From Bacteroidales bacterium (GTDB taxonomy: Bacteria; Bacteroidota; Bacteroidia; Bacteroidales; WCHB1-69), in assembly GCA_024400635.1 (NCBI GenBank), contig JAKSMI010000007.1, positions 14,363 through 78,362 on the forward strand: a DNA stretch of 64,000 nucleotides, written 5' to 3'. Position numbers and translations under genes: made by a program. Below the pieces are notes generated by a model. It saw only the letters and a program-made list of their open reading frames with translations, did not search any database and was not told the origin of the DNA. Below, in pieces: positions 1-64,000 of the stretch (its first letter is position 1; every line of letters starts with the position of its first letter).

Positions 1-375
1 AGATTCTGCGACTTCATTAGCATAATCATCGTAGATGCTTTTGCGGAAAAAATTAGTGATTCGAGTTGTAGCACGCTTTACTTCGTCTTTTGAGATAATG
101 GGAATCTCTTCGTCTGGTTGAAAGATAGAAATGAAAAGATCAACAGTTTCATAATTGTCAGCGATAGCATAAGCATTGATTTTATGCTGATTTTTTGTGC
201 CTAACGCTTTTTCATCATAGGCAATATCTGCATTTTCTGTTTCTCCTGATTCTGCTAACATATCAACTACGTATCGGGTGAAAGTCTGTTCTTGAGAATC
301 ACCCTCTTCATTTGCGAGCTGACGTGCAAGGATTTCTTGAATAAAAGATTTGTAAAACTTGCTTACTTCTTTCAT
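1..375 (-). CDS. AIPR-family (abortive infection phage resistance, MzaE-like) protein, N-terminal part, runs off window
   Basis: Not in ORF track. ATG at 375 overlaps the TGA of the upstream gene (ATGA). Manual translation MKEVSKFYKSFIQEILARQLANEEGDSQEQTFTRYVVDMLAESGETENADIAYDEK...KINAYAIADNYETVDLFISIF resembles AIPR N-termini and sits in the usual position after DUF4420. Confidence 0.75.
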   Translation of the reverse strand, partial: MKEVSKFYKSFIQEILARQLANEEGDSQEQTFTRYVVDMLAESGETENADIAYDEKALGTKNQHKINAYAIADNYETVDLFISIFQPDEEIPIISKDEVKRATTRITNFFRKSIYDDYANEVAES

Positions 376-1382
376 AAGTTTTGGATATCTGAGATAACTT
401 GATTTTCTGTAACTAAATAGTTGTCACACATTGCAAGAACAATGGAATAAGTAACATTTCCAACACCGTCTCGCAACTCATTTTCTTTGATGCGTGGAAA
501 GTCCTCATCAATGCGATATAGTTTTTCAAATCGAATTTGATAATATCTGTCTTTGTATAGATTAGCTTGTGTGTCGGTGTATCCTGCTTCAAATAATTTT
601 GCATTGAATGTTGTAAGGGCAGGAATATCCGCAGTTAAGATACTGCGAATATCCGCGATTTTATCGCATAAGGTTTGACCATTTGCCTTGGAAGTTTCAA
701 CAGAGCAATGATATAAGTATAGAGACTCCAATAATGTCTCGTCCAATTGTCGTTCACTACTTATTTTCACGTCTTGGGGGTTGCTTGTTGCGGTTGTTTT
801 CACTTCTACAGCCCAATTTGAGCCTTGAAAATCACGCAATGCCTTATCTACACCAACCCATGTTCGTAATACGTCAGATGCTTGAAGTCCTGATTTGACA
901 AGTATTTTCTGAAGGAAATTCAATTCCCCGTATAAACCTTGTTGTTCTGCTGGAGAAAGCCCATTGAAGTTAATTTTGTCAAACATTGACTTCCACTTAT
1001 ACAATTGGTTGATAATTGTTCTTACACGTTCCTTTTCTGAAGTTATATCTATAACAGATTGTATAACATTATCACAAAGTGTTGCAAAAATATCTCTATT
1101 GTATGGAGTTAATAATTGGATAGTAAGTAATCGTGTGTTATCAAAACTATGGTCGGCTACTAACGAAACTTTCAAATCTTTTAAGTTTTCAAACGCACTG
1201 ATATCAATACGGAAATTATCACTGATAACAAAAGCTATTCCGTAATATCTTTCTGGATATTGGTATGTAACATAGATATGAAAAGGTTTGTTGCTTTGAA
1301 ACAACCTTTTAAAGTGTCCGTTTGATTGACTTTGTTCTAATTCATTCCAAAGTTCAAGTATGTGATTGTTATTCATTGCCAT
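372..1382 (-). CDS. PD-(D/E)XK motif protein (DUF4420, MzaD-like)
   Basis: QQGLYGEL, DF...AVEVKTT, ISSERQLD motifs; directly follows the Z1 gene. Confidence 0.85.
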   Translation of the reverse strand: MAMNNNHILELWNELEQSQSNGHFKRLFQSNKPFHIYVTYQYPERYYGIAFVISDNFRIDISAFENLKDLKVSLVADHSFDNTRLLTIQLLTPYNRDIFATLCDNVIQSVIDITSEKERVRTIINQLYKWKSMFDKINFNGLSPAEQQGLYGELNFLQKILVKSGLQASDVLRTWVGVDKALRDFQGSNWAVEVKTTATSNPQDVKISSERQLDETLLESLYLYHCSVETSKANGQTLCDKIADIRSILTADIPALTTFNAKLFEAGYTDTQANLYKDRYYQIRFEKLYRIDEDFPRIKENELRDGVGNVTYSIVLAMCDNYLVTENQVISDIQNL

Positions 1383-4188
1383 AATCTACGTCATTATCGT
1401 TATCAAAAATTTCTTCGGTTGAAGCAATATCGGCAATTGTATTCACCTGATAGGAAACTGCTTCTCCAGTATCTGTTCGAGGAAATGAAATTGCAAAACC
1501 TATAAATGGTTCATCTTGTGTCGTATAAGCTTCTGTTCCTTGTATTGTATTGCCGTTATTATCTTTGACATTCGCTCCTTCAGGATTTAAAGGATATATC
1601 AAAAGTAAAGGATTTGTTTTTGAACGGAACTCTTTACGGACAAGTTCTGGTGATGGATAATCGTGTGTCCAATCTTCTCCTTTTTCTCTTTTTCTTTCAA
1701 TTGTAACTTGAAGAGCTCTTTCGATTATATTCTCATCTAAATCAATGAACTCTTCCTTTTGATTACCTACAATATGATTTTTGCGAATGAAGTATGTGTC
1801 TAAATCATTTGTGTCTTTTGAACGGTTACGAGTCCAGCAACCAACCGTCATTTCATTTGAGAAAGAATGGTTGGATAACGAATTGTCTTTACTTAAAAGA
1901 GCAACACTCCAAGAGGTTAATTCCCCTTGATTTGATAGTTTACGAATGTATTCACAAATCAAATCAAGATTTACTTTCTTCAAGTCAGCAGGTAATTTGA
2001 AATTACTAAAGTAGTCACATATATTTTGAGGTAAAACATTCCTCCATAGATAATTGTTTCCTTTTCTTTCTGCCTCGCCCAACGATGAAATAAAGTCATC
2101 AGTAACCATTAAATTACTTCTTTTGATACTTTTTGACATTGGCAGTTGATAAGTCTCTATCAAACGTCCCGCCCACGAAACTTGAATGGTTTTAGAATTA
2201 TACATTTTGTTTACAGCTGTGATTTGAAGCACACCAGGATGAGTGCGAACCTTTAATGCATAATCGTTAGGCGTACCACCAGATTCATACAAGTAGTTAA
2301 ACTCATCACGTAGTTCTTCACTTGCTAATGTAATGTGCCTAAACCACTCGTTAAGTTCGCCACTAGTGAAGAGTCTGCATAAGTCAACATATCCAGGACG
2401 ATAACCAAACCAACGCCCCATCTGCATCAACGTGTCATACATTTTAGAAGCACGCAAGAAATAACTTACAGAAAGACCTTCCAAGGTTAGACCTCGAGAC
2501 AACTTGTCTCCGCCAATTGCAATTACAGAGATGCCTTTCTCTTCGTTCAATTGATAATCTATAATGTCGCCAGACGAACCATTTATCGATTTGACTTCGA
2601 TTTTCTGAACGGCTCTATAAAGGTTCGCTTTTACTATCTCCCAATCGTGAACTTGTATTTTATTGTCAATTAACTTGAGATTTGAATTTAAAATCTTATT
2701 CGAGATTGTTTTATATGAACTATAGTTATATGTATCTTCTTCGAATATCTGTCTAAACTCCTCCAAAATAGTGGCATCACTTGCTTCAATTTCGTGTTTG
2801 TAGAACTTGAATTGACGGTCAACCAATTCTTTAATTGCATTTTGCCATACCTGATAACGGGAAACGTGAATAAGCATAGAATTATGCTTATGTTCTTGCC
2901 CTCTAACAATTCTAATGGCGCAAGTAATTATGAAGCATTTAATAGCAATCTTAAGCGATTCAGGAATATCCTCGAAAGTGGGTTTATCATCATCTTTATG
3001 ATGCCCTTCTGGAATAAATTGACTATAATCATCTATAGCTGTAACGATGGGTAGTAGATTATCATCGTTCTCAGTCGGGTTAACGGAAGTCCCGAACACT
3101 TTATCCGGTCCAATATAGTTTGATGGAGCAGGAATATTAATGATAAAATCTCTTGGGAATAAGTCATCTTCGTTATTTGCAGCAATGAAGATGTTTGCAA
3201 AAGGCGTTGCTGTGTAGCCCACATAAGCAGAACGTGTAAACAACCCGATGATATTTCTAATTCCATCATTGATTGCAGTCGGATTTGCATCAGGATCTCT
3301 TCTCGTATTTATCGATGCATTGTCCGCTTCATCATCTATCATTAGCAATGCCTTTTGTGTTATGGGCGAATTGTTGTTCTTTTGCCTCAACCAAGTATAT
3401 AGACGTTTTAGAACTGTTGTGTTTTTCTTTACTACAAGTATAATAGGTTGAGGTGCATTAAAATTAAGACCAGTTGCATTTGCCGCCCTACTTGTGAAAT
3501 CTCCTTTATCTAAACTTGTGGTATAGGAATGTGCAATTGCATCATCAAATCCAACAATTCTACCCACGCCAATCCTCGACGTAAGCCTAGTTTGATAGTT
3601 TCTATCAGCACCAGTATCAAAGCCAAGGAATCCTTCGTCAATACGAATTTGTGTTTGTGAACGTAGATTATTATGAATACCAGCAAGTACAATAATAACT
3701 TTGAATCCTGCGTCTGCTGCTTTACAAATTAACCCCGTATAGTTTGCCGTTTTACCAGATTGAACTTGACCGACAACCAAGCCCTTTTTGGAAATTTGAA
3801 TATCGGTATTCTGTGGATTAAATAGATGGTCAAGAATACTATCTGTCAAATCGTCATTTTTTTGTATGACAGAATCTGCAAAGCCTTTTTGCTCAGCCAA
3901 GTATTTCTTGTAACGTATCCAGAACTTCCAATAGCCTGCATCATGATTTGCTTTAAAATCTTTCAACCAAGGTTCTTTTCTTTCTTTTCCAGTTAGAATT
4001 TGATAATTCTCAACACGTGTGTTATACAAAGTGCTTAGTTCCTCAAACAATCTATTAGCATCCAAACTTTGGTAGTCTGGCATGCATAGAACATTAGAAA
4101 TAGCATTCTTTATAATGTCATCGGTTACAGATTGGAATGGTATCATTAATCTGCATAAATTTATAGCTCTTTCAAACAACTCGTTCAT
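1369..4188 (-). CDS. Z1-domain SF2 helicase-like protein (MzaC-like)
   Basis: GQVQSGKT Walker A, IDDEAD Walker B, YTATPFAN, GGDKLSRGLTLEGL and DTLMQMGRWFGYR motifs. Confidence 0.9.
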   Translation of the reverse strand: MNELFERAINLCRLMIPFQSVTDDIIKNAISNVLCMPDYQSLDANRLFEELSTLYNTRVENYQILTGKERKEPWLKDFKANHDAGYWKFWIRYKKYLAEQKGFADSVIQKNDDLTDSILDHLFNPQNTDIQISKKGLVVGQVQSGKTANYTGLICKAADAGFKVIIVLAGIHNNLRSQTQIRIDEGFLGFDTGADRNYQTRLTSRIGVGRIVGFDDAIAHSYTTSLDKGDFTSRAANATGLNFNAPQPIILVVKKNTTVLKRLYTWLRQKNNNSPITQKALLMIDDEADNASINTRRDPDANPTAINDGIRNIIGLFTRSAYVGYTATPFANIFIAANNEDDLFPRDFIINIPAPSNYIGPDKVFGTSVNPTENDDNLLPIVTAIDDYSQFIPEGHHKDDDKPTFEDIPESLKIAIKCFIITCAIRIVRGQEHKHNSMLIHVSRYQVWQNAIKELVDRQFKFYKHEIEASDATILEEFRQIFEEDTYNYSSYKTISNKILNSNLKLIDNKIQVHDWEIVKANLYRAVQKIEVKSINGSSGDIIDYQLNEEKGISVIAIGGDKLSRGLTLEGLSVSYFLRASKMYDTLMQMGRWFGYRPGYVDLCRLFTSGELNEWFRHITLASEELRDEFNYLYESGGTPNDYALKVRTHPGVLQITAVNKMYNSKTIQVSWAGRLIETYQLPMSKSIKRSNLMVTDDFISSLGEAERKGNNYLWRNVLPQNICDYFSNFKLPADLKKVNLDLICEYIRKLSNQGELTSWSVALLSKDNSLSNHSFSNEMTVGCWTRNRSKDTNDLDTYFIRKNHIVGNQKEEFIDLDENIIERALQVTIERKREKGEDWTHDYPSPELVRKEFRSKTNPLLLIYPLNPEGANVKDNNGNTIQGTEAYTTQDEPFIGFAISFPRTDTGEAVSYQVNTIADIASTEEIFDNDNDVDYGNE

Positions 4189-5663
4189 AATTCATCAATT
4201 AAATCTTCGTAATTATTAAATGGTTCAACTGCTTTAAGAAATGCCTTTGCTTGGGCATTAGACATTCCTTGAGCCAATTGATTGTTATACATGGTTTTTA
4301 GCATATTTCGGACAACATTGGTATCCATATCTGAATAAGGTTGCTTTTGTCCGACTTCATTTTGTGCTTTATCAATGTATATTGTTTCCGTTGGAATTGC
4401 TTCTTCAATAAATTTGAGTAGCGTCTCAATGGCTTGTTCTGGCTTGTCCTTGGCCAACAATTTTATACTTTGAATCATTGCGTGGTCACGATTAACCACA
4501 AAAGACCATTTGTCATCTTTTTTCTTTTCAAGCCAAAGTGGTTGAAAACAAGTTCCTGCACGTTGCTTGAGGATTTTTCCACGATGGCGATACACTTCAC
4601 AACCCGCTGCTCGAACATCGTTAGCATAGGCTCTAAGTTGCTCGATGCATTTTGCAGGAGGATAGGCTTTTGATTTTTTTATATCAATCTGCCAATCAAA
4701 ATCAAGATTATTAGGTATGTCTATCTGTATTCGAACCAACTTATAATGCTCCTCTTTTCGGAATAGTCCGAGCCAATCACCTGCTAACAATAGCCGATTG
4801 CCTCTATAGACATAAAAACCTTGTTGAGCAGACCAGCCATTAGTCCCTTCCGCACGTTTGAATGCTTCCTCTGATGAAAATTGATTTTTGTGAGGCAATA
4901 CAAACCCCTTCATTGTCGCACCACTGCCAAATCCTATGGCGTCAGTTGGTTTTACCTGAGTTGCTGGCTCGTCTAAACAAAATGGATTCCAAGGTTCTAT
5001 AGGAAAATCACCCCAATAGATAGTTATGCTTTTGCTTTCAATGAAACGATGGAAAGTCATTGCTATATGTCGTTTTACTCTATCTAATGCGTGAGAAAAC
5101 TTTTCCTGTGCATTTTGATTCGTTATATTTGTGTCGAGAGATACAATTCTATCTAAATCCGACCAAACAACAATAGTTCCAGATTTTTTATCATCCAATG
5201 AATGTTCAAATTCTTCGGGAATCCACTTTACAAGTTCCCATTGGTCGCTTTGTGCAATATAATCTAAATCCCATGACCAATAAACAGAAGCATAATTTTC
5301 CTTTCGACTAATGACAGATAATTTTCTACATTGAGAGAAAGATGCAGTTTTTAGACCTAACCCAAAACGACCTAAATCAGTTTCGCTTCGTTGTTCTAAT
5401 GGGTTTTGAGCACCAGGACATAGTGCTAAAACGAGTTCGTCATTGTTCATTCCACAACCATCATCTTCTATAGATATTATAGAATTACCACCTCTCCAAA
5501 TACGACTTACGCGAATATTTTTCGCACCTGCGGAGATGGAATTATCTATGATATCAGCGACAGCAGTTTCCAAACTATAACCAATAGCCCGAAAAGTCTC
5601 AATCATAGATGAGGCTTTGGGTATGGCGGATTGCTTTGCTATGTTTTTGTAATCTATAGACAT
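4185..5663 (-). CDS. MORC/MutL-like GHKL ATPase (HATPase_c_3, MzaB-like)
   Basis: ADIIDNSISAGA, IEDDGCGM, DLGRFGLGLKTASFSQC, QQGFYVYRGNRLL and IDIKKS motifs. Confidence 0.9.
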   Translation of the reverse strand: MSIDYKNIAKQSAIPKASSMIETFRAIGYSLETAVADIIDNSISAGAKNIRVSRIWRGGNSIISIEDDGCGMNNDELVLALCPGAQNPLEQRSETDLGRFGLGLKTASFSQCRKLSVISRKENYASVYWSWDLDYIAQSDQWELVKWIPEEFEHSLDDKKSGTIVVWSDLDRIVSLDTNITNQNAQEKFSHALDRVKRHIAMTFHRFIESKSITIYWGDFPIEPWNPFCLDEPATQVKPTDAIGFGSGATMKGFVLPHKNQFSSEEAFKRAEGTNGWSAQQGFYVYRGNRLLLAGDWLGLFRKEEHYKLVRIQIDIPNNLDFDWQIDIKKSKAYPPAKCIEQLRAYANDVRAAGCEVYRHRGKILKQRAGTCFQPLWLEKKKDDKWSFVVNRDHAMIQSIKLLAKDKPEQAIETLLKFIEEAIPTETIYIDKAQNEVGQKQPYSDMDTNVVRNMLKTMYNNQLAQGMSNAQAKAFLKAVEPFNNYEDLIDEL

Positions 5664-5665
5664 TA

Positions 5666-6958
5666 TTATTGTGGGATTTGTTCAAGTATTTTTTGTGCTA
5701 TCTTTTCGGCAAGAAGTACGGGTACGGCATTCCCAATTTGCTTAAAAGCAGCACTACGACTTCCTTCAAAGAAAAAATCATCAGGGAAAGATTGTAAACG
5801 TGCCGCCTCTCGGATTGATATTGAGCGAACATTTTCAATTGTCGGCTTAGGGGTTGGATAAATGTAATAATGACCATCCATTGCAATATGAGCGACAACA
5901 GTATGACAACAACCATCAGGATTTACAACTGAGAATCGATTTAAAAACGTTTCTTTATTTTTATGTTTCTGATGGTCTGCTGGTATTTCTTTATATGATA
6001 ATTGTTTTTGCTCTTTAAGAAACTTCTGAATTGCCCATACATAAATCTCTCTGTCATTTAAGTTGTTAGGCCTTGCAATATGTTGTGTTGTAAATGGCAA
6101 AACACCACGAAGACGATTCCTTTGTAAATATTCCATTTCCGACAACTCTTTTGCATAATTCACTGCACCACATAAAGTTCCCTCTCCTGCTTTAAGTGTC
6201 GGTAAATCTGAGAACAAATCCCTCATTACTTTATATGGGGTTTCTCGTTTTTGAAAATCTGGATAGTGATAGTTGGTTGGGACACCGTTATCATCAAAAA
6301 GTTTCCAGCCAATGATAATCATACGTTGGCGTTTTTGTAGTACTCCAAAATCAGAAGCAAGTTGAATATTGCCTTTTATGTCATACCCTAAGTCTCTAAC
6401 CAGACGTTGTAAATCTTCGTATGGTTTTCCACCTTTCGCAGTCCTTATTGATGGTACATTTTCAAATACAAACATCTTGGGTTTGTATTTATCCAAAAAT
6501 TGAACATAAAATTTATACAACTCGTTTCGAGGGTCATCTTCTATTTTTTTTCCTAAACGAGCACGACCTGCAACAGAATATGCTTGACAAGGAGGTCCAC
6601 CTATTATAATATCAATAGGTTGTTCATGAGCAAGGTCATCAACTTTGGCAAATATATCGTGTATCGTATTTTCTCCTATTTCAGCTTGAATAACGCTATC
6701 GATAACTTCTTTGGGAACTTGATTCCAAAGTTTACTTCCATCTTCTTTTTCTTTCTTATTGCGAAGATAATCTTCGTAAATGTTCAGTTGATTATTTTTG
6801 TTTAAATAATGGAAAGCCGCACGCGTACGCAATGTGTCGCATGCATATTTATCCATTTCTATATGCGCTATTGGTTCGAAGCCCGCCCTAATAAAACCTT
6901 CAGACAAACCACCTGCACCAGCGAATAAATCGATGAAAGTATATTTCTTTTTCGCCAT
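5666..6958 (-). CDS. dcm: DNA (cytosine-5)-methyltransferase
   Basis: FAGAGG (motif I), GGPPCQ (IV), FENV (VI), QKRQR (VIII), REAARLQSFPD (IX), QIGNAVP (X). Confidence 0.95.
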   Translation of the reverse strand: MAKKKYTFIDLFAGAGGLSEGFIRAGFEPIAHIEMDKYACDTLRTRAAFHYLNKNNQLNIYEDYLRNKKEKEDGSKLWNQVPKEVIDSVIQAEIGENTIHDIFAKVDDLAHEQPIDIIIGGPPCQAYSVAGRARLGKKIEDDPRNELYKFYVQFLDKYKPKMFVFENVPSIRTAKGGKPYEDLQRLVRDLGYDIKGNIQLASDFGVLQKRQRMIIIGWKLFDDNGVPTNYHYPDFQKRETPYKVMRDLFSDLPTLKAGEGTLCGAVNYAKELSEMEYLQRNRLRGVLPFTTQHIARPNNLNDREIYVWAIQKFLKEQKQLSYKEIPADHQKHKNKETFLNRFSVVNPDGCCHTVVAHIAMDGHYYIYPTPKPTIENVRSISIREAARLQSFPDDFFFEGSRSAAFKQIGNAVPVLLAEKIAQKILEQIPQ

Positions 6959-6961
6959 AAC

Positions 6962-7177
6962 TCACCCTTTTATCAGTTCATAGAGTTCCATTTCGAGGCC
7001 ATTGGCCACGGCGAGCAGTGTATAGTAGGTGGGGTTGCGCTCTCCGCGTTCAAGCATGCCTATGTAGTTGCGGTTTATCTGGCACTTGTCGGCCAATTCA
7101 TATTGGGTAAAACCTTTCCGCAAACGGAATTTCTTTATCTTTTCTCCCAAATCAAGGAGTGCTTTTTTATCGTCCAT
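6962..7177 (-). CDS. XRE-family HTH, R-M controller (C) protein-like
   Basis: LGEKIKKFRLRKGFTQYELA...RNYIGMLERGERNPT; immediately upstream of the methyltransferase; ATG at 7177 preferred over the track start. Confidence 0.85.
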   Translation of the reverse strand: MDDKKALLDLGEKIKKFRLRKGFTQYELADKCQINRNYIGMLERGERNPTYYTLLAVANGLEMELYELIKG

Positions 7178-7184
7178 AATACCT

Positions 7185-7193
7185 ACTATAAGT
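7185..7193 (-). promoter_or_regulatory. C-box-like operator core ACT-TAT-AGT
   Basis: Minus strand ACTTATAGT about 8 nt before the HTH ATG; matches the core of the GACT-TAT-AGTC C-protein operator. Confidence 0.45.
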
Positions 7194-7202
7194 GTTATCA
7201 CA

Positions 7203-7238
7203 AAACAAAAGCGGAGTGCTTTTCAGCACCCCGCTTTC
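7203..7238 (-). terminator. Intrinsic terminator-like hairpin
   Basis: Minus strand AAAGCGGGGTGCT-GAAA-AGCACTCCGCTTTTGTTTT. Confidence 0.6.
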
Positions 7239-7530
7239 AATAAAATTCATCATTGAGGTTTGCACCTCAACTTTATTCCTTATCTTATTCATTTTTCATT
7301 TGCCAATTGTTATAAACTCTTCCCGTGTCCAGAGGTTTCTTTGTGCCATAATTTTTCAAATTCTAATTCATTGACCTTCTTTTTCCATACCCAACCGCAG
7401 CAAATCTTCAGCAACGCATCTCTTCCTCTACTTTGTTTTGATTTCCCAGATCTGAACGGCGAAGAATGATGTCTTTCTCTACTGTCGAGCCTGCTGCCGT
7501 CCAACGGACGGAAACTTTATTTTTGTCAGC

Positions 7531-7562
7531 ACACAGTTGTACAATTTATTGTACAACTGTGT
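7531..7562. repeat. Perfect 15-bp inverted repeat with 2-nt spacer
   Basis: ACACAGTTGTACAAT-TT-ATTGTACAACTGTGT. Confidence 0.95.
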
Positions 7563-7570
7563 ATTGATTT

Positions 7571-7580
7571 TGCAAAATTA
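7571..7580 (-). promoter_or_regulatory. Bacteroidetes -7 promoter element (leftward)
   Basis: Minus strand TAATTTTGCA fits TAnnTTTG. Confidence 0.5.
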
Positions 7581-7661
7581 CAAAAAAATCTCAAATTTAT
7601 TCTTGAAAAATATAACTGTGCAAATTCAACACCTAAACGATTAAACATTAAAAAAAATCTG

Positions 7662-7671
7662 TAACTTTGCA
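7662..7671 (+). promoter_or_regulatory. Bacteroidetes -7 promoter element for the nadE operon
   Basis: TAACTTTGCA about 50 nt upstream of nadE. Confidence 0.55.
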
Positions 7672-7719
7672 TTTCATTTTGCATATTACGTTTGTGAGCT
7701 TTTGTTTTATTAATATTTT

Positions 7720-8556
7720 GTGGAAATGACTATACCAGGTTCAAACTTCTTCCCATTCATGACCGATGAAAGCCAGTTGCGGCAAACAGCTGCAACCATC
7801 CGCGAAACAATGAGCCAGTACATTCAACACTGCAACTTGCAGTCACTCGTGCTCGGAATCTCCGGTGGCATCGATAGCGCCCTCTGCGCCGCACTCCTGC
7901 GCCCCGTCTGCGAACAAAACAATATCCCACTCATCGGCCGCTCCATCACTATCGAAACCAATCCCAATGATGAGGTTGCCCGCTCTCTGATGGTCGGCAA
8001 GGCCTTCTGTCCCGACTTCCAACATCTCGACCTGACCGAGACTTTCTTCGAAAATAAAAAGCTTTTGATCAATTACGATGCTTCACAACTGTCGAAAATG
8101 CGTCAGGGAAATATGAAAGCCCGTATGCGTATGATGATTCTCTACGACCTCGCTCAACTCAACCGCGGCATCGTTATTTCTACCGATAATTATACTGAGT
8201 ATTTGACTGGATTCTGGACCCTCCATGGCGATGTTGGCGACTACGCTCCCATCATGAACCTCTGGAAAACCGAAGTCTTCAACCTCGCCAAAGTACTGCT
8301 CTCAGAGTGCAATCCAGACCAGTTTGCAGCCCTCGATGCCTGTATCAAGGCTACTCCCGTCGATGGCCTTGGTATCAGCAGCTGCGACTGCGAGCAACTC
8401 GGTATGCCTAACTATTACGAGGTCGACAAGTTGTTCGCTGCTTATTTCAATGGCGACAAAAGTCTTGAAGACCACACGCTGATTCAGCGCTACAAACGCT
8501 CACAGTACAAACGCGAAAATCCAATGTCAATTCCTCGCGAAAATCTGTGTCATTAA
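7720..8556 (+). CDS. nadE: NH3-dependent NAD+ synthetase (single domain)
   Basis: LGISGGIDSA PP-loop, GNMKARMRMMILY, STDNYTE, LWKTEV; no glutaminase domain. Confidence 0.88.
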   Translation: MEMTIPGSNFFPFMTDESQLRQTAATIRETMSQYIQHCNLQSLVLGISGGIDSALCAALLRPVCEQNNIPLIGRSITIETNPNDEVARSLMVGKAFCPDFQHLDLTETFFENKKLLINYDASQLSKMRQGNMKARMRMMILYDLAQLNRGIVISTDNYTEYLTGFWTLHGDVGDYAPIMNLWKTEVFNLAKVLLSECNPDQFAALDACIKATPVDGLGISSCDCEQLGMPNYYEVDKLFAAYFNGDKSLEDHTLIQRYKRSQYKRENPMSIPRENLCH

Positions 8557-8590
8557 TCTTTTATATTATTGATAATAAATAGAATAATCT

Positions 8591-9451
8591 ATGGAAAAGT
8601 TCATTCAGGTGATTGTTGATGCTGGCGCAACCAAGACGGCATTCGCGGTTTTGGGCGGCAAGGACTTGGTGCACGAATTCGTGGGCACTGGCATCAATGC
8701 CAACTACTCCACCGATGAGCAAATCAATAAGGTGTTCGACCATTTTGTGGATTCTTTGCCGAAGGCTTATCATAAACCTGAAAAAATAACCTACTACGGA
8801 GCGGGTTGTGCCAGCGAACAGAATGCTATGCGCATTGCTGCCGTTATTGCCAGCCGGTTCCCTAAAGCGACTTTCAGTATTTATTCCGACCTGATGGAGG
8901 CTTGCCATGCTTTGTGTGGAAATAATTCGGGCCTTGTTGCCATTCTCGGTACCGGCTCCAGTTCCTGCCTCTACGATGGCAATATCATTGTTAAGCGAGC
9001 TCCTTCGCTTGGCTATCTCATTGGCGATGAAGGCAGTGGTACACATCTTGGCAAAAAGTTGATAACCAGCTATATGATGGGTAAATTGCCAATGTTTCTC
9101 CTTGATGAAATCGAAAAGGACTTCGACCTTACACCCGAAAAAGTGATTCAGCGAATTTATCGCAAAGCCAGTCCGAACAAGTTTTTTGCATCCTTTTCTC
9201 CCTTTATTGAAAAATATCTGAAAGAGCCGGCCGTTAAAAAAATATGCAAGGATTCCTTTGGCGAATTTTTCGACAATCAAGTGGGGTATTATGATAAGGA
9301 TTCATACAACCAACTACATTTGATGGGCTCGATTTCATTCCATTTCAAGGATGTGATCGCAGAGGTGGCTGAAGAAAAAGGAATACCATTGGGTACAATT
9401 ATCGGCTCGCCGATGTCATTATTAAAAGCATATCATACTGAAAATTTATAA
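8591..9451 (+). CDS. BadF/BadG/BcrA/BcrD ATPase, N-acetylglucosamine kinase-like
   Basis: VDAGATKT, YGAGC, ILGTGSSS, SLGYLIGDEGSG. Confidence 0.85.
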   Translation: MEKFIQVIVDAGATKTAFAVLGGKDLVHEFVGTGINANYSTDEQINKVFDHFVDSLPKAYHKPEKITYYGAGCASEQNAMRIAAVIASRFPKATFSIYSDLMEACHALCGNNSGLVAILGTGSSSCLYDGNIIVKRAPSLGYLIGDEGSGTHLGKKLITSYMMGKLPMFLLDEIEKDFDLTPEKVIQRIYRKASPNKFFASFSPFIEKYLKEPAVKKICKDSFGEFFDNQVGYYDKDSYNQLHLMGSISFHFKDVIAEVAEEKGIPLGTIIGSPMSLLKAYHTENL

Positions 9452-9458
9452 TACCGTT

Positions 9459-9863
9459 ATGATTATCACGAAGCAAGAAGAGTTGTCCTTGGTGGCCGCC
9501 GACCTGTTGAAAATACACAGCGACGATCGTGTTTTTGGCTTTTACGGTGAAATGGGTGCGGGAAAAACCTCGCTTATCAAGGAACTATGTCGCCAGCTCG
9601 GCGTTTCCGGCACGACTTCCAGCCCGACTTTCGCTATTGTTAACGAGTATTTTACCGATGATGGCGAACCTATATATCATTTTGATTTTTACCGCATCAA
9701 TGATATCGACGAAGCCGTGAAAATCGGTTTCGAGGATTATCTGTACAGTGGGTCCTATTGCTTTATCGAATGGACCGATAAAGTTCAGGAAATGCTTCCG
9801 GATGATTATATCGAAGTGAATATCAAAGTGTTGGAAGACGGAAGAAGAGAGTTTAACTACTAA
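9459..9863 (+). CDS. tsaE: tRNA t6A biosynthesis ATPase TsaE
   Basis: GEMGAGKT, SSPTFAIVNEY, YHFDFYR, FIEW. Confidence 0.95.
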   Translation: MIITKQEELSLVAADLLKIHSDDRVFGFYGEMGAGKTSLIKELCRQLGVSGTTSSPTFAIVNEYFTDDGEPIYHFDFYRINDIDEAVKIGFEDYLYSGSYCFIEWTDKVQEMLPDDYIEVNIKVLEDGRREFNY

Positions 9864-9877
9864 TCATAATACTACCG

Positions 9878-10585
9878 ATGGAATTTGCATTGCATTATTT
9901 GCCAGAAGAGCATACGAAGGAACAGACCTTTTTTTACGAAATAAATCATCATCCCACTTGTTTAGGCTTGGTGAAAGGTGATCGTCCCATTCCTGATGTG
10001 CTGTTGTTTCATCCTCAAGTTGTTAAAGCGTTGGTGGAGCGTGGTGTAAAGGTCTTTGTTCAGCGTGGTTATGCCGACCACACCTCCATGACGGATATGG
10101 ATTACGCTAATGTTGGTGCGGATATTGTAGATGATTTCGTGGCATTGACGCAATTGGCTAAGATTTTGGTCAAGTTTTCGCCTTTTACAGACATAGAGAC
10201 GCAGATGCTTCAGAATGGGCAGATTATTGTGTCGAGAGTACTTCCATCCGAGTTGGACGTTCAGTATATTAATGTTTTAGCAAAGAAAAAGATTTCTGCT
10301 GTTGCCATCAATTTTATCAAAGGGAAAGATGGTTGGAGTGTGTTGGATAATATTTTAATGTCATCCACCAATGCGGAAATTATGACGCAACGATTGGCAC
10401 ATTTTATTCTTCCGTTGATAGAATCGTTGTTGTTTTCCAACAACTTGCGCTATGGTGTGCAGACTAACCCAGCCTTGTTGGAAAGCATGTATTGTTATCG
10501 AGGGACATTGTGCAACAAAATGATAGCCACGCAGTTAGATGTAATGTGGAAGGATATTCTTTCGATATGCTTTGACTTAAATTAA
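9878..10585 (+). CDS. Alanine dehydrogenase/PNT N-terminal-domain protein lacking the NAD(H)-binding domain
   Basis: P.VVKALVERGVKVFVQRGYA..TDMDYANVGADIV, ILVKFSP, plus an Ald-like C-terminal tail; only 235 aa, no GxGxxG. Confidence 0.6.
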   Translation: MEFALHYLPEEHTKEQTFFYEINHHPTCLGLVKGDRPIPDVLLFHPQVVKALVERGVKVFVQRGYADHTSMTDMDYANVGADIVDDFVALTQLAKILVKFSPFTDIETQMLQNGQIIVSRVLPSELDVQYINVLAKKKISAVAINFIKGKDGWSVLDNILMSSTNAEIMTQRLAHFILPLIESLLFSNNLRYGVQTNPALLESMYCYRGTLCNKMIATQLDVMWKDILSICFDLN

Positions 10586-10762
10586 AAAACAATAACCCTA
10601 TACTTAAACGAACTATTCACTGGCGGACTCGTTATTCTGTGGGTCCAATGATAGAAGGATGTAAAGAAAACTCTCGTTTATAGTTTCATATTTTTACATA
10701 CAACTAAACTCTTGTTTCTTTTTTTTATTATTTTTGCATTTTAATTTATTGGATAAAATATT

Positions 10763-11569
10763 ATGAGTATTCTTGAGTATTTAAACAACAACACATTTTA
10801 TTCTTTGCCCGAAATCTTGAATCTGCATCACGGCAATCCATTGGGTTTGACTCCAGTGGCAGAATTGATATTCATCTTTGTGGTTGTGGCTATTATGGGC
10901 TATTTCAACCATAGAATCAGATATTATGGAAAATCACAGTATTATCCAGTTTTGTATACACTGCTGGCTATTTCAACCATCTCTATTTTTTATTATTGTT
11001 TTCAGGCGGATTTGCCGACCATTGAGCCGCACAATCCATTTGCAAAACCTTGCATTGGATGGTTCTGCTACCCAGATGCCGTAGGTTGGACTTGGGCTAT
11101 CATTGGTATTGCAGGTATGATGATTGTGATTTACAATATGTTGATTGCGGTGATGCAGACCACTGCTGAAATGTCGGTGCATGCTAAATTGATAGAAGGC
11201 AAACCATGGAAAGAATGGAAATGGGCTGTTTATATTTCTTTGTTTGGTGTTGCAGCGATTGGCTTCAGTCATACTGGAACGCACGAATTTGCCACATGGA
11301 CATTGATTATAACCCAGTTGATTCTTCTGCTTTTTGTTATTGGCAAAATTATCTTCGACAGCATCAGATGCAAAAACGCTTTGTGGGGTATTTCTATCGG
11401 TTTGGTGTTTTACATCAGTCTGATTGCCATTATGATGTTGACGACTGAATGTATGTATGGAACAGCTTATTTCTTTGTGGGCTGTTTGGCGATTTTCTCT
11501 GCAGCTAAGGCAAGAAAGAAAAATGCCAAAAAATCCTCATACGACAATACAATCGATGGCAAGCAATAG
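10763..11569 (+). CDS. Hypothetical multi-pass membrane protein
   Basis: About 7 hydrophobic segments; CIGWFC motif; basic C-terminus. Confidence 0.65.
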   Translation: MSILEYLNNNTFYSLPEILNLHHGNPLGLTPVAELIFIFVVVAIMGYFNHRIRYYGKSQYYPVLYTLLAISTISIFYYCFQADLPTIEPHNPFAKPCIGWFCYPDAVGWTWAIIGIAGMMIVIYNMLIAVMQTTAEMSVHAKLIEGKPWKEWKWAVYISLFGVAAIGFSHTGTHEFATWTLIITQLILLLFVIGKIIFDSIRCKNALWGISIGLVFYISLIAIMMLTTECMYGTAYFFVGCLAIFSAAKARKKNAKKSSYDNTIDGKQ

Positions 11570-11677
11570 GCGTGATAATTTCATCGTATGATGGATAAAA
11601 GAACTGACCCGCAAACACCCTGATGACCATTGACATGGAGTTGAAGATGGAGTCGGTGATGTGGTCAACTTTCAGCA

Positions 11678-12395
11678 TTATGCTTCCAATGATTTCTGAA
11701 TCCTTCTGATGAGTCCGGTCAGAACCATTCCGGGGCCGCACTCTACGAACTCTTCCGCACCATCATTAATCATATTGATGACGGTCTGAGTCCATCGGAC
11801 GGATGAAGTCAATTGTGCCAGAAGGTTCTTCTTGATTACCACAGGGTCGGAATATGGCTTTGCATCCACATTCTGGTAAATCGGACAGCAAGGAGTCTTG
11901 AACTCCGCCTTCTCGATGGCGGCAGCCAGTTCCACACGTGCAGGCTCCATCAGCGGAGAATGGTAGGCACCACCCACAGCCAAAGGCAAAGCACGCTTTG
12001 CGCCAGCCTCCTTCAGTCGGGCACAAGCCTCTTTCACTGATTCCACTTCACCGGAGATTACCACCTGCCCGGGGCTGTTGTAGTTTACAGGAACCACCAC
12101 ACCCTCAATCTCCGAGCACACCTTCTCAATGGTCTCGTCAGGAAGATTGATGATGGCAGCCATCGTTCCGGGAACCTTCTCGCAACAAGCCTGCATAGCC
12201 ATTGCACGGGCATACACTAAACGGAGTCCGACCTCGAAGCTCAATGAGCCAGCAGCAACCAGAGCCGAGAACTCGCCCAACGAATGACCGGCCACCATAT
12301 CGGGCTTGAAGTCATCCATACACAGGGCAGTGATAACCGAATGCAGGAAGACGGCCGGCTGAGTCACCTTTGTCTGCTTCAGGTCATCCTCAGTG
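11678..12395 (-). pseudogene. fabD: Malonyl-CoA:ACP transacylase, 5'-truncated and fused to an IS remnant
   Basis: QTKVTQPAVF, AGHSLGEFS, NYNSPGQVVISG, AYHSPLM, ECGPG are present; the N-terminal FPGQG region is missing and replaced by transposase-derived sequence. Confidence 0.8.
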
Positions 12396-12876
12396 TCACC
12401 TTCTTCCTCGTTCCAAAGCTCGCTGCCGTGCCCCTCCTTGAGGGGCCTTGTTCTCTTCGCGGGTGTTCCTTTGCCGGGGAACCTCCACGAAACTGCCGTC
12501 AATAATCACGCCCCGGTTCAGAATCAAATTGCTGTCTCTCAGTAATTTGTCGAAATCATTGAAGAGCTTTTCAAACAAGTGCTTTTCCGTCAGCTGGTTC
12601 TTGAACACCCAGATTGTTCGGGCATCCGGCACCTTGTCGCCGCTTGCCAGTCCGAGGAAATTCCGGAAACTCGTTCTGTCAACAATCTGGTATTCAGTCT
12701 GTTCGTCGCTCAGATTGTACATGCGCTGCAGCACGAAATCCGCGGTTTCCAGTCCGTTTGTAGGTTTGCCTTTTCATTTTAATGTCGTTGAAATTTTCTG
12801 CAAATATACAAATAATTATTTGATTATCAAAGATTTACATCAAATTATTTTTAATAAAAAAAACGTTTGGAGTGAC
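12396..12876 (-). mobile_element. IS5-family transposase remnant (internally deleted and truncated)
   Basis: LQRMYNLSDEQTEYQIVDRTSFRNFLGL..DKVPDARTIW..IIDGSFVEVPRQRNTREEN; out-of-frame N-terminus MKRQTYKRTGNRGF from ATG 12777; no complete DDE domain. Confidence 0.8.
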
Positions 12877-13031
12877 GATGTTGGACTCAGCGAATTCACC
12901 CTCAAGATTGCGGACCCCATCAAATTAAAACTTCCTTAACAAAACCGGCAATGAAATGACGGAAATTGCGCTTTTTAACGTTGTATATTACTGAAAATCA
13001 ATTGGTTTTAATTAGAAGTCACTACATATTT

Positions 13032-13128
13032 TGTAGAACTCCGCAATTCCGCTGCAAAATTACTGCTTTTCCCCGATATAGAAGCCCCTTTCCGGAAAAA
13101 TCCTTACACATTAAGCGTTTTTAACATT
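13032..13128 (-). repeat. Copy 1 of a ~100 bp promoter-bearing dispersed repeat
   Basis: 73/97 identical, ungapped (hand count), to 22761-22857; contains TAATTTTGCAG -7 element. Confidence 0.85.
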
Positions 13129-13187
13129 TGAGTCCCTCACCCCTTCCTTCGACCATCGGTTGCCGAGCTCGTCGAGGTGCAGGAACC

Positions 13188-13229
13188 ACCTCTAACCTTT
13201 AACCTCTAACCTCTCACCTTTAACCTCGT
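13188..13229. repeat. Heptamer tandem repeat (ACCTYTA-type) x6
   Basis: ACCTCTA ACCTTTA ACCTCTA ACCTCTC ACCTTTA ACCTCGT. Confidence 0.9.
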
Positions 13230-13670
13230 GTCCCGCACATACCACCTTCCCTTCAGCCAATGCCAAAACACGTTCTACCAAAGCGGCAGCCTGAGCCTTG
13301 TTGCCATGCGGAAGGTTGGTCACCACCTTACAACCGGGGATGTAGGCATCGCCTGTGAATATTACCTTTTCATCGGCATAGCAGATGCTGGAGGGGTTGT
13401 GCCCGGGCGTTTCATACACCTCAAGGCCGCACAGCTTGTCGCCCTCCTTCACCACCTGCACGTTGGGGCAATCTATGCTGACGGGAGACCCGTGATAGAG
13501 CGATAAATTCAGCTTGTCATCCGCCAATGCCGCCTTGCCCCATTCGTTGGTGTATATCGCCACCTCGGGGAACTTTTCTAAAAGCGCAGGCAGTCCATAG
13601 ATATGGTCGAAGTGCGCGTGCGTCAGCAGCACACCCTCAACCTTCAAATCCAGCAACCGCCTGCAGTTTT
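13192..13670 (-). pseudogene. MBL-fold metallo-hydrolase, probably lacking its native N-terminus
   Basis: LTHAHFDHIYG, ETPGHNP, FTGDA, AGH; the 5' part of the track ORF is built from repeat sequence. Confidence 0.7.
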
Positions 13671-13742
13671 CGTTGGTTGGTGAGCCATGTTTACCCTGAG
13701 CTGGTCGAAGGGAACCATCGTTATCGTTGACTAAGTCATCCC

Positions 13743-13777
13743 CCATAAACCATACACCATAAACCATACACCCTAAA
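13743..13777. repeat. Heptamer tandem repeat (CCATAMA-type) x5
   Basis: CCATAAA CCATACA CCATAAA CCATACA CCCTAAA. Confidence 0.9.
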
Positions 13778-13876
13778 CAATCTCCATCAGATAATCATTC
13801 TTCGAGAACATCTTGCCGTACTGGGGAACCAGTAGAGAGGAAGCAATGGTCTCTCCACGAAGCCGTCAGTTGCATT

Positions 13877-14863
13877 TTAGAATAACTTATACCTTATTAA
13901 GTCTATAATATCAAACAAACTATTTGATGGATGTTCTGCATTCCATTCCACAAATTCTTCCCTTTGGCGAACTTTTCTAAAAAATCCTTGTTGTTGTCCC
14001 AATGGATTATAGTTCAAAAATTTACCACCATCCATTGAATCAATCATTGCCATATCTTCATTAGTAAGTGCAAAATCAAAGATGCTAATATTTTCTTTCA
14101 GGTGTTCAATATTCCATGTCTTTGGTATCATTATTATGCCCTGTTGTTGCATCCAACGAAGAACAATTTGTACAACTGACTTATTATATTTTGATGCTAT
14201 ATTCAATAACACATCGTTCTCTACAATCCCCTTCCTCGGTTCTATTGAACGGAAATGACTGAATGTGAACATTGCTTGAGGCACAATCCCTTTATTATGA
14301 CAATACTTTATCAATGATTTTTGCGTATTCAAAGGGCTAATTTCAAATTGATTTACAGCAGGGACAATATCAGATATCTCTGCCAATGCATCTATATGAG
14401 GTTGCAAAAAATTGCTGACTCCTATTGCCTTTATACGTCCTTCTTTATATAACACTTCCAATGCCTTCCACATCTTATCTGCGTTGGGATAAGGATAGTG
14501 AATTAAAAACAAGTCAATATATTCGGTCCCGAGATTATCAAAAGACTCTTGAATTACATCTTTAATAGTACGCCCATTAGGTATATTCAAAATACTTCTG
14601 CGACCATACTTATACTGACCTCTATTAAGAGCTGCAGCATTAATTTTAGTCGTCAAGAAAACATCTTCACGCTTAATTCCATTATCTTTCAAAGCCTGAC
14701 AGATGGCTTTTTCATTTTTGTACTTCCATGCCGTGTCAAACTGACGATAACCCATTTCGTATGCTTCACCAATGGTCCGAGTCATTTCTTCATTAGGTAT
14801 AAGAAACGTGCCTAAACCTAATTGAGGCATCTGAACGCCATTATTCAAAGTTATCATTTTCAT
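13877..14863 (-). CDS. Aldo/keto reductase
   Basis: MPQLGLGTF, FDTAWKYKNE, YIDLFLIHYP, AIGVSNF, QIVLRW, IPKT. Confidence 0.92.
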   Translation of the reverse strand: MKMITLNNGVQMPQLGLGTFLIPNEEMTRTIGEAYEMGYRQFDTAWKYKNEKAICQALKDNGIKREDVFLTTKINAAALNRGQYKYGRRSILNIPNGRTIKDVIQESFDNLGTEYIDLFLIHYPYPNADKMWKALEVLYKEGRIKAIGVSNFLQPHIDALAEISDIVPAVNQFEISPLNTQKSLIKYCHNKGIVPQAMFTFSHFRSIEPRKGIVENDVLLNIASKYNKSVVQIVLRWMQQQGIIMIPKTWNIEHLKENISIFDFALTNEDMAMIDSMDGGKFLNYNPLGQQQGFFRKVRQREEFVEWNAEHPSNSLFDIIDLIRYKLF

Positions 14864-15836
14864 AAGCCAAGTCCTTTCATTATTTTGTCTTTATAACCGT
14901 ATGATCCTACAAATTCTATCATATCGAGATCTGGGAGATGATTACCTTCTATCAACAAAGGGCCTTTATCTGTGATAGCCACATCCCATCCTATATACCT
15001 GCAATCTGGCAGCAAGTTTGCCGCGCGTTCACAGATATTTCTCACTTCATTCCAATAAGGTATCTTACGTCCAAGCATACAAATTTCTGTTCCAGGATGA
15101 ATATACGAACTATTACCATTGGCGGCATAGTATGGAGAGATTATATAACCTAGATCTTGGTCAATCTCGTATGCGCAACCTCCAGAATGGCTATTGTCAA
15201 CTATCGACTCACCTATACCAGCGCGGACTACGGTCTTAATAATGGATATCTTTCCCGTATCTGCATGACGTACCGTGTAAACACGTATTGTATTGACAGA
15301 CTTATTACCAAATACCATATCGGGGTGTTGAATAATTTTTTCTTCTATCATCACATCTGATGCACAACAATTCTCAAACACCGTCTTTATTTCTTCGTCT
15401 GTATTTGGCATCTCGCACAAGATAACACCATCACCTTCAAGTCCGCTCATTGGCTTAATAATCGCACATTTGTGTCTATTGCAGAAGACTTTAAAATCAT
15501 CAAAATTCATCGTTTTTGAATAGAGCCAATCTCTCCCTACAAAATCAGCAAAGTAAGTGTTGAAATCCACCTTCTCTTTAAGATAATGGATTGAATCCGA
15601 TTTATTCGCTATTGCAACAACTTTACGCCAATTCTTATAGGTAAAGACTTTTCTGCGTTCACATGCGCTTCTTTTGTAGAAGTTTCCTACGACATAGTGA
15701 TTAAGCGCGCATCCATACCGTAAGCGTGCCCAAACACTATCAATATACATACAAAATTTGCCCCCCCCCCCCCAACGGCAACAGCGAGGGAATCAATTGC
15801 AGATTTGTATTTTTTTATACCATTAAATATAATCAT
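14860..15836 (-). CDS. Sugar-transfer-associated ATP-grasp protein (ATPgrasp_ST), frameshifted at a G13 tract
   Basis: SVNTIRVYT, VDNSHSGG, HPGT, YIGWDVAIT..GPLLIEGN. An upstream ATG at 15836 (MIIFNGIKKYKSAIDSLAVAV) joins the main frame only if the tract at 15761-15773 is G11 or G14. Confidence 0.8.
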
Positions 15837-15845
15837 TTCGTAATG

Positions 15846-16815
15846 CTATTTGTCCAAAGAAAGTTTATACAAGTCGCCAAGAGTCATATCGAACTCAGCA
15901 GGATGGAAAGATGCGAAACCTTCATTACTAGAATCAAATGTCAATTCTGCAAGGTAAAGTTTTTCATCTGTATCAAAGAAGTCAACACGTATAAAGGGAA
16001 ATCCCTTAGAAAGCACTTGAGCATATTCTATCATTTGTTCAAGATGTTTCGGTTTTTCTGCATCGCATGAAGGGTGATCTTCGTACTGTACATCCATTTT
16101 ATTCCATTCTTTATCATACATTGCAAAGAGAGGGCCTTCTGAGCCAAAACGTTCTTTGACAAATAAGCAACAATAAACCAGCCCATCAAAACAAAACCAT
16201 TTGTAATCATATAATTGATCAGCTATATTTTCAATATACTCTTCCGCCAAAATCATCGGTTTTGCCTTATAGTAGTTCGTTACCAAAGAATTCATAAGCG
16301 TATTCTCTGGTTTGAGCCAGTCATGCAATTGCTTCTTCAATTTTTCAAAGTCTGTTTCTGATTTCTTCTTAATTACCTTTATGCATTGTCCACTAGACTG
16401 CATGTTTGCCTTCAAGATAAAGGTTTCAGGCAAATGGGGGGGTGATTTTCCACGCATTTTCAAGTGCTTCAATACTATCCCAAGCTCCATACATTGGAAC
16501 TACATGCCCTTTTCCCAATTTTTCGTCTATGTAATCCTTAAAGGAAACTTTATCAGTTATTCTGTATCTATCTGGGTTCTGGCAGAAGAACTTGCTCCAC
16601 TGACACTTTTCTGGGAATGTAGTTGGATGATGAATATCGAAACGATACCCCTGCATCTTCTCAAATAGGTCCATATCATACTTTACAAGGTGTTCCAAAG
16701 ACCATTTGTCCATAGTACGCAATTCACCATATTTCAAGAACCTGTTCAAACGCAAGGCTAAGGTTCTTAAATAAGGGCTACCGATTAATACTTTCTTTAG
16801 ACTTTTGTTCAACAT
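15846..16815 (-). CDS. TupA-like ATP-grasp protein, split by a frameshift at a C7 tract
   Basis: 5' ORF has PTTFPEKCQW and TDKVSFKDYI; 3' ORF has LPETFILKAN, DYKWFCFDG, FIRVDFF and LAELTF; C6 or C9 at 16436-16442 fuses them. Confidence 0.82.
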
Positions 16816-16819
16816 TTCT

Positions 16820-17786
16820 TCAACTTTTTAAGATTTTCACCACATCTGCGTATGCACCAGGAGTTCCGAGGCTTTCCAAGGTGAATATCCCTGGGTTGTG
16901 ATTGCCTTCAATGAGTTCTACACCATTTTGTGTGAATGCAACATCCCAACCAATAAATCTGCATTGTGGTATTTTTTCTGCTGCCTTTGTGACGGCTTCT
17001 ATGGCAAGTTCCCAATTAGGTAAATGATAACCAACCATACAAGTTTCGGTTCCAGGATGAAATATTATGTCATAATTATTACCCTGAATGCCTTTGTGGT
17101 CAATGATGCCACTCTTAACATCAATCTCATAAAGTACACCTCCTGCTGAATAATTATCAACCACTGAATTACCAACCCCAACTCGTAAACCTGCTCGAAC
17201 CACATGAGCCTTACCCTCTGTATCAAGAACCGTAAGAATACGTGCAGAATTTACTGACTCATTTCCGAAAATCATTTTCTTGTGTTGACGTATTATCGTT
17301 TCTATTATTAAATTCTTATTTTTTAAATCTGTTAATAGTCGTTCAAAAGTTATGTCGCTGGTTTTAATTTTATAAATTCCTTCGCCTTCCATGTCATCAA
17401 GTGGTTTAATAAACAACTCTTCATTTTCAACGTACATTTTTTTTAACTTGCCTTCATCCATATTTTTAGAGCACAACCACTCCCTCTCTACAAACTCCGC
17501 AAAAAAGGCATTGAATTCATTTTTATTTTCCAAAAGGTGAATGTAACTTCGATTATTATAACCTTTAATAATCCGTTCAACTTTTCTCTGAGTAAAAGCA
17601 TGTTTACGTACAACCTTACTCATCAAATAGAAGTGTCCTTTTATATACTGATTTATCAAACAACCATATTTTAACAAGCAATATGAAGAGTCAAAATAGA
17701 ACCACAAACGACTTATTCCAGTCTCTTTAGAGAGTTTCTTACCCCCCCCCTATAACCTTTTGAATATAATTAACATACTGTTTCAT
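16820..17786 (-). CDS. Second ATPgrasp_ST protein, frameshifted at a G9 tract
   Basis: SVNSARILT, VDNYSAGG, FIGWDVAFT..GVELIEGNHNPG. ATG 17786 reads MKQYVNYIQKVIGGG-TAA with G9; G8 or G11 reads through into the main ORF. Confidence 0.82.
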
Positions 17787-17793
17787 AGTTCAA

Positions 17794-18819
17794 TCAAATC
17801 AGTGAGAAATTATCATTTACCAACTCGCTTTTCCGGCGAATTACAACATCATCATACATCAGCATAAGAATATCATCATCATACTGGCCGATGATGCTCT
17901 CGTTCTCGATACCGTTCATATTATTCCAAATCAGGGGGAAGAAATCCACACCAGCTCCATAGGCATGAAGATATGCACCACCGAAACGAGGATTTACCTC
18001 AGAGAGAAGATACTCGCCATCCCTGATGAAGAAGTCCATATCAAGAGGACCACAGAACTTGAAGGCAAGAGCAATCTTCTCTATGAATGCGAATAGTTTA
18101 GGATCTTTGTAAGAGATTGTCTTGCTGGCACCACCGATACGGATCTCAATCTTACGCTTGGAGAAGGCTGCCACGGCTTTGTGACTGATAGCATCTACGT
18201 ACACGTCTGCATCACAGTCGCCACCGGCCATCAACTCCTGGATTATGTAGTCGTGCTCACCACTGAACCAGTCGCTCTTCGCCTGTTCCATAGTATAAAC
18301 CTTGTGAGCACCTACACTACCACTACCGCAAATAGGCTTCATAAATACAGGGAAACCAATCTCGCCATCCTCAATAGCCTTCACGAACTCATCCCAATCG
18401 TGGAATGTCAAAGGCGTAGGGATGCCCTTAGACTTGCAGTACTTGAACATCTCATACTTATCAAAGCAGCAACGGGCTGTGATGTCATCAGCGGGACAAA
18501 GAGGCAAAACACCAGCCTCAAGGAATCGGTCACGATTGCGTGATAGCACTTCAATTTCAGGATCTATCAGTGTTGTTATTGCCCTTACATTATTATCCTT
18601 GCATATATTGATTACGGTATCAATATAATCGGGAGCATCTATCCGAGGGACAACATATTCCTTCGAAGCAAAAGCCAATGCCGGTGCTGTCGCATTATTG
18701 TCAGTTGCTACAATTCTGCATTTATCACCAATTGATTCCTGGGCATTTCGAAGCAGCCGACCACGTCGGCCACAACTACAAAATAAAAAACTATTCATTT
18801 TACCGTTATTATTTTTCAT
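17794..18819 (-). CDS. ATP-grasp protein (carbamoyl-phosphate-synthase-like, PRK12767 type)
   Basis: SCGRR, TLIDPEI, CFDKYEM, KPICGSGS, IIQE, SEVNPRFGGAY. Confidence 0.85.
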   Translation of the reverse strand: MKNNNGKMNSFLFCSCGRRGRLLRNAQESIGDKCRIVATDNNATAPALAFASKEYVVPRIDAPDYIDTVINICKDNNVRAITTLIDPEIEVLSRNRDRFLEAGVLPLCPADDITARCCFDKYEMFKYCKSKGIPTPLTFHDWDEFVKAIEDGEIGFPVFMKPICGSGSVGAHKVYTMEQAKSDWFSGEHDYIIQELMAGGDCDADVYVDAISHKAVAAFSKRKIEIRIGGASKTISYKDPKLFAFIEKIALAFKFCGPLDMDFFIRDGEYLLSEVNPRFGGAYLHAYGAGVDFFPLIWNNMNGIENESIIGQYDDDILMLMYDDVVIRRKSELVNDNFSLI

Positions 18820-19771
18820 TTATATATCTGCAATTATTCTTAAAAAACAATGGTGTCCCTCCTGTATGGATAAAGAGGATACGCTTCCCCTTGATATTGT
18901 TCTTCTTTAGATAATCTTGCATCCCATAAAAAGCCTTGCCGGTATAAGTCGCATCCAAATTTATACCGTTTTTAGCGAATTGATGCTTAATCATATCCAT
19001 AACCTCTTTGCTATATGTACCATATCCATCGCACCTATAATCGCCCAAAATAGTATAGTCCTTTTCTGAGATATTGCTGGCAATACTGGAATCGTAAGCC
19101 TGAAGTGACTGCCTCATTATTTCCTTAGCGCGAGACACTTCCCGAGCTATCGTAATACCATATAGCCGCTTTCTATATCCGCCGACAACATTTTCTATAA
19201 TCAGGCCGCTCATTGATGTTCCGGTGGCAAGAGTAATGAAAATATAATCAAAGTTCACATCATTTTCGTCTTCGAAACGCACTATTTGTTTCAGAACATT
19301 CCGATAAGAATCAGTGCCTCTTACTCCATGCCCACCTCCGTAAATAAAATATGGCTTATGTTCTTTTTTGTATGCGGAGATAACTTCATCTATAGTATGC
19401 GAAACTGCATTCACGGAGCATTTGACAATCCTCGCACCAAGGAATGAAACCAATTCACTATTCGGTGTCTGTACATAATTTTCTTCAGGAGATACAATAA
19501 CGCATTGCAAACCATATCTTGAAGCCATATTGGCAATCACTCGGCATAGATTGGAGCTGCTGGCTCCGTATGTCACCACTACATCATACCCTCCTTCAAT
19601 TATTTCCTTAAAATAACTTGCGGCAATACGGCATTTGTTGCCTCCAAAAGAAAACGGAATTGCTTCTTCCTTTTTAATATATAAGTCATTGGAGTCATCA
19701 CTGATTTTCACTATTGGCGTATCATAGTTCTGAATCCAATCAAGTTCTTCAATTATATCACTTTTTTTCAT
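18809..19771 (-). CDS. PLP-dependent D-cysteine desulfhydrase/ACC deaminase-like protein
   Basis: FSFGGNKCR (PLP lysine), YGASSSNLCR, ATGTSMSGL, LDATYTGKAF, FIHTGG. Confidence 0.85.
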   Translation of the reverse strand: MKKSDIIEELDWIQNYDTPIVKISDDSNDLYIKKEEAIPFSFGGNKCRIAASYFKEIIEGGYDVVVTYGASSSNLCRVIANMASRYGLQCVIVSPEENYVQTPNSELVSFLGARIVKCSVNAVSHTIDEVISAYKKEHKPYFIYGGGHGVRGTDSYRNVLKQIVRFEDENDVNFDYIFITLATGTSMSGLIIENVVGGYRKRLYGITIAREVSRAKEIMRQSLQAYDSSIASNISEKDYTILGDYRCDGYGTYSKEVMDMIKHQFAKNGINLDATYTGKAFYGMQDYLKKNNIKGKRILFIHTGGTPLFFKNNCRYINEK

Positions 19772-20417
19772 TATTCGCAGCCTGCTTAATTCTATAGACG
19801 TCAAAATCATCCATAAATCCCGGTTCAACAACTCCTTCGGATTTTATGATATTTTTTATAGTCATAAAGACAATTTTCAGATCCATTATGAATGAAACGT
19901 TATTCACATATTCAATATCGTATTTGAACCTTTGTTCCCAAGATCTCAAAGAATTGCGACCATGAAGCTGAGCCCATCCTGTCATTCCCGGACGGACATC
20001 ATGTCTATGAGACTCCTCTTCTGTATAATATGGCAAATACTTTACAAGCAGCGGCCTCGGGCCTATTAACGCCATATCGCCCTTAAGGATATTGATGAGC
20101 TGTGGCAGTTCGTCAATGGAAGTGGAGCGCACAAAACGGCCTACCTTCGTCAGACGTTGAGCATCCGGCAGCAGCTTCCCTTCCGCATCCCTCTCGTCCG
20201 TCATACTCTTGAACTTGATAACTTTGAAAATCTTCTCATTCTTCCCGGGACGGTCCTGGGTGAAGAAGATGCCCTTGAAGCCGTTCTTGTTGGCAAAGAA
20301 CAGCAGCACCATCGTTGCAACGAACAATGGCGAGAGCAATATCAACGCCATCAGTGCCCCAAGAAAACCGATGGGGCGCTTGATGAGGCGGATGTATAAT
20401 TTCTGTTGTGTGGTCAT
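19758..20417 (-). CDS. Initiating phosphoglycosyl transferase (PglC-like sugar transferase)
   Basis: FFTQDRPG, KFKSM, RSTSIDELPQL, GPRPLL, RPGMTGWAQ. Confidence 0.9.
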   Translation of the reverse strand: MTTQQKLYIRLIKRPIGFLGALMALILLSPLFVATMVLLFFANKNGFKGIFFTQDRPGKNEKIFKVIKFKSMTDERDAEGKLLPDAQRLTKVGRFVRSTSIDELPQLINILKGDMALIGPRPLLVKYLPYYTEEESHRHDVRPGMTGWAQLHGRNSLRSWEQRFKYDIEYVNNVSFIMDLKIVFMTIKNIIKSEGVVEPGFMDDFDVYRIKQAANNEKK

Positions 20418-20516
20418 TACTATGGTCATCGTTATCGTAGCCAAAGGCGTATCGTTATCGTACGAAGTTTCGTTTTCGTTGGCGAAGCCCCCTCTAACCC
20501 CTAACCTCTAACCTCT

Positions 20517-20792
20517 TTGCTGAAACGGCAAAAGTATTCGGACACACCTCCACCTTCGCCGGATTTACCTTCGGATTATGCTCAATCACGTATTTTACAT
20601 TGGCGGGACTCATACATCCAATCCAGTCGCTGATTCGGTAGAGTCCTTCTCTTTCCTGCGGAACGACCGATAAAGAAATCCCTTGGGACCGGATTTGGAA
20701 AGCATTTCGCGGAACTTCCTCAAAAAATCAGTATGCATGCCCCCGGCATTGATGTCAGTCACAGGGGACATTGTAAGGTAAAGTAAGTTCAT
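20517..20792 (-). pseudogene. GT4 glycosyltransferase (WbuB-like) remnant with large internal deletions
   Basis: MNLLYLT..DINAGGMHTDFLRKF joined to LYRSFRRKEK and, after a frame shift, SDWIGCMSPANVKYVIEHNP..KVEVCPN. Confidence 0.6.
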
Positions 20793-21067
20793 ATTGTAGT
20801 TTTCGATATTGCATTCCACCCGCATCTGATAAGGCAGGCAAGGTTGCTCTCCTTAGCGAAAGCCTTGAACTTCCATCCATTGCGGAAAAGTATATTGTAG
20901 GCCATATTCAGGTGGCCGTTCTTGAATCGTTTCTTTTGACCAAGAGAAAGAATATCGTCCAACATCCGTTGGTCGTTTTTTTTCAGTTCGGTCGATGGCT
21001 CTTTGCAGACGTATTTCACCACTCTTGTCATCGATACCGCAAACTCCCGCATCCCGAAGGTCTCCAA
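20789..21067 (-). pseudogene. C-terminal fragment of an unidentified capsule-locus gene
   Basis: Short ORF whose stop overlaps (ATGA) the GT4 remnant start; no recognisable N-terminus. Confidence 0.35.
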
Positions 21068-21912
21068 TGTTTTAGAAATCCTCTCTCTAAGCTCTCAGCT
21101 ATAAGCTGAAAATCCCTCTTCCCGTGCATCTCCTCCACAAGCCGCTCATACACCAGCTGCCAAGCCTGCAATGGGTCAAACTCGACCTCCGGACGGAGCA
21201 GGGGTTGAACGTCTTCCAGAAACTCCTCATCCTGCATCTTCAACTCCATATTCTGCACAAACTCCTTGTACGATGGCGCACGTTCTGCCACAAACTCGAT
21301 ATACTTGCGGTAGCACTCCAATATTTTCTCCGCATCCAGCTCCTGCGTGCTCAATGCCAGATACAAGTCGAACAGGTCGCGTCCCTTCTTCCTTTGATAA
21401 AGCGCACGAAGTTTCGTCCCCACCAATTCCTCCAAGTGATAAGTCGTCAGCTGAGCCTCACCCGTAAACCAGCCGCTCTCCACCTTGAACGGCACCTCCT
21501 GCAACCCCATCACATTGAAATGCTCCATACAATTGATCTCCACCTTCAGGCGAATCTGCTGCACAGGCGGAATCTCTGAATCCACCTTGAACAGCAGCTT
21601 GTTGCTATGCCGCTTCTGCTGAGTCGAGCGGTTCGGCAACCATCCCAGCACCTTCCCCAACCTGAACATAATCGGCTTGATAGGCCCCGGTTTAATCTGC
21701 ACAAGATCGATATCCTCACTATACCTTGCCTGCGGATGCAGGAACAACTTATGCAGAGCCGTACCTCCTCGGAACGCAAGATTTTCCCGCAGGAACTCAT
21801 CACTGAAAATACTCACAAGGGCTCTACAGATAATCAAATCCTACTCCACCATCTCGTTTTTCGACCATGGTGCCATTTCGCTCCATTCTCTGATAAATGA
21901 TTCCTGTATCAT
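21028..21912 (-). pseudogene. abiEii: AbiEii nucleotidyltransferase toxin with an in-frame TAG at codon 24
   Basis: ATG 21912 overlaps the abiEi stop; reads MIQESFIREWSEMAPWSKNEMVE*DLIICRAL; FRGGTALHK, RYSEDIDL, TKLRALYQRKKGRDLFDL. Confidence 0.85.
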
Positions 21913-22730
21913 ATTTCGTCTATGTCAATTTCCTTATTAACAACCACTTTCCAGCGTTCATCCACTGGCATACCTTCCTCAATAGGAGTAGATGCCTTCA
22001 ACGCCGTCTTGCGGAATTTCAATCCACCATTCTTGCACAAAGCATACAATTCATCCGCAACCGACTCATACTCCAGCAGAGACAGAATATGCCCAAACCG
22101 TTGTATTACAGCCGCAGGAAAACACCTCAGCAGAGGCAAACTCTTGTCATCCAGAGCCACTACATCCATCAACTCATAAAGCACCTCCGCCACACGACTC
22201 AAGCCGCCTACCTTTCTTTCCTGTTGCACCAAATCCAAAGCAGTCATCAATGGCGAGGAAACTTGGATATAGCCAGATTGCGTCCTTACTTGTTGTACAA
22301 ATTCCGAGGCAATGTCGTTCTTCTGGATGAAATCTATTTTGGTTCCCTTCTTCCTCACATTTCTTAAGGTGGCACCATCGGCCATAACAAAATACGTCAT
22401 CGACTGCTGATGCGAAGCTCCATGCAAGGCTGCCGCAGACAACAGACTTACATAATAATTTCTGCCAAGGAAATGCATCAACCGATCGATATAGAAATGC
22501 TCAGGCACCACACCTCTCAGTCGATACTCCATCGACACGATAACATAAAAATTCTTCCAGGGGGAGATTATCCTTTTTGAGGAAACCAAGCGGGACAACG
22601 ACACCTCTAAAGAATGCTCCTTCGCATCGGGAAAGATTTTCTGCACATCTTCCTTTGTAAAGAAGTAGCGCCCCCTCATTTCTTGAGCATCAATCCATTC
22701 GGAACAGCTGCTATATTCACCGTTATTCAT
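21909..22730 (-). CDS. abiEi: Type IV TA antitoxin AbiEi
   Basis: N-terminal wHTH, YYVSLLSAAALHGASHQ, VSSPLMTALDL, QRFGHIL; coupled to AbiEii. Confidence 0.88.
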   Translation of the reverse strand: MNNGEYSSCSEWIDAQEMRGRYFFTKEDVQKIFPDAKEHSLEVSLSRLVSSKRIISPWKNFYVIVSMEYRLRGVVPEHFYIDRLMHFLGRNYYVSLLSAAALHGASHQQSMTYFVMADGATLRNVRKKGTKIDFIQKNDIASEFVQQVRTQSGYIQVSSPLMTALDLVQQERKVGGLSRVAEVLYELMDVVALDDKSLPLLRCFPAAVIQRFGHILSLLEYESVADELYALCKNGGLKFRKTALKASTPIEEGMPVDERWKVVVNKEIDIDEI

Positions 22731-22760
22731 AACATCAAACTTGCGATTCTATACAAATTA

Positions 22761-22857
22761 TGTAGAGTTCTGCGATTTCGCTGCAAAATTACAACTTTTC
22801 CCCGACCCAGAAGGTGATTTCTGGAATTTTCTTTACACATTAACGATTCTTAACCTT
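22761..22857 (-). repeat. Copy 2 of the ~100 bp promoter-bearing repeat (abiEi promoter)
   Basis: About 75% identical to 13032-13128; -7 element TAATTTTGCAG about 50 nt upstream of the abiEi ATG. Confidence 0.85.
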
Positions 22858-22861
22858 AACC

Positions 22862-23740
22862 CTAAACCTCCACCACTTTCGCCTTGTTCCACTCAATTGT
22901 CTTATCCGCCTCTTCCAGATTTACATAGTCGAAGGCACGCACAAGGTTGCACATCTTGTTGAATGCGCCACCGCTGCCAATGCTTCCTTTTATCATTCTG
23001 ACAAAACGGTTTTTGAATGTCCCAGTCTGCTTGAAATAACTTTCGTATGCTTCTTTGGTCATCATCTTGTACGGATGGTGCTCAAGGTCGTTGATATGGA
23101 AATAGGTCATCACATAGTCGGATGACTTCATGTTTTTGTTGATGAAGCCAAGTGGAAAGAATCTGAAATACCCACCTCCGGAATAGGCTATCTGATGACC
23201 TGCCAATGTGGTGAGTGAGACGGGAAACTCTTTTAATGTGGCATTGCCAATCTTTACTAAGCAAGGCTTGTCGGCCGGGAATCCGGCAAAGCCGCCGAAG
23301 TCGCGAACTGCAGGATAGATAGACGCATCTCTTTCTATTCCACATTCTGCCAGCACCTCAAATGCCCACTTGTTCTTCTTGCCAATGGAGAATGCCGGAG
23401 CGCGAAAACTCTTCACTTTCTTACTAACCACGTCTTCAAGCGACTTAAGGGCACTTTCGGTATCCAATTTAAGTTCTTCTGGACTAAGTTTACTCAACCA
23501 AGCGTGTTCGTTAGAGTGGCAACCTATTTCGTGCCCTTTATCAGCTATTTTTTTGACCACATGAGGAAATTCTCTTGCCAAACCACCCACACAGAAAAAG
23601 GTCGCTTTCAGCTGTTTTTCATCAAGCAAATCCAGAATTCGGCTCAAATAATCGTCAAACGTTTGGTATTCACTATCTTGAAAAATACCTTTTTCTTTTT
23701 TTAAATACCACTCCTCGATATCAAAGGTAAGGATGTTCAT
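22862..23740 (-). CDS. Polysaccharide deacetylase (DUF3473 type)
   Basis: LTFDIEEW, ATFFCVG, GHEIGCHS, FRAPAFSI, SGGGYFR, YFH. Confidence 0.9.
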   Translation of the reverse strand: MNILTFDIEEWYLKKEKGIFQDSEYQTFDDYLSRILDLLDEKQLKATFFCVGGLAREFPHVVKKIADKGHEIGCHSNEHAWLSKLSPEELKLDTESALKSLEDVVSKKVKSFRAPAFSIGKKNKWAFEVLAECGIERDASIYPAVRDFGGFAGFPADKPCLVKIGNATLKEFPVSLTTLAGHQIAYSGGGYFRFFPLGFINKNMKSSDYVMTYFHINDLEHHPYKMMTKEAYESYFKQTGTFKNRFVRMIKGSIGSGGAFNKMCNLVRAFDYVNLEEADKTIEWNKAKVVEV

Positions 23741-24807
23741 CGTAAAAATTTAATTTTTGAAGAATGCCTGACTATATCAATGGCGACCATTACCCCGGTC
23801 ACTATTATCATTGTCAACAAGAATGGCACAATGCTGTTACAAGAGTTTGTCCATATATCCATTTGGCTGATTCCCATCATTCTTGAATAGAAGACAATGA
23901 TTACGCCTTTAATGGGGACATTCAATGCCATTGCATCAAATGAATTACGGCCGAACCATTTTAAATAACTGTATGTTTTGCCAAAATATTTATGAACCTT
24001 ATCTGAACCTTCGAGCAATAAAGAAGTAATAATAACGGCGGCTGAGCCCGCTATTGCCCTAAAATAGAAAGCCGGAATACTCTCGCCATAATAACTGTGC
24101 CCCATAGAAATCTTTGGATTATGGAAACAAGAATATGCAAGATATACTGTAATTGCTACTGCAATTAATAAAAATGCCGGTTTTTTCTTATTTACAAAAT
24201 CAAAAGTTTCTTTGTGCCCACAATATTTTACAAATACATTCCCGAGGCATAAATATGGGAGTGCCATCAGCCCCGTGTCCATATTCCAAGGAAGAGAAGA
24301 CCACGAGGATCCCAGATACTTTACAAGCACGATATTCAATGCCGCCAAAGAAAAGCACACGGCGACGTTCAGCCATGCCGGAAACTTTGATATAAAATAA
24401 TACAGACACTGTACACCCATCAGGCAAGGTACAAACCATAGGGCGGTATTATGTACGAGATAGTCCTGAGAGCCCTGAGCGATAAGTGTCTGAAGCAGCG
24501 GCATCCAAATACTTTCAACTTCATTATGGCTAACAGTATTATATAATACCCATATCAACCATGTCGCCACAGAGAATATGGCGTACGGCACAAATAGGGT
24601 TTTAAGTTTATGGGCAAAAAATCGGCCGAAAGATTTTTGCCGGTCCGTACGGAACAACATGCCTGATATAATAAAAAACAACGGCATGTGAAAGAAATAG
24701 AAATATGTACATAGCGGGCCTGACGAATTGATATGTCCCCACACGACACCAATCATTCCAAGTCCCTTCGAGATATCAAGATAATCTAATCTTTTAACGT
24801 TCTCCAT
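23737..24807 (-). CDS. Acyltransferase family 3 (O-acyltransferase)
   Basis: RLDYLDISKGLGM..VVWGH, FHMPLFFIISG, LWFVPCL; multi-TM. Confidence 0.9.
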   Translation of the reverse strand: MENVKRLDYLDISKGLGMIGVVWGHINSSGPLCTYFYFFHMPLFFIISGMLFRTDRQKSFGRFFAHKLKTLFVPYAIFSVATWLIWVLYNTVSHNEVESIWMPLLQTLIAQGSQDYLVHNTALWFVPCLMGVQCLYYFISKFPAWLNVAVCFSLAALNIVLVKYLGSSWSSLPWNMDTGLMALPYLCLGNVFVKYCGHKETFDFVNKKKPAFLLIAVAITVYLAYSCFHNPKISMGHSYYGESIPAFYFRAIAGSAAVIITSLLLEGSDKVHKYFGKTYSYLKWFGRNSFDAMALNVPIKGVIIVFYSRMMGISQMDIWTNSCNSIVPFLLTMIIVTGVMVAIDIVRHSSKIKFLR

Positions 24808-25963
24808 AATCGATTTTTGATTTTGCAGTACCTGTTAACAATTTCTTAATGTTGTGCCAAGAACCGACAAAGAATGGCATCGGGTCTGTCCAATCACTCA
24901 TATCCTGGTAATGGATATGCTTACCGATGAACTTGAAATATGAAGGTTTCATTTTCCATCTGTTAGGGGATTTCAGAAACCACAGTGTTTCAAATCCTAG
25001 ATGACGAAGGATTTCTCCTTCTTTATACTCATATTTCTTTTGAGGAATCCCCAAATACTCATTGGCAATTATTTTGCCCCACCCAATGCCTCCTTCAATT
25101 GCACATTTTACGCAGGCTGGAACTCTCGGATTCAATTCCATGATCAACAATTCACCGGTATCAGGATCTTCGATCGTATCGAAATCGGCAAATCCCACCC
25201 AATTCAAGTCAAGAAGAACGTGGTACAGAATATCGACCATTTTATCATTTCTTGCAGATGTGGCGCAACTGCTGCTTCCTCCCTTTTCTGGATACCATCT
25301 ATATTTATATATGACCGAAGAATTGACCAATTTATGGTTGGCATTCACATGTAATTGAAATTCGACCTGCGTACCGCCTTGCTTTACATATTTCTGCAAA
25401 TGGCAATCCCCATACTCTGCCTGAATCGTCGGCAGAGCTTCAATAAGTTCCTTATATGAATGACATAGAGTCATCCCCCTGGCGCCACAAGTAATATTCG
25501 GTTTTATCAGCATTGGATATGGCAAACTGCTCAAATCCGTATTATCTATTTCATCTGTTCCGATGGTGAGTGGATGGGGATATTTCTTTTCCCGGCATAA
25601 AGCCATTAAAGAATTCTTGTCTGTACCACGCTTGAAATTTTCGAAGTCCGGCATCTGGAATTTCACCACCTCCAGCAATTCGTATTTGTTTTTACTCAAG
25701 AATTCAGCGGATACGTCTCCCATAGGTATAACGGCATCTATCTTTTCATGGTCAATGATACTCTTTACCGAATCCAAATAATCCTTACTTGACGCCCTTA
25801 GGTTGCAGTAGATAACTTTATCCGCATATCTGGAAGCGTCGGCATAATTTCCTTTTTCAGCAAACAGGACCACATAGAAGCCTGACAATTTCAGATTCCT
25901 CACAATTGCCAGCCCCTGGGTTCCACCACCTAAGACCAGAACGTTATTAGAGCACTTCTTCAT
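24794..25963 (-). CDS. ATP-grasp carboxylate-amine ligase-like protein
   Basis: QGLAIVRNL, IPMGD, IKPNITCGARG, LQKYV, MELNPR. Confidence 0.85.
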   Translation of the reverse strand: MKKCSNNVLVLGGGTQGLAIVRNLKLSGFYVVLFAEKGNYADASRYADKVIYCNLRASSKDYLDSVKSIIDHEKIDAVIPMGDVSAEFLSKNKYELLEVVKFQMPDFENFKRGTDKNSLMALCREKKYPHPLTIGTDEIDNTDLSSLPYPMLIKPNITCGARGMTLCHSYKELIEALPTIQAEYGDCHLQKYVKQGGTQVEFQLHVNANHKLVNSSVIYKYRWYPEKGGSSSCATSARNDKMVDILYHVLLDLNWVGFADFDTIEDPDTGELLIMELNPRVPACVKCAIEGGIGWGKIIANEYLGIPQKKYEYKEGEILRHLGFETLWFLKSPNRWKMKPSYFKFIGKHIHYQDMSDWTDPMPFFVGSWHNIKKLLTGTAKSKIDYGER

Positions 25964-27098
25964 AACAATTCAGTATTGAGTTCCAAACATCAATTTCATC
26001 GAAATTTCTTTCAACCCATATTCTGCTGTTTTGCGCGTACCTTTTTAGTAATGCTTTATCTTTATAGAGTTTACCCATCGCTTGACAAATATCAAACGGG
26101 TTCAGGTTTATATATTCACCATTGAACCCCTGTTTCATCGTATCGCGGCTTCCTGTAAAATTTGTAGTCATTACTGGGACGCCCATAGCTGCCGCTTCTA
26201 TCACACACATCCCGAACCCATCTCTATGGGTTGGCAAGACAAAAAGGTTCATCATTGAATATAAATACGGCATTTCGGATTTACTGATTTCTCCTGTTTT
26301 AATAATATTTATATCATTTTGTATTATTGCTTCAACCCTGCTATCAATAAAATCTCTGATATCTTTTTGCCCTATCAGCAATAATTTTGCATCTTGATTA
26401 TATTCTTTTTTGAATAATTCAAATGCTTTAACCAACTCCTCTATTCCTTTATCTCTTACTAAGCGCCCACAGAATCCAATGACAAAATCATCCTCTTTCA
26501 GATTATATTGGGAACGCATTCGTTGTAATTTAGGAATGTCAATTTTCTCAGGATTCCAAAGAGATTTACTGTCAATTCCACGACATGAGCCATTGTGAGG
26601 CACGTATGCTTTTCCTGCTTTATCTATGCCGCAGGCCAAACGCAATTCAACCAGAAATTTACTAACGCAGATTACTTTTATTGCACAACTGGATTCAATC
26701 CTATCCAATAATATGAATAGCTTGCGCGTCAATCCCGTTCTGCTCTCAAAACTGGTTCCGTGGGCAAACAGAATGATTTTTCTACCTGTCAATTTACCAC
26801 AAATACACGCCAATAGTTTACCCTTATCCGCATGGCCTACAATCAGATCAATTTTATTTTGGCGAATATATCTGAATATCCGATATATTGCGACAATGTC
26901 GCCTTTGACAGATGGGACTCGCTTTATCTCTGTTGTCAGGTGTTTTACTCCTTCAAGACCGCACAACTCATCACAACCATCGGCATAACTATGTGCAAGA
27001 TGCATTTCCAGTCCATTTTCGACACAGTATTTCATCCTGCCAAAAAGAAAAGATCGGGCGAACCCGAAATGAGGAACAATTTCAAGGACTTTCTTCAT
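25947..27098 (-). CDS. Glycosyltransferase family 4
   Basis: GFCGRLVRDKGIEEL, PTHRDGFGMCVIEAAAMGVPV. Confidence 0.9.
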   Translation of the reverse strand: MKKVLEIVPHFGFARSFLFGRMKYCVENGLEMHLAHSYADGCDELCGLEGVKHLTTEIKRVPSVKGDIVAIYRIFRYIRQNKIDLIVGHADKGKLLACICGKLTGRKIILFAHGTSFESRTGLTRKLFILLDRIESSCAIKVICVSKFLVELRLACGIDKAGKAYVPHNGSCRGIDSKSLWNPEKIDIPKLQRMRSQYNLKEDDFVIGFCGRLVRDKGIEELVKAFELFKKEYNQDAKLLLIGQKDIRDFIDSRVEAIIQNDINIIKTGEISKSEMPYLYSMMNLFVLPTHRDGFGMCVIEAAAMGVPVMTTNFTGSRDTMKQGFNGEYINLNPFDICQAMGKLYKDKALLKRYAQNSRIWVERNFDEIDVWNSILNCYEEVL

Positions 27099-27116
27099 TA
27101 TCTTGCAAATGCACTC

Positions 27117-27266
27117 TTAAGAATTTCTCTTTGATACATATCGAGACATATCGGTATAATTATGCCGGCCACCATATAACAAAATCACATAAAACCTATC
27201 ACGTCGCAATGACCTTACCATGGCAAGGCCTTGCGTACTGCAGCCTAAAAAAAGAACCTTTATCAC
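27117..27266 (-). pseudogene. N-terminal remnant of a paralogue of the 24794-25963 ATP-grasp gene
   Basis: Manual translation VIKVLFLGCSTQGLAMVRSLRRDRFYVILLYGGRHNYTDMSRYVSK versus NNVLVLGGGTQGLAIVRNLKLSGFYVVLFAEKGNYADASRYADK. Confidence 0.75.
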
Positions 27267-27275
27267 GTCTTGTAT

Positions 27276-27836
27276 CTACTTAAAATCATACACCGAATAC
27301 ACAATATATTTCTTTGTTGGGGACTCTTCTCGTTTGATTATCTGTCCGGGATTTCCTATCACAATAGAATTTGATGGCACATCAAAATTAACAAATGCAC
27401 CAGGAGCGATCAAAACATCATCGCCTATTTTTACCCCCCCCACCACAATGGAATTAGCAAACATACAAACATTATTGCCTATTGTTGGGACTCCTCCCAC
27501 ACCCTTGATAAAAGAGTTCCCTATCAGGCAACCCTGTGCAATATTAAAATTGTCACCGATAACGGCACCAGGATTAACAACGATATTACCGAAGTGCAAA
27601 AGTCTGAGTCCCCGTCCGATTTTTGTTTGTGGAGGTATCTGGACTCCGGTTCTGAATTTCCTGATAGACAGTAATGCTCCCCAGAAAGGCTTCCAGAGGC
27701 GGCCTGCTGCCTGATATCTTCTCAAATAATATAAATACCTGTTTATAGGATGGAGAACATATTTCAACCGGGTAGAAAACGACTTATACCCGTTCCCACT
27801 ATTCCGATATATATCCTCTTTGATTGATGTCAACAT
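27276..27836 (-). CDS. Hexapeptide-repeat acetyltransferase (serine acetyltransferase/WcaB-like)
   Basis: TKIGRGL.LLHFGNIVVN, PTIGNNV, FVNFDVP..SIVIGNP; in-frame G8 tract. Confidence 0.88.
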   Translation of the reverse strand: MLTSIKEDIYRNSGNGYKSFSTRLKYVLHPINRYLYYLRRYQAAGRLWKPFWGALLSIRKFRTGVQIPPQTKIGRGLRLLHFGNIVVNPGAVIGDNFNIAQGCLIGNSFIKGVGGVPTIGNNVCMFANSIVVGGVKIGDDVLIAPGAFVNFDVPSNSIVIGNPGQIIKREESPTKKYIVYSVYDFK

Positions 27837-27841
27837 AGCGG

Positions 27842-28636
27842 CTAATGTTTACGACGATGCAAATAGTTATACAGGGATTTTGGAAGCAGCCCGAGTATTA
27901 TTGGCTTCAAAACATAAATATGGGAATACAACGGAAGCCCTATCATTTTATATCCGATATGACGGACATACGCTTCATTGAGACGGCACTTGAATTTGCG
28001 TCTTGCCGTTGCGTTCCTGTCATCTCGCATCATATAGAAAGGTTCAGCCAGCATATATGCTTTATAACCTTTTGCATACATTTTAAACCACAAATGATAA
28101 TCTTCCACACGCAGCAGACGTTTATCTACACTATATCCATCTACAGCTTCGTACGCTTCCCTTCTTACCATACAAGGGGCATGACATATTGGACTTCCAG
28201 GAATAAAATGTTCCTTTTTGACTTCACCACGGCCATGGCCACGCATAAACTCCCCATTTTCATCAAAATAGATGATTGGAGAGCTGACGATTGCGTATTC
28301 CGGGTGCTCATCAAGAAACCTGACTTCCGTTTCGAATCTATCGGGCAAAGAAATATCGTCCCCATCCATCCGTGCAATATATTCCCCCTTTGCGACAGCC
28401 AGGCAGTTATTGAGAGTTTGGTTAAGACCCAAGTTATGAGGGTTTTTCAAAAGAACAATATTGCTATGATTCTTTTGATTTTCCAGGGCTATTTCATAAG
28501 TCTTGTCAGATGACCCGTCATCGCACAAAATGATTTCAAAATCCTGAAATGTCTGTGCGTACAATGAGTCCAATGCTTCCTGAAGATACGGGGCACAGTT
28601 GTATATGCCCATAAGTACCGATACTTTTGATTTCAT
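27842..28636 (-). CDS. Glycosyltransferase family 2
   Basis: VSVLMGIYN, CDDGSSD, ARMDGDD, EDYHLW. Confidence 0.92.
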   Translation of the reverse strand: MKSKVSVLMGIYNCAPYLQEALDSLYAQTFQDFEIILCDDGSSDKTYEIALENQKNHSNIVLLKNPHNLGLNQTLNNCLAVAKGEYIARMDGDDISLPDRFETEVRFLDEHPEYAIVSSPIIYFDENGEFMRGHGRGEVKKEHFIPGSPICHAPCMVRREAYEAVDGYSVDKRLLRVEDYHLWFKMYAKGYKAYMLAEPFYMMRDDRNATARRKFKCRLNEAYVRHIGYKMIGLPLYSHIYVLKPIILGLLPKSLYNYLHRRKH

Positions 28637-28663
28637 AACGTCCCGCAGTCTTTCCTGTTCATA

Positions 28664-29773
28664 TTAACTTAAATCAAGCAGTCCATAATATATGAATTGC
28701 ATACAGAAAGTAAATAACCAGTGATATATTACGACTTTTTTTGTGACGGCATATTGATTGGGTAACCATTCGAAACGCAAGAATGGATAGAGCAACACTA
28801 TCGGGTATATACCCCAACTCAGATAAGCAATACGATTAGTGGATCCTCCATACATACAAAGCAACCATATTGCATTTATTAATGTGTATAAATTCAAAAG
28901 GAACTCGTATTTCTTATCATGGATTTTCCTCTTTATCACAATAATCCATCCAACTACAATTGGGACAGCGCTATATAGAATAAAGTCAATACGAAACCCT
29001 CTCTTCCCCCATTGCAGACCCGATTCCCCTTCGAGGTATCCTGCACCCTGAGCATCAGTTATTGACGCGAAAAATGTCTGAAACCAAGTTATGTGGAATA
29101 AAGAAATAAAGAAACAAACAACCCATAAATAAAAAAACCATTTGGGTTTTTTCACAAAGCAGCAAACCGCGAATGCGGCTAATGGCAATTGCATGCTATG
29201 ATGAAACCCTAATGAAACAAATAGGAATAACAAACTTAACCATTTTTTGCCTTGATCGTGAAATGCGAGTGCAACGAGAAAGAATGACATCGCCGCCCCT
29301 GCTTTTATACCATTAGTTCCATACGAAAAAGTAGAAAATGCAGCCAAATACATTACAAATGCCAGCATTGTGTCCTTTTTAAATATCTTACGGGAGGCGA
29401 ACCATATTCCAATAAAATATATTGCTGCGATAAGTACAAGAAATGAATATTTATCCCAGCTCTGACGTGATGCATAACGCCTTAAGCGGTCAAATAAGAA
29501 ATTCAACGAGACATCCATATCATCAAACCAATGGTTCTCTATTCCCATCGCGTACCCCCACATATCCATAAAGCACGATGCAACAGGTCTGAAACCAATG
29601 AATACAGTCACGGCCAACGCCAGTATGAGTGATGGCGTTTGATTTTCAGCTTCGTTTGAAAGAAATCTATCACCGCCAAATCTACCATACTTGTTTGCCA
29701 CCACAAAAGTAATAATGCCAAGCACTATTATGTATATAGGCGCGTATAATTCTCCGGGGATACCTAATAACAT
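28664..29773 (-). CDS. wzy: EpsG-family Wzy polymerase
   Basis: About 10 TM segments; FIGFRP, NGIKAG, FHHSM, NRIAYLSW. Confidence 0.8.
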   Translation of the reverse strand: MLLGIPGELYAPIYIIVLGIITFVVANKYGRFGGDRFLSNEAENQTPSLILALAVTVFIGFRPVASCFMDMWGYAMGIENHWFDDMDVSLNFLFDRLRRYASRQSWDKYSFLVLIAAIYFIGIWFASRKIFKKDTMLAFVMYLAAFSTFSYGTNGIKAGAAMSFFLVALAFHDQGKKWLSLLFLFVSLGFHHSMQLPLAAFAVCCFVKKPKWFFYLWVVCFFISLFHITWFQTFFASITDAQGAGYLEGESGLQWGKRGFRIDFILYSAVPIVVGWIIVIKRKIHDKKYEFLLNLYTLINAIWLLCMYGGSTNRIAYLSWGIYPIVLLYPFLRFEWLPNQYAVTKKVVIYHWLFTFCMQFIYYGLLDLS

Positions 29774-30756
29774 TATCTATTCCTCTTAATAATATTCATT
29801 AATCGGAGTATAGCCTCGTAAAACGAATAGGGCATATTCAAAAATATCCAGCTGGTAACTTTCAGTGGTAAACTTCGTTTATCATCCCGCAACGGAACTT
29901 CACGCCAAGGAGTGGAATTATGAAATTCCAAGAATTTATAACCATACGGATGCTTGCAATGCCTAACCCATGGCCGGCCTAAAAAACCTTCCGTGAAATG
30001 AATAATAACAGGATCAGCTTTTGCACTTTCAAGTTCTTCCTCTGTATAGAATGGATTGTTGAATTGCTTCAATAATTTATGGGGATGAGAAAAAAAGTAA
30101 GAAGTCATGTTATATTCGGGACCGAGTATTTTTATACGACCGGAACAAACCCCGTTTATCAATCCTTGATCCTGATGATAAACATTGCCATTGTATTTCA
30201 GGATGAAAGTTTTGAATTTATCGATGATGTCTTCTCTTCTCCACTCATCTATATTTATTAATAGTACACCGGCATTTACGTATGGATAGTTGTCAGGCAT
30301 GCCAATAGCAGTTTTTGGCTTCGCGTCCATGTGGGCATCAAGAACGCCTGCAACCAAATTATCGCATAGTTCCGTATTCCACATTTCGTATAGCGAACCT
30401 GTTATGACAACATCACAATCGACATAGATAATTCTGCTTATTTCTTCATCCACATATTCGGTCAATAACAGACGTGCATACGAACAAATATTCATTGTCT
30501 CTCCTGCCGCATTGACTCCTAAACGGCCAGAGATATCTCTGATGTCGTATGTTATCAATTCGCCTTTGTCCTGTGGAATGGTCAATCTGATTTTTTCGAC
30601 ACATTCTGGAATTATACCATTTGAAAAGAGATGGACTGTGATTTTGTCGAATACATCTCTGTTATTTGCAAATAGAGATGTAGTAACCACCGATACGAAT
30701 TCAGCATAATTCGTATCAGAAGCTATCATCAAGTGTAAATGTTTGGGGTCTAACAT
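29773..30756 (-). CDS. Glycosyltransferase family 8
   Basis: YARLLL, IIYVDCD, YVNAGVLLIN, DQGLIN, IIHFT..RPW. Confidence 0.92.
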   Translation of the reverse strand: MLDPKHLHLMIASDTNYAEFVSVVTTSLFANNRDVFDKITVHLFSNGIIPECVEKIRLTIPQDKGELITYDIRDISGRLGVNAAGETMNICSYARLLLTEYVDEEISRIIYVDCDVVITGSLYEMWNTELCDNLVAGVLDAHMDAKPKTAIGMPDNYPYVNAGVLLINIDEWRREDIIDKFKTFILKYNGNVYHQDQGLINGVCSGRIKILGPEYNMTSYFFSHPHKLLKQFNNPFYTEEELESAKADPVIIHFTEGFLGRPWVRHCKHPYGYKFLEFHNSTPWREVPLRDDKRSLPLKVTSWIFLNMPYSFYEAILRLMNIIKRNR

Positions 30757-30757
30757 A

Positions 30758-31815
30758 TCAACATTTGTATATTTCTTTCAAGATTTTATTTGCTATAATT
30801 TTCATATCAAAATCTGCAATGATATTTTTGTTTGGCTCATAATGAATATTTTGATTTATCTCATCATATATAAAGTGAGCCCAGATATTGGCATTTTGGT
30901 GGACGTTCAGAAATCTTATGCATCCATAGTTTGCTTCTTCCGGTATGGCTTCGGATCCAAAGACACATAGTCCTGCTATTTGTGCTTCAATAACGCTCAA
31001 AGAAAGACCTTCAGTTAAAGATGGCATTAGCAGATATGATGCTTTACTGTAATAATTAGTAACATCATTTGTATAGCCGACCATTTTTACATTACTTTCC
31101 AATCCATATTCATTAATAACTTTATTGACAAGTTCGAACAATTCGCCATCTCCACACCACGTGAAATGTACGGCGAAGTCGAGTTTTATGAGCTCTTTCA
31201 TTATCTCCACAATGAATAGTGGATTCTTTTCCTTGCACATTCTTCCAACGATGAGTATCTCATTTTTGCTTTTATGCTGATTTGCGCATTTTGTTAAAGA
31301 ATCGGTATCTAGTCCACAGTGTATCACATTATAAGAACGTTCACCGCCATACCAATAACTGCCGGATTTCAAAGAACAGGCGATGCAATCTGTAGCCCAT
31401 AATCGCATTAGGATCTGTTGAACTTTCACTTTAAACAAGTTCCGGCAACTTCCAACCGAATGGGTATGTGATATTCGAATGGGAACTTTCATCTTTTTTG
31501 ACATTCTCATAACATAATGGTTGTATCCATCGAGATTTGAATGAACAATATCATATTTCTTTTGGCGTAACAATACCTCCAATTCATTCAAAAAGTTTTT
31601 TAGTCCACTCTGACCAACAATCAATGGAAGATGAAAGATTTTACCCCCCCCCCCCCCATAGACTTAATTAGTTGGTTTTCAAGAGTGTTGACCTCTCCAC
31701 ACAGAGCCACATCATACATAACACGGTTTACATCTGAACATTGTAGCAAATTGTCAGCAAACCGTTCAATTCCTCCGCCATCATATCTCCACATTAAAAA
31801 AAGTACACTTTTCAT
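30758..31815 (-). CDS. Glycosyltransferase family 4 (EpsF-like), frameshifted at a G14 tract
   Basis: 5' ORF GGIERF...SMGGGG; G12 or G15 gives MGGGG(G)KIFHLPLIV into the 3' ORF with VGRMCKEKN and PSLTEGLSLSVIEAQ. Confidence 0.85.
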
Positions 31816-32774
31816 ATTTTAATTTTTGTTTTACCTATTAGCAAAGGAAAAGATCTAATTGAATAGCAAATTGGATAGTAAAAGGCAAGAACAACAACGG
31901 CACTGTAAGCAATCCGAAACCATAAAGAGCAACTATGAATATCAAAAGGAATTAATAGTAGTGAGTGTAATGATAGTATCATTATTGTGCCGTTGGATAA
32001 TGTTTCTATAAGTCTCGATCTGTGTAATCCAGCTAACCTGAATAATGACATAAAGCCCACAGATGACAATATCCCAACAATGTAAAACAGGATTACTGAT
32101 TTACCAAGGCTGCAGTCGTAAAGTTCAACGCACCCATTGAATTTTGCACCTATTAAAGGAATTAAAATCAAAATTGAGCAGACCAGAATTTGTGCTGATT
32201 TTGGTATAGCGTCAATATACAACTCATTATTTTTGAATATTTTACCAATTATGAAAAAAGGATAAGAAACAATGGGAAGTAAAAGCCAATGAGGTTTAAT
32301 GCCTATTACGTGTAATATAATGATTAAAATACCCCCCCCTATCATAGTTAACACTGAAATACGATGTAATCGCAAATGCGATTCTACATATTCGAGGAAC
32401 ATATTGATAATTTTGATTTCGAATAAGACAGGCACAAACCATAGTGGGCCAGCAAAACCTTGGGGCCTTCCCACACAAAGGCAGAGCAGAGTATGTATTG
32501 TATCCTTGGACCCCACAATAAAAATAACGTATAGAGTGCTGATTATTCCATATATGAGGTATGGAATAAGTAATCGTTTTGCCGTTTTCTTTATGTAGCT
32601 TATGGCTGAGCCGGAGTATTTCTTTTCCAAATAACCAGAAATCATAAAAAATAATGGCATATGAAATGAGTAGATTAATGGACGTATCAATTCACTCCCA
32701 TCAGTCGTATGTCCCAGCACAACCAAATATATCCCGAAAACCTTTGCCCAATCAATCCAATACTTTCGTTCCAT
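31812..32774 (-). CDS. Acyltransferase family 3
   Basis: WIDWAKVFGIYLVVLGH, YSFHMPLFFMISG; in-frame G8 tract. Confidence 0.9.
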   Translation of the reverse strand: MERKYWIDWAKVFGIYLVVLGHTTDGSELIRPLIYSFHMPLFFMISGYLEKKYSGSAISYIKKTAKRLLIPYLIYGIISTLYVIFIVGSKDTIHTLLCLCVGRPQGFAGPLWFVPVLFEIKIINMFLEYVESHLRLHRISVLTMIGGGILIIILHVIGIKPHWLLLPIVSYPFFIIGKIFKNNELYIDAIPKSAQILVCSILILIPLIGAKFNGCVELYDCSLGKSVILFYIVGILSSVGFMSLFRLAGLHRSRLIETLSNGTIMILSLHSLLLIPFDIHSCSLWFRIAYSAVVVLAFYYPICYSIRSFPLLIGKTKIKI

Positions 32775-33709
32775 CAGTCAATATTGTTTTTCTGCCATTC
32801 AACAGTCTTAATAAAAGCGGTCTGAAAGTCTGTGAATACAAGGTCCTTGAATCTATTTTGCAATTTTGTGATATCCAATTGAAAACTCTGAACATCTATT
32901 TTGGACGCATCAATGTGTTTGATTTCAGTGGTCTGAAACTCCGCTGCTACATGATTTGCGATTTGATTCACTGACAACACAATGCCTGATGCCACATTAT
33001 AGACTCCAGTCTCGATACCGCTATCAAGGAACCCATGAATGATGCGACTCACATCATCAATGTATATATAATCTTTTTTGCCTTCGCCGCTTCCCCATAT
33101 TTCTATCGGAAGTCCTTTAAGAGCCCTTCTTATTGCAATGTTGATGAAGCCTTGTCTATCATTATAATGATACGGCCCAAACGGATTGCTCAACCTGAGA
33201 ATCAGCGTTCTAAAACCATATAGTTCAGAAAATGAAAGAAGATATTTCTCTATTGCAAGTTTTACAATTCCATAAGAACTTTTTGGATAAACAGCCTCTT
33301 CCTCATTATGTATCTTTTGAAGAGCATCTCCATAGATAGCCCCGCCGGATGACAAATAAACGATATCTTTTACATCGTGACGCTCCATAATTGCCAACAA
33401 GTTAAGCGTCGGAATCAAATTTGACTCAACGTCAAAACGAGCATTTTGAGATGTGGCAGGAACAGTATTGCTAAGACAATGTAGCACGATGTCTATTTTA
33501 TTTTCTCGGAAAATTTTTTCAATAATTAATTCATCCGCAAAATCTCCAGAATAAACTCTTTTTACGCATTGGCAGGCTACTCCTTTGATGTGGTGAGGAA
33601 ATTTATCGAATATTACCGCTTCATATTCATGAAAAGCATTCCTATCAATATATCTTAATATATTAGTAGCGATAAAACCGAATCCACCAAGAACTAGAAT
33701 TGTTGTCAT
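32774..33709 (-). CDS. NAD-dependent epimerase/dehydratase
   Basis: GGFGFIA, SSGGAIYG, YGIVK, RLSNPFGP, DYIYIDD. Confidence 0.9.
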   Translation of the reverse strand: MTTILVLGGFGFIATNILRYIDRNAFHEYEAVIFDKFPHHIKGVACQCVKRVYSGDFADELIIEKIFRENKIDIVLHCLSNTVPATSQNARFDVESNLIPTLNLLAIMERHDVKDIVYLSSGGAIYGDALQKIHNEEEAVYPKSSYGIVKLAIEKYLLSFSELYGFRTLILRLSNPFGPYHYNDRQGFINIAIRRALKGLPIEIWGSGEGKKDYIYIDDVSRIIHGFLDSGIETGVYNVASGIVLSVNQIANHVAAEFQTTEIKHIDASKIDVQSFQLDITKLQNRFKDLVFTDFQTAFIKTVEWQKNNID

Positions 33710-33719
33710 ACGGGCTGTG

Positions 33720-34805
33720 TTATTTAGTCAATAATTCCATCATGCAATCCATTACGCCATTAATCCATTTTTCAACAGAATGATTCTCTTTACATTTATC
33801 GACATTGAACTGTATCTCTTCATCAGAAATTCTATTGTGATTAGCTTTCAACATTGCATCTGACAATGCTTTTGAAGATTCTGACTTAAATTCAAAAACA
33901 TTCTTATATTGTCTTATCTGACGAGTAGTTTTTATGTCTGAGAAGATTATGGAGCAGCCGCAGTACAATGCCTCAATTATTGAGTTGTTGAACCCTTCGC
34001 CGCGACTTGCACACAAATATGCATCAGCATTTGCATAATATTCCTGGAGATTTGATACCGGAGGTAATATATGGAACCATGATGGCAACTCCGGGTAATT
34101 GTTTTTTATATATTCAGGGGTTGTTCCAAGTGACACCACATACAATTCAGCAATCACTTTACTCTTATTTATTTCTGCACAAGCATCGTATGCTATATCC
34201 AATCCTTTTAATATAGGATTATGACTAAAAAGAAGCAGATTGTATGGTTCACACCGTTCGTTGCGTCCAAAAATTGTTTTATACCTATTCAACTGAATGC
34301 CATCGTGCAATAATCTAACTTTCTTTGAATTTGTCATCGAGCAGATAGCATCATAGTTTTTGTTTGAAGTTGCTATTGAAATGGTATTCCTTGCACCAAT
34401 TAAATTATACTTAATCCAACTCCTAAGTCCAGAGAAACCACTACAATTGACATTCATCAATTGATGCCAAATTACAGGTATGTTGGGAGCCGCTAATTTA
34501 ACTGTGTATTCCCACCCACAGAATTGAGTGTAAATTATATTAATACTATGTTCTTTGAATATCGTTTTAAAAGTATTTATATTACTTTTCGAAAACGGAT
34601 TGTAATCTACAAAAAGAACCTCGAATCCCTTGTCTGTAAACATAGGTATCCAATCCATATATTTCACATTTGAAGGGAATACTATAACAACGTTATGCCC
34701 AAGAGTTCTCATCCTTACGCATAAAGCCAAATCAAGATGCATATAATTAGCTGGATATGGTCCCATATATGCAGAAACAAGAGCACAATTTATAACCATA
34801 ATCAA
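33720..34805 (-). CDS. Glycosyltransferase family 4
   Basis: KGLDIA, SRGEGFNNSIIEALYCG. Confidence 0.82.
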   Translation of the reverse strand: MIMVINCALVSAYMGPYPANYMHLDLALCVRMRTLGHNVVIVFPSNVKYMDWIPMFTDKGFEVLFVDYNPFSKSNINTFKTIFKEHSINIIYTQFCGWEYTVKLAAPNIPVIWHQLMNVNCSGFSGLRSWIKYNLIGARNTISIATSNKNYDAICSMTNSKKVRLLHDGIQLNRYKTIFGRNERCEPYNLLLFSHNPILKGLDIAYDACAEINKSKVIAELYVVSLGTTPEYIKNNYPELPSWFHILPPVSNLQEYYANADAYLCASRGEGFNNSIIEALYCGCSIIFSDIKTTRQIRQYKNVFEFKSESSKALSDAMLKANHNRISDEEIQFNVDKCKENHSVEKWINGVMDCMMELLTK

Positions 34806-34808
34806 TAT

Positions 34809-35789
34809 TTATCTAAACTTGTAATATAAAAATATGATAGTAGAAAGTCTATAACGGATAAGGAAACAAAACACCTTGTCCATAATGTTTCCATCAATTT
34901 TAGCGGGGAGAAGTTCAAAAAGCGATTTTTCGTTCAGAACCCATCTGATAAGGTTTAGTCTGTTTTGTTTCTGCTCAAATACTAATGGGAAAAGTGCTTT
35001 ATAAGCTCCTAATACTGCTTGACTAACAGCTTTATCTATACTGTTTTTATCAATAGAGAAACTGGATAGCAGAGTACGGTAACATTGCAAATTCCCTGCA
35101 GCACGTTCTACAAGTTTCTGGTCGAATATACGGCTCAAGGTCTCCCTCTGTCTGTTAAAATAATGATAACCCAAATATGAGATAAACATTATGTCGGGAT
35201 GATATTGCATATACCGGCTCATAAATTCGACATCCTCGTAGCCGAAAAGACCTTTCTGATAATATAATTTGTCCCGTACCAGAAACTCCCGTTTAAAAAG
35301 CTTGTTCCACGCAAAGTTGACATATTGTCCGACAAGATTCAAGTCAAATTTTGCCGGGACTGGCTCCAGACAATCAATGAATTTGTGTTCTGTCAGTGTT
35401 GTAGTATCGCCGGATTCCGTATCAACATAATAACCACAAATCACCAAGTCCTTATTGTTCGTGGTTATAGCAGAATGCATTCTACTATAGAAATCTGGTT
35501 CTATAGTGTCATCACTGTCGAAAAAGTGGACGTATTCACCTACGGCTCTGTCCAATCCGTAATTTCTGGCATCCGAAAGCCCCCCATTTTCTTTTTCAAG
35601 GACTTTTATTCTGGAATCTTTCTGCTCGTATTCTCTTGCCACTTCGTCACTTTTGTCTTTGATTCCATCCAAGACCACCAGCAGTTCCCAATCCTGAAAA
35701 TCCTGTTTGAGGACACTTTCGATAGCAGCAGAGATGTATTTTTCAACACCGTATGCAGGCATTACAATTGAAATTTCCGGATTACTCAT
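34809..35789 (-). CDS. Glycosyltransferase family 2
   Basis: ISIVMPAYGVE, ENGGLSDARN.G, FFDSDD, AWNKLF. Confidence 0.92.
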   Translation of the reverse strand: MSNPEISIVMPAYGVEKYISAAIESVLKQDFQDWELLVVLDGIKDKSDEVAREYEQKDSRIKVLEKENGGLSDARNYGLDRAVGEYVHFFDSDDTIEPDFYSRMHSAITTNNKDLVICGYYVDTESGDTTTLTEHKFIDCLEPVPAKFDLNLVGQYVNFAWNKLFKREFLVRDKLYYQKGLFGYEDVEFMSRYMQYHPDIMFISYLGYHYFNRQRETLSRIFDQKLVERAAGNLQCYRTLLSSFSIDKNSIDKAVSQAVLGAYKALFPLVFEQKQNRLNLIRWVLNEKSLFELLPAKIDGNIMDKVFCFLIRYRLSTIIFLYYKFR

Positions 35790-36894
35790 TTATAAACGAC
35801 TCAAATTCGTTGATTAACTTCTTTGTTGAGAACAATGATGCCCGCTCATCACACAATCTCTTGAGATTGATCTTAAAATCAACATCTGAAAAGACTTTTA
35901 ACAACGCTTCATATATGCCCTGCTCGTCATTAGAGAAAATTCCGGGGTAATCATTTCCTAATATCTCCTTCATACCGGAGCACTCGGTTGTAATGACAGG
36001 TACTCCCAATAATACCGATTCTGTCACAGCCGTACTATATCCTTCAAATCTTGAGGAACAAACAAACAAATCCATTTTAGATATATACTCGTATGGCTTC
36101 TGAACAAATCCAAGGAAAGTAACCTTATCGGATATACCTCCTTCTACGGTCAACTGTTTTAAATGTTCGAGGTCTTCGCCTCTCCCCAATAAATAAAGAT
36201 GCCATTCATTGAATCCTTGCTGATGAAGTCTTCCCAACACCTTTACCAGTCTATCGTATCCCTTTTGATGATTCAATCGCCCGACACTGCAAAGATTGAT
36301 TACGTTGTCGCTTAATGGAATTGGAATCTCATTTTTCGCTTTATTGAGAATTTCGTCTATGTCAATTACGTTATGGACAACCTGAACATTCATATCGTGC
36401 CATCCCGTCCTTTCAATGAAGCTGGTTTTAGTATTCTCCGACACACAAGCAATTTTATCGAAACGGCGGTAACATATCGACGCTTCTTTCAGACTGCGAA
36501 AAGAGGAAAAATACTTCTTTAAGTTAGTAATCTCTACGTGAATCCACGCAAAAATTTTCGCTGACGGATTTTTACAACCACTTACAATTCTTGCGGCACT
36601 TCCTTCGAGATAAGCTATTTCATAATCATATTTGTCTTTAATGAACCACCTGTGCAACAATTTAGGAGGGAATAATGTCAGTAGTTTATTGATTCCCGAG
36701 ATTGGAGCGAAATCAAACACCCACTGACGTCTGATATTGCTATTCAGCAAATTCTTATTCACGCCATAATTGAATAAAGTCTTGACCGTAATGTCATATT
36801 TATCTTTATCAAGAGCATTAGCCAGGTTTACCAGGACACGTTCTGCGCCACCATTGCCTAAATCGAAATGAAAAAACAGTATCTTCTTTTTCAT
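35782..36894 (-). CDS. Glycosyltransferase family 4
   Basis: GGAERVLVNL, SVGRLNHQKGYDRL, SSRFEGYSTAVTE. Confidence 0.92.
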   Translation of the reverse strand: MKKKILFFHFDLGNGGAERVLVNLANALDKDKYDITVKTLFNYGVNKNLLNSNIRRQWVFDFAPISGINKLLTLFPPKLLHRWFIKDKYDYEIAYLEGSAARIVSGCKNPSAKIFAWIHVEITNLKKYFSSFRSLKEASICYRRFDKIACVSENTKTSFIERTGWHDMNVQVVHNVIDIDEILNKAKNEIPIPLSDNVINLCSVGRLNHQKGYDRLVKVLGRLHQQGFNEWHLYLLGRGEDLEHLKQLTVEGGISDKVTFLGFVQKPYEYISKMDLFVCSSRFEGYSTAVTESVLLGVPVITTECSGMKEILGNDYPGIFSNDEQGIYEALLKVFSDVDFKINLKRLCDERASLFSTKKLINEFESFINE

Positions 36895-36997
36895 AATAAC
36901 CTAAATGCAGATATTATTTTGTTATGGACCTTATCGAAATGGCTTTTAAGCTTCGGTATATTTTAGATATAATTGCATCAGTCGCATCAGTAGTAAT

Positions 36998-37999
36998 TTA
37001 AAAATGTTTAAAAACAAACTTCTCAATTCGACTTAAAAAACAAGCGCCCAGTAAAGATACAAGTATTAAAAATACGAAGATTAATACTGGATATTTTGGG
37101 GAATATATTAGTTCTTGAAAGAAATAATAGCAAAAATATGTATGTATCATCCACATATAGGTTGAGTATTTTCCTAATACCGACAAGACTCTCCCCATTT
37201 TATTATCTAATCTGACAAACATTAAAAACAAGACAAGTATTGAGGAGAAAATCAACACATCAAAATATCTTGAAAATAAACACCTAACAACTAACAAGCA
37301 TACTATACCCCCCCCCATCAGGAGTCTATTTTTACTAATAATATTGCAAACTTTCTGGGAGAAGGCTCCATTCTCAGCATAGTATGCGAATAGCATACCA
37401 ACAATAAAGGGAGCGATAAAATGCAAAATCATATATAGATCGTAGATTGCATAACTATACATCATAACCTCATGATAACCTATGAAATGTGCAATTAAAA
37501 TATCAATGATACGGGTGACTGCTATGATACCTACCGACAGAATTCGAGAATGCTGAACAATTTTAAAAAAAAATGGTGCAAGAAGCGACACTAAAACAAA
37601 AGGAAATAAAAACCACAGTTCATAATTATACGTTGTATGAAATGCAGTGACATTTTCAATAATAGTCAAAATATCGCCAGGATATCCCTTAATTCCCATT
37701 AAGAACCCAATTGGTACATAAAACGCCAATGTGATCCAGTACTTCCGATACAGTAAAAAAATCCTTCTAAACTTATTCTTATCCCAACCGCATAAATTTT
37801 TAATATACAAACCATACCCAGATAAAATGAGGAAAATATATACAGGACACATTATTGGGCAAAACATTGACGACAAAGGTTTGCCATCAATCATTAAATC
37901 TTGAATCAACTGCCAATCACAACTGCGGACAAAAAGATGCGCATATAGCATCATGATAATTGCTACACCTTTTATCTGTATGCTACGTTCCTTATTCAC
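36998..37999 (-). CDS. Acyltransferase family 3
   Basis: IKGVAIIMMLYAHLF, IFLILSGYG, WFLFPF, LGKYSTYMWMIH; in-frame G9 tract; GTG 37999 taken as start. Confidence 0.85.
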   Translation of the reverse strand: MNKERSIQIKGVAIIMMLYAHLFVRSCDWQLIQDLMIDGKPLSSMFCPIMCPVYIFLILSGYGLYIKNLCGWDKNKFRRIFLLYRKYWITLAFYVPIGFLMGIKGYPGDILTIIENVTAFHTTYNYELWFLFPFVLVSLLAPFFFKIVQHSRILSVGIIAVTRIIDILIAHFIGYHEVMMYSYAIYDLYMILHFIAPFIVGMLFAYYAENGAFSQKVCNIISKNRLLMGGGIVCLLVVRCLFSRYFDVLIFSSILVLFLMFVRLDNKMGRVLSVLGKYSTYMWMIHTYFCYYFFQELIYSPKYPVLIFVFLILVSLLGACFLSRIEKFVFKHF

Positions 38000-39020
38000 A
38001 AAAAATATTATTAAATCGTTGTAGAATACTATTGTGTACCATATTAAAATCATTCAGCAGTCTATCATCTGAATCACCAAGTGTCGACTCCTCAACAAAC
38101 TTAATATATCCACAATCCTTAATCCACTCATAACAAGCATGGATCTTAAAATTTGAATTAGGAAATACAATCGCAGGAGTGCCGGTAATGAAGGCAAAAA
38201 TCATCCCGTGCAACCGGTCTGTAATGACAAGTTCTGAATGAGAGAATGCCGACCAAATCTTATGCAATTCACCAAGACGTTCTTCCTGAGAAAGATTTCC
38301 CCGACCTATATGAGTATCATAATCCTTGTACTCCATACTGGAGGTTTCAAGCAATTTAACAATTTCGTCTCTTACATCTGTTTTCTTTTCCGAATCATTA
38401 CGCAAGCATAAAATGACACCTTTACGCGATTCGCCTGTCTGACGCTCGTCCAAAGTCATTACAATATCAGGAACCAATTTAATATCATTCTTGTAAAAAT
38501 GATGTTTCATTAAGTGGTATGAAACAGATTCTCTCGCAAGAATTGTCAAATTAGGATGAGAAGAGTATATCCTTTTTGCTTTAGCAAGTGAAAACCGGCC
38601 AGAAAGAGTTTTTGAGAAATCAAGTGTCTGAGGAAAAGAAATAATCCTGTTATTTTTGAATGACTTGATGACTAACTGACGCAAGAATTCAATATCGTCA
38701 TACATATCACCCATATTGCCACCTCCAACAATAGTGATAATATCATCTTTCTTAACAATGCGTTTTATAGCCTTGATTCCCGCAAAAGTTTTCGAGATGG
38801 GAATTTCTATTATCTCAGCATTGGGGAATCTTTCAGACAAAAATTCAGTCTGAGCGTATGTGATAGCCACATCACCAAGGTTCCCATAATCTGCCGCAAG
38901 GAAAAAATAACATTTTTCACGTTCGCTATATGGCACAACAAAATCATTTGCCTTGGCTTTCCAATAGGCAAATTTAAGTTTGAGCCGTAAAATGAAATGG
39001 CTGATTATCTTAGATGACAT
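37992..39020 (-). CDS. Polysaccharide pyruvyl transferase
   Basis: YGNLGDVAI, GGGNMGD, FPQT, ARE.VSY, ITDRLHGMI. Confidence 0.92.
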   Translation of the reverse strand: MSSKIISHFILRLKLKFAYWKAKANDFVVPYSEREKCYFFLAADYGNLGDVAITYAQTEFLSERFPNAEIIEIPISKTFAGIKAIKRIVKKDDIITIVGGGNMGDMYDDIEFLRQLVIKSFKNNRIISFPQTLDFSKTLSGRFSLAKAKRIYSSHPNLTILARESVSYHLMKHHFYKNDIKLVPDIVMTLDERQTGESRKGVILCLRNDSEKKTDVRDEIVKLLETSSMEYKDYDTHIGRGNLSQEERLGELHKIWSAFSHSELVITDRLHGMIFAFITGTPAIVFPNSNFKIHACYEWIKDCGYIKFVEESTLGDSDDRLLNDFNMVHNSILQRFNNIFCE

Positions 39021-39025
39021 ATTCT

Positions 39026-39985
39026 TTATATTCTTCCTAATGCTTTGTAATATAGCCACAACAATGGATAAGAATTCGCAAAAGCAAAATACATCACCCT
39101 ACGTGCAATACTCATATTCTTGAATTTAAAAATATCCTTTTTACATTCCGGATATACCTCATACCACATTCGCGCCTGTGCCGGCTTTGTACTTAGCAAA
39201 ACCATTTTTTTGCTAAACTTCAAAAAGTTCAACATAACCCGATACTCTTCATCCCCAGTCTCTTCAAAAAAATCAATCAACAACTTAAGATTCTTGCTTA
39301 TATTATTATTCCATAACGACAAATAATCATTGTTTTGAGTCAATGACCCCTCACGAAAAATATAATGATACACAGGTTTTTCAATATGAACGCATGACCC
39401 AGCATAATGAAACGCACGAAGCAACACATTCAAATCCTCACCAGTATTGATGTTGGGATATGGGTATAAATTATGTTTTTCGACTAACTCTCGGCGTAGC
39501 AAAGCAGACCATAATGAAGGAAAAAAATAAAATTCGTGAATATGTTTTATGCATTCAGACGGGATAGTATTATACAGATTATTTTTCACGATTTCAGTAC
39601 CCTCCCTATGTGAAAAGTAGTCACCTACTGCTATATCCGCTTTGCTTTCTACTGCCGCATTGTACATAATTTCAAAAGCATTTCTTTCATGGTAATCGTC
39701 CGGATCGCAATGAATGATATATTCACCAGTAGCCGCTTTCATCCCAACCGCCCGTGTATATGCCACTTTTGAGTTTTGATTATTGCTAATAAAATTCACA
39801 TATTTGGCACGTACGGGGTACCGTTTCAGAACATTCTTCACCACCGCAATACTATCGTCAGTACTACAATCATCAACGAAAATATACTCAACCTCATCCA
39901 ACGTTTGTTCAAAAAGCGATACTGCGCAACGTTCAATATACTGCGCAACATTATATACAGCAACGACAACACTTACCTTAATCAT
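39026..39985 (-). CDS. Glycosyltransferase family 2
   Basis: VSVVVAVYNV, VDDCSTD, HCDPDD, GEDL. Confidence 0.92.
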   Translation of the reverse strand: MIKVSVVVAVYNVAQYIERCAVSLFEQTLDEVEYIFVDDCSTDDSIAVVKNVLKRYPVRAKYVNFISNNQNSKVAYTRAVGMKAATGEYIIHCDPDDYHERNAFEIMYNAAVESKADIAVGDYFSHREGTEIVKNNLYNTIPSECIKHIHEFYFFPSLWSALLRRELVEKHNLYPYPNINTGEDLNVLLRAFHYAGSCVHIEKPVYHYIFREGSLTQNNDYLSLWNNNISKNLKLLIDFFEETGDEEYRVMLNFLKFSKKMVLLSTKPAQARMWYEVYPECKKDIFKFKNMSIARRVMYFAFANSYPLLWLYYKALGRI

Positions 39986-40009
39986 CTTTTAACCAAACAG
40001 CCTAACCAA

Positions 40010-41275
40010 TTATCTCAAATGACATATTCTTAAAATTTGCCCACCTAAGCTTCTGGTAGATCTATAAAAACTTCTTAGTATCAGATAGAATTTAGAGTAT
40101 TCCTGATCAAACCTTAAATTGTAAATCCAGTTGAAGTTTTTATCGTCCTTATAAATTTGAAGTTCGTCATATCTCTCCTTGACCTCTCTCCAACAAATTC
40201 TTAGAACTGGCGATTCTTTCATAAATCCACCAACTGTCTTTTTTGCCCCAGATAAGTATTGCTTGTAACCAGCGAAACCAAAGTCTTCCGGATTTAACCC
40301 CTCTGCAAGGAGCCCAAAAATCGTACGATAACATTTTTCGCACTTGCAGCAGTTATCACCTTCGTGTGATTTCCAACAAACACGCAAGAATAATTGTTTT
40401 TTATCATACCTTAAAAATTCGCTTAACAATCTGATTTTCTGTTGCCTACTACAATCATACTGGTCATGGATGATATTTGTTCCACAAAATTCAAGTTTGT
40501 TATCTATTGTCGGATCGCTGGCACATGTCATTTTTATGCCTTCCCAAAATGAACTTGCTATGTATATAAGTTTAATGTTGTGCAGATATGCAATTGGAGC
40601 GGTCAATCCGAGCAGGCCTATACCGTGTTGAAATCCGTGCCACCACCCATCCTTTGATTTCGACACTAATGCGTCTAAATTTGAAAAATTCAAAAAACGA
40701 CTAAAATTCGATTTAATGAAAAATGGCTCGGGAAGATTAAACTCATTTGTGGTATAATATGTCTGCTGCTTTATCGAATTCCAGCCATCAACATCGTTTA
40801 GTCCAACATCCGCTCCGCATACTGTCAACAAATGTGGACTTTCAGCGCGATGCGCTATAAGTGTAGAATACGCATCCAATCCTCCTGAAAATAGTGATAT
40901 AACCTTATTTTGTTGTGATTCCGTTCTTGATTTATTATCAATGAGTTTATTTACGGTAACATGTCCATTAAACTTGAGCATAGGATACATATTAGCATAG
41001 GCATCACGAAGACTATTTATGCATTGGTAAAAATCAATGTCAAGTTCATCCAATTCTAACAAGGAGTCAGTCAGCCAAATGATAGGTAAAACATTAGTTA
41101 CAAAGGGAATTACAGCGATACTATTGGGGGCACTTGAAATATCTTCAAAATAGTCGGCGAAGAATTCGCCCCAATCATTGCTAAAATATTTAAATAGCGA
41201 CCCTTGTGTGTCAAATCTGATGCGAATGCAATTATTCGTTTTTTTAATTTCGGTTATTGAAAGAATGTTTCTCAT
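40010..41275 (-). CDS. PP-loop (adenine nucleotide alpha-hydrolase-like) protein of unknown function
   Basis: SLFSGGLDAYST PP-loop-like motif; RVCW...NCCKCEKCYRT cysteine cluster. Confidence 0.6.
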   Translation of the reverse strand: MRNILSITEIKKTNNCIRIRFDTQGSLFKYFSNDWGEFFADYFEDISSAPNSIAVIPFVTNVLPIIWLTDSLLELDELDIDFYQCINSLRDAYANMYPMLKFNGHVTVNKLIDNKSRTESQQNKVISLFSGGLDAYSTLIAHRAESPHLLTVCGADVGLNDVDGWNSIKQQTYYTTNEFNLPEPFFIKSNFSRFLNFSNLDALVSKSKDGWWHGFQHGIGLLGLTAPIAYLHNIKLIYIASSFWEGIKMTCASDPTIDNKLEFCGTNIIHDQYDCSRQQKIRLLSEFLRYDKKQLFLRVCWKSHEGDNCCKCEKCYRTIFGLLAEGLNPEDFGFAGYKQYLSGAKKTVGGFMKESPVLRICWREVKERYDELQIYKDDKNFNWIYNLRFDQEYSKFYLILRSFYRSTRSLGGQILRICHLR

Positions 41276-41293
41276 AAATTAAAATTTTAGTGG

Positions 41294-42511
41294 TCAATTG
41301 ATAGACAATTCATATTCTCTTAATAGAATTTTAGGAGTTTGATTCGCAAATCGTTTGATAGCATTGTTATGAATATAGATTAATCTCTCTTTATCCTGTT
41401 GATTATTTGAAGCAACTATCAAGTCATAAAGCAAATACGTTCTTGATATACCATCTCCATCCGTCCTAACAATTGCGACAGAATATGTTATGCGCTCTAT
41501 AGTTTTATTCGATGACGGATATAAAGAGAGAATAATTGAGCATTCGGAATAAACGTCTGTGACATAATAGCCATAGTTAGGTGTATATGAAAAATTACCT
41601 AATGAATAAAACACGTAGGAGCTTTTGATTTTCTTAAATTTCAGAATACAATGCGGATGATTACAAATAACGAAATCTGCTCCGGCATCAACAATTTTAT
41701 TAGTAATGTAATCTGTAAATTTGCCGATGACATTGTTATATTGCCCGCCTACATGGCAGCAAACTATTAATATATCTGATACGGCTTTTGCTGACTTGAT
41801 CTTCGCTATGCACCTGTCAACGTATTTACTATTTTCCGGGCGCTCCACTTCTTCATCCGGAATGTTGTCCAATTGACCTTGATATTCATCTGATACACCT
41901 CGAAGATACAGATAAAATCGATGCAGGAATTCGGGAGTGATTTGCTTAACGAAATTTTTTAACGTACTAGTATTTGTACTTGGTTGAATTGTTATCTGCC
42001 TGTTTAACAAATCAACCATATACTCATCCTCGGGATCAAGAGAAAGATTGTGCACCTCTGTATTCAAACCATAGGTAAAAGATAATAAAGCCACCTTGCA
42101 GCCATTTATAGTCTTAACAAGAATTTGTTCAGAATCTTCTTTACTTCTATATGTTCCCGCGTGATCAAACGAATACCTTTCAACATTATCTATTGTATCT
42201 ATCAATCCACTCTTCCCATTATCCATTGCATGATTATTAGCCAATGAAAGAAAAGAAAAACCAGATTTTTTGAGTGCTTTTAAAAACTGGACAGGAGTAT
42301 TGAACCGTGCAAGTTCTTGTGTGGTAGGACCTTTGGACACAGGTGTTTCCAAGTTACCACATACGTACGCGTTATTAAATATCTTGGAAATATTACTAAA
42401 CAATGGTTCATAATCATACTGTCCATTATTATGTGCCAGTATCTGTTCGTTCTGCACTTTACTGCACATAATATCTCCAGTAAAAATGATCTTTGAATAT
42501 TCCTGATCCAT
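41294..42511 (-). CDS. CapA family (PGA_cap) metallophosphatase-fold protein
   Basis: FTGDIM, GNLETP, SLANNHAMD, H.GGQY, CNHPH, YSLGNF. Confidence 0.9.
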   Translation of the reverse strand: MDQEYSKIIFTGDIMCSKVQNEQILAHNNGQYDYEPLFSNISKIFNNAYVCGNLETPVSKGPTTQELARFNTPVQFLKALKKSGFSFLSLANNHAMDNGKSGLIDTIDNVERYSFDHAGTYRSKEDSEQILVKTINGCKVALLSFTYGLNTEVHNLSLDPEDEYMVDLLNRQITIQPSTNTSTLKNFVKQITPEFLHRFYLYLRGVSDEYQGQLDNIPDEEVERPENSKYVDRCIAKIKSAKAVSDILIVCCHVGGQYNNVIGKFTDYITNKIVDAGADFVICNHPHCILKFKKIKSSYVFYSLGNFSYTPNYGYYVTDVYSECSIILSLYPSSNKTIERITYSVAIVRTDGDGISRTYLLYDLIVASNNQQDKERLIYIHNNAIKRFANQTPKILLREYELSIN

Positions 42512-42514
42512 AAA

Positions 42515-44059
42515 TTAGTGTTTCTTAAATTTTGGCAATTTATCTTTAATCCACCTTACAATAAACGCTCTTTCAGTTTTATTCAAAACCACATAATATC
42601 CAACTAGAGAAGTCATTAATATAGAGCAGAAGCACACCATACAAAATCTTAAAAAGGATGCATCCATTAATCCTTGAACAACATGTGCAACAGAAATGCT
42701 GCAAAGTGATAAGATTATTCCTTTTAGAACAACTTCGCGTAAATATGTAGTCACAGGAAAACAAACCATTCCTCGAAGAAGCAACAATTTTGCTAGCACA
42801 GCGACAAGCAGCAGCCCCATCTCAATAATATAAACAGACTCTGGTTTTGCCCCCATAAAAAGAGCAATCCAAGACCCGAAGAACACCATAGATAAAACAC
42901 TGCTGATGATTATTTGATATTTCTTCATTCGTCCTGTAGCATAAGCCGCATGCGCTAGTGTCCCGGATAAAGAATCTGCCAAGGTTACAGCCAATGTAAA
43001 TCTAGTAATCAAAACGGCATACTCCGGAACATTTTTGAGCCATAAAGTCAAAATATATTCTGTATCAACAATAAAAGGCGCAACAAGTAAGACGATGAGC
43101 ATATAAGATAGTTTTGAACTCCTCACTACCAATTTATTCATCTCGTCAACCCGCCCTACCGAGTATAGTTTTGTAATCTGCGGAATAACTGCCGACTGGA
43201 AATTACCTGATAATTGAGTCAGCGTGCCATTGACCTGAATACCTATACCTCTGGCGGTATTAAGAATAGGACCGCAGTAATGATTAAGCAAGATATTAAC
43301 GCCTTGCGTTCTTGCCACAAGTACAGCATGAGCAGACAGATTCCATCCGGCAAACGAGCCGATTTCCTTGTATATTGTAAAATCCTTCTCAAAATAATAC
43401 CTGCTTTCCTTGAATTTGGAGAGGCAATACAGTTTCGAAACTATTCTGAGTAAAATGCCATTTAACATCATCAAGAATGCATAGAAAACAAGTTTATCTG
43501 AACCGATTTTCGTCATCAGTATAACGAAAACCAGTTTCAAAAGCACATTGCCTACACTGAATAAAGCATATACATCCAGTCTTTCTCTGGCAATTAAAAG
43601 TGAGTCGTATGGAACTTGAATTATTGATAGAAAACAACTTATGATTGAGAATTGGTAAACAATACGAGCGGCATTCATCCGTTCCGGGGGAATTGTCATC
43701 TTGGTCTCCAACAACCATAGTCCTACAGTTTCCGATAAAAGCACTATAAGTAATCCCAACGCGATATGTATGGTCATCGAGACACTGAAAACTTTACGGA
43801 CTGGCTGAATATCATCACTTCGGCCTATTTCAAATGCCATAAATCTCTGCGTGGTAGCCGCCAACGTAGAGTTCAGAAAAGAGAATAATACAACAACACC
43901 TCCAACGACATTATAAATACCAAAATCTACCGCACCTAAGGTATTAAGTACAACTCGACTAGTATATAGCCCAACAAACATAGCAAACAACATTCTCGCA
44001 TACAATGCAAGGGTGTTCTTTGCAATACGCTTGTTGTTTGAGACATCTTCCATCATCAC
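42515..44059 (-). CDS. wzx: Polysaccharide flippase
   Basis: NKRIAKNTLALYARM, YTSRVVLNTLG..DFGIYNVVGG; many TM segments. Confidence 0.88.
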   Translation of the reverse strand: MMMEDVSNNKRIAKNTLALYARMLFAMFVGLYTSRVVLNTLGAVDFGIYNVVGGVVVLFSFLNSTLAATTQRFMAFEIGRSDDIQPVRKVFSVSMTIHIALGLLIVLLSETVGLWLLETKMTIPPERMNAARIVYQFSIISCFLSIIQVPYDSLLIARERLDVYALFSVGNVLLKLVFVILMTKIGSDKLVFYAFLMMLNGILLRIVSKLYCLSKFKESRYYFEKDFTIYKEIGSFAGWNLSAHAVLVARTQGVNILLNHYCGPILNTARGIGIQVNGTLTQLSGNFQSAVIPQITKLYSVGRVDEMNKLVVRSSKLSYMLIVLLVAPFIVDTEYILTLWLKNVPEYAVLITRFTLAVTLADSLSGTLAHAAYATGRMKKYQIIISSVLSMVFFGSWIALFMGAKPESVYIIEMGLLLVAVLAKLLLLRGMVCFPVTTYLREVVLKGIILSLCSISVAHVVQGLMDASFLRFCMVCFCSILMTSLVGYYVVLNKTERAFIVRWIKDKLPKFKKH

Positions 44060-44140
44060 TAACTAATAGAACTATTTTTCCTTTAAATCATTTACTTGCG
44101 AAACTTGAATTCATCATCCTCTGTCGCGACTAGGAATAAT

Positions 44141-44629
44141 TCAAGCGAGGTTGTCGATGTCACTGCTGACACGAAGCCACGATGAAATCATTTCAAGGTC
44201 AGCAATCTTGATGGATTCGCCCATGTCGAAGACGAATATTTGGTTGCCGGTACTCATTGTGGCGGCAACCATCACCAGGTTGCAAGCTGGCGACAACGGC
44301 TTTCCTAGAAGTGCCGTAGACGAGGATGCGGTGTTTGTGGATGATATCACTCATCTTGGCGCGATAGTAATTGTAAAAGTCAACCATCAGGAAACGAACT
44401 GCCAGTGCCATCACCAGCGTGAGAAGAAAATTGACAATGAGGGCGAATAAAACAGAATGGTTGAAAACGCAGGTGAGGGCGAGAAGACTGCCGCACCCCC
44501 GACCCACCACAATGCGAAAATCAATTTTGAACTCAAATACTCTGACACGTACTTTGTAATGCTTCTCATAGAAATAAATTTACGACATTCCGCAGCGACT
44601 TGTTCATTTCCACTTTTTTTTATTGCCAT
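44141..44629 (-). pseudogene. CapD/PglF-type UDP-sugar dehydratase, collapsed by deletions
   Basis: Fragments in different frames: N-terminal TM pieces, HRILVYGT, and C-terminal ACNLVMVAATM..GNQIFVFDMGESIKIADL. Confidence 0.7.
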
Positions 44630-44842
44630 AATGCTTATTGTTGATTGTTCAATTAAAAAATTTATTCTTTCAGCCACACCATTTTGTTAACGATGCCAAG
44701 ATAGAATTGGAAAATTTTGATAATAGGACAATCGCGACAAGATTCATTATTTAAATTGAAAATCCCCAATTTGACTTATCCAAGAATATATTCATACACA
44801 CAAAACCAGACGCATCCGTTGCGAAAAATTAAATGTCAATGA

Positions 44843-45472
44843 TTAATTCTCAAAATTATCGATGGTCGGGCGACCTTTACTGAAATTCATGACAACACCC
44901 AAGTTGGCAGTCCAGTGACTAACCGTATTGTACATAAAGGAATAGCGGGCTTCAGCAAAGATTGCGATGTGTTGATTAATCTGATATTCCAATCCACCTC
45001 CGAGCTGGACGCCCATGCCCCAACTGCCGGGTCCCCACTTTGGATTCTCCTTAATTTGTGCTTCCGGATGTTTTCCCTGATATGCTTCTTTCCATCTCAT
45101 GGTATTATGCAATTCTCCATGAAGACCTACCGATGGAAAGAAGTAGAAACCTCTGCAAATAGGTAAAAGATACTGTGCATTGACAGAAAGTTCGGGCCAA
45201 TACCATCTTTCAAGGCATCCGGCCATGATTCGTGTACGGTAATTGTTGTTCTTGCAGTTGATGTCCATAACAAGGTCTCCCCATAAGCATATACTGGGTA
45301 AACCATAACCTGCTGTCAAACCATAATCGGTCAAGTAAGCCTTCCCTATAACGGTACCATGCCATTTTTCTTTTCTGAATTTTTCTTTTTCGTCTTGAGA
45401 AGAACTTTCTTGGGCAAAAGACATCGTCATTGCTGCCAACAAAAGAGCTGCTAAAATAAAGGATTTTTTCAT
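44843..45472 (-). CDS. Outer-membrane beta-barrel protein
   Basis: Signal peptide; GVQLGGGLEYQINQHIAIFAEARY; amphipathic strands. Confidence 0.7.
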   Translation of the reverse strand: MKKSFILAALLLAAMTMSFAQESSSQDEKEKFRKEKWHGTVIGKAYLTDYGLTAGYGLPSICLWGDLVMDINCKNNNYRTRIMAGCLERWYWPELSVNAQYLLPICRGFYFFPSVGLHGELHNTMRWKEAYQGKHPEAQIKENPKWGPGSWGMGVQLGGGLEYQINQHIAIFAEARYSFMYNTVSHWTANLGVVMNFSKGRPTIDNFEN

Positions 45473-45499
45473 ATTATTTTTGGGGTTAATAATAATTTA

Positions 45500-46174
45500 T
45501 TATTTCAAATACTTATTGTATTTGCTGCGGTGATTCCAAAATTCCATGTTACGAAGAGAATGAAGATCAGAACCGAAAAAGTCGTACATGCCTCTTTTCA
45601 AAAGACACTCGGCTTTGGCTTTGGCATTGCCCCCGTATGCTCCTGCCAAAGAAGAGAGATTCATTTGAAAAAGAACTCCTAAGGTTTTCAATTCCAGATA
45701 ATCATTCTCGTCCATATAGACATAACGCTCAGGATGTGCCAACACGGGAAAGTATCCTGCCTTTTTGATACGCCGCAGTATCTGGTCCATCGACATTGGC
45801 GGATTGAAGTACGAAGTTTCCACTAAAAGTTTATTTCCTTCCTCTCCCAAAGGCAACAAGTCTCGACTGGCAAGACGTTCCTCAAAAAGCTCATCCATCA
45901 TATACTCTGCCGCCAAGTGCAATTTAACTGGTCCGTCGTAGGATGCCTGCAATTCCTCAAACCGCGCCTTCAAATCCTCCGTCTTATTCGGCACATCTTC
46001 CATTATATGCGGCGTACACCATAGCGTCGAAATACCTATTTCCTCGTAATGAGCCAATACGTCCAACGCCATCTCCATGTTTTTTACGCCATCATCAACC
46101 CCCGGCAGGATGTGAGAGTGATAATCCGTAAAACCGGACAATAAGGACTTAAGGGTAGGCCTCGAAAACAACAT
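45500..46174 (-). CDS. CpsB/CapC PHP-family tyrosine phosphatase
   Basis: DYHSHILPGVDDG, TPH, AAEY, LAHPERY, GSDLH. Confidence 0.92.
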   Translation of the reverse strand: MLFSRPTLKSLLSGFTDYHSHILPGVDDGVKNMEMALDVLAHYEEIGISTLWCTPHIMEDVPNKTEDLKARFEELQASYDGPVKLHLAAEYMMDELFEERLASRDLLPLGEEGNKLLVETSYFNPPMSMDQILRRIKKAGYFPVLAHPERYVYMDENDYLELKTLGVLFQMNLSSLAGAYGGNAKAKAECLLKRGMYDFFGSDLHSLRNMEFWNHRSKYNKYLK

Positions 46175-46176
46175 GG

Positions 46177-48636
46177 TTATTCTTCTTCCGTATGATAGTA
46201 TGAGTCATGTCCATAATAGCCATAATTATGGTAATCGTAACGATAACCGTAACGATAACCGTAACGATAACCATACTTGTAACCATAATGGCTGGCTGCA
46301 GTGGTGGCATTGAGAATAATAGACAAGTTATTGTATTTGTGTTGTTGGTAGAGCGCTTCGATATCGGGAAGGACATCACGTTCCAATAGACCCGCACGAA
46401 TGACGAAAATGGTCCGGTCAACGTAGTTGTTGATGATTTGCGTGTCAGCCACCATATCCACCGGGGGACAGTCAATAAGTATGTATTCGTACTCGGGTCG
46501 GAGCATTTCCAGCATGTTGCCGAAGGCAGCATCCTCAAGCAATTCGGTGGGGTTTGGCGGGATGGTGCCTACGGGAAGATAACTTAAAGTTGGGTAATCT
46601 TCACTGTTAATGATAACTTTATGTATGTCGGCAATCTGCTTGCCCAAAAAGTTGGCAATACCCTTCTTTGGAGAAAAAATATAAGCAGACAAGGAAGCAT
46701 GGCGCAAATCACCGTCAACAACCAGGACTTTCTTGCTTTTGATAGCCAATGCGATGGCAAGGTTCATGGTAATGAATGACTTACCACTACCTGGATTGTA
46801 GGATGTTATCATTATGGTGTTTGCATGTTCCTCCTTGGACATAAACTCAATGTTGGTGCGAAGTATGCGGAAGGCCTCGTTCACCATGTTACGACTACCA
46901 TGTTTCACCACGATGGTTTCACCAAAACCCTTTTTCTCCTCTTTGTCTTTTTTCCTCATGCGGTTTTTACGAACCTCTTTTTTCTTTTTCTTCATCTCAG
47001 TAGGGCTGAAAGTCATGGGTATTTCACCAATGAAAGGAATCGTCAGTTTGTCGAGATCCTTACGGCTACGTACGGTGGTGTTAAAGTATTCGATAAGAAA
47101 GATGATGGCTACAGGAATTGCCAAACCGACGAGGAGGGCAATGAGCCAGATGCGGGACTTACGGGGCTTTGTGGGCGCACTGCTGCCGTTAGGGTGTTCA
47201 ATCACGCGTGTGTTATAGGCGGTAAAAGCCTGCGAAAGCTCGTTTTCCTCTCGTTTTTGGAGCAAGAACAGGTAGAGGGCCTCCTTCACCTTCTGCTGTC
47301 GTTCCACTGAAAGTAAGTATTTTTCCTGGGTGGGTTTGGCAGCCAGTTGGGCATTTATTATTTCCTCTGTGTTTTGGAAGTTGGTGAGTTGTGCATTTAA
47401 TGACGTCAATTGATTATCAATAGAAGAAATAATGGTGTGTCGGAGAGCATTTAGTTTCGCGTCAAGGTCTATCACCAAGGGATTCTGCTCACTGCTGTTG
47501 GCAACGAGGCTGTTACGACGAAGCATCAACGCGTTAAACTCGGCAATTTGTCCCTCAATATGGCTATTGTTGAGACCAGAGTTGACGGGTAGCAATTGGT
47601 TTTTAAGCGTCTCATTAGTCAAGTAGTAATTGCGTATATAACGAGTAATCGAAATCTGGTTCGTCAGTTCGTTGATACGCGTATTGGTCTCGCTATTCTG
47701 TTGTAGGTACATATTGGATACAGCCGCCACATCTGGGAGAAGATGCTCGCTCTTAAAGGAAGAAATATCGTCATCTACGACACCCAAATCTCGTTCAATC
47801 ACTTGCAAACGATCGTTGATAAACATAGAGGTGCTCACCGTAATCTGGTTTTTATCCTTGATCCAAGCCCCGTTGTAAACGGCGATGAGCATATTGAGGA
47901 TGTCATCGGCGCGCGCAATGTTGATGTCATTGACAGAAAGGTCGATGATATCGGTATTCCTCTCGGCAAGCGAGATGGTGATTTTGTTGGCTAATACGTA
48001 GGCAGCACTGTTGATGTCTGAACGTTGAACATGAATCTTGGGATAGTTTTTCTCCCAACTGAAGTATTTTGTGGTGCGCACACAAAGCGATCCAATTGGG
48101 GTAGCCGTCGTTTCGTTCGGTTTGACAACCACTTCTTTGTCCATAACATCACCGTAAATTTTAAAAGCGGAGAGGGTGATTTTTCCCTTGTTCACCTTTA
48201 TATCAAACGCCACAGATTTATTATTGGCGAAGTCCTCTAATTCCACCTTCACGGGCAGGGTGTTGTCGTAAAGCATATTGTCGTGGAATAGACCTTCCGT
48301 CGTATAAGTCATATCAAGGTGCAGTTGTTGAACCACTTCGATCATATTGTCATGAGACTTTATCGTATTCAATTCATTATTGATATTCACCCCCGTCTTG
48401 AGAAAACCAAGATTTTCAATGTCACTGATATGGGCCGTGGAGTTGCCTTTATCCTCAGACTTGATAAGGATTTTCGCATGTCGGGTATAGACAGAAGGTG
48501 TCTTAAGAATGTAGAAAGTGGCTCCTGCCAGCATCACAACGACGGATATTAGAAACCAGTACCATTTAGCGAGGCACTTATAGAAAAATGTTTTTATCTG
48601 CAGAGAACTGCTTTCAGATTGTTCGCTTGTTGACAT
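46177..48636 (-). CDS. wzc: Wzc tyrosine autokinase/chain-length regulator
   Basis: Two TM segments, EAFRILRTN, PGSGKS, DGDLR, PPNPTELL, IDCPP, C-terminal Tyr cluster. Confidence 0.95.
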   Translation of the reverse strand: MSTSEQSESSSLQIKTFFYKCLAKWYWFLISVVVMLAGATFYILKTPSVYTRHAKILIKSEDKGNSTAHISDIENLGFLKTGVNINNELNTIKSHDNMIEVVQQLHLDMTYTTEGLFHDNMLYDNTLPVKVELEDFANNKSVAFDIKVNKGKITLSAFKIYGDVMDKEVVVKPNETTATPIGSLCVRTTKYFSWEKNYPKIHVQRSDINSAAYVLANKITISLAERNTDIIDLSVNDINIARADDILNMLIAVYNGAWIKDKNQITVSTSMFINDRLQVIERDLGVVDDDISSFKSEHLLPDVAAVSNMYLQQNSETNTRINELTNQISITRYIRNYYLTNETLKNQLLPVNSGLNNSHIEGQIAEFNALMLRRNSLVANSSEQNPLVIDLDAKLNALRHTIISSIDNQLTSLNAQLTNFQNTEEIINAQLAAKPTQEKYLLSVERQQKVKEALYLFLLQKREENELSQAFTAYNTRVIEHPNGSSAPTKPRKSRIWLIALLVGLAIPVAIIFLIEYFNTTVRSRKDLDKLTIPFIGEIPMTFSPTEMKKKKKEVRKNRMRKKDKEEKKGFGETIVVKHGSRNMVNEAFRILRTNIEFMSKEEHANTIMITSYNPGSGKSFITMNLAIALAIKSKKVLVVDGDLRHASLSAYIFSPKKGIANFLGKQIADIHKVIINSEDYPTLSYLPVGTIPPNPTELLEDAAFGNMLEMLRPEYEYILIDCPPVDMVADTQIINNYVDRTIFVIRAGLLERDVLPDIEALYQQHKYNNLSIILNATTAASHYGYKYGYRYGYRYGYRYDYHNYGYYGHDSYYHTEEE
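46237..46272. repeat. Perfect 12-bp tandem repeat x3 encoding (GYRY)3
   Basis: GTAACGATAACC x3. Confidence 0.95.
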
Positions 48637-48686
48637 ATTTAAAGGGTTGAATTTGTTTTCTAAAGTTCTTGATTAATGTAAAATTC

Positions 48687-49508
48687 TTAGTGCTTCAATA
48701 TCACTGTGAAGGTCGTAGCCAAAGATGCCAACAGAGACACAATGGACATCCAAAACGAAGCGGAGCGAACAGTGTTGCCGTTCACGGTAGATTCGTTGGC
48801 TCTCTTCTTATTGGGTTCCACATAGACGTAATCGTTCTGGTGGAGGTAATAGACCGGGGAGCTTTGTACGTTTTGGAGGGAACGCATGTCAACATGGTGG
48901 ACTAAGAATTGACCTGCGGTATCGGGACGGAGTACCAAAACATTGTCGCGACGACCGTAGATGGTCATATCACCGGCCTTTGAAATCGCGTCAAGGATTG
49001 TTACGCGGTCTCGTTCGATATTGTAGGTGCCCGGTCTGGTCACTTCACCCATCACAGAAAACTGTAAATTCACAAACTCTACCGTAACGATAGGGTCATT
49101 GACTAAATTGCTGGTGATGAGTTCATTCTTTATGTAGGAGGACAACTCTTCGCGGGTCTTGCCGGCAGCCGGGATTGAACCCAGCACGGGGAAGTCAATG
49201 GTTCCATCGCCTTTGATAATATAAGCAGAAGTCCCATGACTACTGCCACTCGCCGAGGACACTTGCCCAATAACACGAGTCGTATAAGGCAAGTTGAACA
49301 AAGCCGTTAATTCCGGATCCTTGGTGCTGACAATAATGGAAATCTTATCTTCCGGACGCAAGCGTATTTCTGGAGACAGCATCTGTACGGAGGCCGTATC
49401 TTGCACTGTTTGAAGATCTTGAAAATAAGAAATCTGTTTTGTCGTCTTACAAGATGACATCAGCAGGAGAGAAACGGTAAGAGCGAATAAAAGGTTATAT
49501 GATTTCAT
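48687..49508 (-). CDS. wza: Polysaccharide export lipoprotein
   Basis: Lipobox LMSSC, DGTIDFPVLG, VMGEVTRPG, AGDMTIYGRRDNV, QNDYVYVEPN. Confidence 0.92.
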   Translation of the reverse strand: MKSYNLLFALTVSLLLMSSCKTTKQISYFQDLQTVQDTASVQMLSPEIRLRPEDKISIIVSTKDPELTALFNLPYTTRVIGQVSSASGSSHGTSAYIIKGDGTIDFPVLGSIPAAGKTREELSSYIKNELITSNLVNDPIVTVEFVNLQFSVMGEVTRPGTYNIERDRVTILDAISKAGDMTIYGRRDNVLVLRPDTAGQFLVHHVDMRSLQNVQSSPVYYLHQNDYVYVEPNKKRANESTVNGNTVRSASFWMSIVSLLASLATTFTVILKH

Positions 49509-49562
49509 GTTAATATGATTTTGTTGATTGGAAAATTCAAAAAAAAACACGGGATAAAATTA

Positions 49563-50090
49563 TTAATCGTTGATTGGCTCAAGCAGACAGCTTGGAATAT
49601 ATGAGGTGGCAACCGCCACAATGCCTTCGATGCAGACGATGAGGCGGCGATTGCCTTGTATGCGTTTGATGTAGCCTTCCGCACCCTCGAACTGCCCACC
49701 GGTGACCCGCACACGTTGACCTTGGCAGTATCGGGTCGCATCTGCGTCAAGGTATTCAAGATATTTGTCGTCAGCGCGGGTGACAAACATGAAAATCTGC
49801 ATCTCATGGTCATCGATGGCAATAGGTCTTGTTGAATTAATGTAGTGGTAAACGAAGGCCCGCCCCTCGAGGTCTATTTGCAGCCGGTATGCCAGCTTTT
49901 CTGAGGCACGGAAAAACATCAACGAATTGACCGCCGGCTTCTCTACCACTTTCCTTTTCCCTGCCCGCACGATTTCCACATGCGTCACGGGAATATACGA
50001 CTCCACTGCCATTTCCGTCAGCAAGTCCCTGATCTCAAAGACTTTATTATAAAATACTTTTAATGCGTACCAATGCACTTCGTTTGTCAT
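49563..50090 (-). CDS. upxY: UpxY (NusG-like) transcription antiterminator
   Basis: WYALKVFY, PAVNSLMF, M.IFMFV, GQRVRVTGGQFEGAEG (KOW); ATG 50090 preferred. Confidence 0.9.
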   Translation of the reverse strand: MTNEVHWYALKVFYNKVFEIRDLLTEMAVESYIPVTHVEIVRAGKRKVVEKPAVNSLMFFRASEKLAYRLQIDLEGRAFVYHYINSTRPIAIDDHEMQIFMFVTRADDKYLEYLDADATRYCQGQRVRVTGGQFEGAEGYIKRIQGNRRLIVCIEGIVAVATSYIPSCLLEPIND

Positions 50091-50300
50091 GTTCACGTAT
50101 TTGACAAAACCTTCCATTCCCCACCACAAAGTAAGTAGGTCATGGGAACGCCGATCAATTAGTAATTCCTTTTTTCGGCTATGTTCACGAAACTGCCCCA
50201 GTCCCGATTCCAATTTCCTCGTTGGAAGTAATAATTTATTTTATGTCGTAAAAATTCAAATAGTAGATTGAGTATTAGTTTTTACAAAATTTAATATGTT

Positions 50301-50310
50301 TGCAAAGATA
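50301..50310 (-). promoter_or_regulatory. Bacteroidetes -7 promoter element of the capsule operon
   Basis: Minus strand TATCTTTGCA about 210 nt upstream of upxY. Confidence 0.65.
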
Positions 50311-50533
50311 AAAAAAAATCATTTGAAATTCATGAGTCGTGGTTTTTTTTTTGGAAATACACGGGGGGGGGGTAACTTACTATATACTAATGAGTTATAA
50401 TTTGTGCGGGAGAGTGGGAAATATGTAAAAGAGGGAAGATGATATTGTCACTCAATGTGGGCCGTTTTTTTTTCTTGTCGCTGTCGAGGTGAAAAAACGC
50501 AATGAGTAATGGATTCGCTTCATGTTTTATCTA

Positions 50534-51310
50534 TTAAAACTCTATTTCGTACCATTCCATTTTGCGCTTTGCGTAGCGTTCTTTGGCACGCTTGATGTAT
50601 TCTTCGTCGAAGCTGATGCGCCCGAATTTGTATGTGAGGGCACTGATTTGGCCAGCCCTACGACAAAGATATCCTGACGGTTTGGCAGGATTGCGCTTCA
50701 GTGGAGCAGGGTAGCATGCCGTAATGAGGGCAGACTGGTACAGGTTTAACTTGGCGGCGCTTTTATGAAAGTAGTGCTGTGCGGCAGCTTCAGCGCCATA
50801 GATGCCATCACCCATTTCGATGACGTTGAGATATACTTCCATAATTCGTTCTTTGCTCCAGAACGTTTCAATGAGGAATGTGAAATAGACTTCTGCGCCT
50901 TTGCGAATCCAGGAGTGGCCGGGCCAGAGGAAGACGTTCTTGGCGGTTTGCTGCGAGATGGTGCTGGCGCCACGATTGCGGCCACGGGTTTTGTGCTCGT
51001 CGATGGCGCGCTGTATGGCACGCCAATCAAAACCACGATGCGAAAGGAAGTTGTTGTCTTCAGAGGCAATGGCGCAAGATACCATGTGGCGGGAAATCTG
51101 ATCGATGTCGCGCCATTCCTTTTCGATGGGCGTTCCATTCTGAACTTTTCGAATGACCATCAGCGGGGTGAATGGCGGATTGATCCATCGATATGCTAAA
51201 GGCAGCAAAATGCTGATGATGAAAATGATGAGAATGATTTTTCCAAGAACACGGAAGAATTTTCGCACGGGAGTTTGTTTGCTTTGCCCTGTTTTTTTCT
51301 TTTTAACCAT
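50534..51310 (-). CDS. mtgA: Monofunctional peptidoglycan transglycosylase
   Basis: IASEDNNF.SHRGFD, RGASTISQQTAKNVFLW, KERIMEVYLN. Confidence 0.95.
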   Translation of the reverse strand: MVKKKKTGQSKQTPVRKFFRVLGKIILIIFIISILLPLAYRWINPPFTPLMVIRKVQNGTPIEKEWRDIDQISRHMVSCAIASEDNNFLSHRGFDWRAIQRAIDEHKTRGRNRGASTISQQTAKNVFLWPGHSWIRKGAEVYFTFLIETFWSKERIMEVYLNVIEMGDGIYGAEAAAQHYFHKSAAKLNLYQSALITACYPAPLKRNPAKPSGYLCRRAGQISALTYKFGRISFDEEYIKRAKERYAKRKMEWYEIEF

Positions 51311-51322
51311 AACAGATTAGAT

Positions 51323-51360
51323 AAAAAAAAAGTCGAAACGAAAAAACGTTCCGACTTTTA
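51323..51360 (-). terminator. Intrinsic terminator after rpmG-DUF4295
   Basis: Minus strand AAAAGTCGGAACG-TTTTTT-CGTTTCGAC followed by a T run. Confidence 0.7.
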
Positions 51361-51377
51361 ACCATGAAAACAAAATA

Positions 51378-51533
51378 TTACTTTTTAGCCAAAAAGTCTT
51401 TTACGTTAGTGGATTCAACTACAGCTTCTTTGAAAGTGTAGGCTCCAGTCTTGGGTGAACGTTCCATTTTAACAACGCGAGTGTATGCGACGCCACCTTC
51501 TCTTTTCAATGTTGCAACAACCTTCTTTGCCAT
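51378..51533 (-). CDS. DUF4295 small protein
   Basis: Manual translation MAKKVVATLKREGGVAYTRVVKMERSPKTGAYTFKEAVVESTNVKDFLAKK; usual position after rpmG in Bacteroidetes. Confidence 0.85.
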   Translation of the reverse strand: MAKKVVATLKREGGVAYTRVVKMERSPKTGAYTFKEAVVESTNVKDFLAKK

Positions 51534-51548
51534 TTTTCTATAATTTTA

Positions 51549-51737
51549 TTATTTAACTTCTTTGTGAACGGTTACACGTTTCAAATAAGGATTGTATTTT
51601 TTCAGTTCCAATCTTTCAGTCGTGTTTTTTCTGTTTTTCGTGGTGATGTATCTTGACATTCCAGGAACGCCGCTGGCTTTCTGTTCGGTGCATTCCAAAA
51701 TCACCTGTTGTCTTGCTTCTTTATTTTTCTTTGCCAT
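51549..51737 (-). CDS. rpmG: 50S ribosomal protein L33 (non-zinc form)
   Basis: QVILECTE...[23 protein letters not shown]. Confidence 0.97.
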
Positions 51738-51834
51738 AACACTAAAATTTTTCTATTTTGTTCTCTTTATTTTTTGAGTTTGCAAAAGTACGATTTTTTT
51801 CAATACGAAAAGCATCAATTTGAAAATATTTTTC

Positions 51835-52845
51835 TCAACCAACGATTCTTACTTCAGCTTCAATGGTTACGCCGAATTTTTCTTTGACAGAGTTGATGAT
51901 TTGACGACTGTAGTCAAGTACCTCGCAGCCTTTGGCATTGCCCCAATTGACGATGACCAGTGCCTGATTGGGATACACGCTCACGTCGCCGATCCGACGC
52001 TGTTTCCAACCACAAAGTTCAATAAGTTGGCCCGCTGCCAATTTCTCTCCTTCAGCTGTGGGATGATGAACTATGTCCTTAAATTTGGAAGAAAGTTGTT
52101 CAAATTCCGCATGACTGATAACGGGATTTTTGAAGAAACTGCCCGCACAGCCGATTTTTGTAATGTCTGGCAATTTGCTGTTGCGGATTTTAACCACTGT
52201 CTCAGCGATTAATGGCAGAGACAATTCTTTTCCACTGTGTTCTAATTCATCAGCTAATTGCTTGTAATTCAGTTGGTAATTTGCGTTTTTGCTTAACTTG
52301 AAAACCACGTGGGAAATCAAGCATTGTCCTTTTAATCCATTCTTGAAGATGGAATCTCGGTAAGCGAATTGGCATTCTTCATTATATAATACAAAGGTCT
52401 TGCCGTCTGGCAGATGAAACCCTTCAACCTGATAAATAACGTCCTTCACTTCAGCACCATAAGCACCGATGTTTTGTACGGGGCAACTGCCCACCAAACC
52501 AGGAATTCCCGCTAAATTTTCTACGCCGTAAAAACCGTTTTTAACGCAGAAATCTACAAAATCATCCCATATTTCGCCACCAGCGGCTCGGACATAAACA
52601 TCTTCGTCAGTCTTGTTAATAATCTCTATTCCTTTGGTTTTTAAATGGAGAATCGTTCCTTCGAAATCGTTGATAAACAAAACATTGCTACCTCCACCGA
52701 GAATGAAAAATTTGTCGTTGAAAACTTCTTGTAGGAAAAGTTGTTCAAAATCTTCATTGTTGTCGATTTCTATCAACTTTTGGCATTGGCAATCAATGGC
52801 GAAGGTGTTGAATGGCTTAAGTGATATGTTATTGTGAATGTGCAT
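51835..52845 (-). CDS. murB: UDP-N-acetylmuramate dehydrogenase
   Basis: LGGGSNVLF, ENLAGIPG, QNIGAYG, AYRDSIFK, AGSFFKNP, QALVIVN. Confidence 0.95.
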   Translation of the reverse strand: MHIHNNISLKPFNTFAIDCQCQKLIEIDNNEDFEQLFLQEVFNDKFFILGGGSNVLFINDFEGTILHLKTKGIEIINKTDEDVYVRAAGGEIWDDFVDFCVKNGFYGVENLAGIPGLVGSCPVQNIGAYGAEVKDVIYQVEGFHLPDGKTFVLYNEECQFAYRDSIFKNGLKGQCLISHVVFKLSKNANYQLNYKQLADELEHSGKELSLPLIAETVVKIRNSKLPDITKIGCAGSFFKNPVISHAEFEQLSSKFKDIVHHPTAEGEKLAAGQLIELCGWKQRRIGDVSVYPNQALVIVNWGNAKGCEVLDYSRQIINSVKEKFGVTIEAEVRIVG

Positions 52846-52915
52846 GTTGAAAAATATTTTGTTTATAGGAAAGGCAAACCGCCGCGCATCTCTATAATTT
52901 AATTTTTTTTGTTTT

Positions 52916-53998
52916 TCATTTGTCACTCTTTTCGTTCAGCGTTAGCAGGAAGGCCTTCAGTTGCGAAATTTGCTGGGGCGTGAGTCTTGTGCCTCCGTCG
53001 CTAACATGGTGCATCAACGGACTTACGTACGGTGTGTTGCAGAGCCCGGAGTTGTAAAATTCCAATACTTCATCTAAGGTCTTGAAGCGCCCATCGTGCA
53101 TATAGGGTGCGGTTTTAGCGATGTTGCGCAAAGTTGGGGCTCTGTAAGCTCCATGATCCATGGCATCACCTGTGACCGCAAAGCGGTCTTGTGAGTCTGT
53201 AAATTCAGCATATAATCCGTTGTTGTAGAATAAATTAGTTGTAAACAGAGGAGAACCTTCGCAGCCGTGGCAATGGAAGCAGTCGGCGCCACTTTCCGTA
53301 GTGAAAAGCACATAGCCGGCAAGCTCATCGTTGCTTAGTTGGGCTGCTCCTCTAAGCCAGCGGTCAAATTTTGAATCGGAACAAACGAGGGTTCGTACAT
53401 ATTGGGCAATGGCTTTTGCGATGCGTTCGGCTGTAACTTCTCGCGTGCCAAAGGCTTTCTCGAAAAGTGGCGGGTATTCGGCATTGGCTTGTATTGCAGC
53501 CACGACGTTATTGTAAGTACTGTTCATTTCGGTGGGATCGGTAAATGTCGCCAGTACAATGTTTTCGATACTCGTGGCAGCACCGTTCCAAAGATAGCCA
53601 TTATGGTTGAAAACAAGGTTGATGAGAGGAAGAGGAACATGGTGGGTGGGCTGCCCCGATAGCCCGATTGGCTGTCCGCCGGGGAAGCGTTCCCGCTCAG
53701 TACCGATATCAAAGCCGTGGCTGGCATCGTGGCAAGTACAACATGACATCATTTGGCTGCTATCGTTGCCGGTATATCCACATAAATGTCCGTCGTAGAA
53801 TAGTTTTTGACCCAGGGCAATGCCTTCCACCGTCATGGGATTGTCCTCGGGAATGTTTAGATTCGTGGGAAAATGAACTGGTATTTTGAAATCGTAAGGT
53901 GTCGCCTCAAAAACTCTTTCCGTTTTATTGCAAGAATATAAAATACTGAATATCAGTAGTAAAGAAAAATAAAACCAGAAATTTATTCTATTTCTCAT
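52916..53998 (-). CDS. Di-haem cytochrome c peroxidase (MauG/MbnH-like) lipoprotein
   Basis: Lipobox LYSC, LGQKLFYD, CCTCH and CFHCH haem motifs, PTLRNIAKTAPYMHDGRF. Confidence 0.88.
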   Translation of the reverse strand: MRNRINFWFYFSLLLIFSILYSCNKTERVFEATPYDFKIPVHFPTNLNIPEDNPMTVEGIALGQKLFYDGHLCGYTGNDSSQMMSCCTCHDASHGFDIGTERERFPGGQPIGLSGQPTHHVPLPLINLVFNHNGYLWNGAATSIENIVLATFTDPTEMNSTYNNVVAAIQANAEYPPLFEKAFGTREVTAERIAKAIAQYVRTLVCSDSKFDRWLRGAAQLSNDELAGYVLFTTESGADCFHCHGCEGSPLFTTNLFYNNGLYAEFTDSQDRFAVTGDAMDHGAYRAPTLRNIAKTAPYMHDGRFKTLDEVLEFYNSGLCNTPYVSPLMHHVSDGGTRLTPQQISQLKAFLLTLNEKSDK

Positions 53999-54000
53999 TT

Positions 54001-56667
54001 TTAAAAAAGAGACAATTGCTCACCAGTTTCATCAACTCTATCATCATTTTTCTCAGGTTTTTCGCCTTTTTCACTATCTATGTTGTCGAAAATTTCTTTG
54101 GCTACCTGCATGTCAATGTCATCCATTTCAGTGCTTTCTTCGATATCGGGTTCTTCAACTTCTTCAATGGGTTCTTCGTAAGGAAGTGGATCAATGAATT
54201 TCACGGATTTAATGGTACCGAAGTTCAATTTCTTACCTTTGGCTTTTACCCCCATCACTTCAACAAATTCGGCGCAGTTGACGATTTCTTTTTCTAATTT
54301 TTTAGGATCTTTGTGATAATAGACGACTTCCAACTGGGGCAAATAATCGATGCTCACCCCCACCATCTTGACATCCTTTTCCTGAGGGACAAATTCAATT
54401 TTTTTGGTAGTGTTTTCAGGATTGAAACGTTTGATGGTGTATTTGTTTTCTTTCTTGTTGAAATAAACAGCAGTCAAAATCTGTGTTGATTTCAACTTTT
54501 TAATTATCAAAAGATTGTCGTCAAAGTGGGCTGAAACGTCGAAGCCGATGACTTTATAATAACCTTCGCCATATACGGTGATAATTTTGTCGTCTTCCTT
54601 GAACGAGCCGAGCAGAATTCCGCGTTCGTCGGTGTTTAGTCGGGTAACGATGTCATCAAAATAGATATTGATAGCAGAAAGGGTGGAAACACCTTTTTGG
54701 CAGAGTTCGACTTTTTTGACGGGGTTTCTGGAAAGGATGTTGCCCATTGAATTTCTACCTTTGATGGCAAGCGTTGAAAAGTCAAAATCGAACTGTGTTT
54801 TTTTCAGTCCTTTTTTCTGTTTAAGAAGAACTCTTACTTTTTCAGCTTCACCATTGGGGTTGGAGGTCAGGTAGAGAACTTCGCTGCCAGTTTTGCCTTT
54901 GGTAAGGACGTATTCCTTGTCGCGGGTGACGCCGCCGATGTTAAATCTCTTGACCATGGCGGTGCCGAAAGGGCCATCAGAATAAATCATGTTGTAGATG
55001 GTACGGTCGTCATTGCGCTTGAAAACCTCTACGTGAATGATGTCCTTGCCGAAGAAATGTTTATCGGCGACTTTGCTGACCATAAAGTTGCCATCGCGTC
55101 TGAAAACGATAACTTCATCAATGTCGGAGCAATCGCAAACATACTCGACATTCTCATCGCGTTTGAGAGCCGTTCCGACGAAACCTTCCGCCTTGTCAAC
55201 GTATAATTTTTGGTTGGCAACGGCGACGGTGGCAGCTACGATGTTATCGAAATTCTTGATTTCGGTTTTACGTTCGCGACCTTTGCCGTATTTTTTCTTC
55301 AATTGTTTGAAATAATTGATGGCATAATCGATGAGATGATCCAAATGGTTCTTAACTTCATCGATGGCTGATTCTATTTCAGCGATTTTATCTTCGGCTT
55401 CTTTGATGTCGAATTTGGAAATTTTCTTTACTGGCTTTTCGCAGAGGTGGAGCACGTCGTCGCGAGTGATTTCGCGTTGGAAAAGTTTTCGGTAAGGATC
55501 GAAGGCTCGTTCAATGCTTGTCACTTGGTCGTCCCAACTGTCGGCATCTTTTTCAAGTTGTTTGTAAAGACCTTTTTCAAAGAAAATCTTTTCGAGAGAA
55601 ATCTTGTGCCATTGGTCGTTGAGTTCGTCAAGGGCGATTTCCAATTCTCGGCGCAACAGGTGGACGGTATTGTTGGTGCTGATGCGCAGGATTTCTTTAA
55701 CCGACATGAGGCAGGGCTTGCCATTATGAATGACGCAGGCATTAGGCGAATATGACATGCTGCAGTCGGTAAATGCATACAATGCATCAATGGTTTGGTC
55801 GGGAGAAACTCCAGGATGGAGATGCAACAGAATCTCGGCCTGACTGGCGGTGTTATCGTCAATCTTCTTGATTTTCAGTTTGCCCTTTTCAATTTGCGGG
55901 GTAATGGATTGAATCAGGTCGGTGGTGTTGGTCCCGTAAGGTATTTCGGTGATTACCAGTGTCTTCTTATCTAAGATTGAAATTTTGGCACGATTAAGAA
56001 TCTTACCGTTGACGCCTTCATTGTAGCGGCTTACATCGATGGATCCACCCGTTGGGAAGTCGGGATAGATTTCAAATTCGCGGTTTTCGAGGATGGCGAC
56101 GGAAGCATCCAACAACTCATTGAAGTTGTGGGGCAGAATTTTGGTGGCGATACTAACGCCTATGCCTTCTGTTCCTTGCGCCAGCAGCAGTGGGAATTTG
56201 ATGGGTAACGTGATGGGTTCTTTGTTACGGCCATCGTATGACATCTGCCAGTCGGTGGTTTTGTGGTTGAAGACCACCTCGATGGCAAATTTGGAGAGAC
56301 GCGCTTCGATGTATCGCGGAGCGGCAGCTTCGTCTCCAGTGAGGATGTTGCCCCAGTTACCTTGCGTGTCAATGACCAGACCTTTTTGTCCCAATTGTAC
56401 CAGTGCGTCGCCGATGGAGGCATCACCATGGGGGTGGTATTTCATCGTGTTGCCGATGATGTTGGCTACCTTGTTGAAACGGCCGTCTTCCAACTCGTCC
56501 ATTGAGTGCAGAATGCGTCGCTGTACAGGCTTCAGGCCATCAGTGACTTCAGGAATGGCACGATTCAAATTGACGTACGAGGCATAGTCGAGAAAATAAT
56601 TCTCGAAGATGGAACCTATGTGTACGACATTCTTTAAGGTTGAAGATGGAGTTTCCTCTATTTCCAT
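54001..56667 (-). CDS. parC: DNA topoisomerase IV subunit A
   Basis: DGLKPVQRRILH, YHPHGDASI, AAAPRYIEARL; Bacteroidetes ParC type. Confidence 0.9.
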   Translation of the reverse strand: MEIEETPSSTLKNVVHIGSIFENYFLDYASYVNLNRAIPEVTDGLKPVQRRILHSMDELEDGRFNKVANIIGNTMKYHPHGDASIGDALVQLGQKGLVIDTQGNWGNILTGDEAAAPRYIEARLSKFAIEVVFNHKTTDWQMSYDGRNKEPITLPIKFPLLLAQGTEGIGVSIATKILPHNFNELLDASVAILENREFEIYPDFPTGGSIDVSRYNEGVNGKILNRAKISILDKKTLVITEIPYGTNTTDLIQSITPQIEKGKLKIKKIDDNTASQAEILLHLHPGVSPDQTIDALYAFTDCSMSYSPNACVIHNGKPCLMSVKEILRISTNNTVHLLRRELEIALDELNDQWHKISLEKIFFEKGLYKQLEKDADSWDDQVTSIERAFDPYRKLFQREITRDDVLHLCEKPVKKISKFDIKEAEDKIAEIESAIDEVKNHLDHLIDYAINYFKQLKKKYGKGRERKTEIKNFDNIVAATVAVANQKLYVDKAEGFVGTALKRDENVEYVCDCSDIDEVIVFRRDGNFMVSKVADKHFFGKDIIHVEVFKRNDDRTIYNMIYSDGPFGTAMVKRFNIGGVTRDKEYVLTKGKTGSEVLYLTSNPNGEAEKVRVLLKQKKGLKKTQFDFDFSTLAIKGRNSMGNILSRNPVKKVELCQKGVSTLSAINIYFDDIVTRLNTDERGILLGSFKEDDKIITVYGEGYYKVIGFDVSAHFDDNLLIIKKLKSTQILTAVYFNKKENKYTIKRFNPENTTKKIEFVPQEKDVKMVGVSIDYLPQLEVVYYHKDPKKLEKEIVNCAEFVEVMGVKAKGKKLNFGTIKSVKFIDPLPYEEPIEEVEEPDIEESTEMDDIDMQVAKEIFDNIDSEKGEKPEKNDDRVDETGEQLSLF

Positions 56668-56671
56668 GGTT

Positions 56672-58045
56672 TTATTTTTTCATCATTTCGCCGAAAAACT
56701 TGTAGAAGTATGGTATGGTTTCGATGCCTTTGAAGAAGTGCTCGAGTTTGTAATTCTCGTTGGGAGAATGAATAGCGTCAGAACCTAAACCGAAGCCCAT
56801 CAGGATGGATTTCACACCGAGAATGCGTTCAAAGCCAGCGATGATTGGAATACTTCCACCGCTGCGGGTTGGGATGGGACGTTTGCCGAAAGTGGTTTCG
56901 TAAGCCTTTTCGGCCGCCTTGTATGCAGGCATGTCGATGGGAGAAACGTATGCTTCTCCACCATGGCAAGGCGTGACTTTCACCTTGACGCACTTGGGTG
57001 CCATGGCTTCGAAATGATTTTGGAAAAGCTCGGCAATTTTCTGAGAATCCTGGTTGGGAACCAAACGCATGGAAATTTTGGCGTGCGCCACGGATGGCAA
57101 AACGGTCTTAGAACCTTCACCCGTGTAGCCACCCCAAATGCCGCAAACATCTAAGGTTGGACGAATGCCTGTGCGCTCAATGGTGCTATAGCCTTCTTCT
57201 CCGTGCAGCTCTTCCACATCAATGGCTTTCTTGTAATCTTCAATGTTGAACGGCGCTTGTGCCATCAGTGCGCGCTCCTCATCAGAAATTACCAAAACAT
57301 CGTCATAGAAATGAGGAATGTTGATGCGGTTCTTTTCATCGGTGAGAGAGGAAATCATTTGACAAAGTATGTTGATGGGGTTGGCAACGGCACCCCCAAA
57401 AATGCCAGAATGCAGGTCTGCATTGGGGCCAGTCACTTCAACTTCCAAATAAGTCAGACCGCGTAAGCCGACAGTGATGGAAGGCGTATCGGTGGCAATC
57501 ATACTGGTGTCGGAAACAAGGATGATGTCTGATTTAAGTAATTCTTTGTTTTGTTCGCAGAAGCCATACAGACTGGTGCTGCCGATTTCCTCTTCGCCTT
57601 CAAGCATGAATTTGACATTGCAAGTCAGCTGGCCAGTGGCAACGAGGTATTCAAAAGCTTTGGCGTGCATAAATGACTGTCCCTTATCGTCATCAGCCCC
57701 ACGAGCCCAGATTTTACCATCTTTAATGACGGGCTCGAAAGGTTGGGTATGCCACAATTCTTCAGGGTCAACCGGCATGACGTCGTAGTGTCCATAAACC
57801 AGCACGGTGGGAGCTTGGGGATTCACGATTTTCTCGCCATAGACGACAGGATTGCCAGCGGTGGGCATCACTTCGGCCTTGTCGGCACCAGCTGCCAGAA
57901 TAAGTTCTTTCCAACGTTCCGCACAGCGAATCATATCACCCTTGTTTTCAGCTTTCGAACTGATGGATGGAATGCGAATCAGACTGAATAGTTCTTCAAG
58001 GAATCTGTCCTTGTTATTTTCAATGTATGATTTTAGGTCTTTCAT
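56672..58045 (-). CDS. M20-family dipeptidase
   Basis: YGHYDVMP, ARGADDDKGQ, EGEEEIGS, GGSIP, IHSPNE. Confidence 0.92.
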   Translation of the reverse strand: MKDLKSYIENNKDRFLEELFSLIRIPSISSKAENKGDMIRCAERWKELILAAGADKAEVMPTAGNPVVYGEKIVNPQAPTVLVYGHYDVMPVDPEELWHTQPFEPVIKDGKIWARGADDDKGQSFMHAKAFEYLVATGQLTCNVKFMLEGEEEIGSTSLYGFCEQNKELLKSDIILVSDTSMIATDTPSITVGLRGLTYLEVEVTGPNADLHSGIFGGAVANPINILCQMISSLTDEKNRINIPHFYDDVLVISDEERALMAQAPFNIEDYKKAIDVEELHGEEGYSTIERTGIRPTLDVCGIWGGYTGEGSKTVLPSVAHAKISMRLVPNQDSQKIAELFQNHFEAMAPKCVKVKVTPCHGGEAYVSPIDMPAYKAAEKAYETTFGKRPIPTRSGGSIPIIAGFERILGVKSILMGFGLGSDAIHSPNENYKLEHFFKGIETIPYFYKFFGEMMKK

Positions 58046-58106
58046 AATAACTGATTTTTAAAACGACATCTTTTCGATTCGGTTAATATTCTACCCCTTG
58101 TTGATT

Positions 58107-59870
58107 TTAGAATCCGAAAATCTGTTTTAGAGCGGCATTGAGAGAATCCCCGCGAAGGTTCTTTGCCAAAATCCGGCCTTCTCTGTCGATGAGGAAGGTA
58201 CATGGAATGGAAGAAACACCATACAATTTGGCAGCCGCTGATGACCAATATTTGAGGTCACTGACGTGGTTTTCCCAAATCAGACCATCTTTGGCAATGG
58301 CATTTACCCAACTTTCGCGTTCGCGGTCAAGTGAAACACTGAAGACTTCAAAACCTTGCTCATGGTATTTCTGGTAGGCGGCAACCACGTGTGGATTTTC
58401 GCCACGGCAGGGACGGCACCAGGAAGCCCAGAAATCAATCAATACCACTTTCCCACGCAAATCCGACAACTTCCTTTCCTTTCCATAAGGATCATTGAAG
58501 GCCAATTCCGGAGCAATGGAACCCACTGCTGTAGAGTTGGCTGGAGTGTTTTCAAAAGCGAATTTTTTCTTTACGATTTCGTGTTCGGGATATTTTGCAT
58601 TCAAAGCAGTAACTACGTCTTTGTGCAGTGAGGCATATTTTTCGCGTGGAAAATTGTCAATGAACATCAGGACTGCAATGTCATCCTTGTGCAATTGAAT
58701 CAATTCCAGCATTTCCGTATTGCGGGAGGAACTTTCTTTATCGTAGTATGTCTGATATGATTTTACAATGGTGTTGACGTTGTTTTGTGAATTCGTGAAA
58801 ATAGCTTTGCCATTCTGGGTTTCTTGAGCTACGCAACGTTCCAATTCAGAACGATTGGTTGTTGTTTTATTATATTGGTAATCAATAAGTTCTTTAACTT
58901 TTTGGCACCAATCGACTTTGACAGCTTTTTTGTCAAACAAGTCATTGAAAACCAAACTGTCACGAATGGCAATCAAATCTTTGGCCTGTTCAACAATGGG
59001 TTTGTAAACATTTTCGGCTTCGGTATGTATGGAATTCATAACGCTAAGATAGTCCTTTACTTGTGCGAAAAATGAATCGTAACCATCGATGTGCTGCGTC
59101 CTGTAATCATATAAAGTGAAGGCATTGTGGATGAAATTGTCTACGGGATTGTATGCATCAACAATTTCCCGGAGATATTTATTTGAATAATAGCAGTAAT
59201 CATTCAAATATTTAGGGTTGAGTTTGCCTTTCGGACAGCAGAAATCGGTTTTGGATTTCAAGGAATCCAGATTCATGGCTACGTCAAGAATGTCGCGGTT
59301 GACATCATTGTTCGTTTGATAAAAATTATTGAAGTTCTGAGTATAGCCTGTGAAGAAAATTTGATTCTTGTCGTGTTGCAAAGTGTAATTAATGCTGTCG
59401 AGCAGATTTTTGCTTGCGGTAATCTTGTCAATCATTGTTTTAACGAAAGTCATAGATTCAGAACCCGAAACTTCCGGAATAAGTTGCAGGTTGTCCGCAT
59501 CAATGACAATATCAATGACTTGATTCTGATCAAGGACAATCAACATATTCTCATTTTCAGTGAAAGACAACATATAAATGTCGTTTTTTGTCACCGTTGA
59601 CTGCAGTTCGAATGTGCCGTCTTCAGCAATGCTTGCTTCACCGAAAGTTTCGTTACTTGTACCATACGCAACTTTCAAAATCACCTTCTGAAATTTGTTG
59701 TTCTGGATTTTCCCTTTGATGACAGGAGACTTTGTTTTTGCCTTGGCTGGTGCAAAATAACCGATATTGTCTGATGTTAAGTTGTAATTAGCTGATGCAA
59801 AAGAATTTGAAACAAAAGAAAAGGCAACTGCAATGGTCAGTACCAAAACTAAAATCTTAATGTTTTTCAT
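58107..59870 (-). CDS. TlpA disulfide reductase family protein with a long N-terminal/central region
   Basis: Signal peptide; LIDFWASWCRPCR C-terminal thioredoxin fold. Confidence 0.85.
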   Translation of the reverse strand: MKNIKILVLVLTIAVAFSFVSNSFASANYNLTSDNIGYFAPAKAKTKSPVIKGKIQNNKFQKVILKVAYGTSNETFGEASIAEDGTFELQSTVTKNDIYMLSFTENENMLIVLDQNQVIDIVIDADNLQLIPEVSGSESMTFVKTMIDKITASKNLLDSINYTLQHDKNQIFFTGYTQNFNNFYQTNNDVNRDILDVAMNLDSLKSKTDFCCPKGKLNPKYLNDYCYYSNKYLREIVDAYNPVDNFIHNAFTLYDYRTQHIDGYDSFFAQVKDYLSVMNSIHTEAENVYKPIVEQAKDLIAIRDSLVFNDLFDKKAVKVDWCQKVKELIDYQYNKTTTNRSELERCVAQETQNGKAIFTNSQNNVNTIVKSYQTYYDKESSSRNTEMLELIQLHKDDIAVLMFIDNFPREKYASLHKDVVTALNAKYPEHEIVKKKFAFENTPANSTAVGSIAPELAFNDPYGKERKLSDLRGKVVLIDFWASWCRPCRGENPHVVAAYQKYHEQGFEVFSVSLDRERESWVNAIAKDGLIWENHVSDLKYWSSAAAKLYGVSSIPCTFLIDREGRILAKNLRGDSLNAALKQIFGF

Positions 59871-59946
59871 GTGATTATGAATTAATGTAAATAATTGGCA
59901 AATTTACACAATTTTTTTGAATAAAATGGACCTCTGTTCTTAATGC

Positions 59947-60990
59947 TCAGTAATAGATTTTCTGCCCGATTTGAAGAATGGAAGTCTCCTTGAGGTGGTT
60001 TTTTTTGCAGAGCTTTTCAACAGTGGTGTGGTATTTCCTGGCAACATAACTCAGCGTTTCACCTTTCCGAATGACGTGGTAATGTGAACTATTGGAAGTA
60101 TTGTTGTTTGAAATAGTATTACTCTGATTTACAGTTTTTTGTGTGTTCAATGTGTCAATTGAAGCATTCGTGTTGGCACTCGCGGTCGTCAAAGGGTCGA
60201 TGACAATGAGTTTGCCTGTGCTGAAATTGTCATAGGCGTGCTGCATTGTAGCCGGCGTGATGGGAATGTTGCGGTTAACTTGTCGAACCGAATCGGAGCG
60301 AGAGTGTGAAAAAAGCCATTCGTAGGTTTCCGGCAGGTAGAAAATCTTGGCCAGTTGGCTGTGGTTCTGACCGCTCAGCTTGTCGAAAATCAGCAATGGC
60401 GTGTCACCGCAGGCTTTCATTTGATTGATGACTTTTTGTGATTGGCTGATGCCCACGGCACGGTCGGCGGTACCATGCATGATGCGCAAAGGAATGGTAT
60501 TGAGACCGCAGTAGGATTTTGCATTGCTGCCGCCACACAAGGCCATCGCCGCAGCAATTTTGTCGTAATATACACTCGAAAAGTCAAGAGTGCCATAGCC
60601 TCCCTTGCTCATCCCAATAACGTAAAACCGGTTCGTGTCAACAGGATAACGTTCCTTTGCCCATTCTACCACTTCCCAGATTTTTTCTGGATTCCAAGGC
60701 GGTCCAGGACTTTGTGGAGCCACAATCACAGCATCGATTTTTCGTCCTCTTCTCAATGCATCCAAAGGGCCATATCGACGAACATTCGCCAGATTGGTGC
60801 CACATAAACTCTGTCCGTGCAAAAACAAAATCATCGGTGTCGTTGCTGATACAGAATCGTATGTTTCGGGCACGTAAACCCAGAAATTGTAACTATCCGG
60901 CACCGAGTCCCTGTATGCTATCAGTTTCTGAGAATACACGGAAAACACTGTGATAAAAGTCAATAAAATTGGTAAAACTATCTTTTTCAT
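59947..60990 (-). CDS. Secreted alpha/beta-hydrolase with a C-terminal LysM domain
   Basis: LFLHGQS, GMSKGG nucleophile elbow, HGTAD, HVIRKGETLSYVARKY. Confidence 0.85.
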   Translation of the reverse strand: MKKIVLPILLTFITVFSVYSQKLIAYRDSVPDSYNFWVYVPETYDSVSATTPMILFLHGQSLCGTNLANVRRYGPLDALRRGRKIDAVIVAPQSPGPPWNPEKIWEVVEWAKERYPVDTNRFYVIGMSKGGYGTLDFSSVYYDKIAAAMALCGGSNAKSYCGLNTIPLRIMHGTADRAVGISQSQKVINQMKACGDTPLLIFDKLSGQNHSQLAKIFYLPETYEWLFSHSRSDSVRQVNRNIPITPATMQHAYDNFSTGKLIVIDPLTTASANTNASIDTLNTQKTVNQSNTISNNNTSNSSHYHVIRKGETLSYVARKYHTTVEKLCKKNHLKETSILQIGQKIYY

Positions 60991-60995
60991 ATTTT

Positions 60996-61631
60996 TCACT
61001 TTCTTCCACCCATACTGCAATCACAGTAGGATGTTGTCAAAACATTGGTCCTTGGAAGCAACTTCTCCATTGCATCAATTTCCGATGACCATAGTGGAAT
61101 TTGTCGTAAATCAATGATTTTCAGAGTTTCAGTCATGTTGGCCATGCTTTCAGGAAGAACGTACAGCGGGTTGTCCCATGCATCAATGATTTCCAATTTT
61201 GACATGGTGCCGATGCTTTCAGGAAGTTCGCATATTTTGTTCCGGCTGATGACCAAACCTTTTAATTCTTTTAAGTCAGCAATTTGTCGTGGTAAGCGTA
61301 CCAGTTGGTTGGCGCTGACATTCAGGTAGATTAATTTGCTGAGTTTGCCTATGTTTTGGTTAATAATTTGCAGCTTGCAGTTCTTGATTGTCAATTCGCG
61401 CAGATTGTAGAACTTGAAAACGGCTTCGGGAATTGAATCCATTCGCTTGCCCGTCAATTTCAGCCGATAAACTTTCTCCGGATTTTTCAATGCGTCGTTC
61501 AGCGTCTTGTACACAGTGCCGTCGTCGTCCTGGCTGTAGCCGTAACGGACTTTCTGCGCCAGCACCTCATCAATATTAAAAATAAATAATATCGATAAAA
61601 TACTAATTATTAAATAGTTGCAGAATTTCAT
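60996..61631 (-). CDS. Secreted leucine-rich-repeat protein
   Basis: Repeated LxxLxLxxNxLxxLP units. Confidence 0.85.
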   Translation of the reverse strand: MKFCNYLIISILSILFIFNIDEVLAQKVRYGYSQDDDGTVYKTLNDALKNPEKVYRLKLTGKRMDSIPEAVFKFYNLRELTIKNCKLQIINQNIGKLSKLIYLNVSANQLVRLPRQIADLKELKGLVISRNKICELPESIGTMSKLEIIDAWDNPLYVLPESMANMTETLKIIDLRQIPLWSSEIDAMEKLLPRTNVLTTSYCDCSMGGRK

Positions 61632-61998
61632 CTTTGTCTTTCCTGATTTGATTCAATAATAAGTCGATGCTTTCAAAATTTATTTCCGGACGGATTTTTT
61701 TCAAGATGTTAAACTGAACTTTTTCGTTGTAACAATCTTCATCAAAATCAAAAATATTGATTTCCAATGATTTGTTTTGAAGGCGAAGCGTAGGACGCGT
61801 ACCCACGTAAAGCATTCCTTGATACTTCTTATTGCGGAGGAGTATGGTAACGGCAAATACTCCCGTATCATCAAATTGACATGAATCGTCAAGTTGAATG
61901 TTGATGGTTGGGAAACCGAATTTTCTACCGTTTTTTAATCCGTGAATGACGGTCCCGGTGAGCGTATGTTCAGAAAAACGAAAAGACCTATCGTCCAT
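61603..61998 (-). CDS. Monofunctional riboflavin kinase (RibF C-terminal domain only)
   Basis: G.VIHG..NGRKFGFPTIN, YVGTRPT, EINIFDF, IRPEINF. Confidence 0.85.
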   Translation of the reverse strand: MDDRSFRFSEHTLTGTVIHGLKNGRKFGFPTINIQLDDSCQFDDTGVFAVTILLRNKKYQGMLYVGTRPTLRLQNKSLEINIFDFDEDCYNEKVQFNILKKIRPEINFESIDLLLNQIRKDKDEILQLFNN

Positions 61999-62950
61999 TG
62001 CCCAATCGCTTGGAAATCTGATATTTGTTTCTATCTGAGCTTGACCGGGCAATCATTTCTCCGAGGAAGCCTGCCAAGAAAAGCATCAGACCGAAAACCA
62101 TGCCCAGCAGTGCGATGTAGAACAAGGGCTGTTCTGTGACTTGGCGGAAAACGACGCCATTATGCAAATGGACAAGTTTGGCAATGATGAGCCACAAGGC
62201 TATGATGCCGCCGATGAGGAATGAAATCGTGCCCCATAAACCGAAGAAATGCATTGGCTTTTTACCGAATTTCGAAACAAACGAAATGGTGAGAAGGTCT
62301 AAGAAACCGTTGACAAAACGATCCCAACCGAATTTTGTGACTCCGTATTTGCGTTTTTGATGATGAACAACTTTTTCCCCGATTTTTGAGAAACCAGCCC
62401 ACTTCGCAATGACAGGAATATAGCGGTGCATTTCACCGTAGACTTCAATGGATTTGACAACTTCATTTTTATAGGCTTTTAAGCCGCAATTGAAGTCGTG
62501 CAAGTTGATTCCAGACATGCGTCGTGTGGTCCAATTGAAAAATTTCGAGGGTATGTTTTTAGCGATTTTTGAATCGTATCTTACTTTTTTCCAGCCTGAT
62601 ACAAGATCATAACCTTCTTTGGTAATCATATTGTAAAGATCTGGAATTTCATCCGGACTATCCTGCAAGTCTGCATCCATGGTTATGACGACATCGCCTT
62701 CGCATGCCTCAAAACCCACGTTTAAAGCCGCCGATTTGCCGTAATTTCTTCTAAATTTAATACCTTTTAAAGCAGGATTCTTGGCATTGAGTTCTTCGAT
62801 GATTTTCCACGAATCATCGGTGGAACCATCATCTACCATGATTACTTCGTAAGAAAAACCATTTTCATTCATTACACGCTCAATCCAAGAAGTAAGCTCG
62901 GGTAGCGATTCGGCTTCATTTAACAAAGGAACAATAACAGAAATATTCAT
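61988..62950 (-). CDS. GT2 polyprenol-phosphate glycosyltransferase (ArnC/GtrB-like)
   Basis: VDDGSTD, RRNYGKSAAL, MDADLQD, HDFNCGLKAY, two C-terminal TM segments. Confidence 0.9.
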   Translation of the reverse strand: MNISVIVPLLNEAESLPELTSWIERVMNENGFSYEVIMVDDGSTDDSWKIIEELNAKNPALKGIKFRRNYGKSAALNVGFEACEGDVVITMDADLQDSPDEIPDLYNMITKEGYDLVSGWKKVRYDSKIAKNIPSKFFNWTTRRMSGINLHDFNCGLKAYKNEVVKSIEVYGEMHRYIPVIAKWAGFSKIGEKVVHHQKRKYGVTKFGWDRFVNGFLDLLTISFVSKFGKKPMHFFGLWGTISFLIGGIIALWLIIAKLVHLHNGVVFRQVTEQPLFYIALLGMVFGLMLFLAGFLGEMIARSSSDRNKYQISKRLGNGR

Positions 62951-62969
62951 AGTTAATAGGTTTTGCAAC

Positions 62970-63902
62970 TTAATTTTTATTTTCGATATTTTGTTCACCT
63001 GATTCTTCCGTTTGTGGTGTTTCTTCAGCAGGGTTTGCGGTTTCTTCAGGTCTCTTTTTCATCAGATATAATGAAACAAAAAGATTGAGGAATAGTCCGA
63101 AAAGTAGAACTGAAAATGCACTTGATAATGCAATGGGCACGATGGAAGTATAGGAAGGAATTTTGCTTTTTCGTTCTTCGTAAACTTGATTTAGAATATT
63201 AATATTCAGTATTTTATTATACGAATTATTCATAATTTGCGATAGCAGCAGCCCGCAATCTTGATTTTCACCCTGAGAAAGAAAATTCTGATAGACATCA
63301 AAGAAAGTATGTTGAGCGTGTTCTGGGAATGTCTTGTAGGTGTAATGGTTTGTATCAATGGTGGAACTCAGAAGGAGTCGGTCGCGGTAAGCACGTGTTA
63401 TCAGAGCCAGACTACTGTCGATATAGTCTTCGCAAAAGCCGCTTTCCGACTGAGCCAAAAGTTCATCCTTGGTTTCGCCAACTAACAGAAGAGTGCCGTC
63501 AACATATTGATTTAGAAATGATTGAGAGATAGTGTCTTTCTCTATTTTAGCATAAAATATTTCTTTATTGTTTTGATTGATGCGGTCAAGCCCATCCTTG
63601 TCAATGAATTGATAGTGGACCAACATATAGGCGAAGAAAAGGAAAAATGCGATGCCGATGGTAGCAGCTCCAGCAGCGAAGGCTTTGGGAAAACGAATGA
63701 ATCCTTCTCGCATGTCGTCACGGTATTCCTTGATGGCAGCGAAGATAAAGATGATGAGCACAATCAGCAGTAAAATACTGAAGAATGCGCTGGCTTCGTA
63801 TTCAATTTGACGAGCCACCATTTTGACAACTTCGCAGGCTGCCAAGGTGACGGCCATAAAAACGCCCCATTTTAAAGATATTGTAAAAAGACTTTTCTTC
63901 AT
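62970..63902 (-). CDS. DUF4199-like membrane protein with a large soluble insertion
   Basis: TM helices, AIKEYRD...GFIRFPKAF motif; usual position before the GT2 gene. Confidence 0.65.
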   Translation of the reverse strand: MKKSLFTISLKWGVFMAVTLAACEVVKMVARQIEYEASAFFSILLLIVLIIFIFAAIKEYRDDMREGFIRFPKAFAAGAATIGIAFFLFFAYMLVHYQFIDKDGLDRINQNNKEIFYAKIEKDTISQSFLNQYVDGTLLLVGETKDELLAQSESGFCEDYIDSSLALITRAYRDRLLLSSTIDTNHYTYKTFPEHAQHTFFDVYQNFLSQGENQDCGLLLSQIMNNSYNKILNINILNQVYEERKSKIPSYTSIVPIALSSAFSVLLFGLFLNLFVSLYLMKKRPEETANPAEETPQTEESGEQNIENKN

Positions 63903-64000
63903 TTTATAGAATTAAACTGCAAAGATACAGATTTTTTTTGGGAATCAAGAGTGAAAAGAAATGTCATCAGACAGAAAAAGAAAATGCCCATTTGTCTTTC

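What the first reader, a model, noticed from the sequence alone, without database searches (positions are those of the whole stretch)
14860..50372. Poly-G contingency switchboard: candidate slipped-strand combinatorial phase variation of a Bacteroidales capsule
Seen: all G/C runs of 7 nt or more that I found in the 64 kb fall in this locus. They are G13 (15761-73), C7 (16436-42), G9 (17742-50), G8 (27434-41), G14 (31644-57), G8 (32332-39), G9 (37308-16), and a 10-nt run upstream of the promoter (50363-72). Seven are intragenic; four are out of frame and each is repaired by a 1-2 nt change, three are in frame. They hit modifying genes (3 ATP-grasp, 3 acyl/acetyltransferases, 1 GT4) and spare wza, wzc, wzx, wzy and the initiating transferase. 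Known: Campylobacter, Helicobacter and Neisseria vary glycans with poly-G tracts, whereas Bacteroides capsules are known for invertible promoters and UpxY/UpxZ. Inference: up to 2^7 decoration states from one locus, a different diversification strategy for this phylum.
Basis: partly seen in the sequence, partly recalled or inferred. Interest (0 to 1): 0.85.

Follow-up and report, generated by a model that had tools for sequence, protein, structure and literature searches.

The report
Poly-G switches in Bacteroidales capsule genes
A gut Bacteroidales bacterium has packed its only capsule-export locus with long runs of G that change length between samples and turn sugar-decorating genes on or off, a way of varying the cell surface known from Campylobacter and Neisseria but, as far as my searches show, not described for this group.

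Summary
All eight G/C runs of 7 nt or more in the window lie in one capsule locus, which is 1.5% of a 2.43 Mb genome yet holds 8 of its 24 such runs and its only two runs longer than 10 (binomial P about 1e-9).

Seven runs are inside modifying genes: three ATP-grasp ligases, three acyl/acetyltransferases and one GT4. Four of them break the reading frame.

Length polymorphism was found at five of the eight tracts:
- In a metagenome from another study, 2,744 bases of flank are identical, but G13 is G8 and C7 is C6, and a third 1-nt gap lies in the contig over the G9. The two located changes restore the frame.
- That sample reads G7 at 32332, which breaks an acyltransferase that is intact here.
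- Public protein clusters hold read-through forms of this genome's own G9 and G14 alleles.
- For orthologues, and for a Prevotella paralogue, both intact and tract-truncated forms occur on dozens of contigs.

GGG is the rarest glycine codon here, so coding need does not explain the tracts.

Still unshown: switching within a clone, any variation at 27434, 37308 or the promoter-proximal run, and any capsule phenotype. The mechanism is classical; finding it in Bacteroidales, and its ATP-grasp targets, appear to be new.

The parts
14860..15830 (-). ATPgrasp_ST ligase gene carrying the G13 tract (15761-15773) at about codon 20. It is out of frame here; a 296-aa ORF remains after the tract.
   Evidence: Pfam PF14397, E 5.9e-40. 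Frames: in frame at 8/11/14. Homologues are 321-328 aa with a conserved 27-aa N-terminus. X2 has G8, which is in frame, with 0 other differences. The 90% cluster holds GGG (325 aa), GG (324 aa) and post-tract-start (296/298 aa) forms.
15846..16815 (-). TupA-like ATP-grasp gene split into 129-aa and 214-aa ORFs at a C7 in the coding strand (16436-16442).
   Evidence: Pfam PF14305 profile positions 1-51 and 55-240. In frame at 6 or 9. X2 has 6, with 0 other differences in 909 nt at depth 4.8. An X1 contig at depth 83 confirms 7.
16820..17790 (-). Second ATPgrasp_ST ligase gene, with the G9 tract (17742-17750) at about codon 13. Out of frame here.
   Evidence: Pfam PF14397, E 7.5e-41. In frame at 5/8/11. 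P0257 (321 aa, 4 contigs) is the same allele read through the tract. Orthologue clusters split into 321 aa versus 267/268 aa.
27276..27836 (-). Hexapeptide acetyltransferase with an in-frame G8 (27434-27441) at about codon 132.
   Evidence: Pfam PF00132. In frame at 5/8/11. No length change in the X3 contig (0 gaps over 23061-28426) or in P0136.
30758..31811 (-). GT4 glycosyltransferase with the G14 tract (31644-31657) at about codon 50. Out of frame here. The gene is also a presence/absence cassette.
   Evidence: Pfam PF13692 and PF00534. In frame at 9/12/15. P0290 (343 aa, same 90% cluster) and P0141 (82% identical) read 'MGGGK' through the site. X1 contigs break inside the tract. In X2 and X3 the joint 30771->31732 skips 960 nt.
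31812..32774 (-). Acyl_transf_3 O-acyltransferase with an in-frame G8 (32332-32339) at about codon 145.
   Evidence: Pfam PF01757. In frame at 5/8/11. X2 has G7, which is out of frame, at depth 7.1 in a 3.4%-diverged allele. X3 is unchanged.
36998..38053 (-). Acyl_transf_3 O-acyltransferase with an in-frame G9 (37308-37316) at about codon 246.
   Evidence: Pfam PF01757. In frame at 6/9/12. No comparison sequence was available: cluster 5 holds only this genome's two gene calls.
50363..50372 (-). C10 run (in operon orientation) in the 320-nt intergenic region upstream of the NusG/UpxY-like first gene. It lies 53-62 nt upstream of the -7 box.
   Evidence: Sequence. The single TAnnTTTG match, TATCTTTG, is at 50310-50303. 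No strong flanking inverted repeat. Length variation untested; the JGI scan gave 0 hits.
45500..50213 (-). Tract-free core of the locus: NusG/UpxY-like gene (49563-50213), Wza (48687-49550), Wzc (46177-48636) and the CpsB/CapC phosphatase (45500-46174).
   Evidence: Pfam. No G/C run of 7 or more. This is the only Poly_export match in the genome.
42515..44059 (-). Tract-free 514-aa MOP-type flippase candidate.
   Evidence: No Pfam match. Atlas feature score 1.00 to Bacteroidota clusters in which a minority of members (11-47% in the top three rows) carry MatE or Polysacc_synt; this is lead-level evidence.
28664..29773 (-). Tract-free EpsG-family (Wzy-type) polymerase.
   Evidence: Pfam PF14897, E 2.8e-16.
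19758..20444 (-). Tract-free initiating sugar transferase.
   Evidence: Pfam PF02397, E 1.5e-58.

Best explanation
The tracts are simple-sequence contingency sites. During replication the long G runs gain or lose bases by slipped-strand mispairing. Because they sit inside coding sequence, each change moves the gene between an intact frame and a truncated one. The tract is at codons 13-50 in three genes and mid-gene in four.

The genes affected add side groups to the capsule repeat unit. From their families these are inferred to be amino-acid amidation by the ATP-grasp ligases, O-acylation or acetylation, and one extra sugar. Export, polymerisation, flipping and initiation carry no tract. A lineage with a single export locus can therefore produce many capsule decoration variants without ever losing the capsule.

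Shown: the tracts are non-random; they are intragenic; tract length differs between samples while the flanks are identical; and both read-through and truncated forms of the same alleles circulate.

Inferred: the slippage mechanism itself, reversibility and high rate within a clone, the chemistry of each decoration, and selection by phage or host immunity.
For: (1) Enrichment. 8 of 24 genome runs of 7 or more, 7 of 13 of 8 or more, and both runs above 10 lie in 1.46% of the genome. P is about 1e-9 to 1e-10.

(2) Not a coding need. GGG is 8% of glycine codons. Outside the locus, 1 of 253 Gly>=3 stretches and 6 of 2,544 Gly-Gly stretches carry a G run of 7 or more. This uses a crude set of 1,650 ORFs.

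(3) Intragenic. Homologues of the G13 gene are mostly 321-328 aa, with the 27 residues upstream of the tract conserved. The TupA pieces are consecutive profile parts.

(4) Polymorphism with identical flanks. In X2, from another study, three contigs totalling 2,744 nt have 0 substitutions against the window. Yet there is a 5-nt loss at G13, a 1-nt loss at C7 and one more 1-nt gap in the contig spanning G9. The two located changes give in-frame lengths. X2 also has G7 at 32332, which is out of frame.

(5) Same-allele forms in public assemblies:
- P0257 (321 aa, 4 contigs) versus the window's 267-aa call.
- P0290 (343 aa) versus the window's 244-aa call.
- For the G13 orthologue, among the 15 of 17 members listed: 325 aa on 23 contigs, 324 aa (one Gly fewer) on 6, and 296/298 aa post-tract starts on 14.
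- Orthologue clusters: 321 aa on 18 contigs versus 267 aa on 15, and 321 aa on 4 versus 268 aa on 3.

(6) Recurrence. A Prevotella paralogue has a G9 followed by TAA (L060). It occurs as 325 aa on 44 contigs, as 245 aa ending at the tract on 30, and as 267/268 aa in the other frame on 4.

(7) In X1, contigs at depth about 85 break exactly inside G13 and G14 and nowhere else in the 20 kb apart from the repeated AbiE region. This is consistent with mixed lengths.
Against: - No raw reads were available. All four runs laid are contigs, so heterogeneity within one population is not shown. The X1 contig breaks could equally come from Illumina slippage on 13-14 nt runs.
- Two X2 differences, C7->C6 and the gap in the G9 contig, rest on depth 4.8 and 4.65. 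The tool warns that depth under 5 may be error, and the place of the second gap was not printed. A T8 at 17437-44 lies in the same contig.
- The G8 at 27434 did not vary in either comparison.
- 37308 and 50363 are untested.
- MutS and MutL are present, so slippage rates may be lower than in Campylobacter.
- For the two 5'-proximal ATP-grasp tracts, a 296/295-aa ORF covering the whole Pfam domain survives in the OFF state and might still be translated.
- Scattered long tracts in relatives are not capsule-associated.
Confidence: 0.75

Rival explanations
1. One-way decay. The tracts are mutation-prone, but what we see is strain-level, effectively irreversible loss of dispensable decoration genes (pseudogenes fixed in different lineages), not an evolved reversible switch.
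For: In the window all three ATP-grasp genes and the GT4 are off together. The GT4 is deleted outright in X2 and X3. The data compare samples and say nothing within a clone. MutS and MutL are present.
Against: Decay does not explain why long G runs built from the rarest Gly codon accumulate in this locus. It does not explain why the same allele is found in two in-frame lengths (GGG and GG) as well as out of frame. It does not explain why all three frames of the Prevotella paralogue are each common (44, 30 and 4 contigs). A 13-14 nt run is far longer than needed for a one-off frameshift.
Confidence: 0.15
2. Homopolymer sequencing or assembly error. The true tracts are fixed and in frame, and the frameshifts are artefacts.
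For: Long G runs are error-prone. X1 contigs break at G13 and G14, and X2 depth is only 4.6-7. Poly-G artefacts at contig ends are common in relatives, for example a G34 at the end of L012.
Against: An independent assembly of X1 at depth 83-86 reproduces C7, G9 and both G8s with 0 differences. A 5-nt difference (13 versus 8) is not a typical miscall. The two located X2 changes both give in-frame lengths. Both forms recur on tens of contigs from NCBI, JGI, ENA and Logan sources. Error cannot create the tracts themselves or their clustering.
Confidence: 0.05
3. Expression is rescued at RNA or protein level. Transcriptional slippage or ribosomal frameshifting on the long G runs yields some full-length protein whatever the DNA length, so the tracts tune the amount made and do not switch the genes off.
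For: Runs of 13-14 nt are long enough for RNA polymerase slippage in principle (my general knowledge, not tested here). The OFF forms keep long downstream ORFs.
Against: There are no RNA data: no RNA run held the locus. This does not account for the DNA length polymorphism seen. It would modify the main explanation, not replace it.
Confidence: 0.05

Closest known systems
Campylobacter jejuni poly-G contingency genes in the capsule, LOS and flagellar glycosylation loci
   Same: Intragenic poly-G runs of about 8-13 nt are clustered in surface-glycan loci. They hit modifying enzymes, not export or polymerisation, and give combinatorial phasotypes. The review PMC11868660 (passages read) describes SSR repertoires and six-gene phasotypes in C. 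jejuni. The specific target genes are from my recall.
   Different: The phylum and the locus architecture differ: here it is a Bacteroidales Wza/Wzc locus led by a NusG/UpxY-like gene. MutS and MutL are present here, whereas C. jejuni lacks them (recalled). ATP-grasp ligases are the main targets here.
Neisseria and Haemophilus LOS phase variation by simple-sequence repeats (contingency loci sensu Moxon)
   Same: Slipped-strand changes in repeats inside glycosyltransferase genes switch glycan epitopes. Mismatch repair is present in those organisms too (recalled). They are listed in PMC11868660 (passages read).
   Different: Those are pathogens of the mucosa and the glycan is LOS, not capsule. 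Haemophilus mostly uses tetranucleotide repeats (recalled).
Bacteroides fragilis and B. thetaiotaomicron capsule phase variation by invertible promoters with UpxY/UpxZ
   Same: Same order of bacteria. The purpose, capsule diversity within a population, is the same. The first gene of the locus is a NusG/UpxY-like antiterminator.
   Different: Those species switch whole loci among 8-10 alternatives by recombinase-driven promoter inversion (PMC3090145 and PMC11868660, passages read). Here there is one export locus, no convincing inverted repeats around the promoter, no ORF between the NusG-like gene and wza where UpxZ would sit, and the variation is inside modifying genes.
E. coli K1 capsule O-acetyltransferase switched by repeats
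   Same: A capsule O-acetylation gene is switched by repeat slippage. Patrick et al. cite it when speculating about Bacteroides (PMC3090145, passage read).
   Different: It is a single gene with heteropolymeric repeats and is phage-borne (recalled). Here there are seven genes and the repeats are homopolymers.

Membership tests
Simple-sequence-repeat contingency locus (phase variation by slipped-strand mispairing) | A repeat tract long enough to be hypermutable, placed in a reading frame or promoter | tested here: met
   Seven intragenic runs of 7-14 nt and one intergenic run of 10 nt.
Simple-sequence-repeat contingency locus (phase variation by slipped-strand mispairing) | Tracts over-represented relative to genome background and codon usage | tested here: met
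   Binomial P of 1e-8 to 2e-10. GGG is 8% of Gly codons. Outside the locus, 1 of 253 Gly>=3 stretches carries a run of 7 or more.
Simple-sequence-repeat contingency locus (phase variation by slipped-strand mispairing) | Tract length differs between close relatives while flanks are conserved, moving the gene in and out of frame | tested here: met
   X2 has 0 substitutions in 2,744 nt but reads G13->G8 and C7->C6, plus one further 1-nt gap. Same-allele ON and OFF protein forms exist. Met for 5 of 8 tracts, not seen at 27434, and untested at 37308 and 50363.
Simple-sequence-repeat contingency locus (phase variation by slipped-strand mispairing) | Reversible, high-frequency switching within a clonal population | tested here: inconclusive
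   Only contigs were available. X1 contigs break inside G13 and G14, which fits mixed lengths but also fits sequencing slippage.
Simple-sequence-repeat contingency locus (phase variation by slipped-strand mispairing) | A change of phenotype (here capsule structure) with the switch | not testable with these tools
   Needs culture or glycan chemistry.
Bacteroides-type inverton-controlled capsule locus (UpxY/UpxZ) | The first gene is a NusG-family UpxY antiterminator | tested here: met
   Pfam NusG, E 2.1e-8, for 49563-50213.
Bacteroides-type inverton-controlled capsule locus (UpxY/UpxZ) | Promoter flanked by inverted repeats for a site-specific invertase | tested here: not met
   The best inverted repeats around the promoter are 16-18 nt at 78-81% complementarity, or 12 nt at 92%. 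Inversion itself could not be tested in reads.
Bacteroides-type inverton-controlled capsule locus (UpxY/UpxZ) | UpxZ trans-locus inhibitor gene directly after UpxY | tested here: not met
   The wza ORF ends 12 nt from the NusG-like ORF (49550 and 49563), with no separate ORF between them. The genome has a single Poly_export locus.

The most novel reading that the evidence does not exclude
Simple-sequence contingency is an overlooked second layer of capsule variation across gut Bacteroidales. Small-genome lineages with one export locus use a poly-G 'switchboard' on decoration genes, especially ATP-grasp amino-acid ligases, in place of the multi-locus inverton system of Bacteroides. The phasotypes are already readable in public metagenomes and track phage or immune pressure.
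Probability: 0.4. Interest if true: 0.8.

Novelty: new member of a known kind. Interest (0 to 1): 0.66.

Why it matters
Capsule variation in gut Bacteroidales governs phage susceptibility and host immune interaction. In the literature I could search it is explained by promoter inversion. If poly-G tracts also switch decoration genes, three things follow:
- Inverton-based surveys miss part of the variation.
- Frameshifted capsule genes in MAGs should not be dismissed as errors or pseudogenes.
- Phasotypes of uncultured animal-gut and human-gut lineages can be read directly from tract lengths in metagenomes, which gives a testable handle on phage and immune selection.

It also points to ATP-grasp 'sugar-transfer associated' ligases as variable capsule decorators.

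Tried and rejected
**Searches and tests that gave nothing**
- DNA search of the ATP-grasp end of the locus in 40 relatives. Only a 26-nt chance-level match turned up, so there was no orthologous locus to compare.
- Family-wide survey of G10 runs. 81 of 121 genomes have one, and several are contig-end artefacts.
- I classified the tracts of 49 loci (30 from the family survey, 19 from five same-genus genomes) and scanned 43 tract-associated ORFs against Pfam. The tally was mixed (Fib_succ_major 3, Por_Secre_tail 2, LytTR 2, the rest singletons). No NusG and no capsule-export family appeared among the 25 of 32 families shown.
- I therefore dropped two ideas: that the whole family uses capsule poly-G switches, and that runs upstream of ~200-aa genes mark UpxY promoters.
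- tblastn of 35 locus proteins against 31 of those loci gave a single Bac_transf hit.
- N-terminal tract in more distant ATPgrasp_ST homologues from species representatives: 0 of 4 full-length loci.
- JGI metagenome scans with the flanks of the promoter run and of G13: 0 hits each. This is no evidence about variation.
- No RNA run held the locus, so expression is untested.
- Parts of the laid stretch without cover in X2, X3 and X5 say nothing.
- Literature: six searches found no report of repeat-mediated phase variation in Bacteroidales capsule loci. The 'polyG' hits I opened were 'polygalacturonic' and 'polygon'. PMC3090145 only speculates, from a run of four C. Subscription journals are not in the library.

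Full report
**Observation**

Six of them are poly-C on the + strand, which is poly-G on the coding strand, because every gene of the locus runs on the - strand. The run at 16436-42 is C7 in the coding strand. The run at 50363-72 is intergenic.

The window is G000:C37:14363-78362 of a 2.43 Mb, 39-contig genome that is 97% complete. Genome-wide there are 24 runs of 7 or more, 13 of 8 or more and 7 of 9 or more. The 35.5 kb locus is 1.46% of the genome and holds 8, 7 and 5 of these. It also holds the only two runs above 10, the G13 and the G14. Binomial P values are 1.2e-9, 2.3e-10 and 1.4e-8. So the clustering is real.

**What the locus is**

Pfam shows one large Wzx/Wzy-type capsule locus on the - strand. 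In order, it contains:
- a NusG/UpxY-like gene, Wza, Wzc and a CpsB/CapC phosphatase;
- a 514-aa ORF that the Atlas places with Bacteroidota MOP-type flippases (lead-level evidence);
- a PGA_cap protein and a 421-aa ORF of no recognised family;
- GT2, pyruvyl transferase, Acyl_transf_3, GT4, GT2, GT4, an epimerase and a second Acyl_transf_3;
- the GT4 with the G14, GT8, an EpsG-family polymerase and GT2;
- the hexapeptide acetyltransferase, GT4, an ATP-grasp, a third Acyl_transf_3 and a polysaccharide deacetylase;
- an AbiEi/AbiEii pair;
- the initiating Bac_transf, a PLP enzyme and a PylC-like ATP-grasp;
- three tandem 'sugar-transfer associated' or TupA-like ATP-grasp genes, then an aldo-keto reductase.

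It is the only Poly_export locus in the genome. Homologues of the ATP-grasp genes in named records are from Bacteroides, Prevotella, Muribaculaceae and Prevotellaceae MAGs.

**Where the tracts sit**

Three-frame translations and an in-silico length series give the following.

| Tract | Gene | Position | State here | In-frame lengths |
|---|---|---|---|---|
| G13 (15761-73) | ATPgrasp_ST | about codon 20 | out of frame | 8/11/14 |
| C7 (16436-42) | TupA-like ATP-grasp | mid-gene | out of frame | 6/9 |
| G9 (17742-50) | ATPgrasp_ST | about codon 13 | out of frame | 5/8/11 |
| G14 (31644-57) | GT4 | about codon 50 | out of frame | 9/12/15 |
| G8 (27434-41) | hexapeptide transferase | about codon 132 | in frame | 5/8/11 |
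| G8 (32332-39) | Acyl_transf_3 | about codon 145 | in frame | 5/8/11 |
| G9 (37308-16) | Acyl_transf_3 | about codon 246 | in frame | 6/9/12 |

The TupA-like gene is cut by the C7 into pieces that match Pfam profile positions 1-51 and 55-240.

The tracts really are inside genes. Homologues of the G13 gene are mostly 321-328 aa, and they share the 27 residues that lie upstream of the tract.

Five of the six coding-strand G runs are followed directly by TA (TAA in three cases), so one shifted frame stops at once.

The intergenic run lies 53-62 nt upstream of the only TAnnTTTG -7 box in the 320-nt spacer. It is therefore outside the core promoter. No convincing inverted repeats flank the promoter.

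**Is a coding need enough to explain the tracts?**

No. In a crude set of 1,650 long ORFs, GGG makes up 8% of glycine codons. Outside the locus, only 1 of 253 Gly>=3 stretches and 6 of 2,544 Gly-Gly stretches carry a G run of 7 or more.

**Do the tracts vary?**

All 20 runs that hold part of the locus are animal-gut or related metagenomes kept as contigs. Read-level heterogeneity therefore could not be measured. I laid four runs from three studies on 14860-34859.

X1 is probably the source sample.
- It reproduces C7, G9 and both G8s at depth 83-86 with no difference.
- Its contigs end exactly inside G13 and G14.

X2 is from another study, at depth 4.6-7.
- It has three contigs covering 15212-17933, with 0 substitutions in 2,744 nt.
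- It nevertheless shows 5 nt missing at G13 (leaving G8), 1 nt missing at C7 (leaving C6), and one more 1-nt gap in the contig that spans G9. The place of that last gap was not printed.
- In one search, G8 and C6 are in-frame lengths.
- X2 also has G7 at 32332, which is out of frame, in a 3.4%-diverged allele.

X3 keeps G8 at both 27434 and 32332. X2 and X3 lack the G14 glycosyltransferase altogether: a joint skips 960 nt, with 14 other letters between.

**Independent evidence from protein clusters**

- *The window's own alleles.* The 267-aa call for the G9 gene shares a 90% cluster with P0257 (321 aa, 4 contigs). P0257 is the same sequence read straight through the tract. The 244-aa call for the G14 gene shares a cluster with P0290 (343 aa), which reads 'MGGGK' at the site.
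- *The G13 orthologue cluster (15 of 17 members listed).* 325-aa forms with 'GGG' lie on 23 contigs. A 324-aa form with 'GG', otherwise identical, lies on 6. Forms of 296/298 aa that start at the first ATG after the tract lie on 14.
- *Two orthologue clusters of the G9 gene.* These split into 321 aa (18 contigs) versus 267 aa (15 contigs), and 321 aa (4 contigs) versus 268 aa (3 contigs). Where I read the pairs, the protein bodies were identical.
- *A Prevotella paralogue.* A more distant paralogue in a Prevotella MAG (L060) has an in-frame G9 followed by TAA at about codon 243. Its cluster holds 325-aa forms on 44 contigs, 245-aa forms ending at the tract on 30, 267/268-aa forms in the other frame on 4, and the matching C-terminal pieces.

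I could not see the DNA behind these proteins.

**Limits and contrary results**

- Switching within a clone is not shown.
- Two of the X2 differences are at a depth the tool flags as possibly erroneous.
- 27434 did not vary in two comparisons. 37308 and 50363 are untested; both JGI scans gave nothing.
- MutS and MutL are present.
- In the OFF state the two 5'-proximal ATP-grasp genes keep a 295/296-aa ORF that covers the whole domain.
- Long runs in relatives are scattered and not capsule-linked.
- The other long runs in this genome sit beside a T9SS-sorted protein, a MatE gene, transposases and an hsdS pair.

**Interpretation**

The simplest reading is classical slipped-strand phase variation of capsule decoration genes. 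At least four or five sites are shown to vary, and export, polymerisation, flipping and initiation carry no tract.

One-way decay of dispensable genes is the main rival. It does not explain why the tracts accumulate, nor why two in-frame lengths and both shifted frames coexist.

Sequencing error is largely excluded as an explanation for the frameshifts. It is not excluded for the X1 contig breaks.

**Comparison with what is known**

The mechanism and layout match the poly-G contingency genes of Campylobacter and Neisseria.

Within Bacteroidales, the literature I could search describes capsule phase variation only as promoter inversion with UpxY/UpxZ (PMC11868660 and PMC3090145, passages read). 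Six searches found no report of repeat-mediated switching.

This locus has the UpxY-like gene but shows no inverted repeats, has no place for UpxZ, and has no second export locus.

I therefore file it as a new member of a known kind. It is of real interest to capsule, phage and microbiome specialists, because the phasotypes can be read in existing metagenomes.

Noticed in passing
window 20200-22860: An AbiEi/AbiEii toxin-antitoxin pair (21028-22730) sits inside the capsule locus, between the deacetylase and the initiating transferase. In all four metagenomes this stretch has higher summed depth than its flanks (about 1.7-2x in X1, far more in X2, X3 and X5), many alternative joints and many loose ends. 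This suggests a repeated or mobile segment and a recombination hot spot.
   Followed up: partly
window 30771-31732: The G14-bearing GT4 gene is a presence/absence cassette. In X2 and X3 a contig joins 30771 to 31732, with 14 other letters in place of 960 nt.
   Followed up: partly
G000:C36:90723-90729 (L038:2724-2730): A C7 run lies at the overlap of two consecutive ORFs that both match the type I restriction specificity domain (Methylase_S). This may be a frameshifted or phase-variable hsdS.
   Followed up: partly
G000:C1:535285-535700 (L033:2786-3201): A C9 run lies in a 138-aa ORF of no family. A G7 lies near the 5' end of the divergent neighbouring gene, which has a T9SS C-terminal sorting domain. 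This is a second candidate variable surface locus.
   Followed up: partly
G000:C10:2696, C38:62318, C12:28622: G7-G8 runs with near-identical context lie just beyond the ends of transposase genes (DUF772, DDE_Tnp_1). They are probably part of insertion-sequence termini, so a few of the genome's 'background' runs are repeat copies.
   Followed up: partly
L060:1254-1262 (Prevotella sp. MAG record): An ATPgrasp_ST paralogue has an in-frame G9 followed by TAA. Its 90% protein cluster holds intact, truncated-at-tract and other-frame forms on 44, 30 and 4 contigs.
   Followed up: yes
window 40010-41275: A 421-aa ORF in the capsule locus has no Pfam match even at E<=1. Atlas feature leads point to DUF6395 and QueC-like clusters, not to a Wzy polymerase.
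   Followed up: partly
L012, L030 and other family loci: Very long poly-G runs sit at contig ends in several relatives' assemblies (for example G34 at the end of L012 and a run of 14 at the start of L030). They look like two-colour-chemistry artefacts and inflate naive poly-G counts.
   Followed up: no
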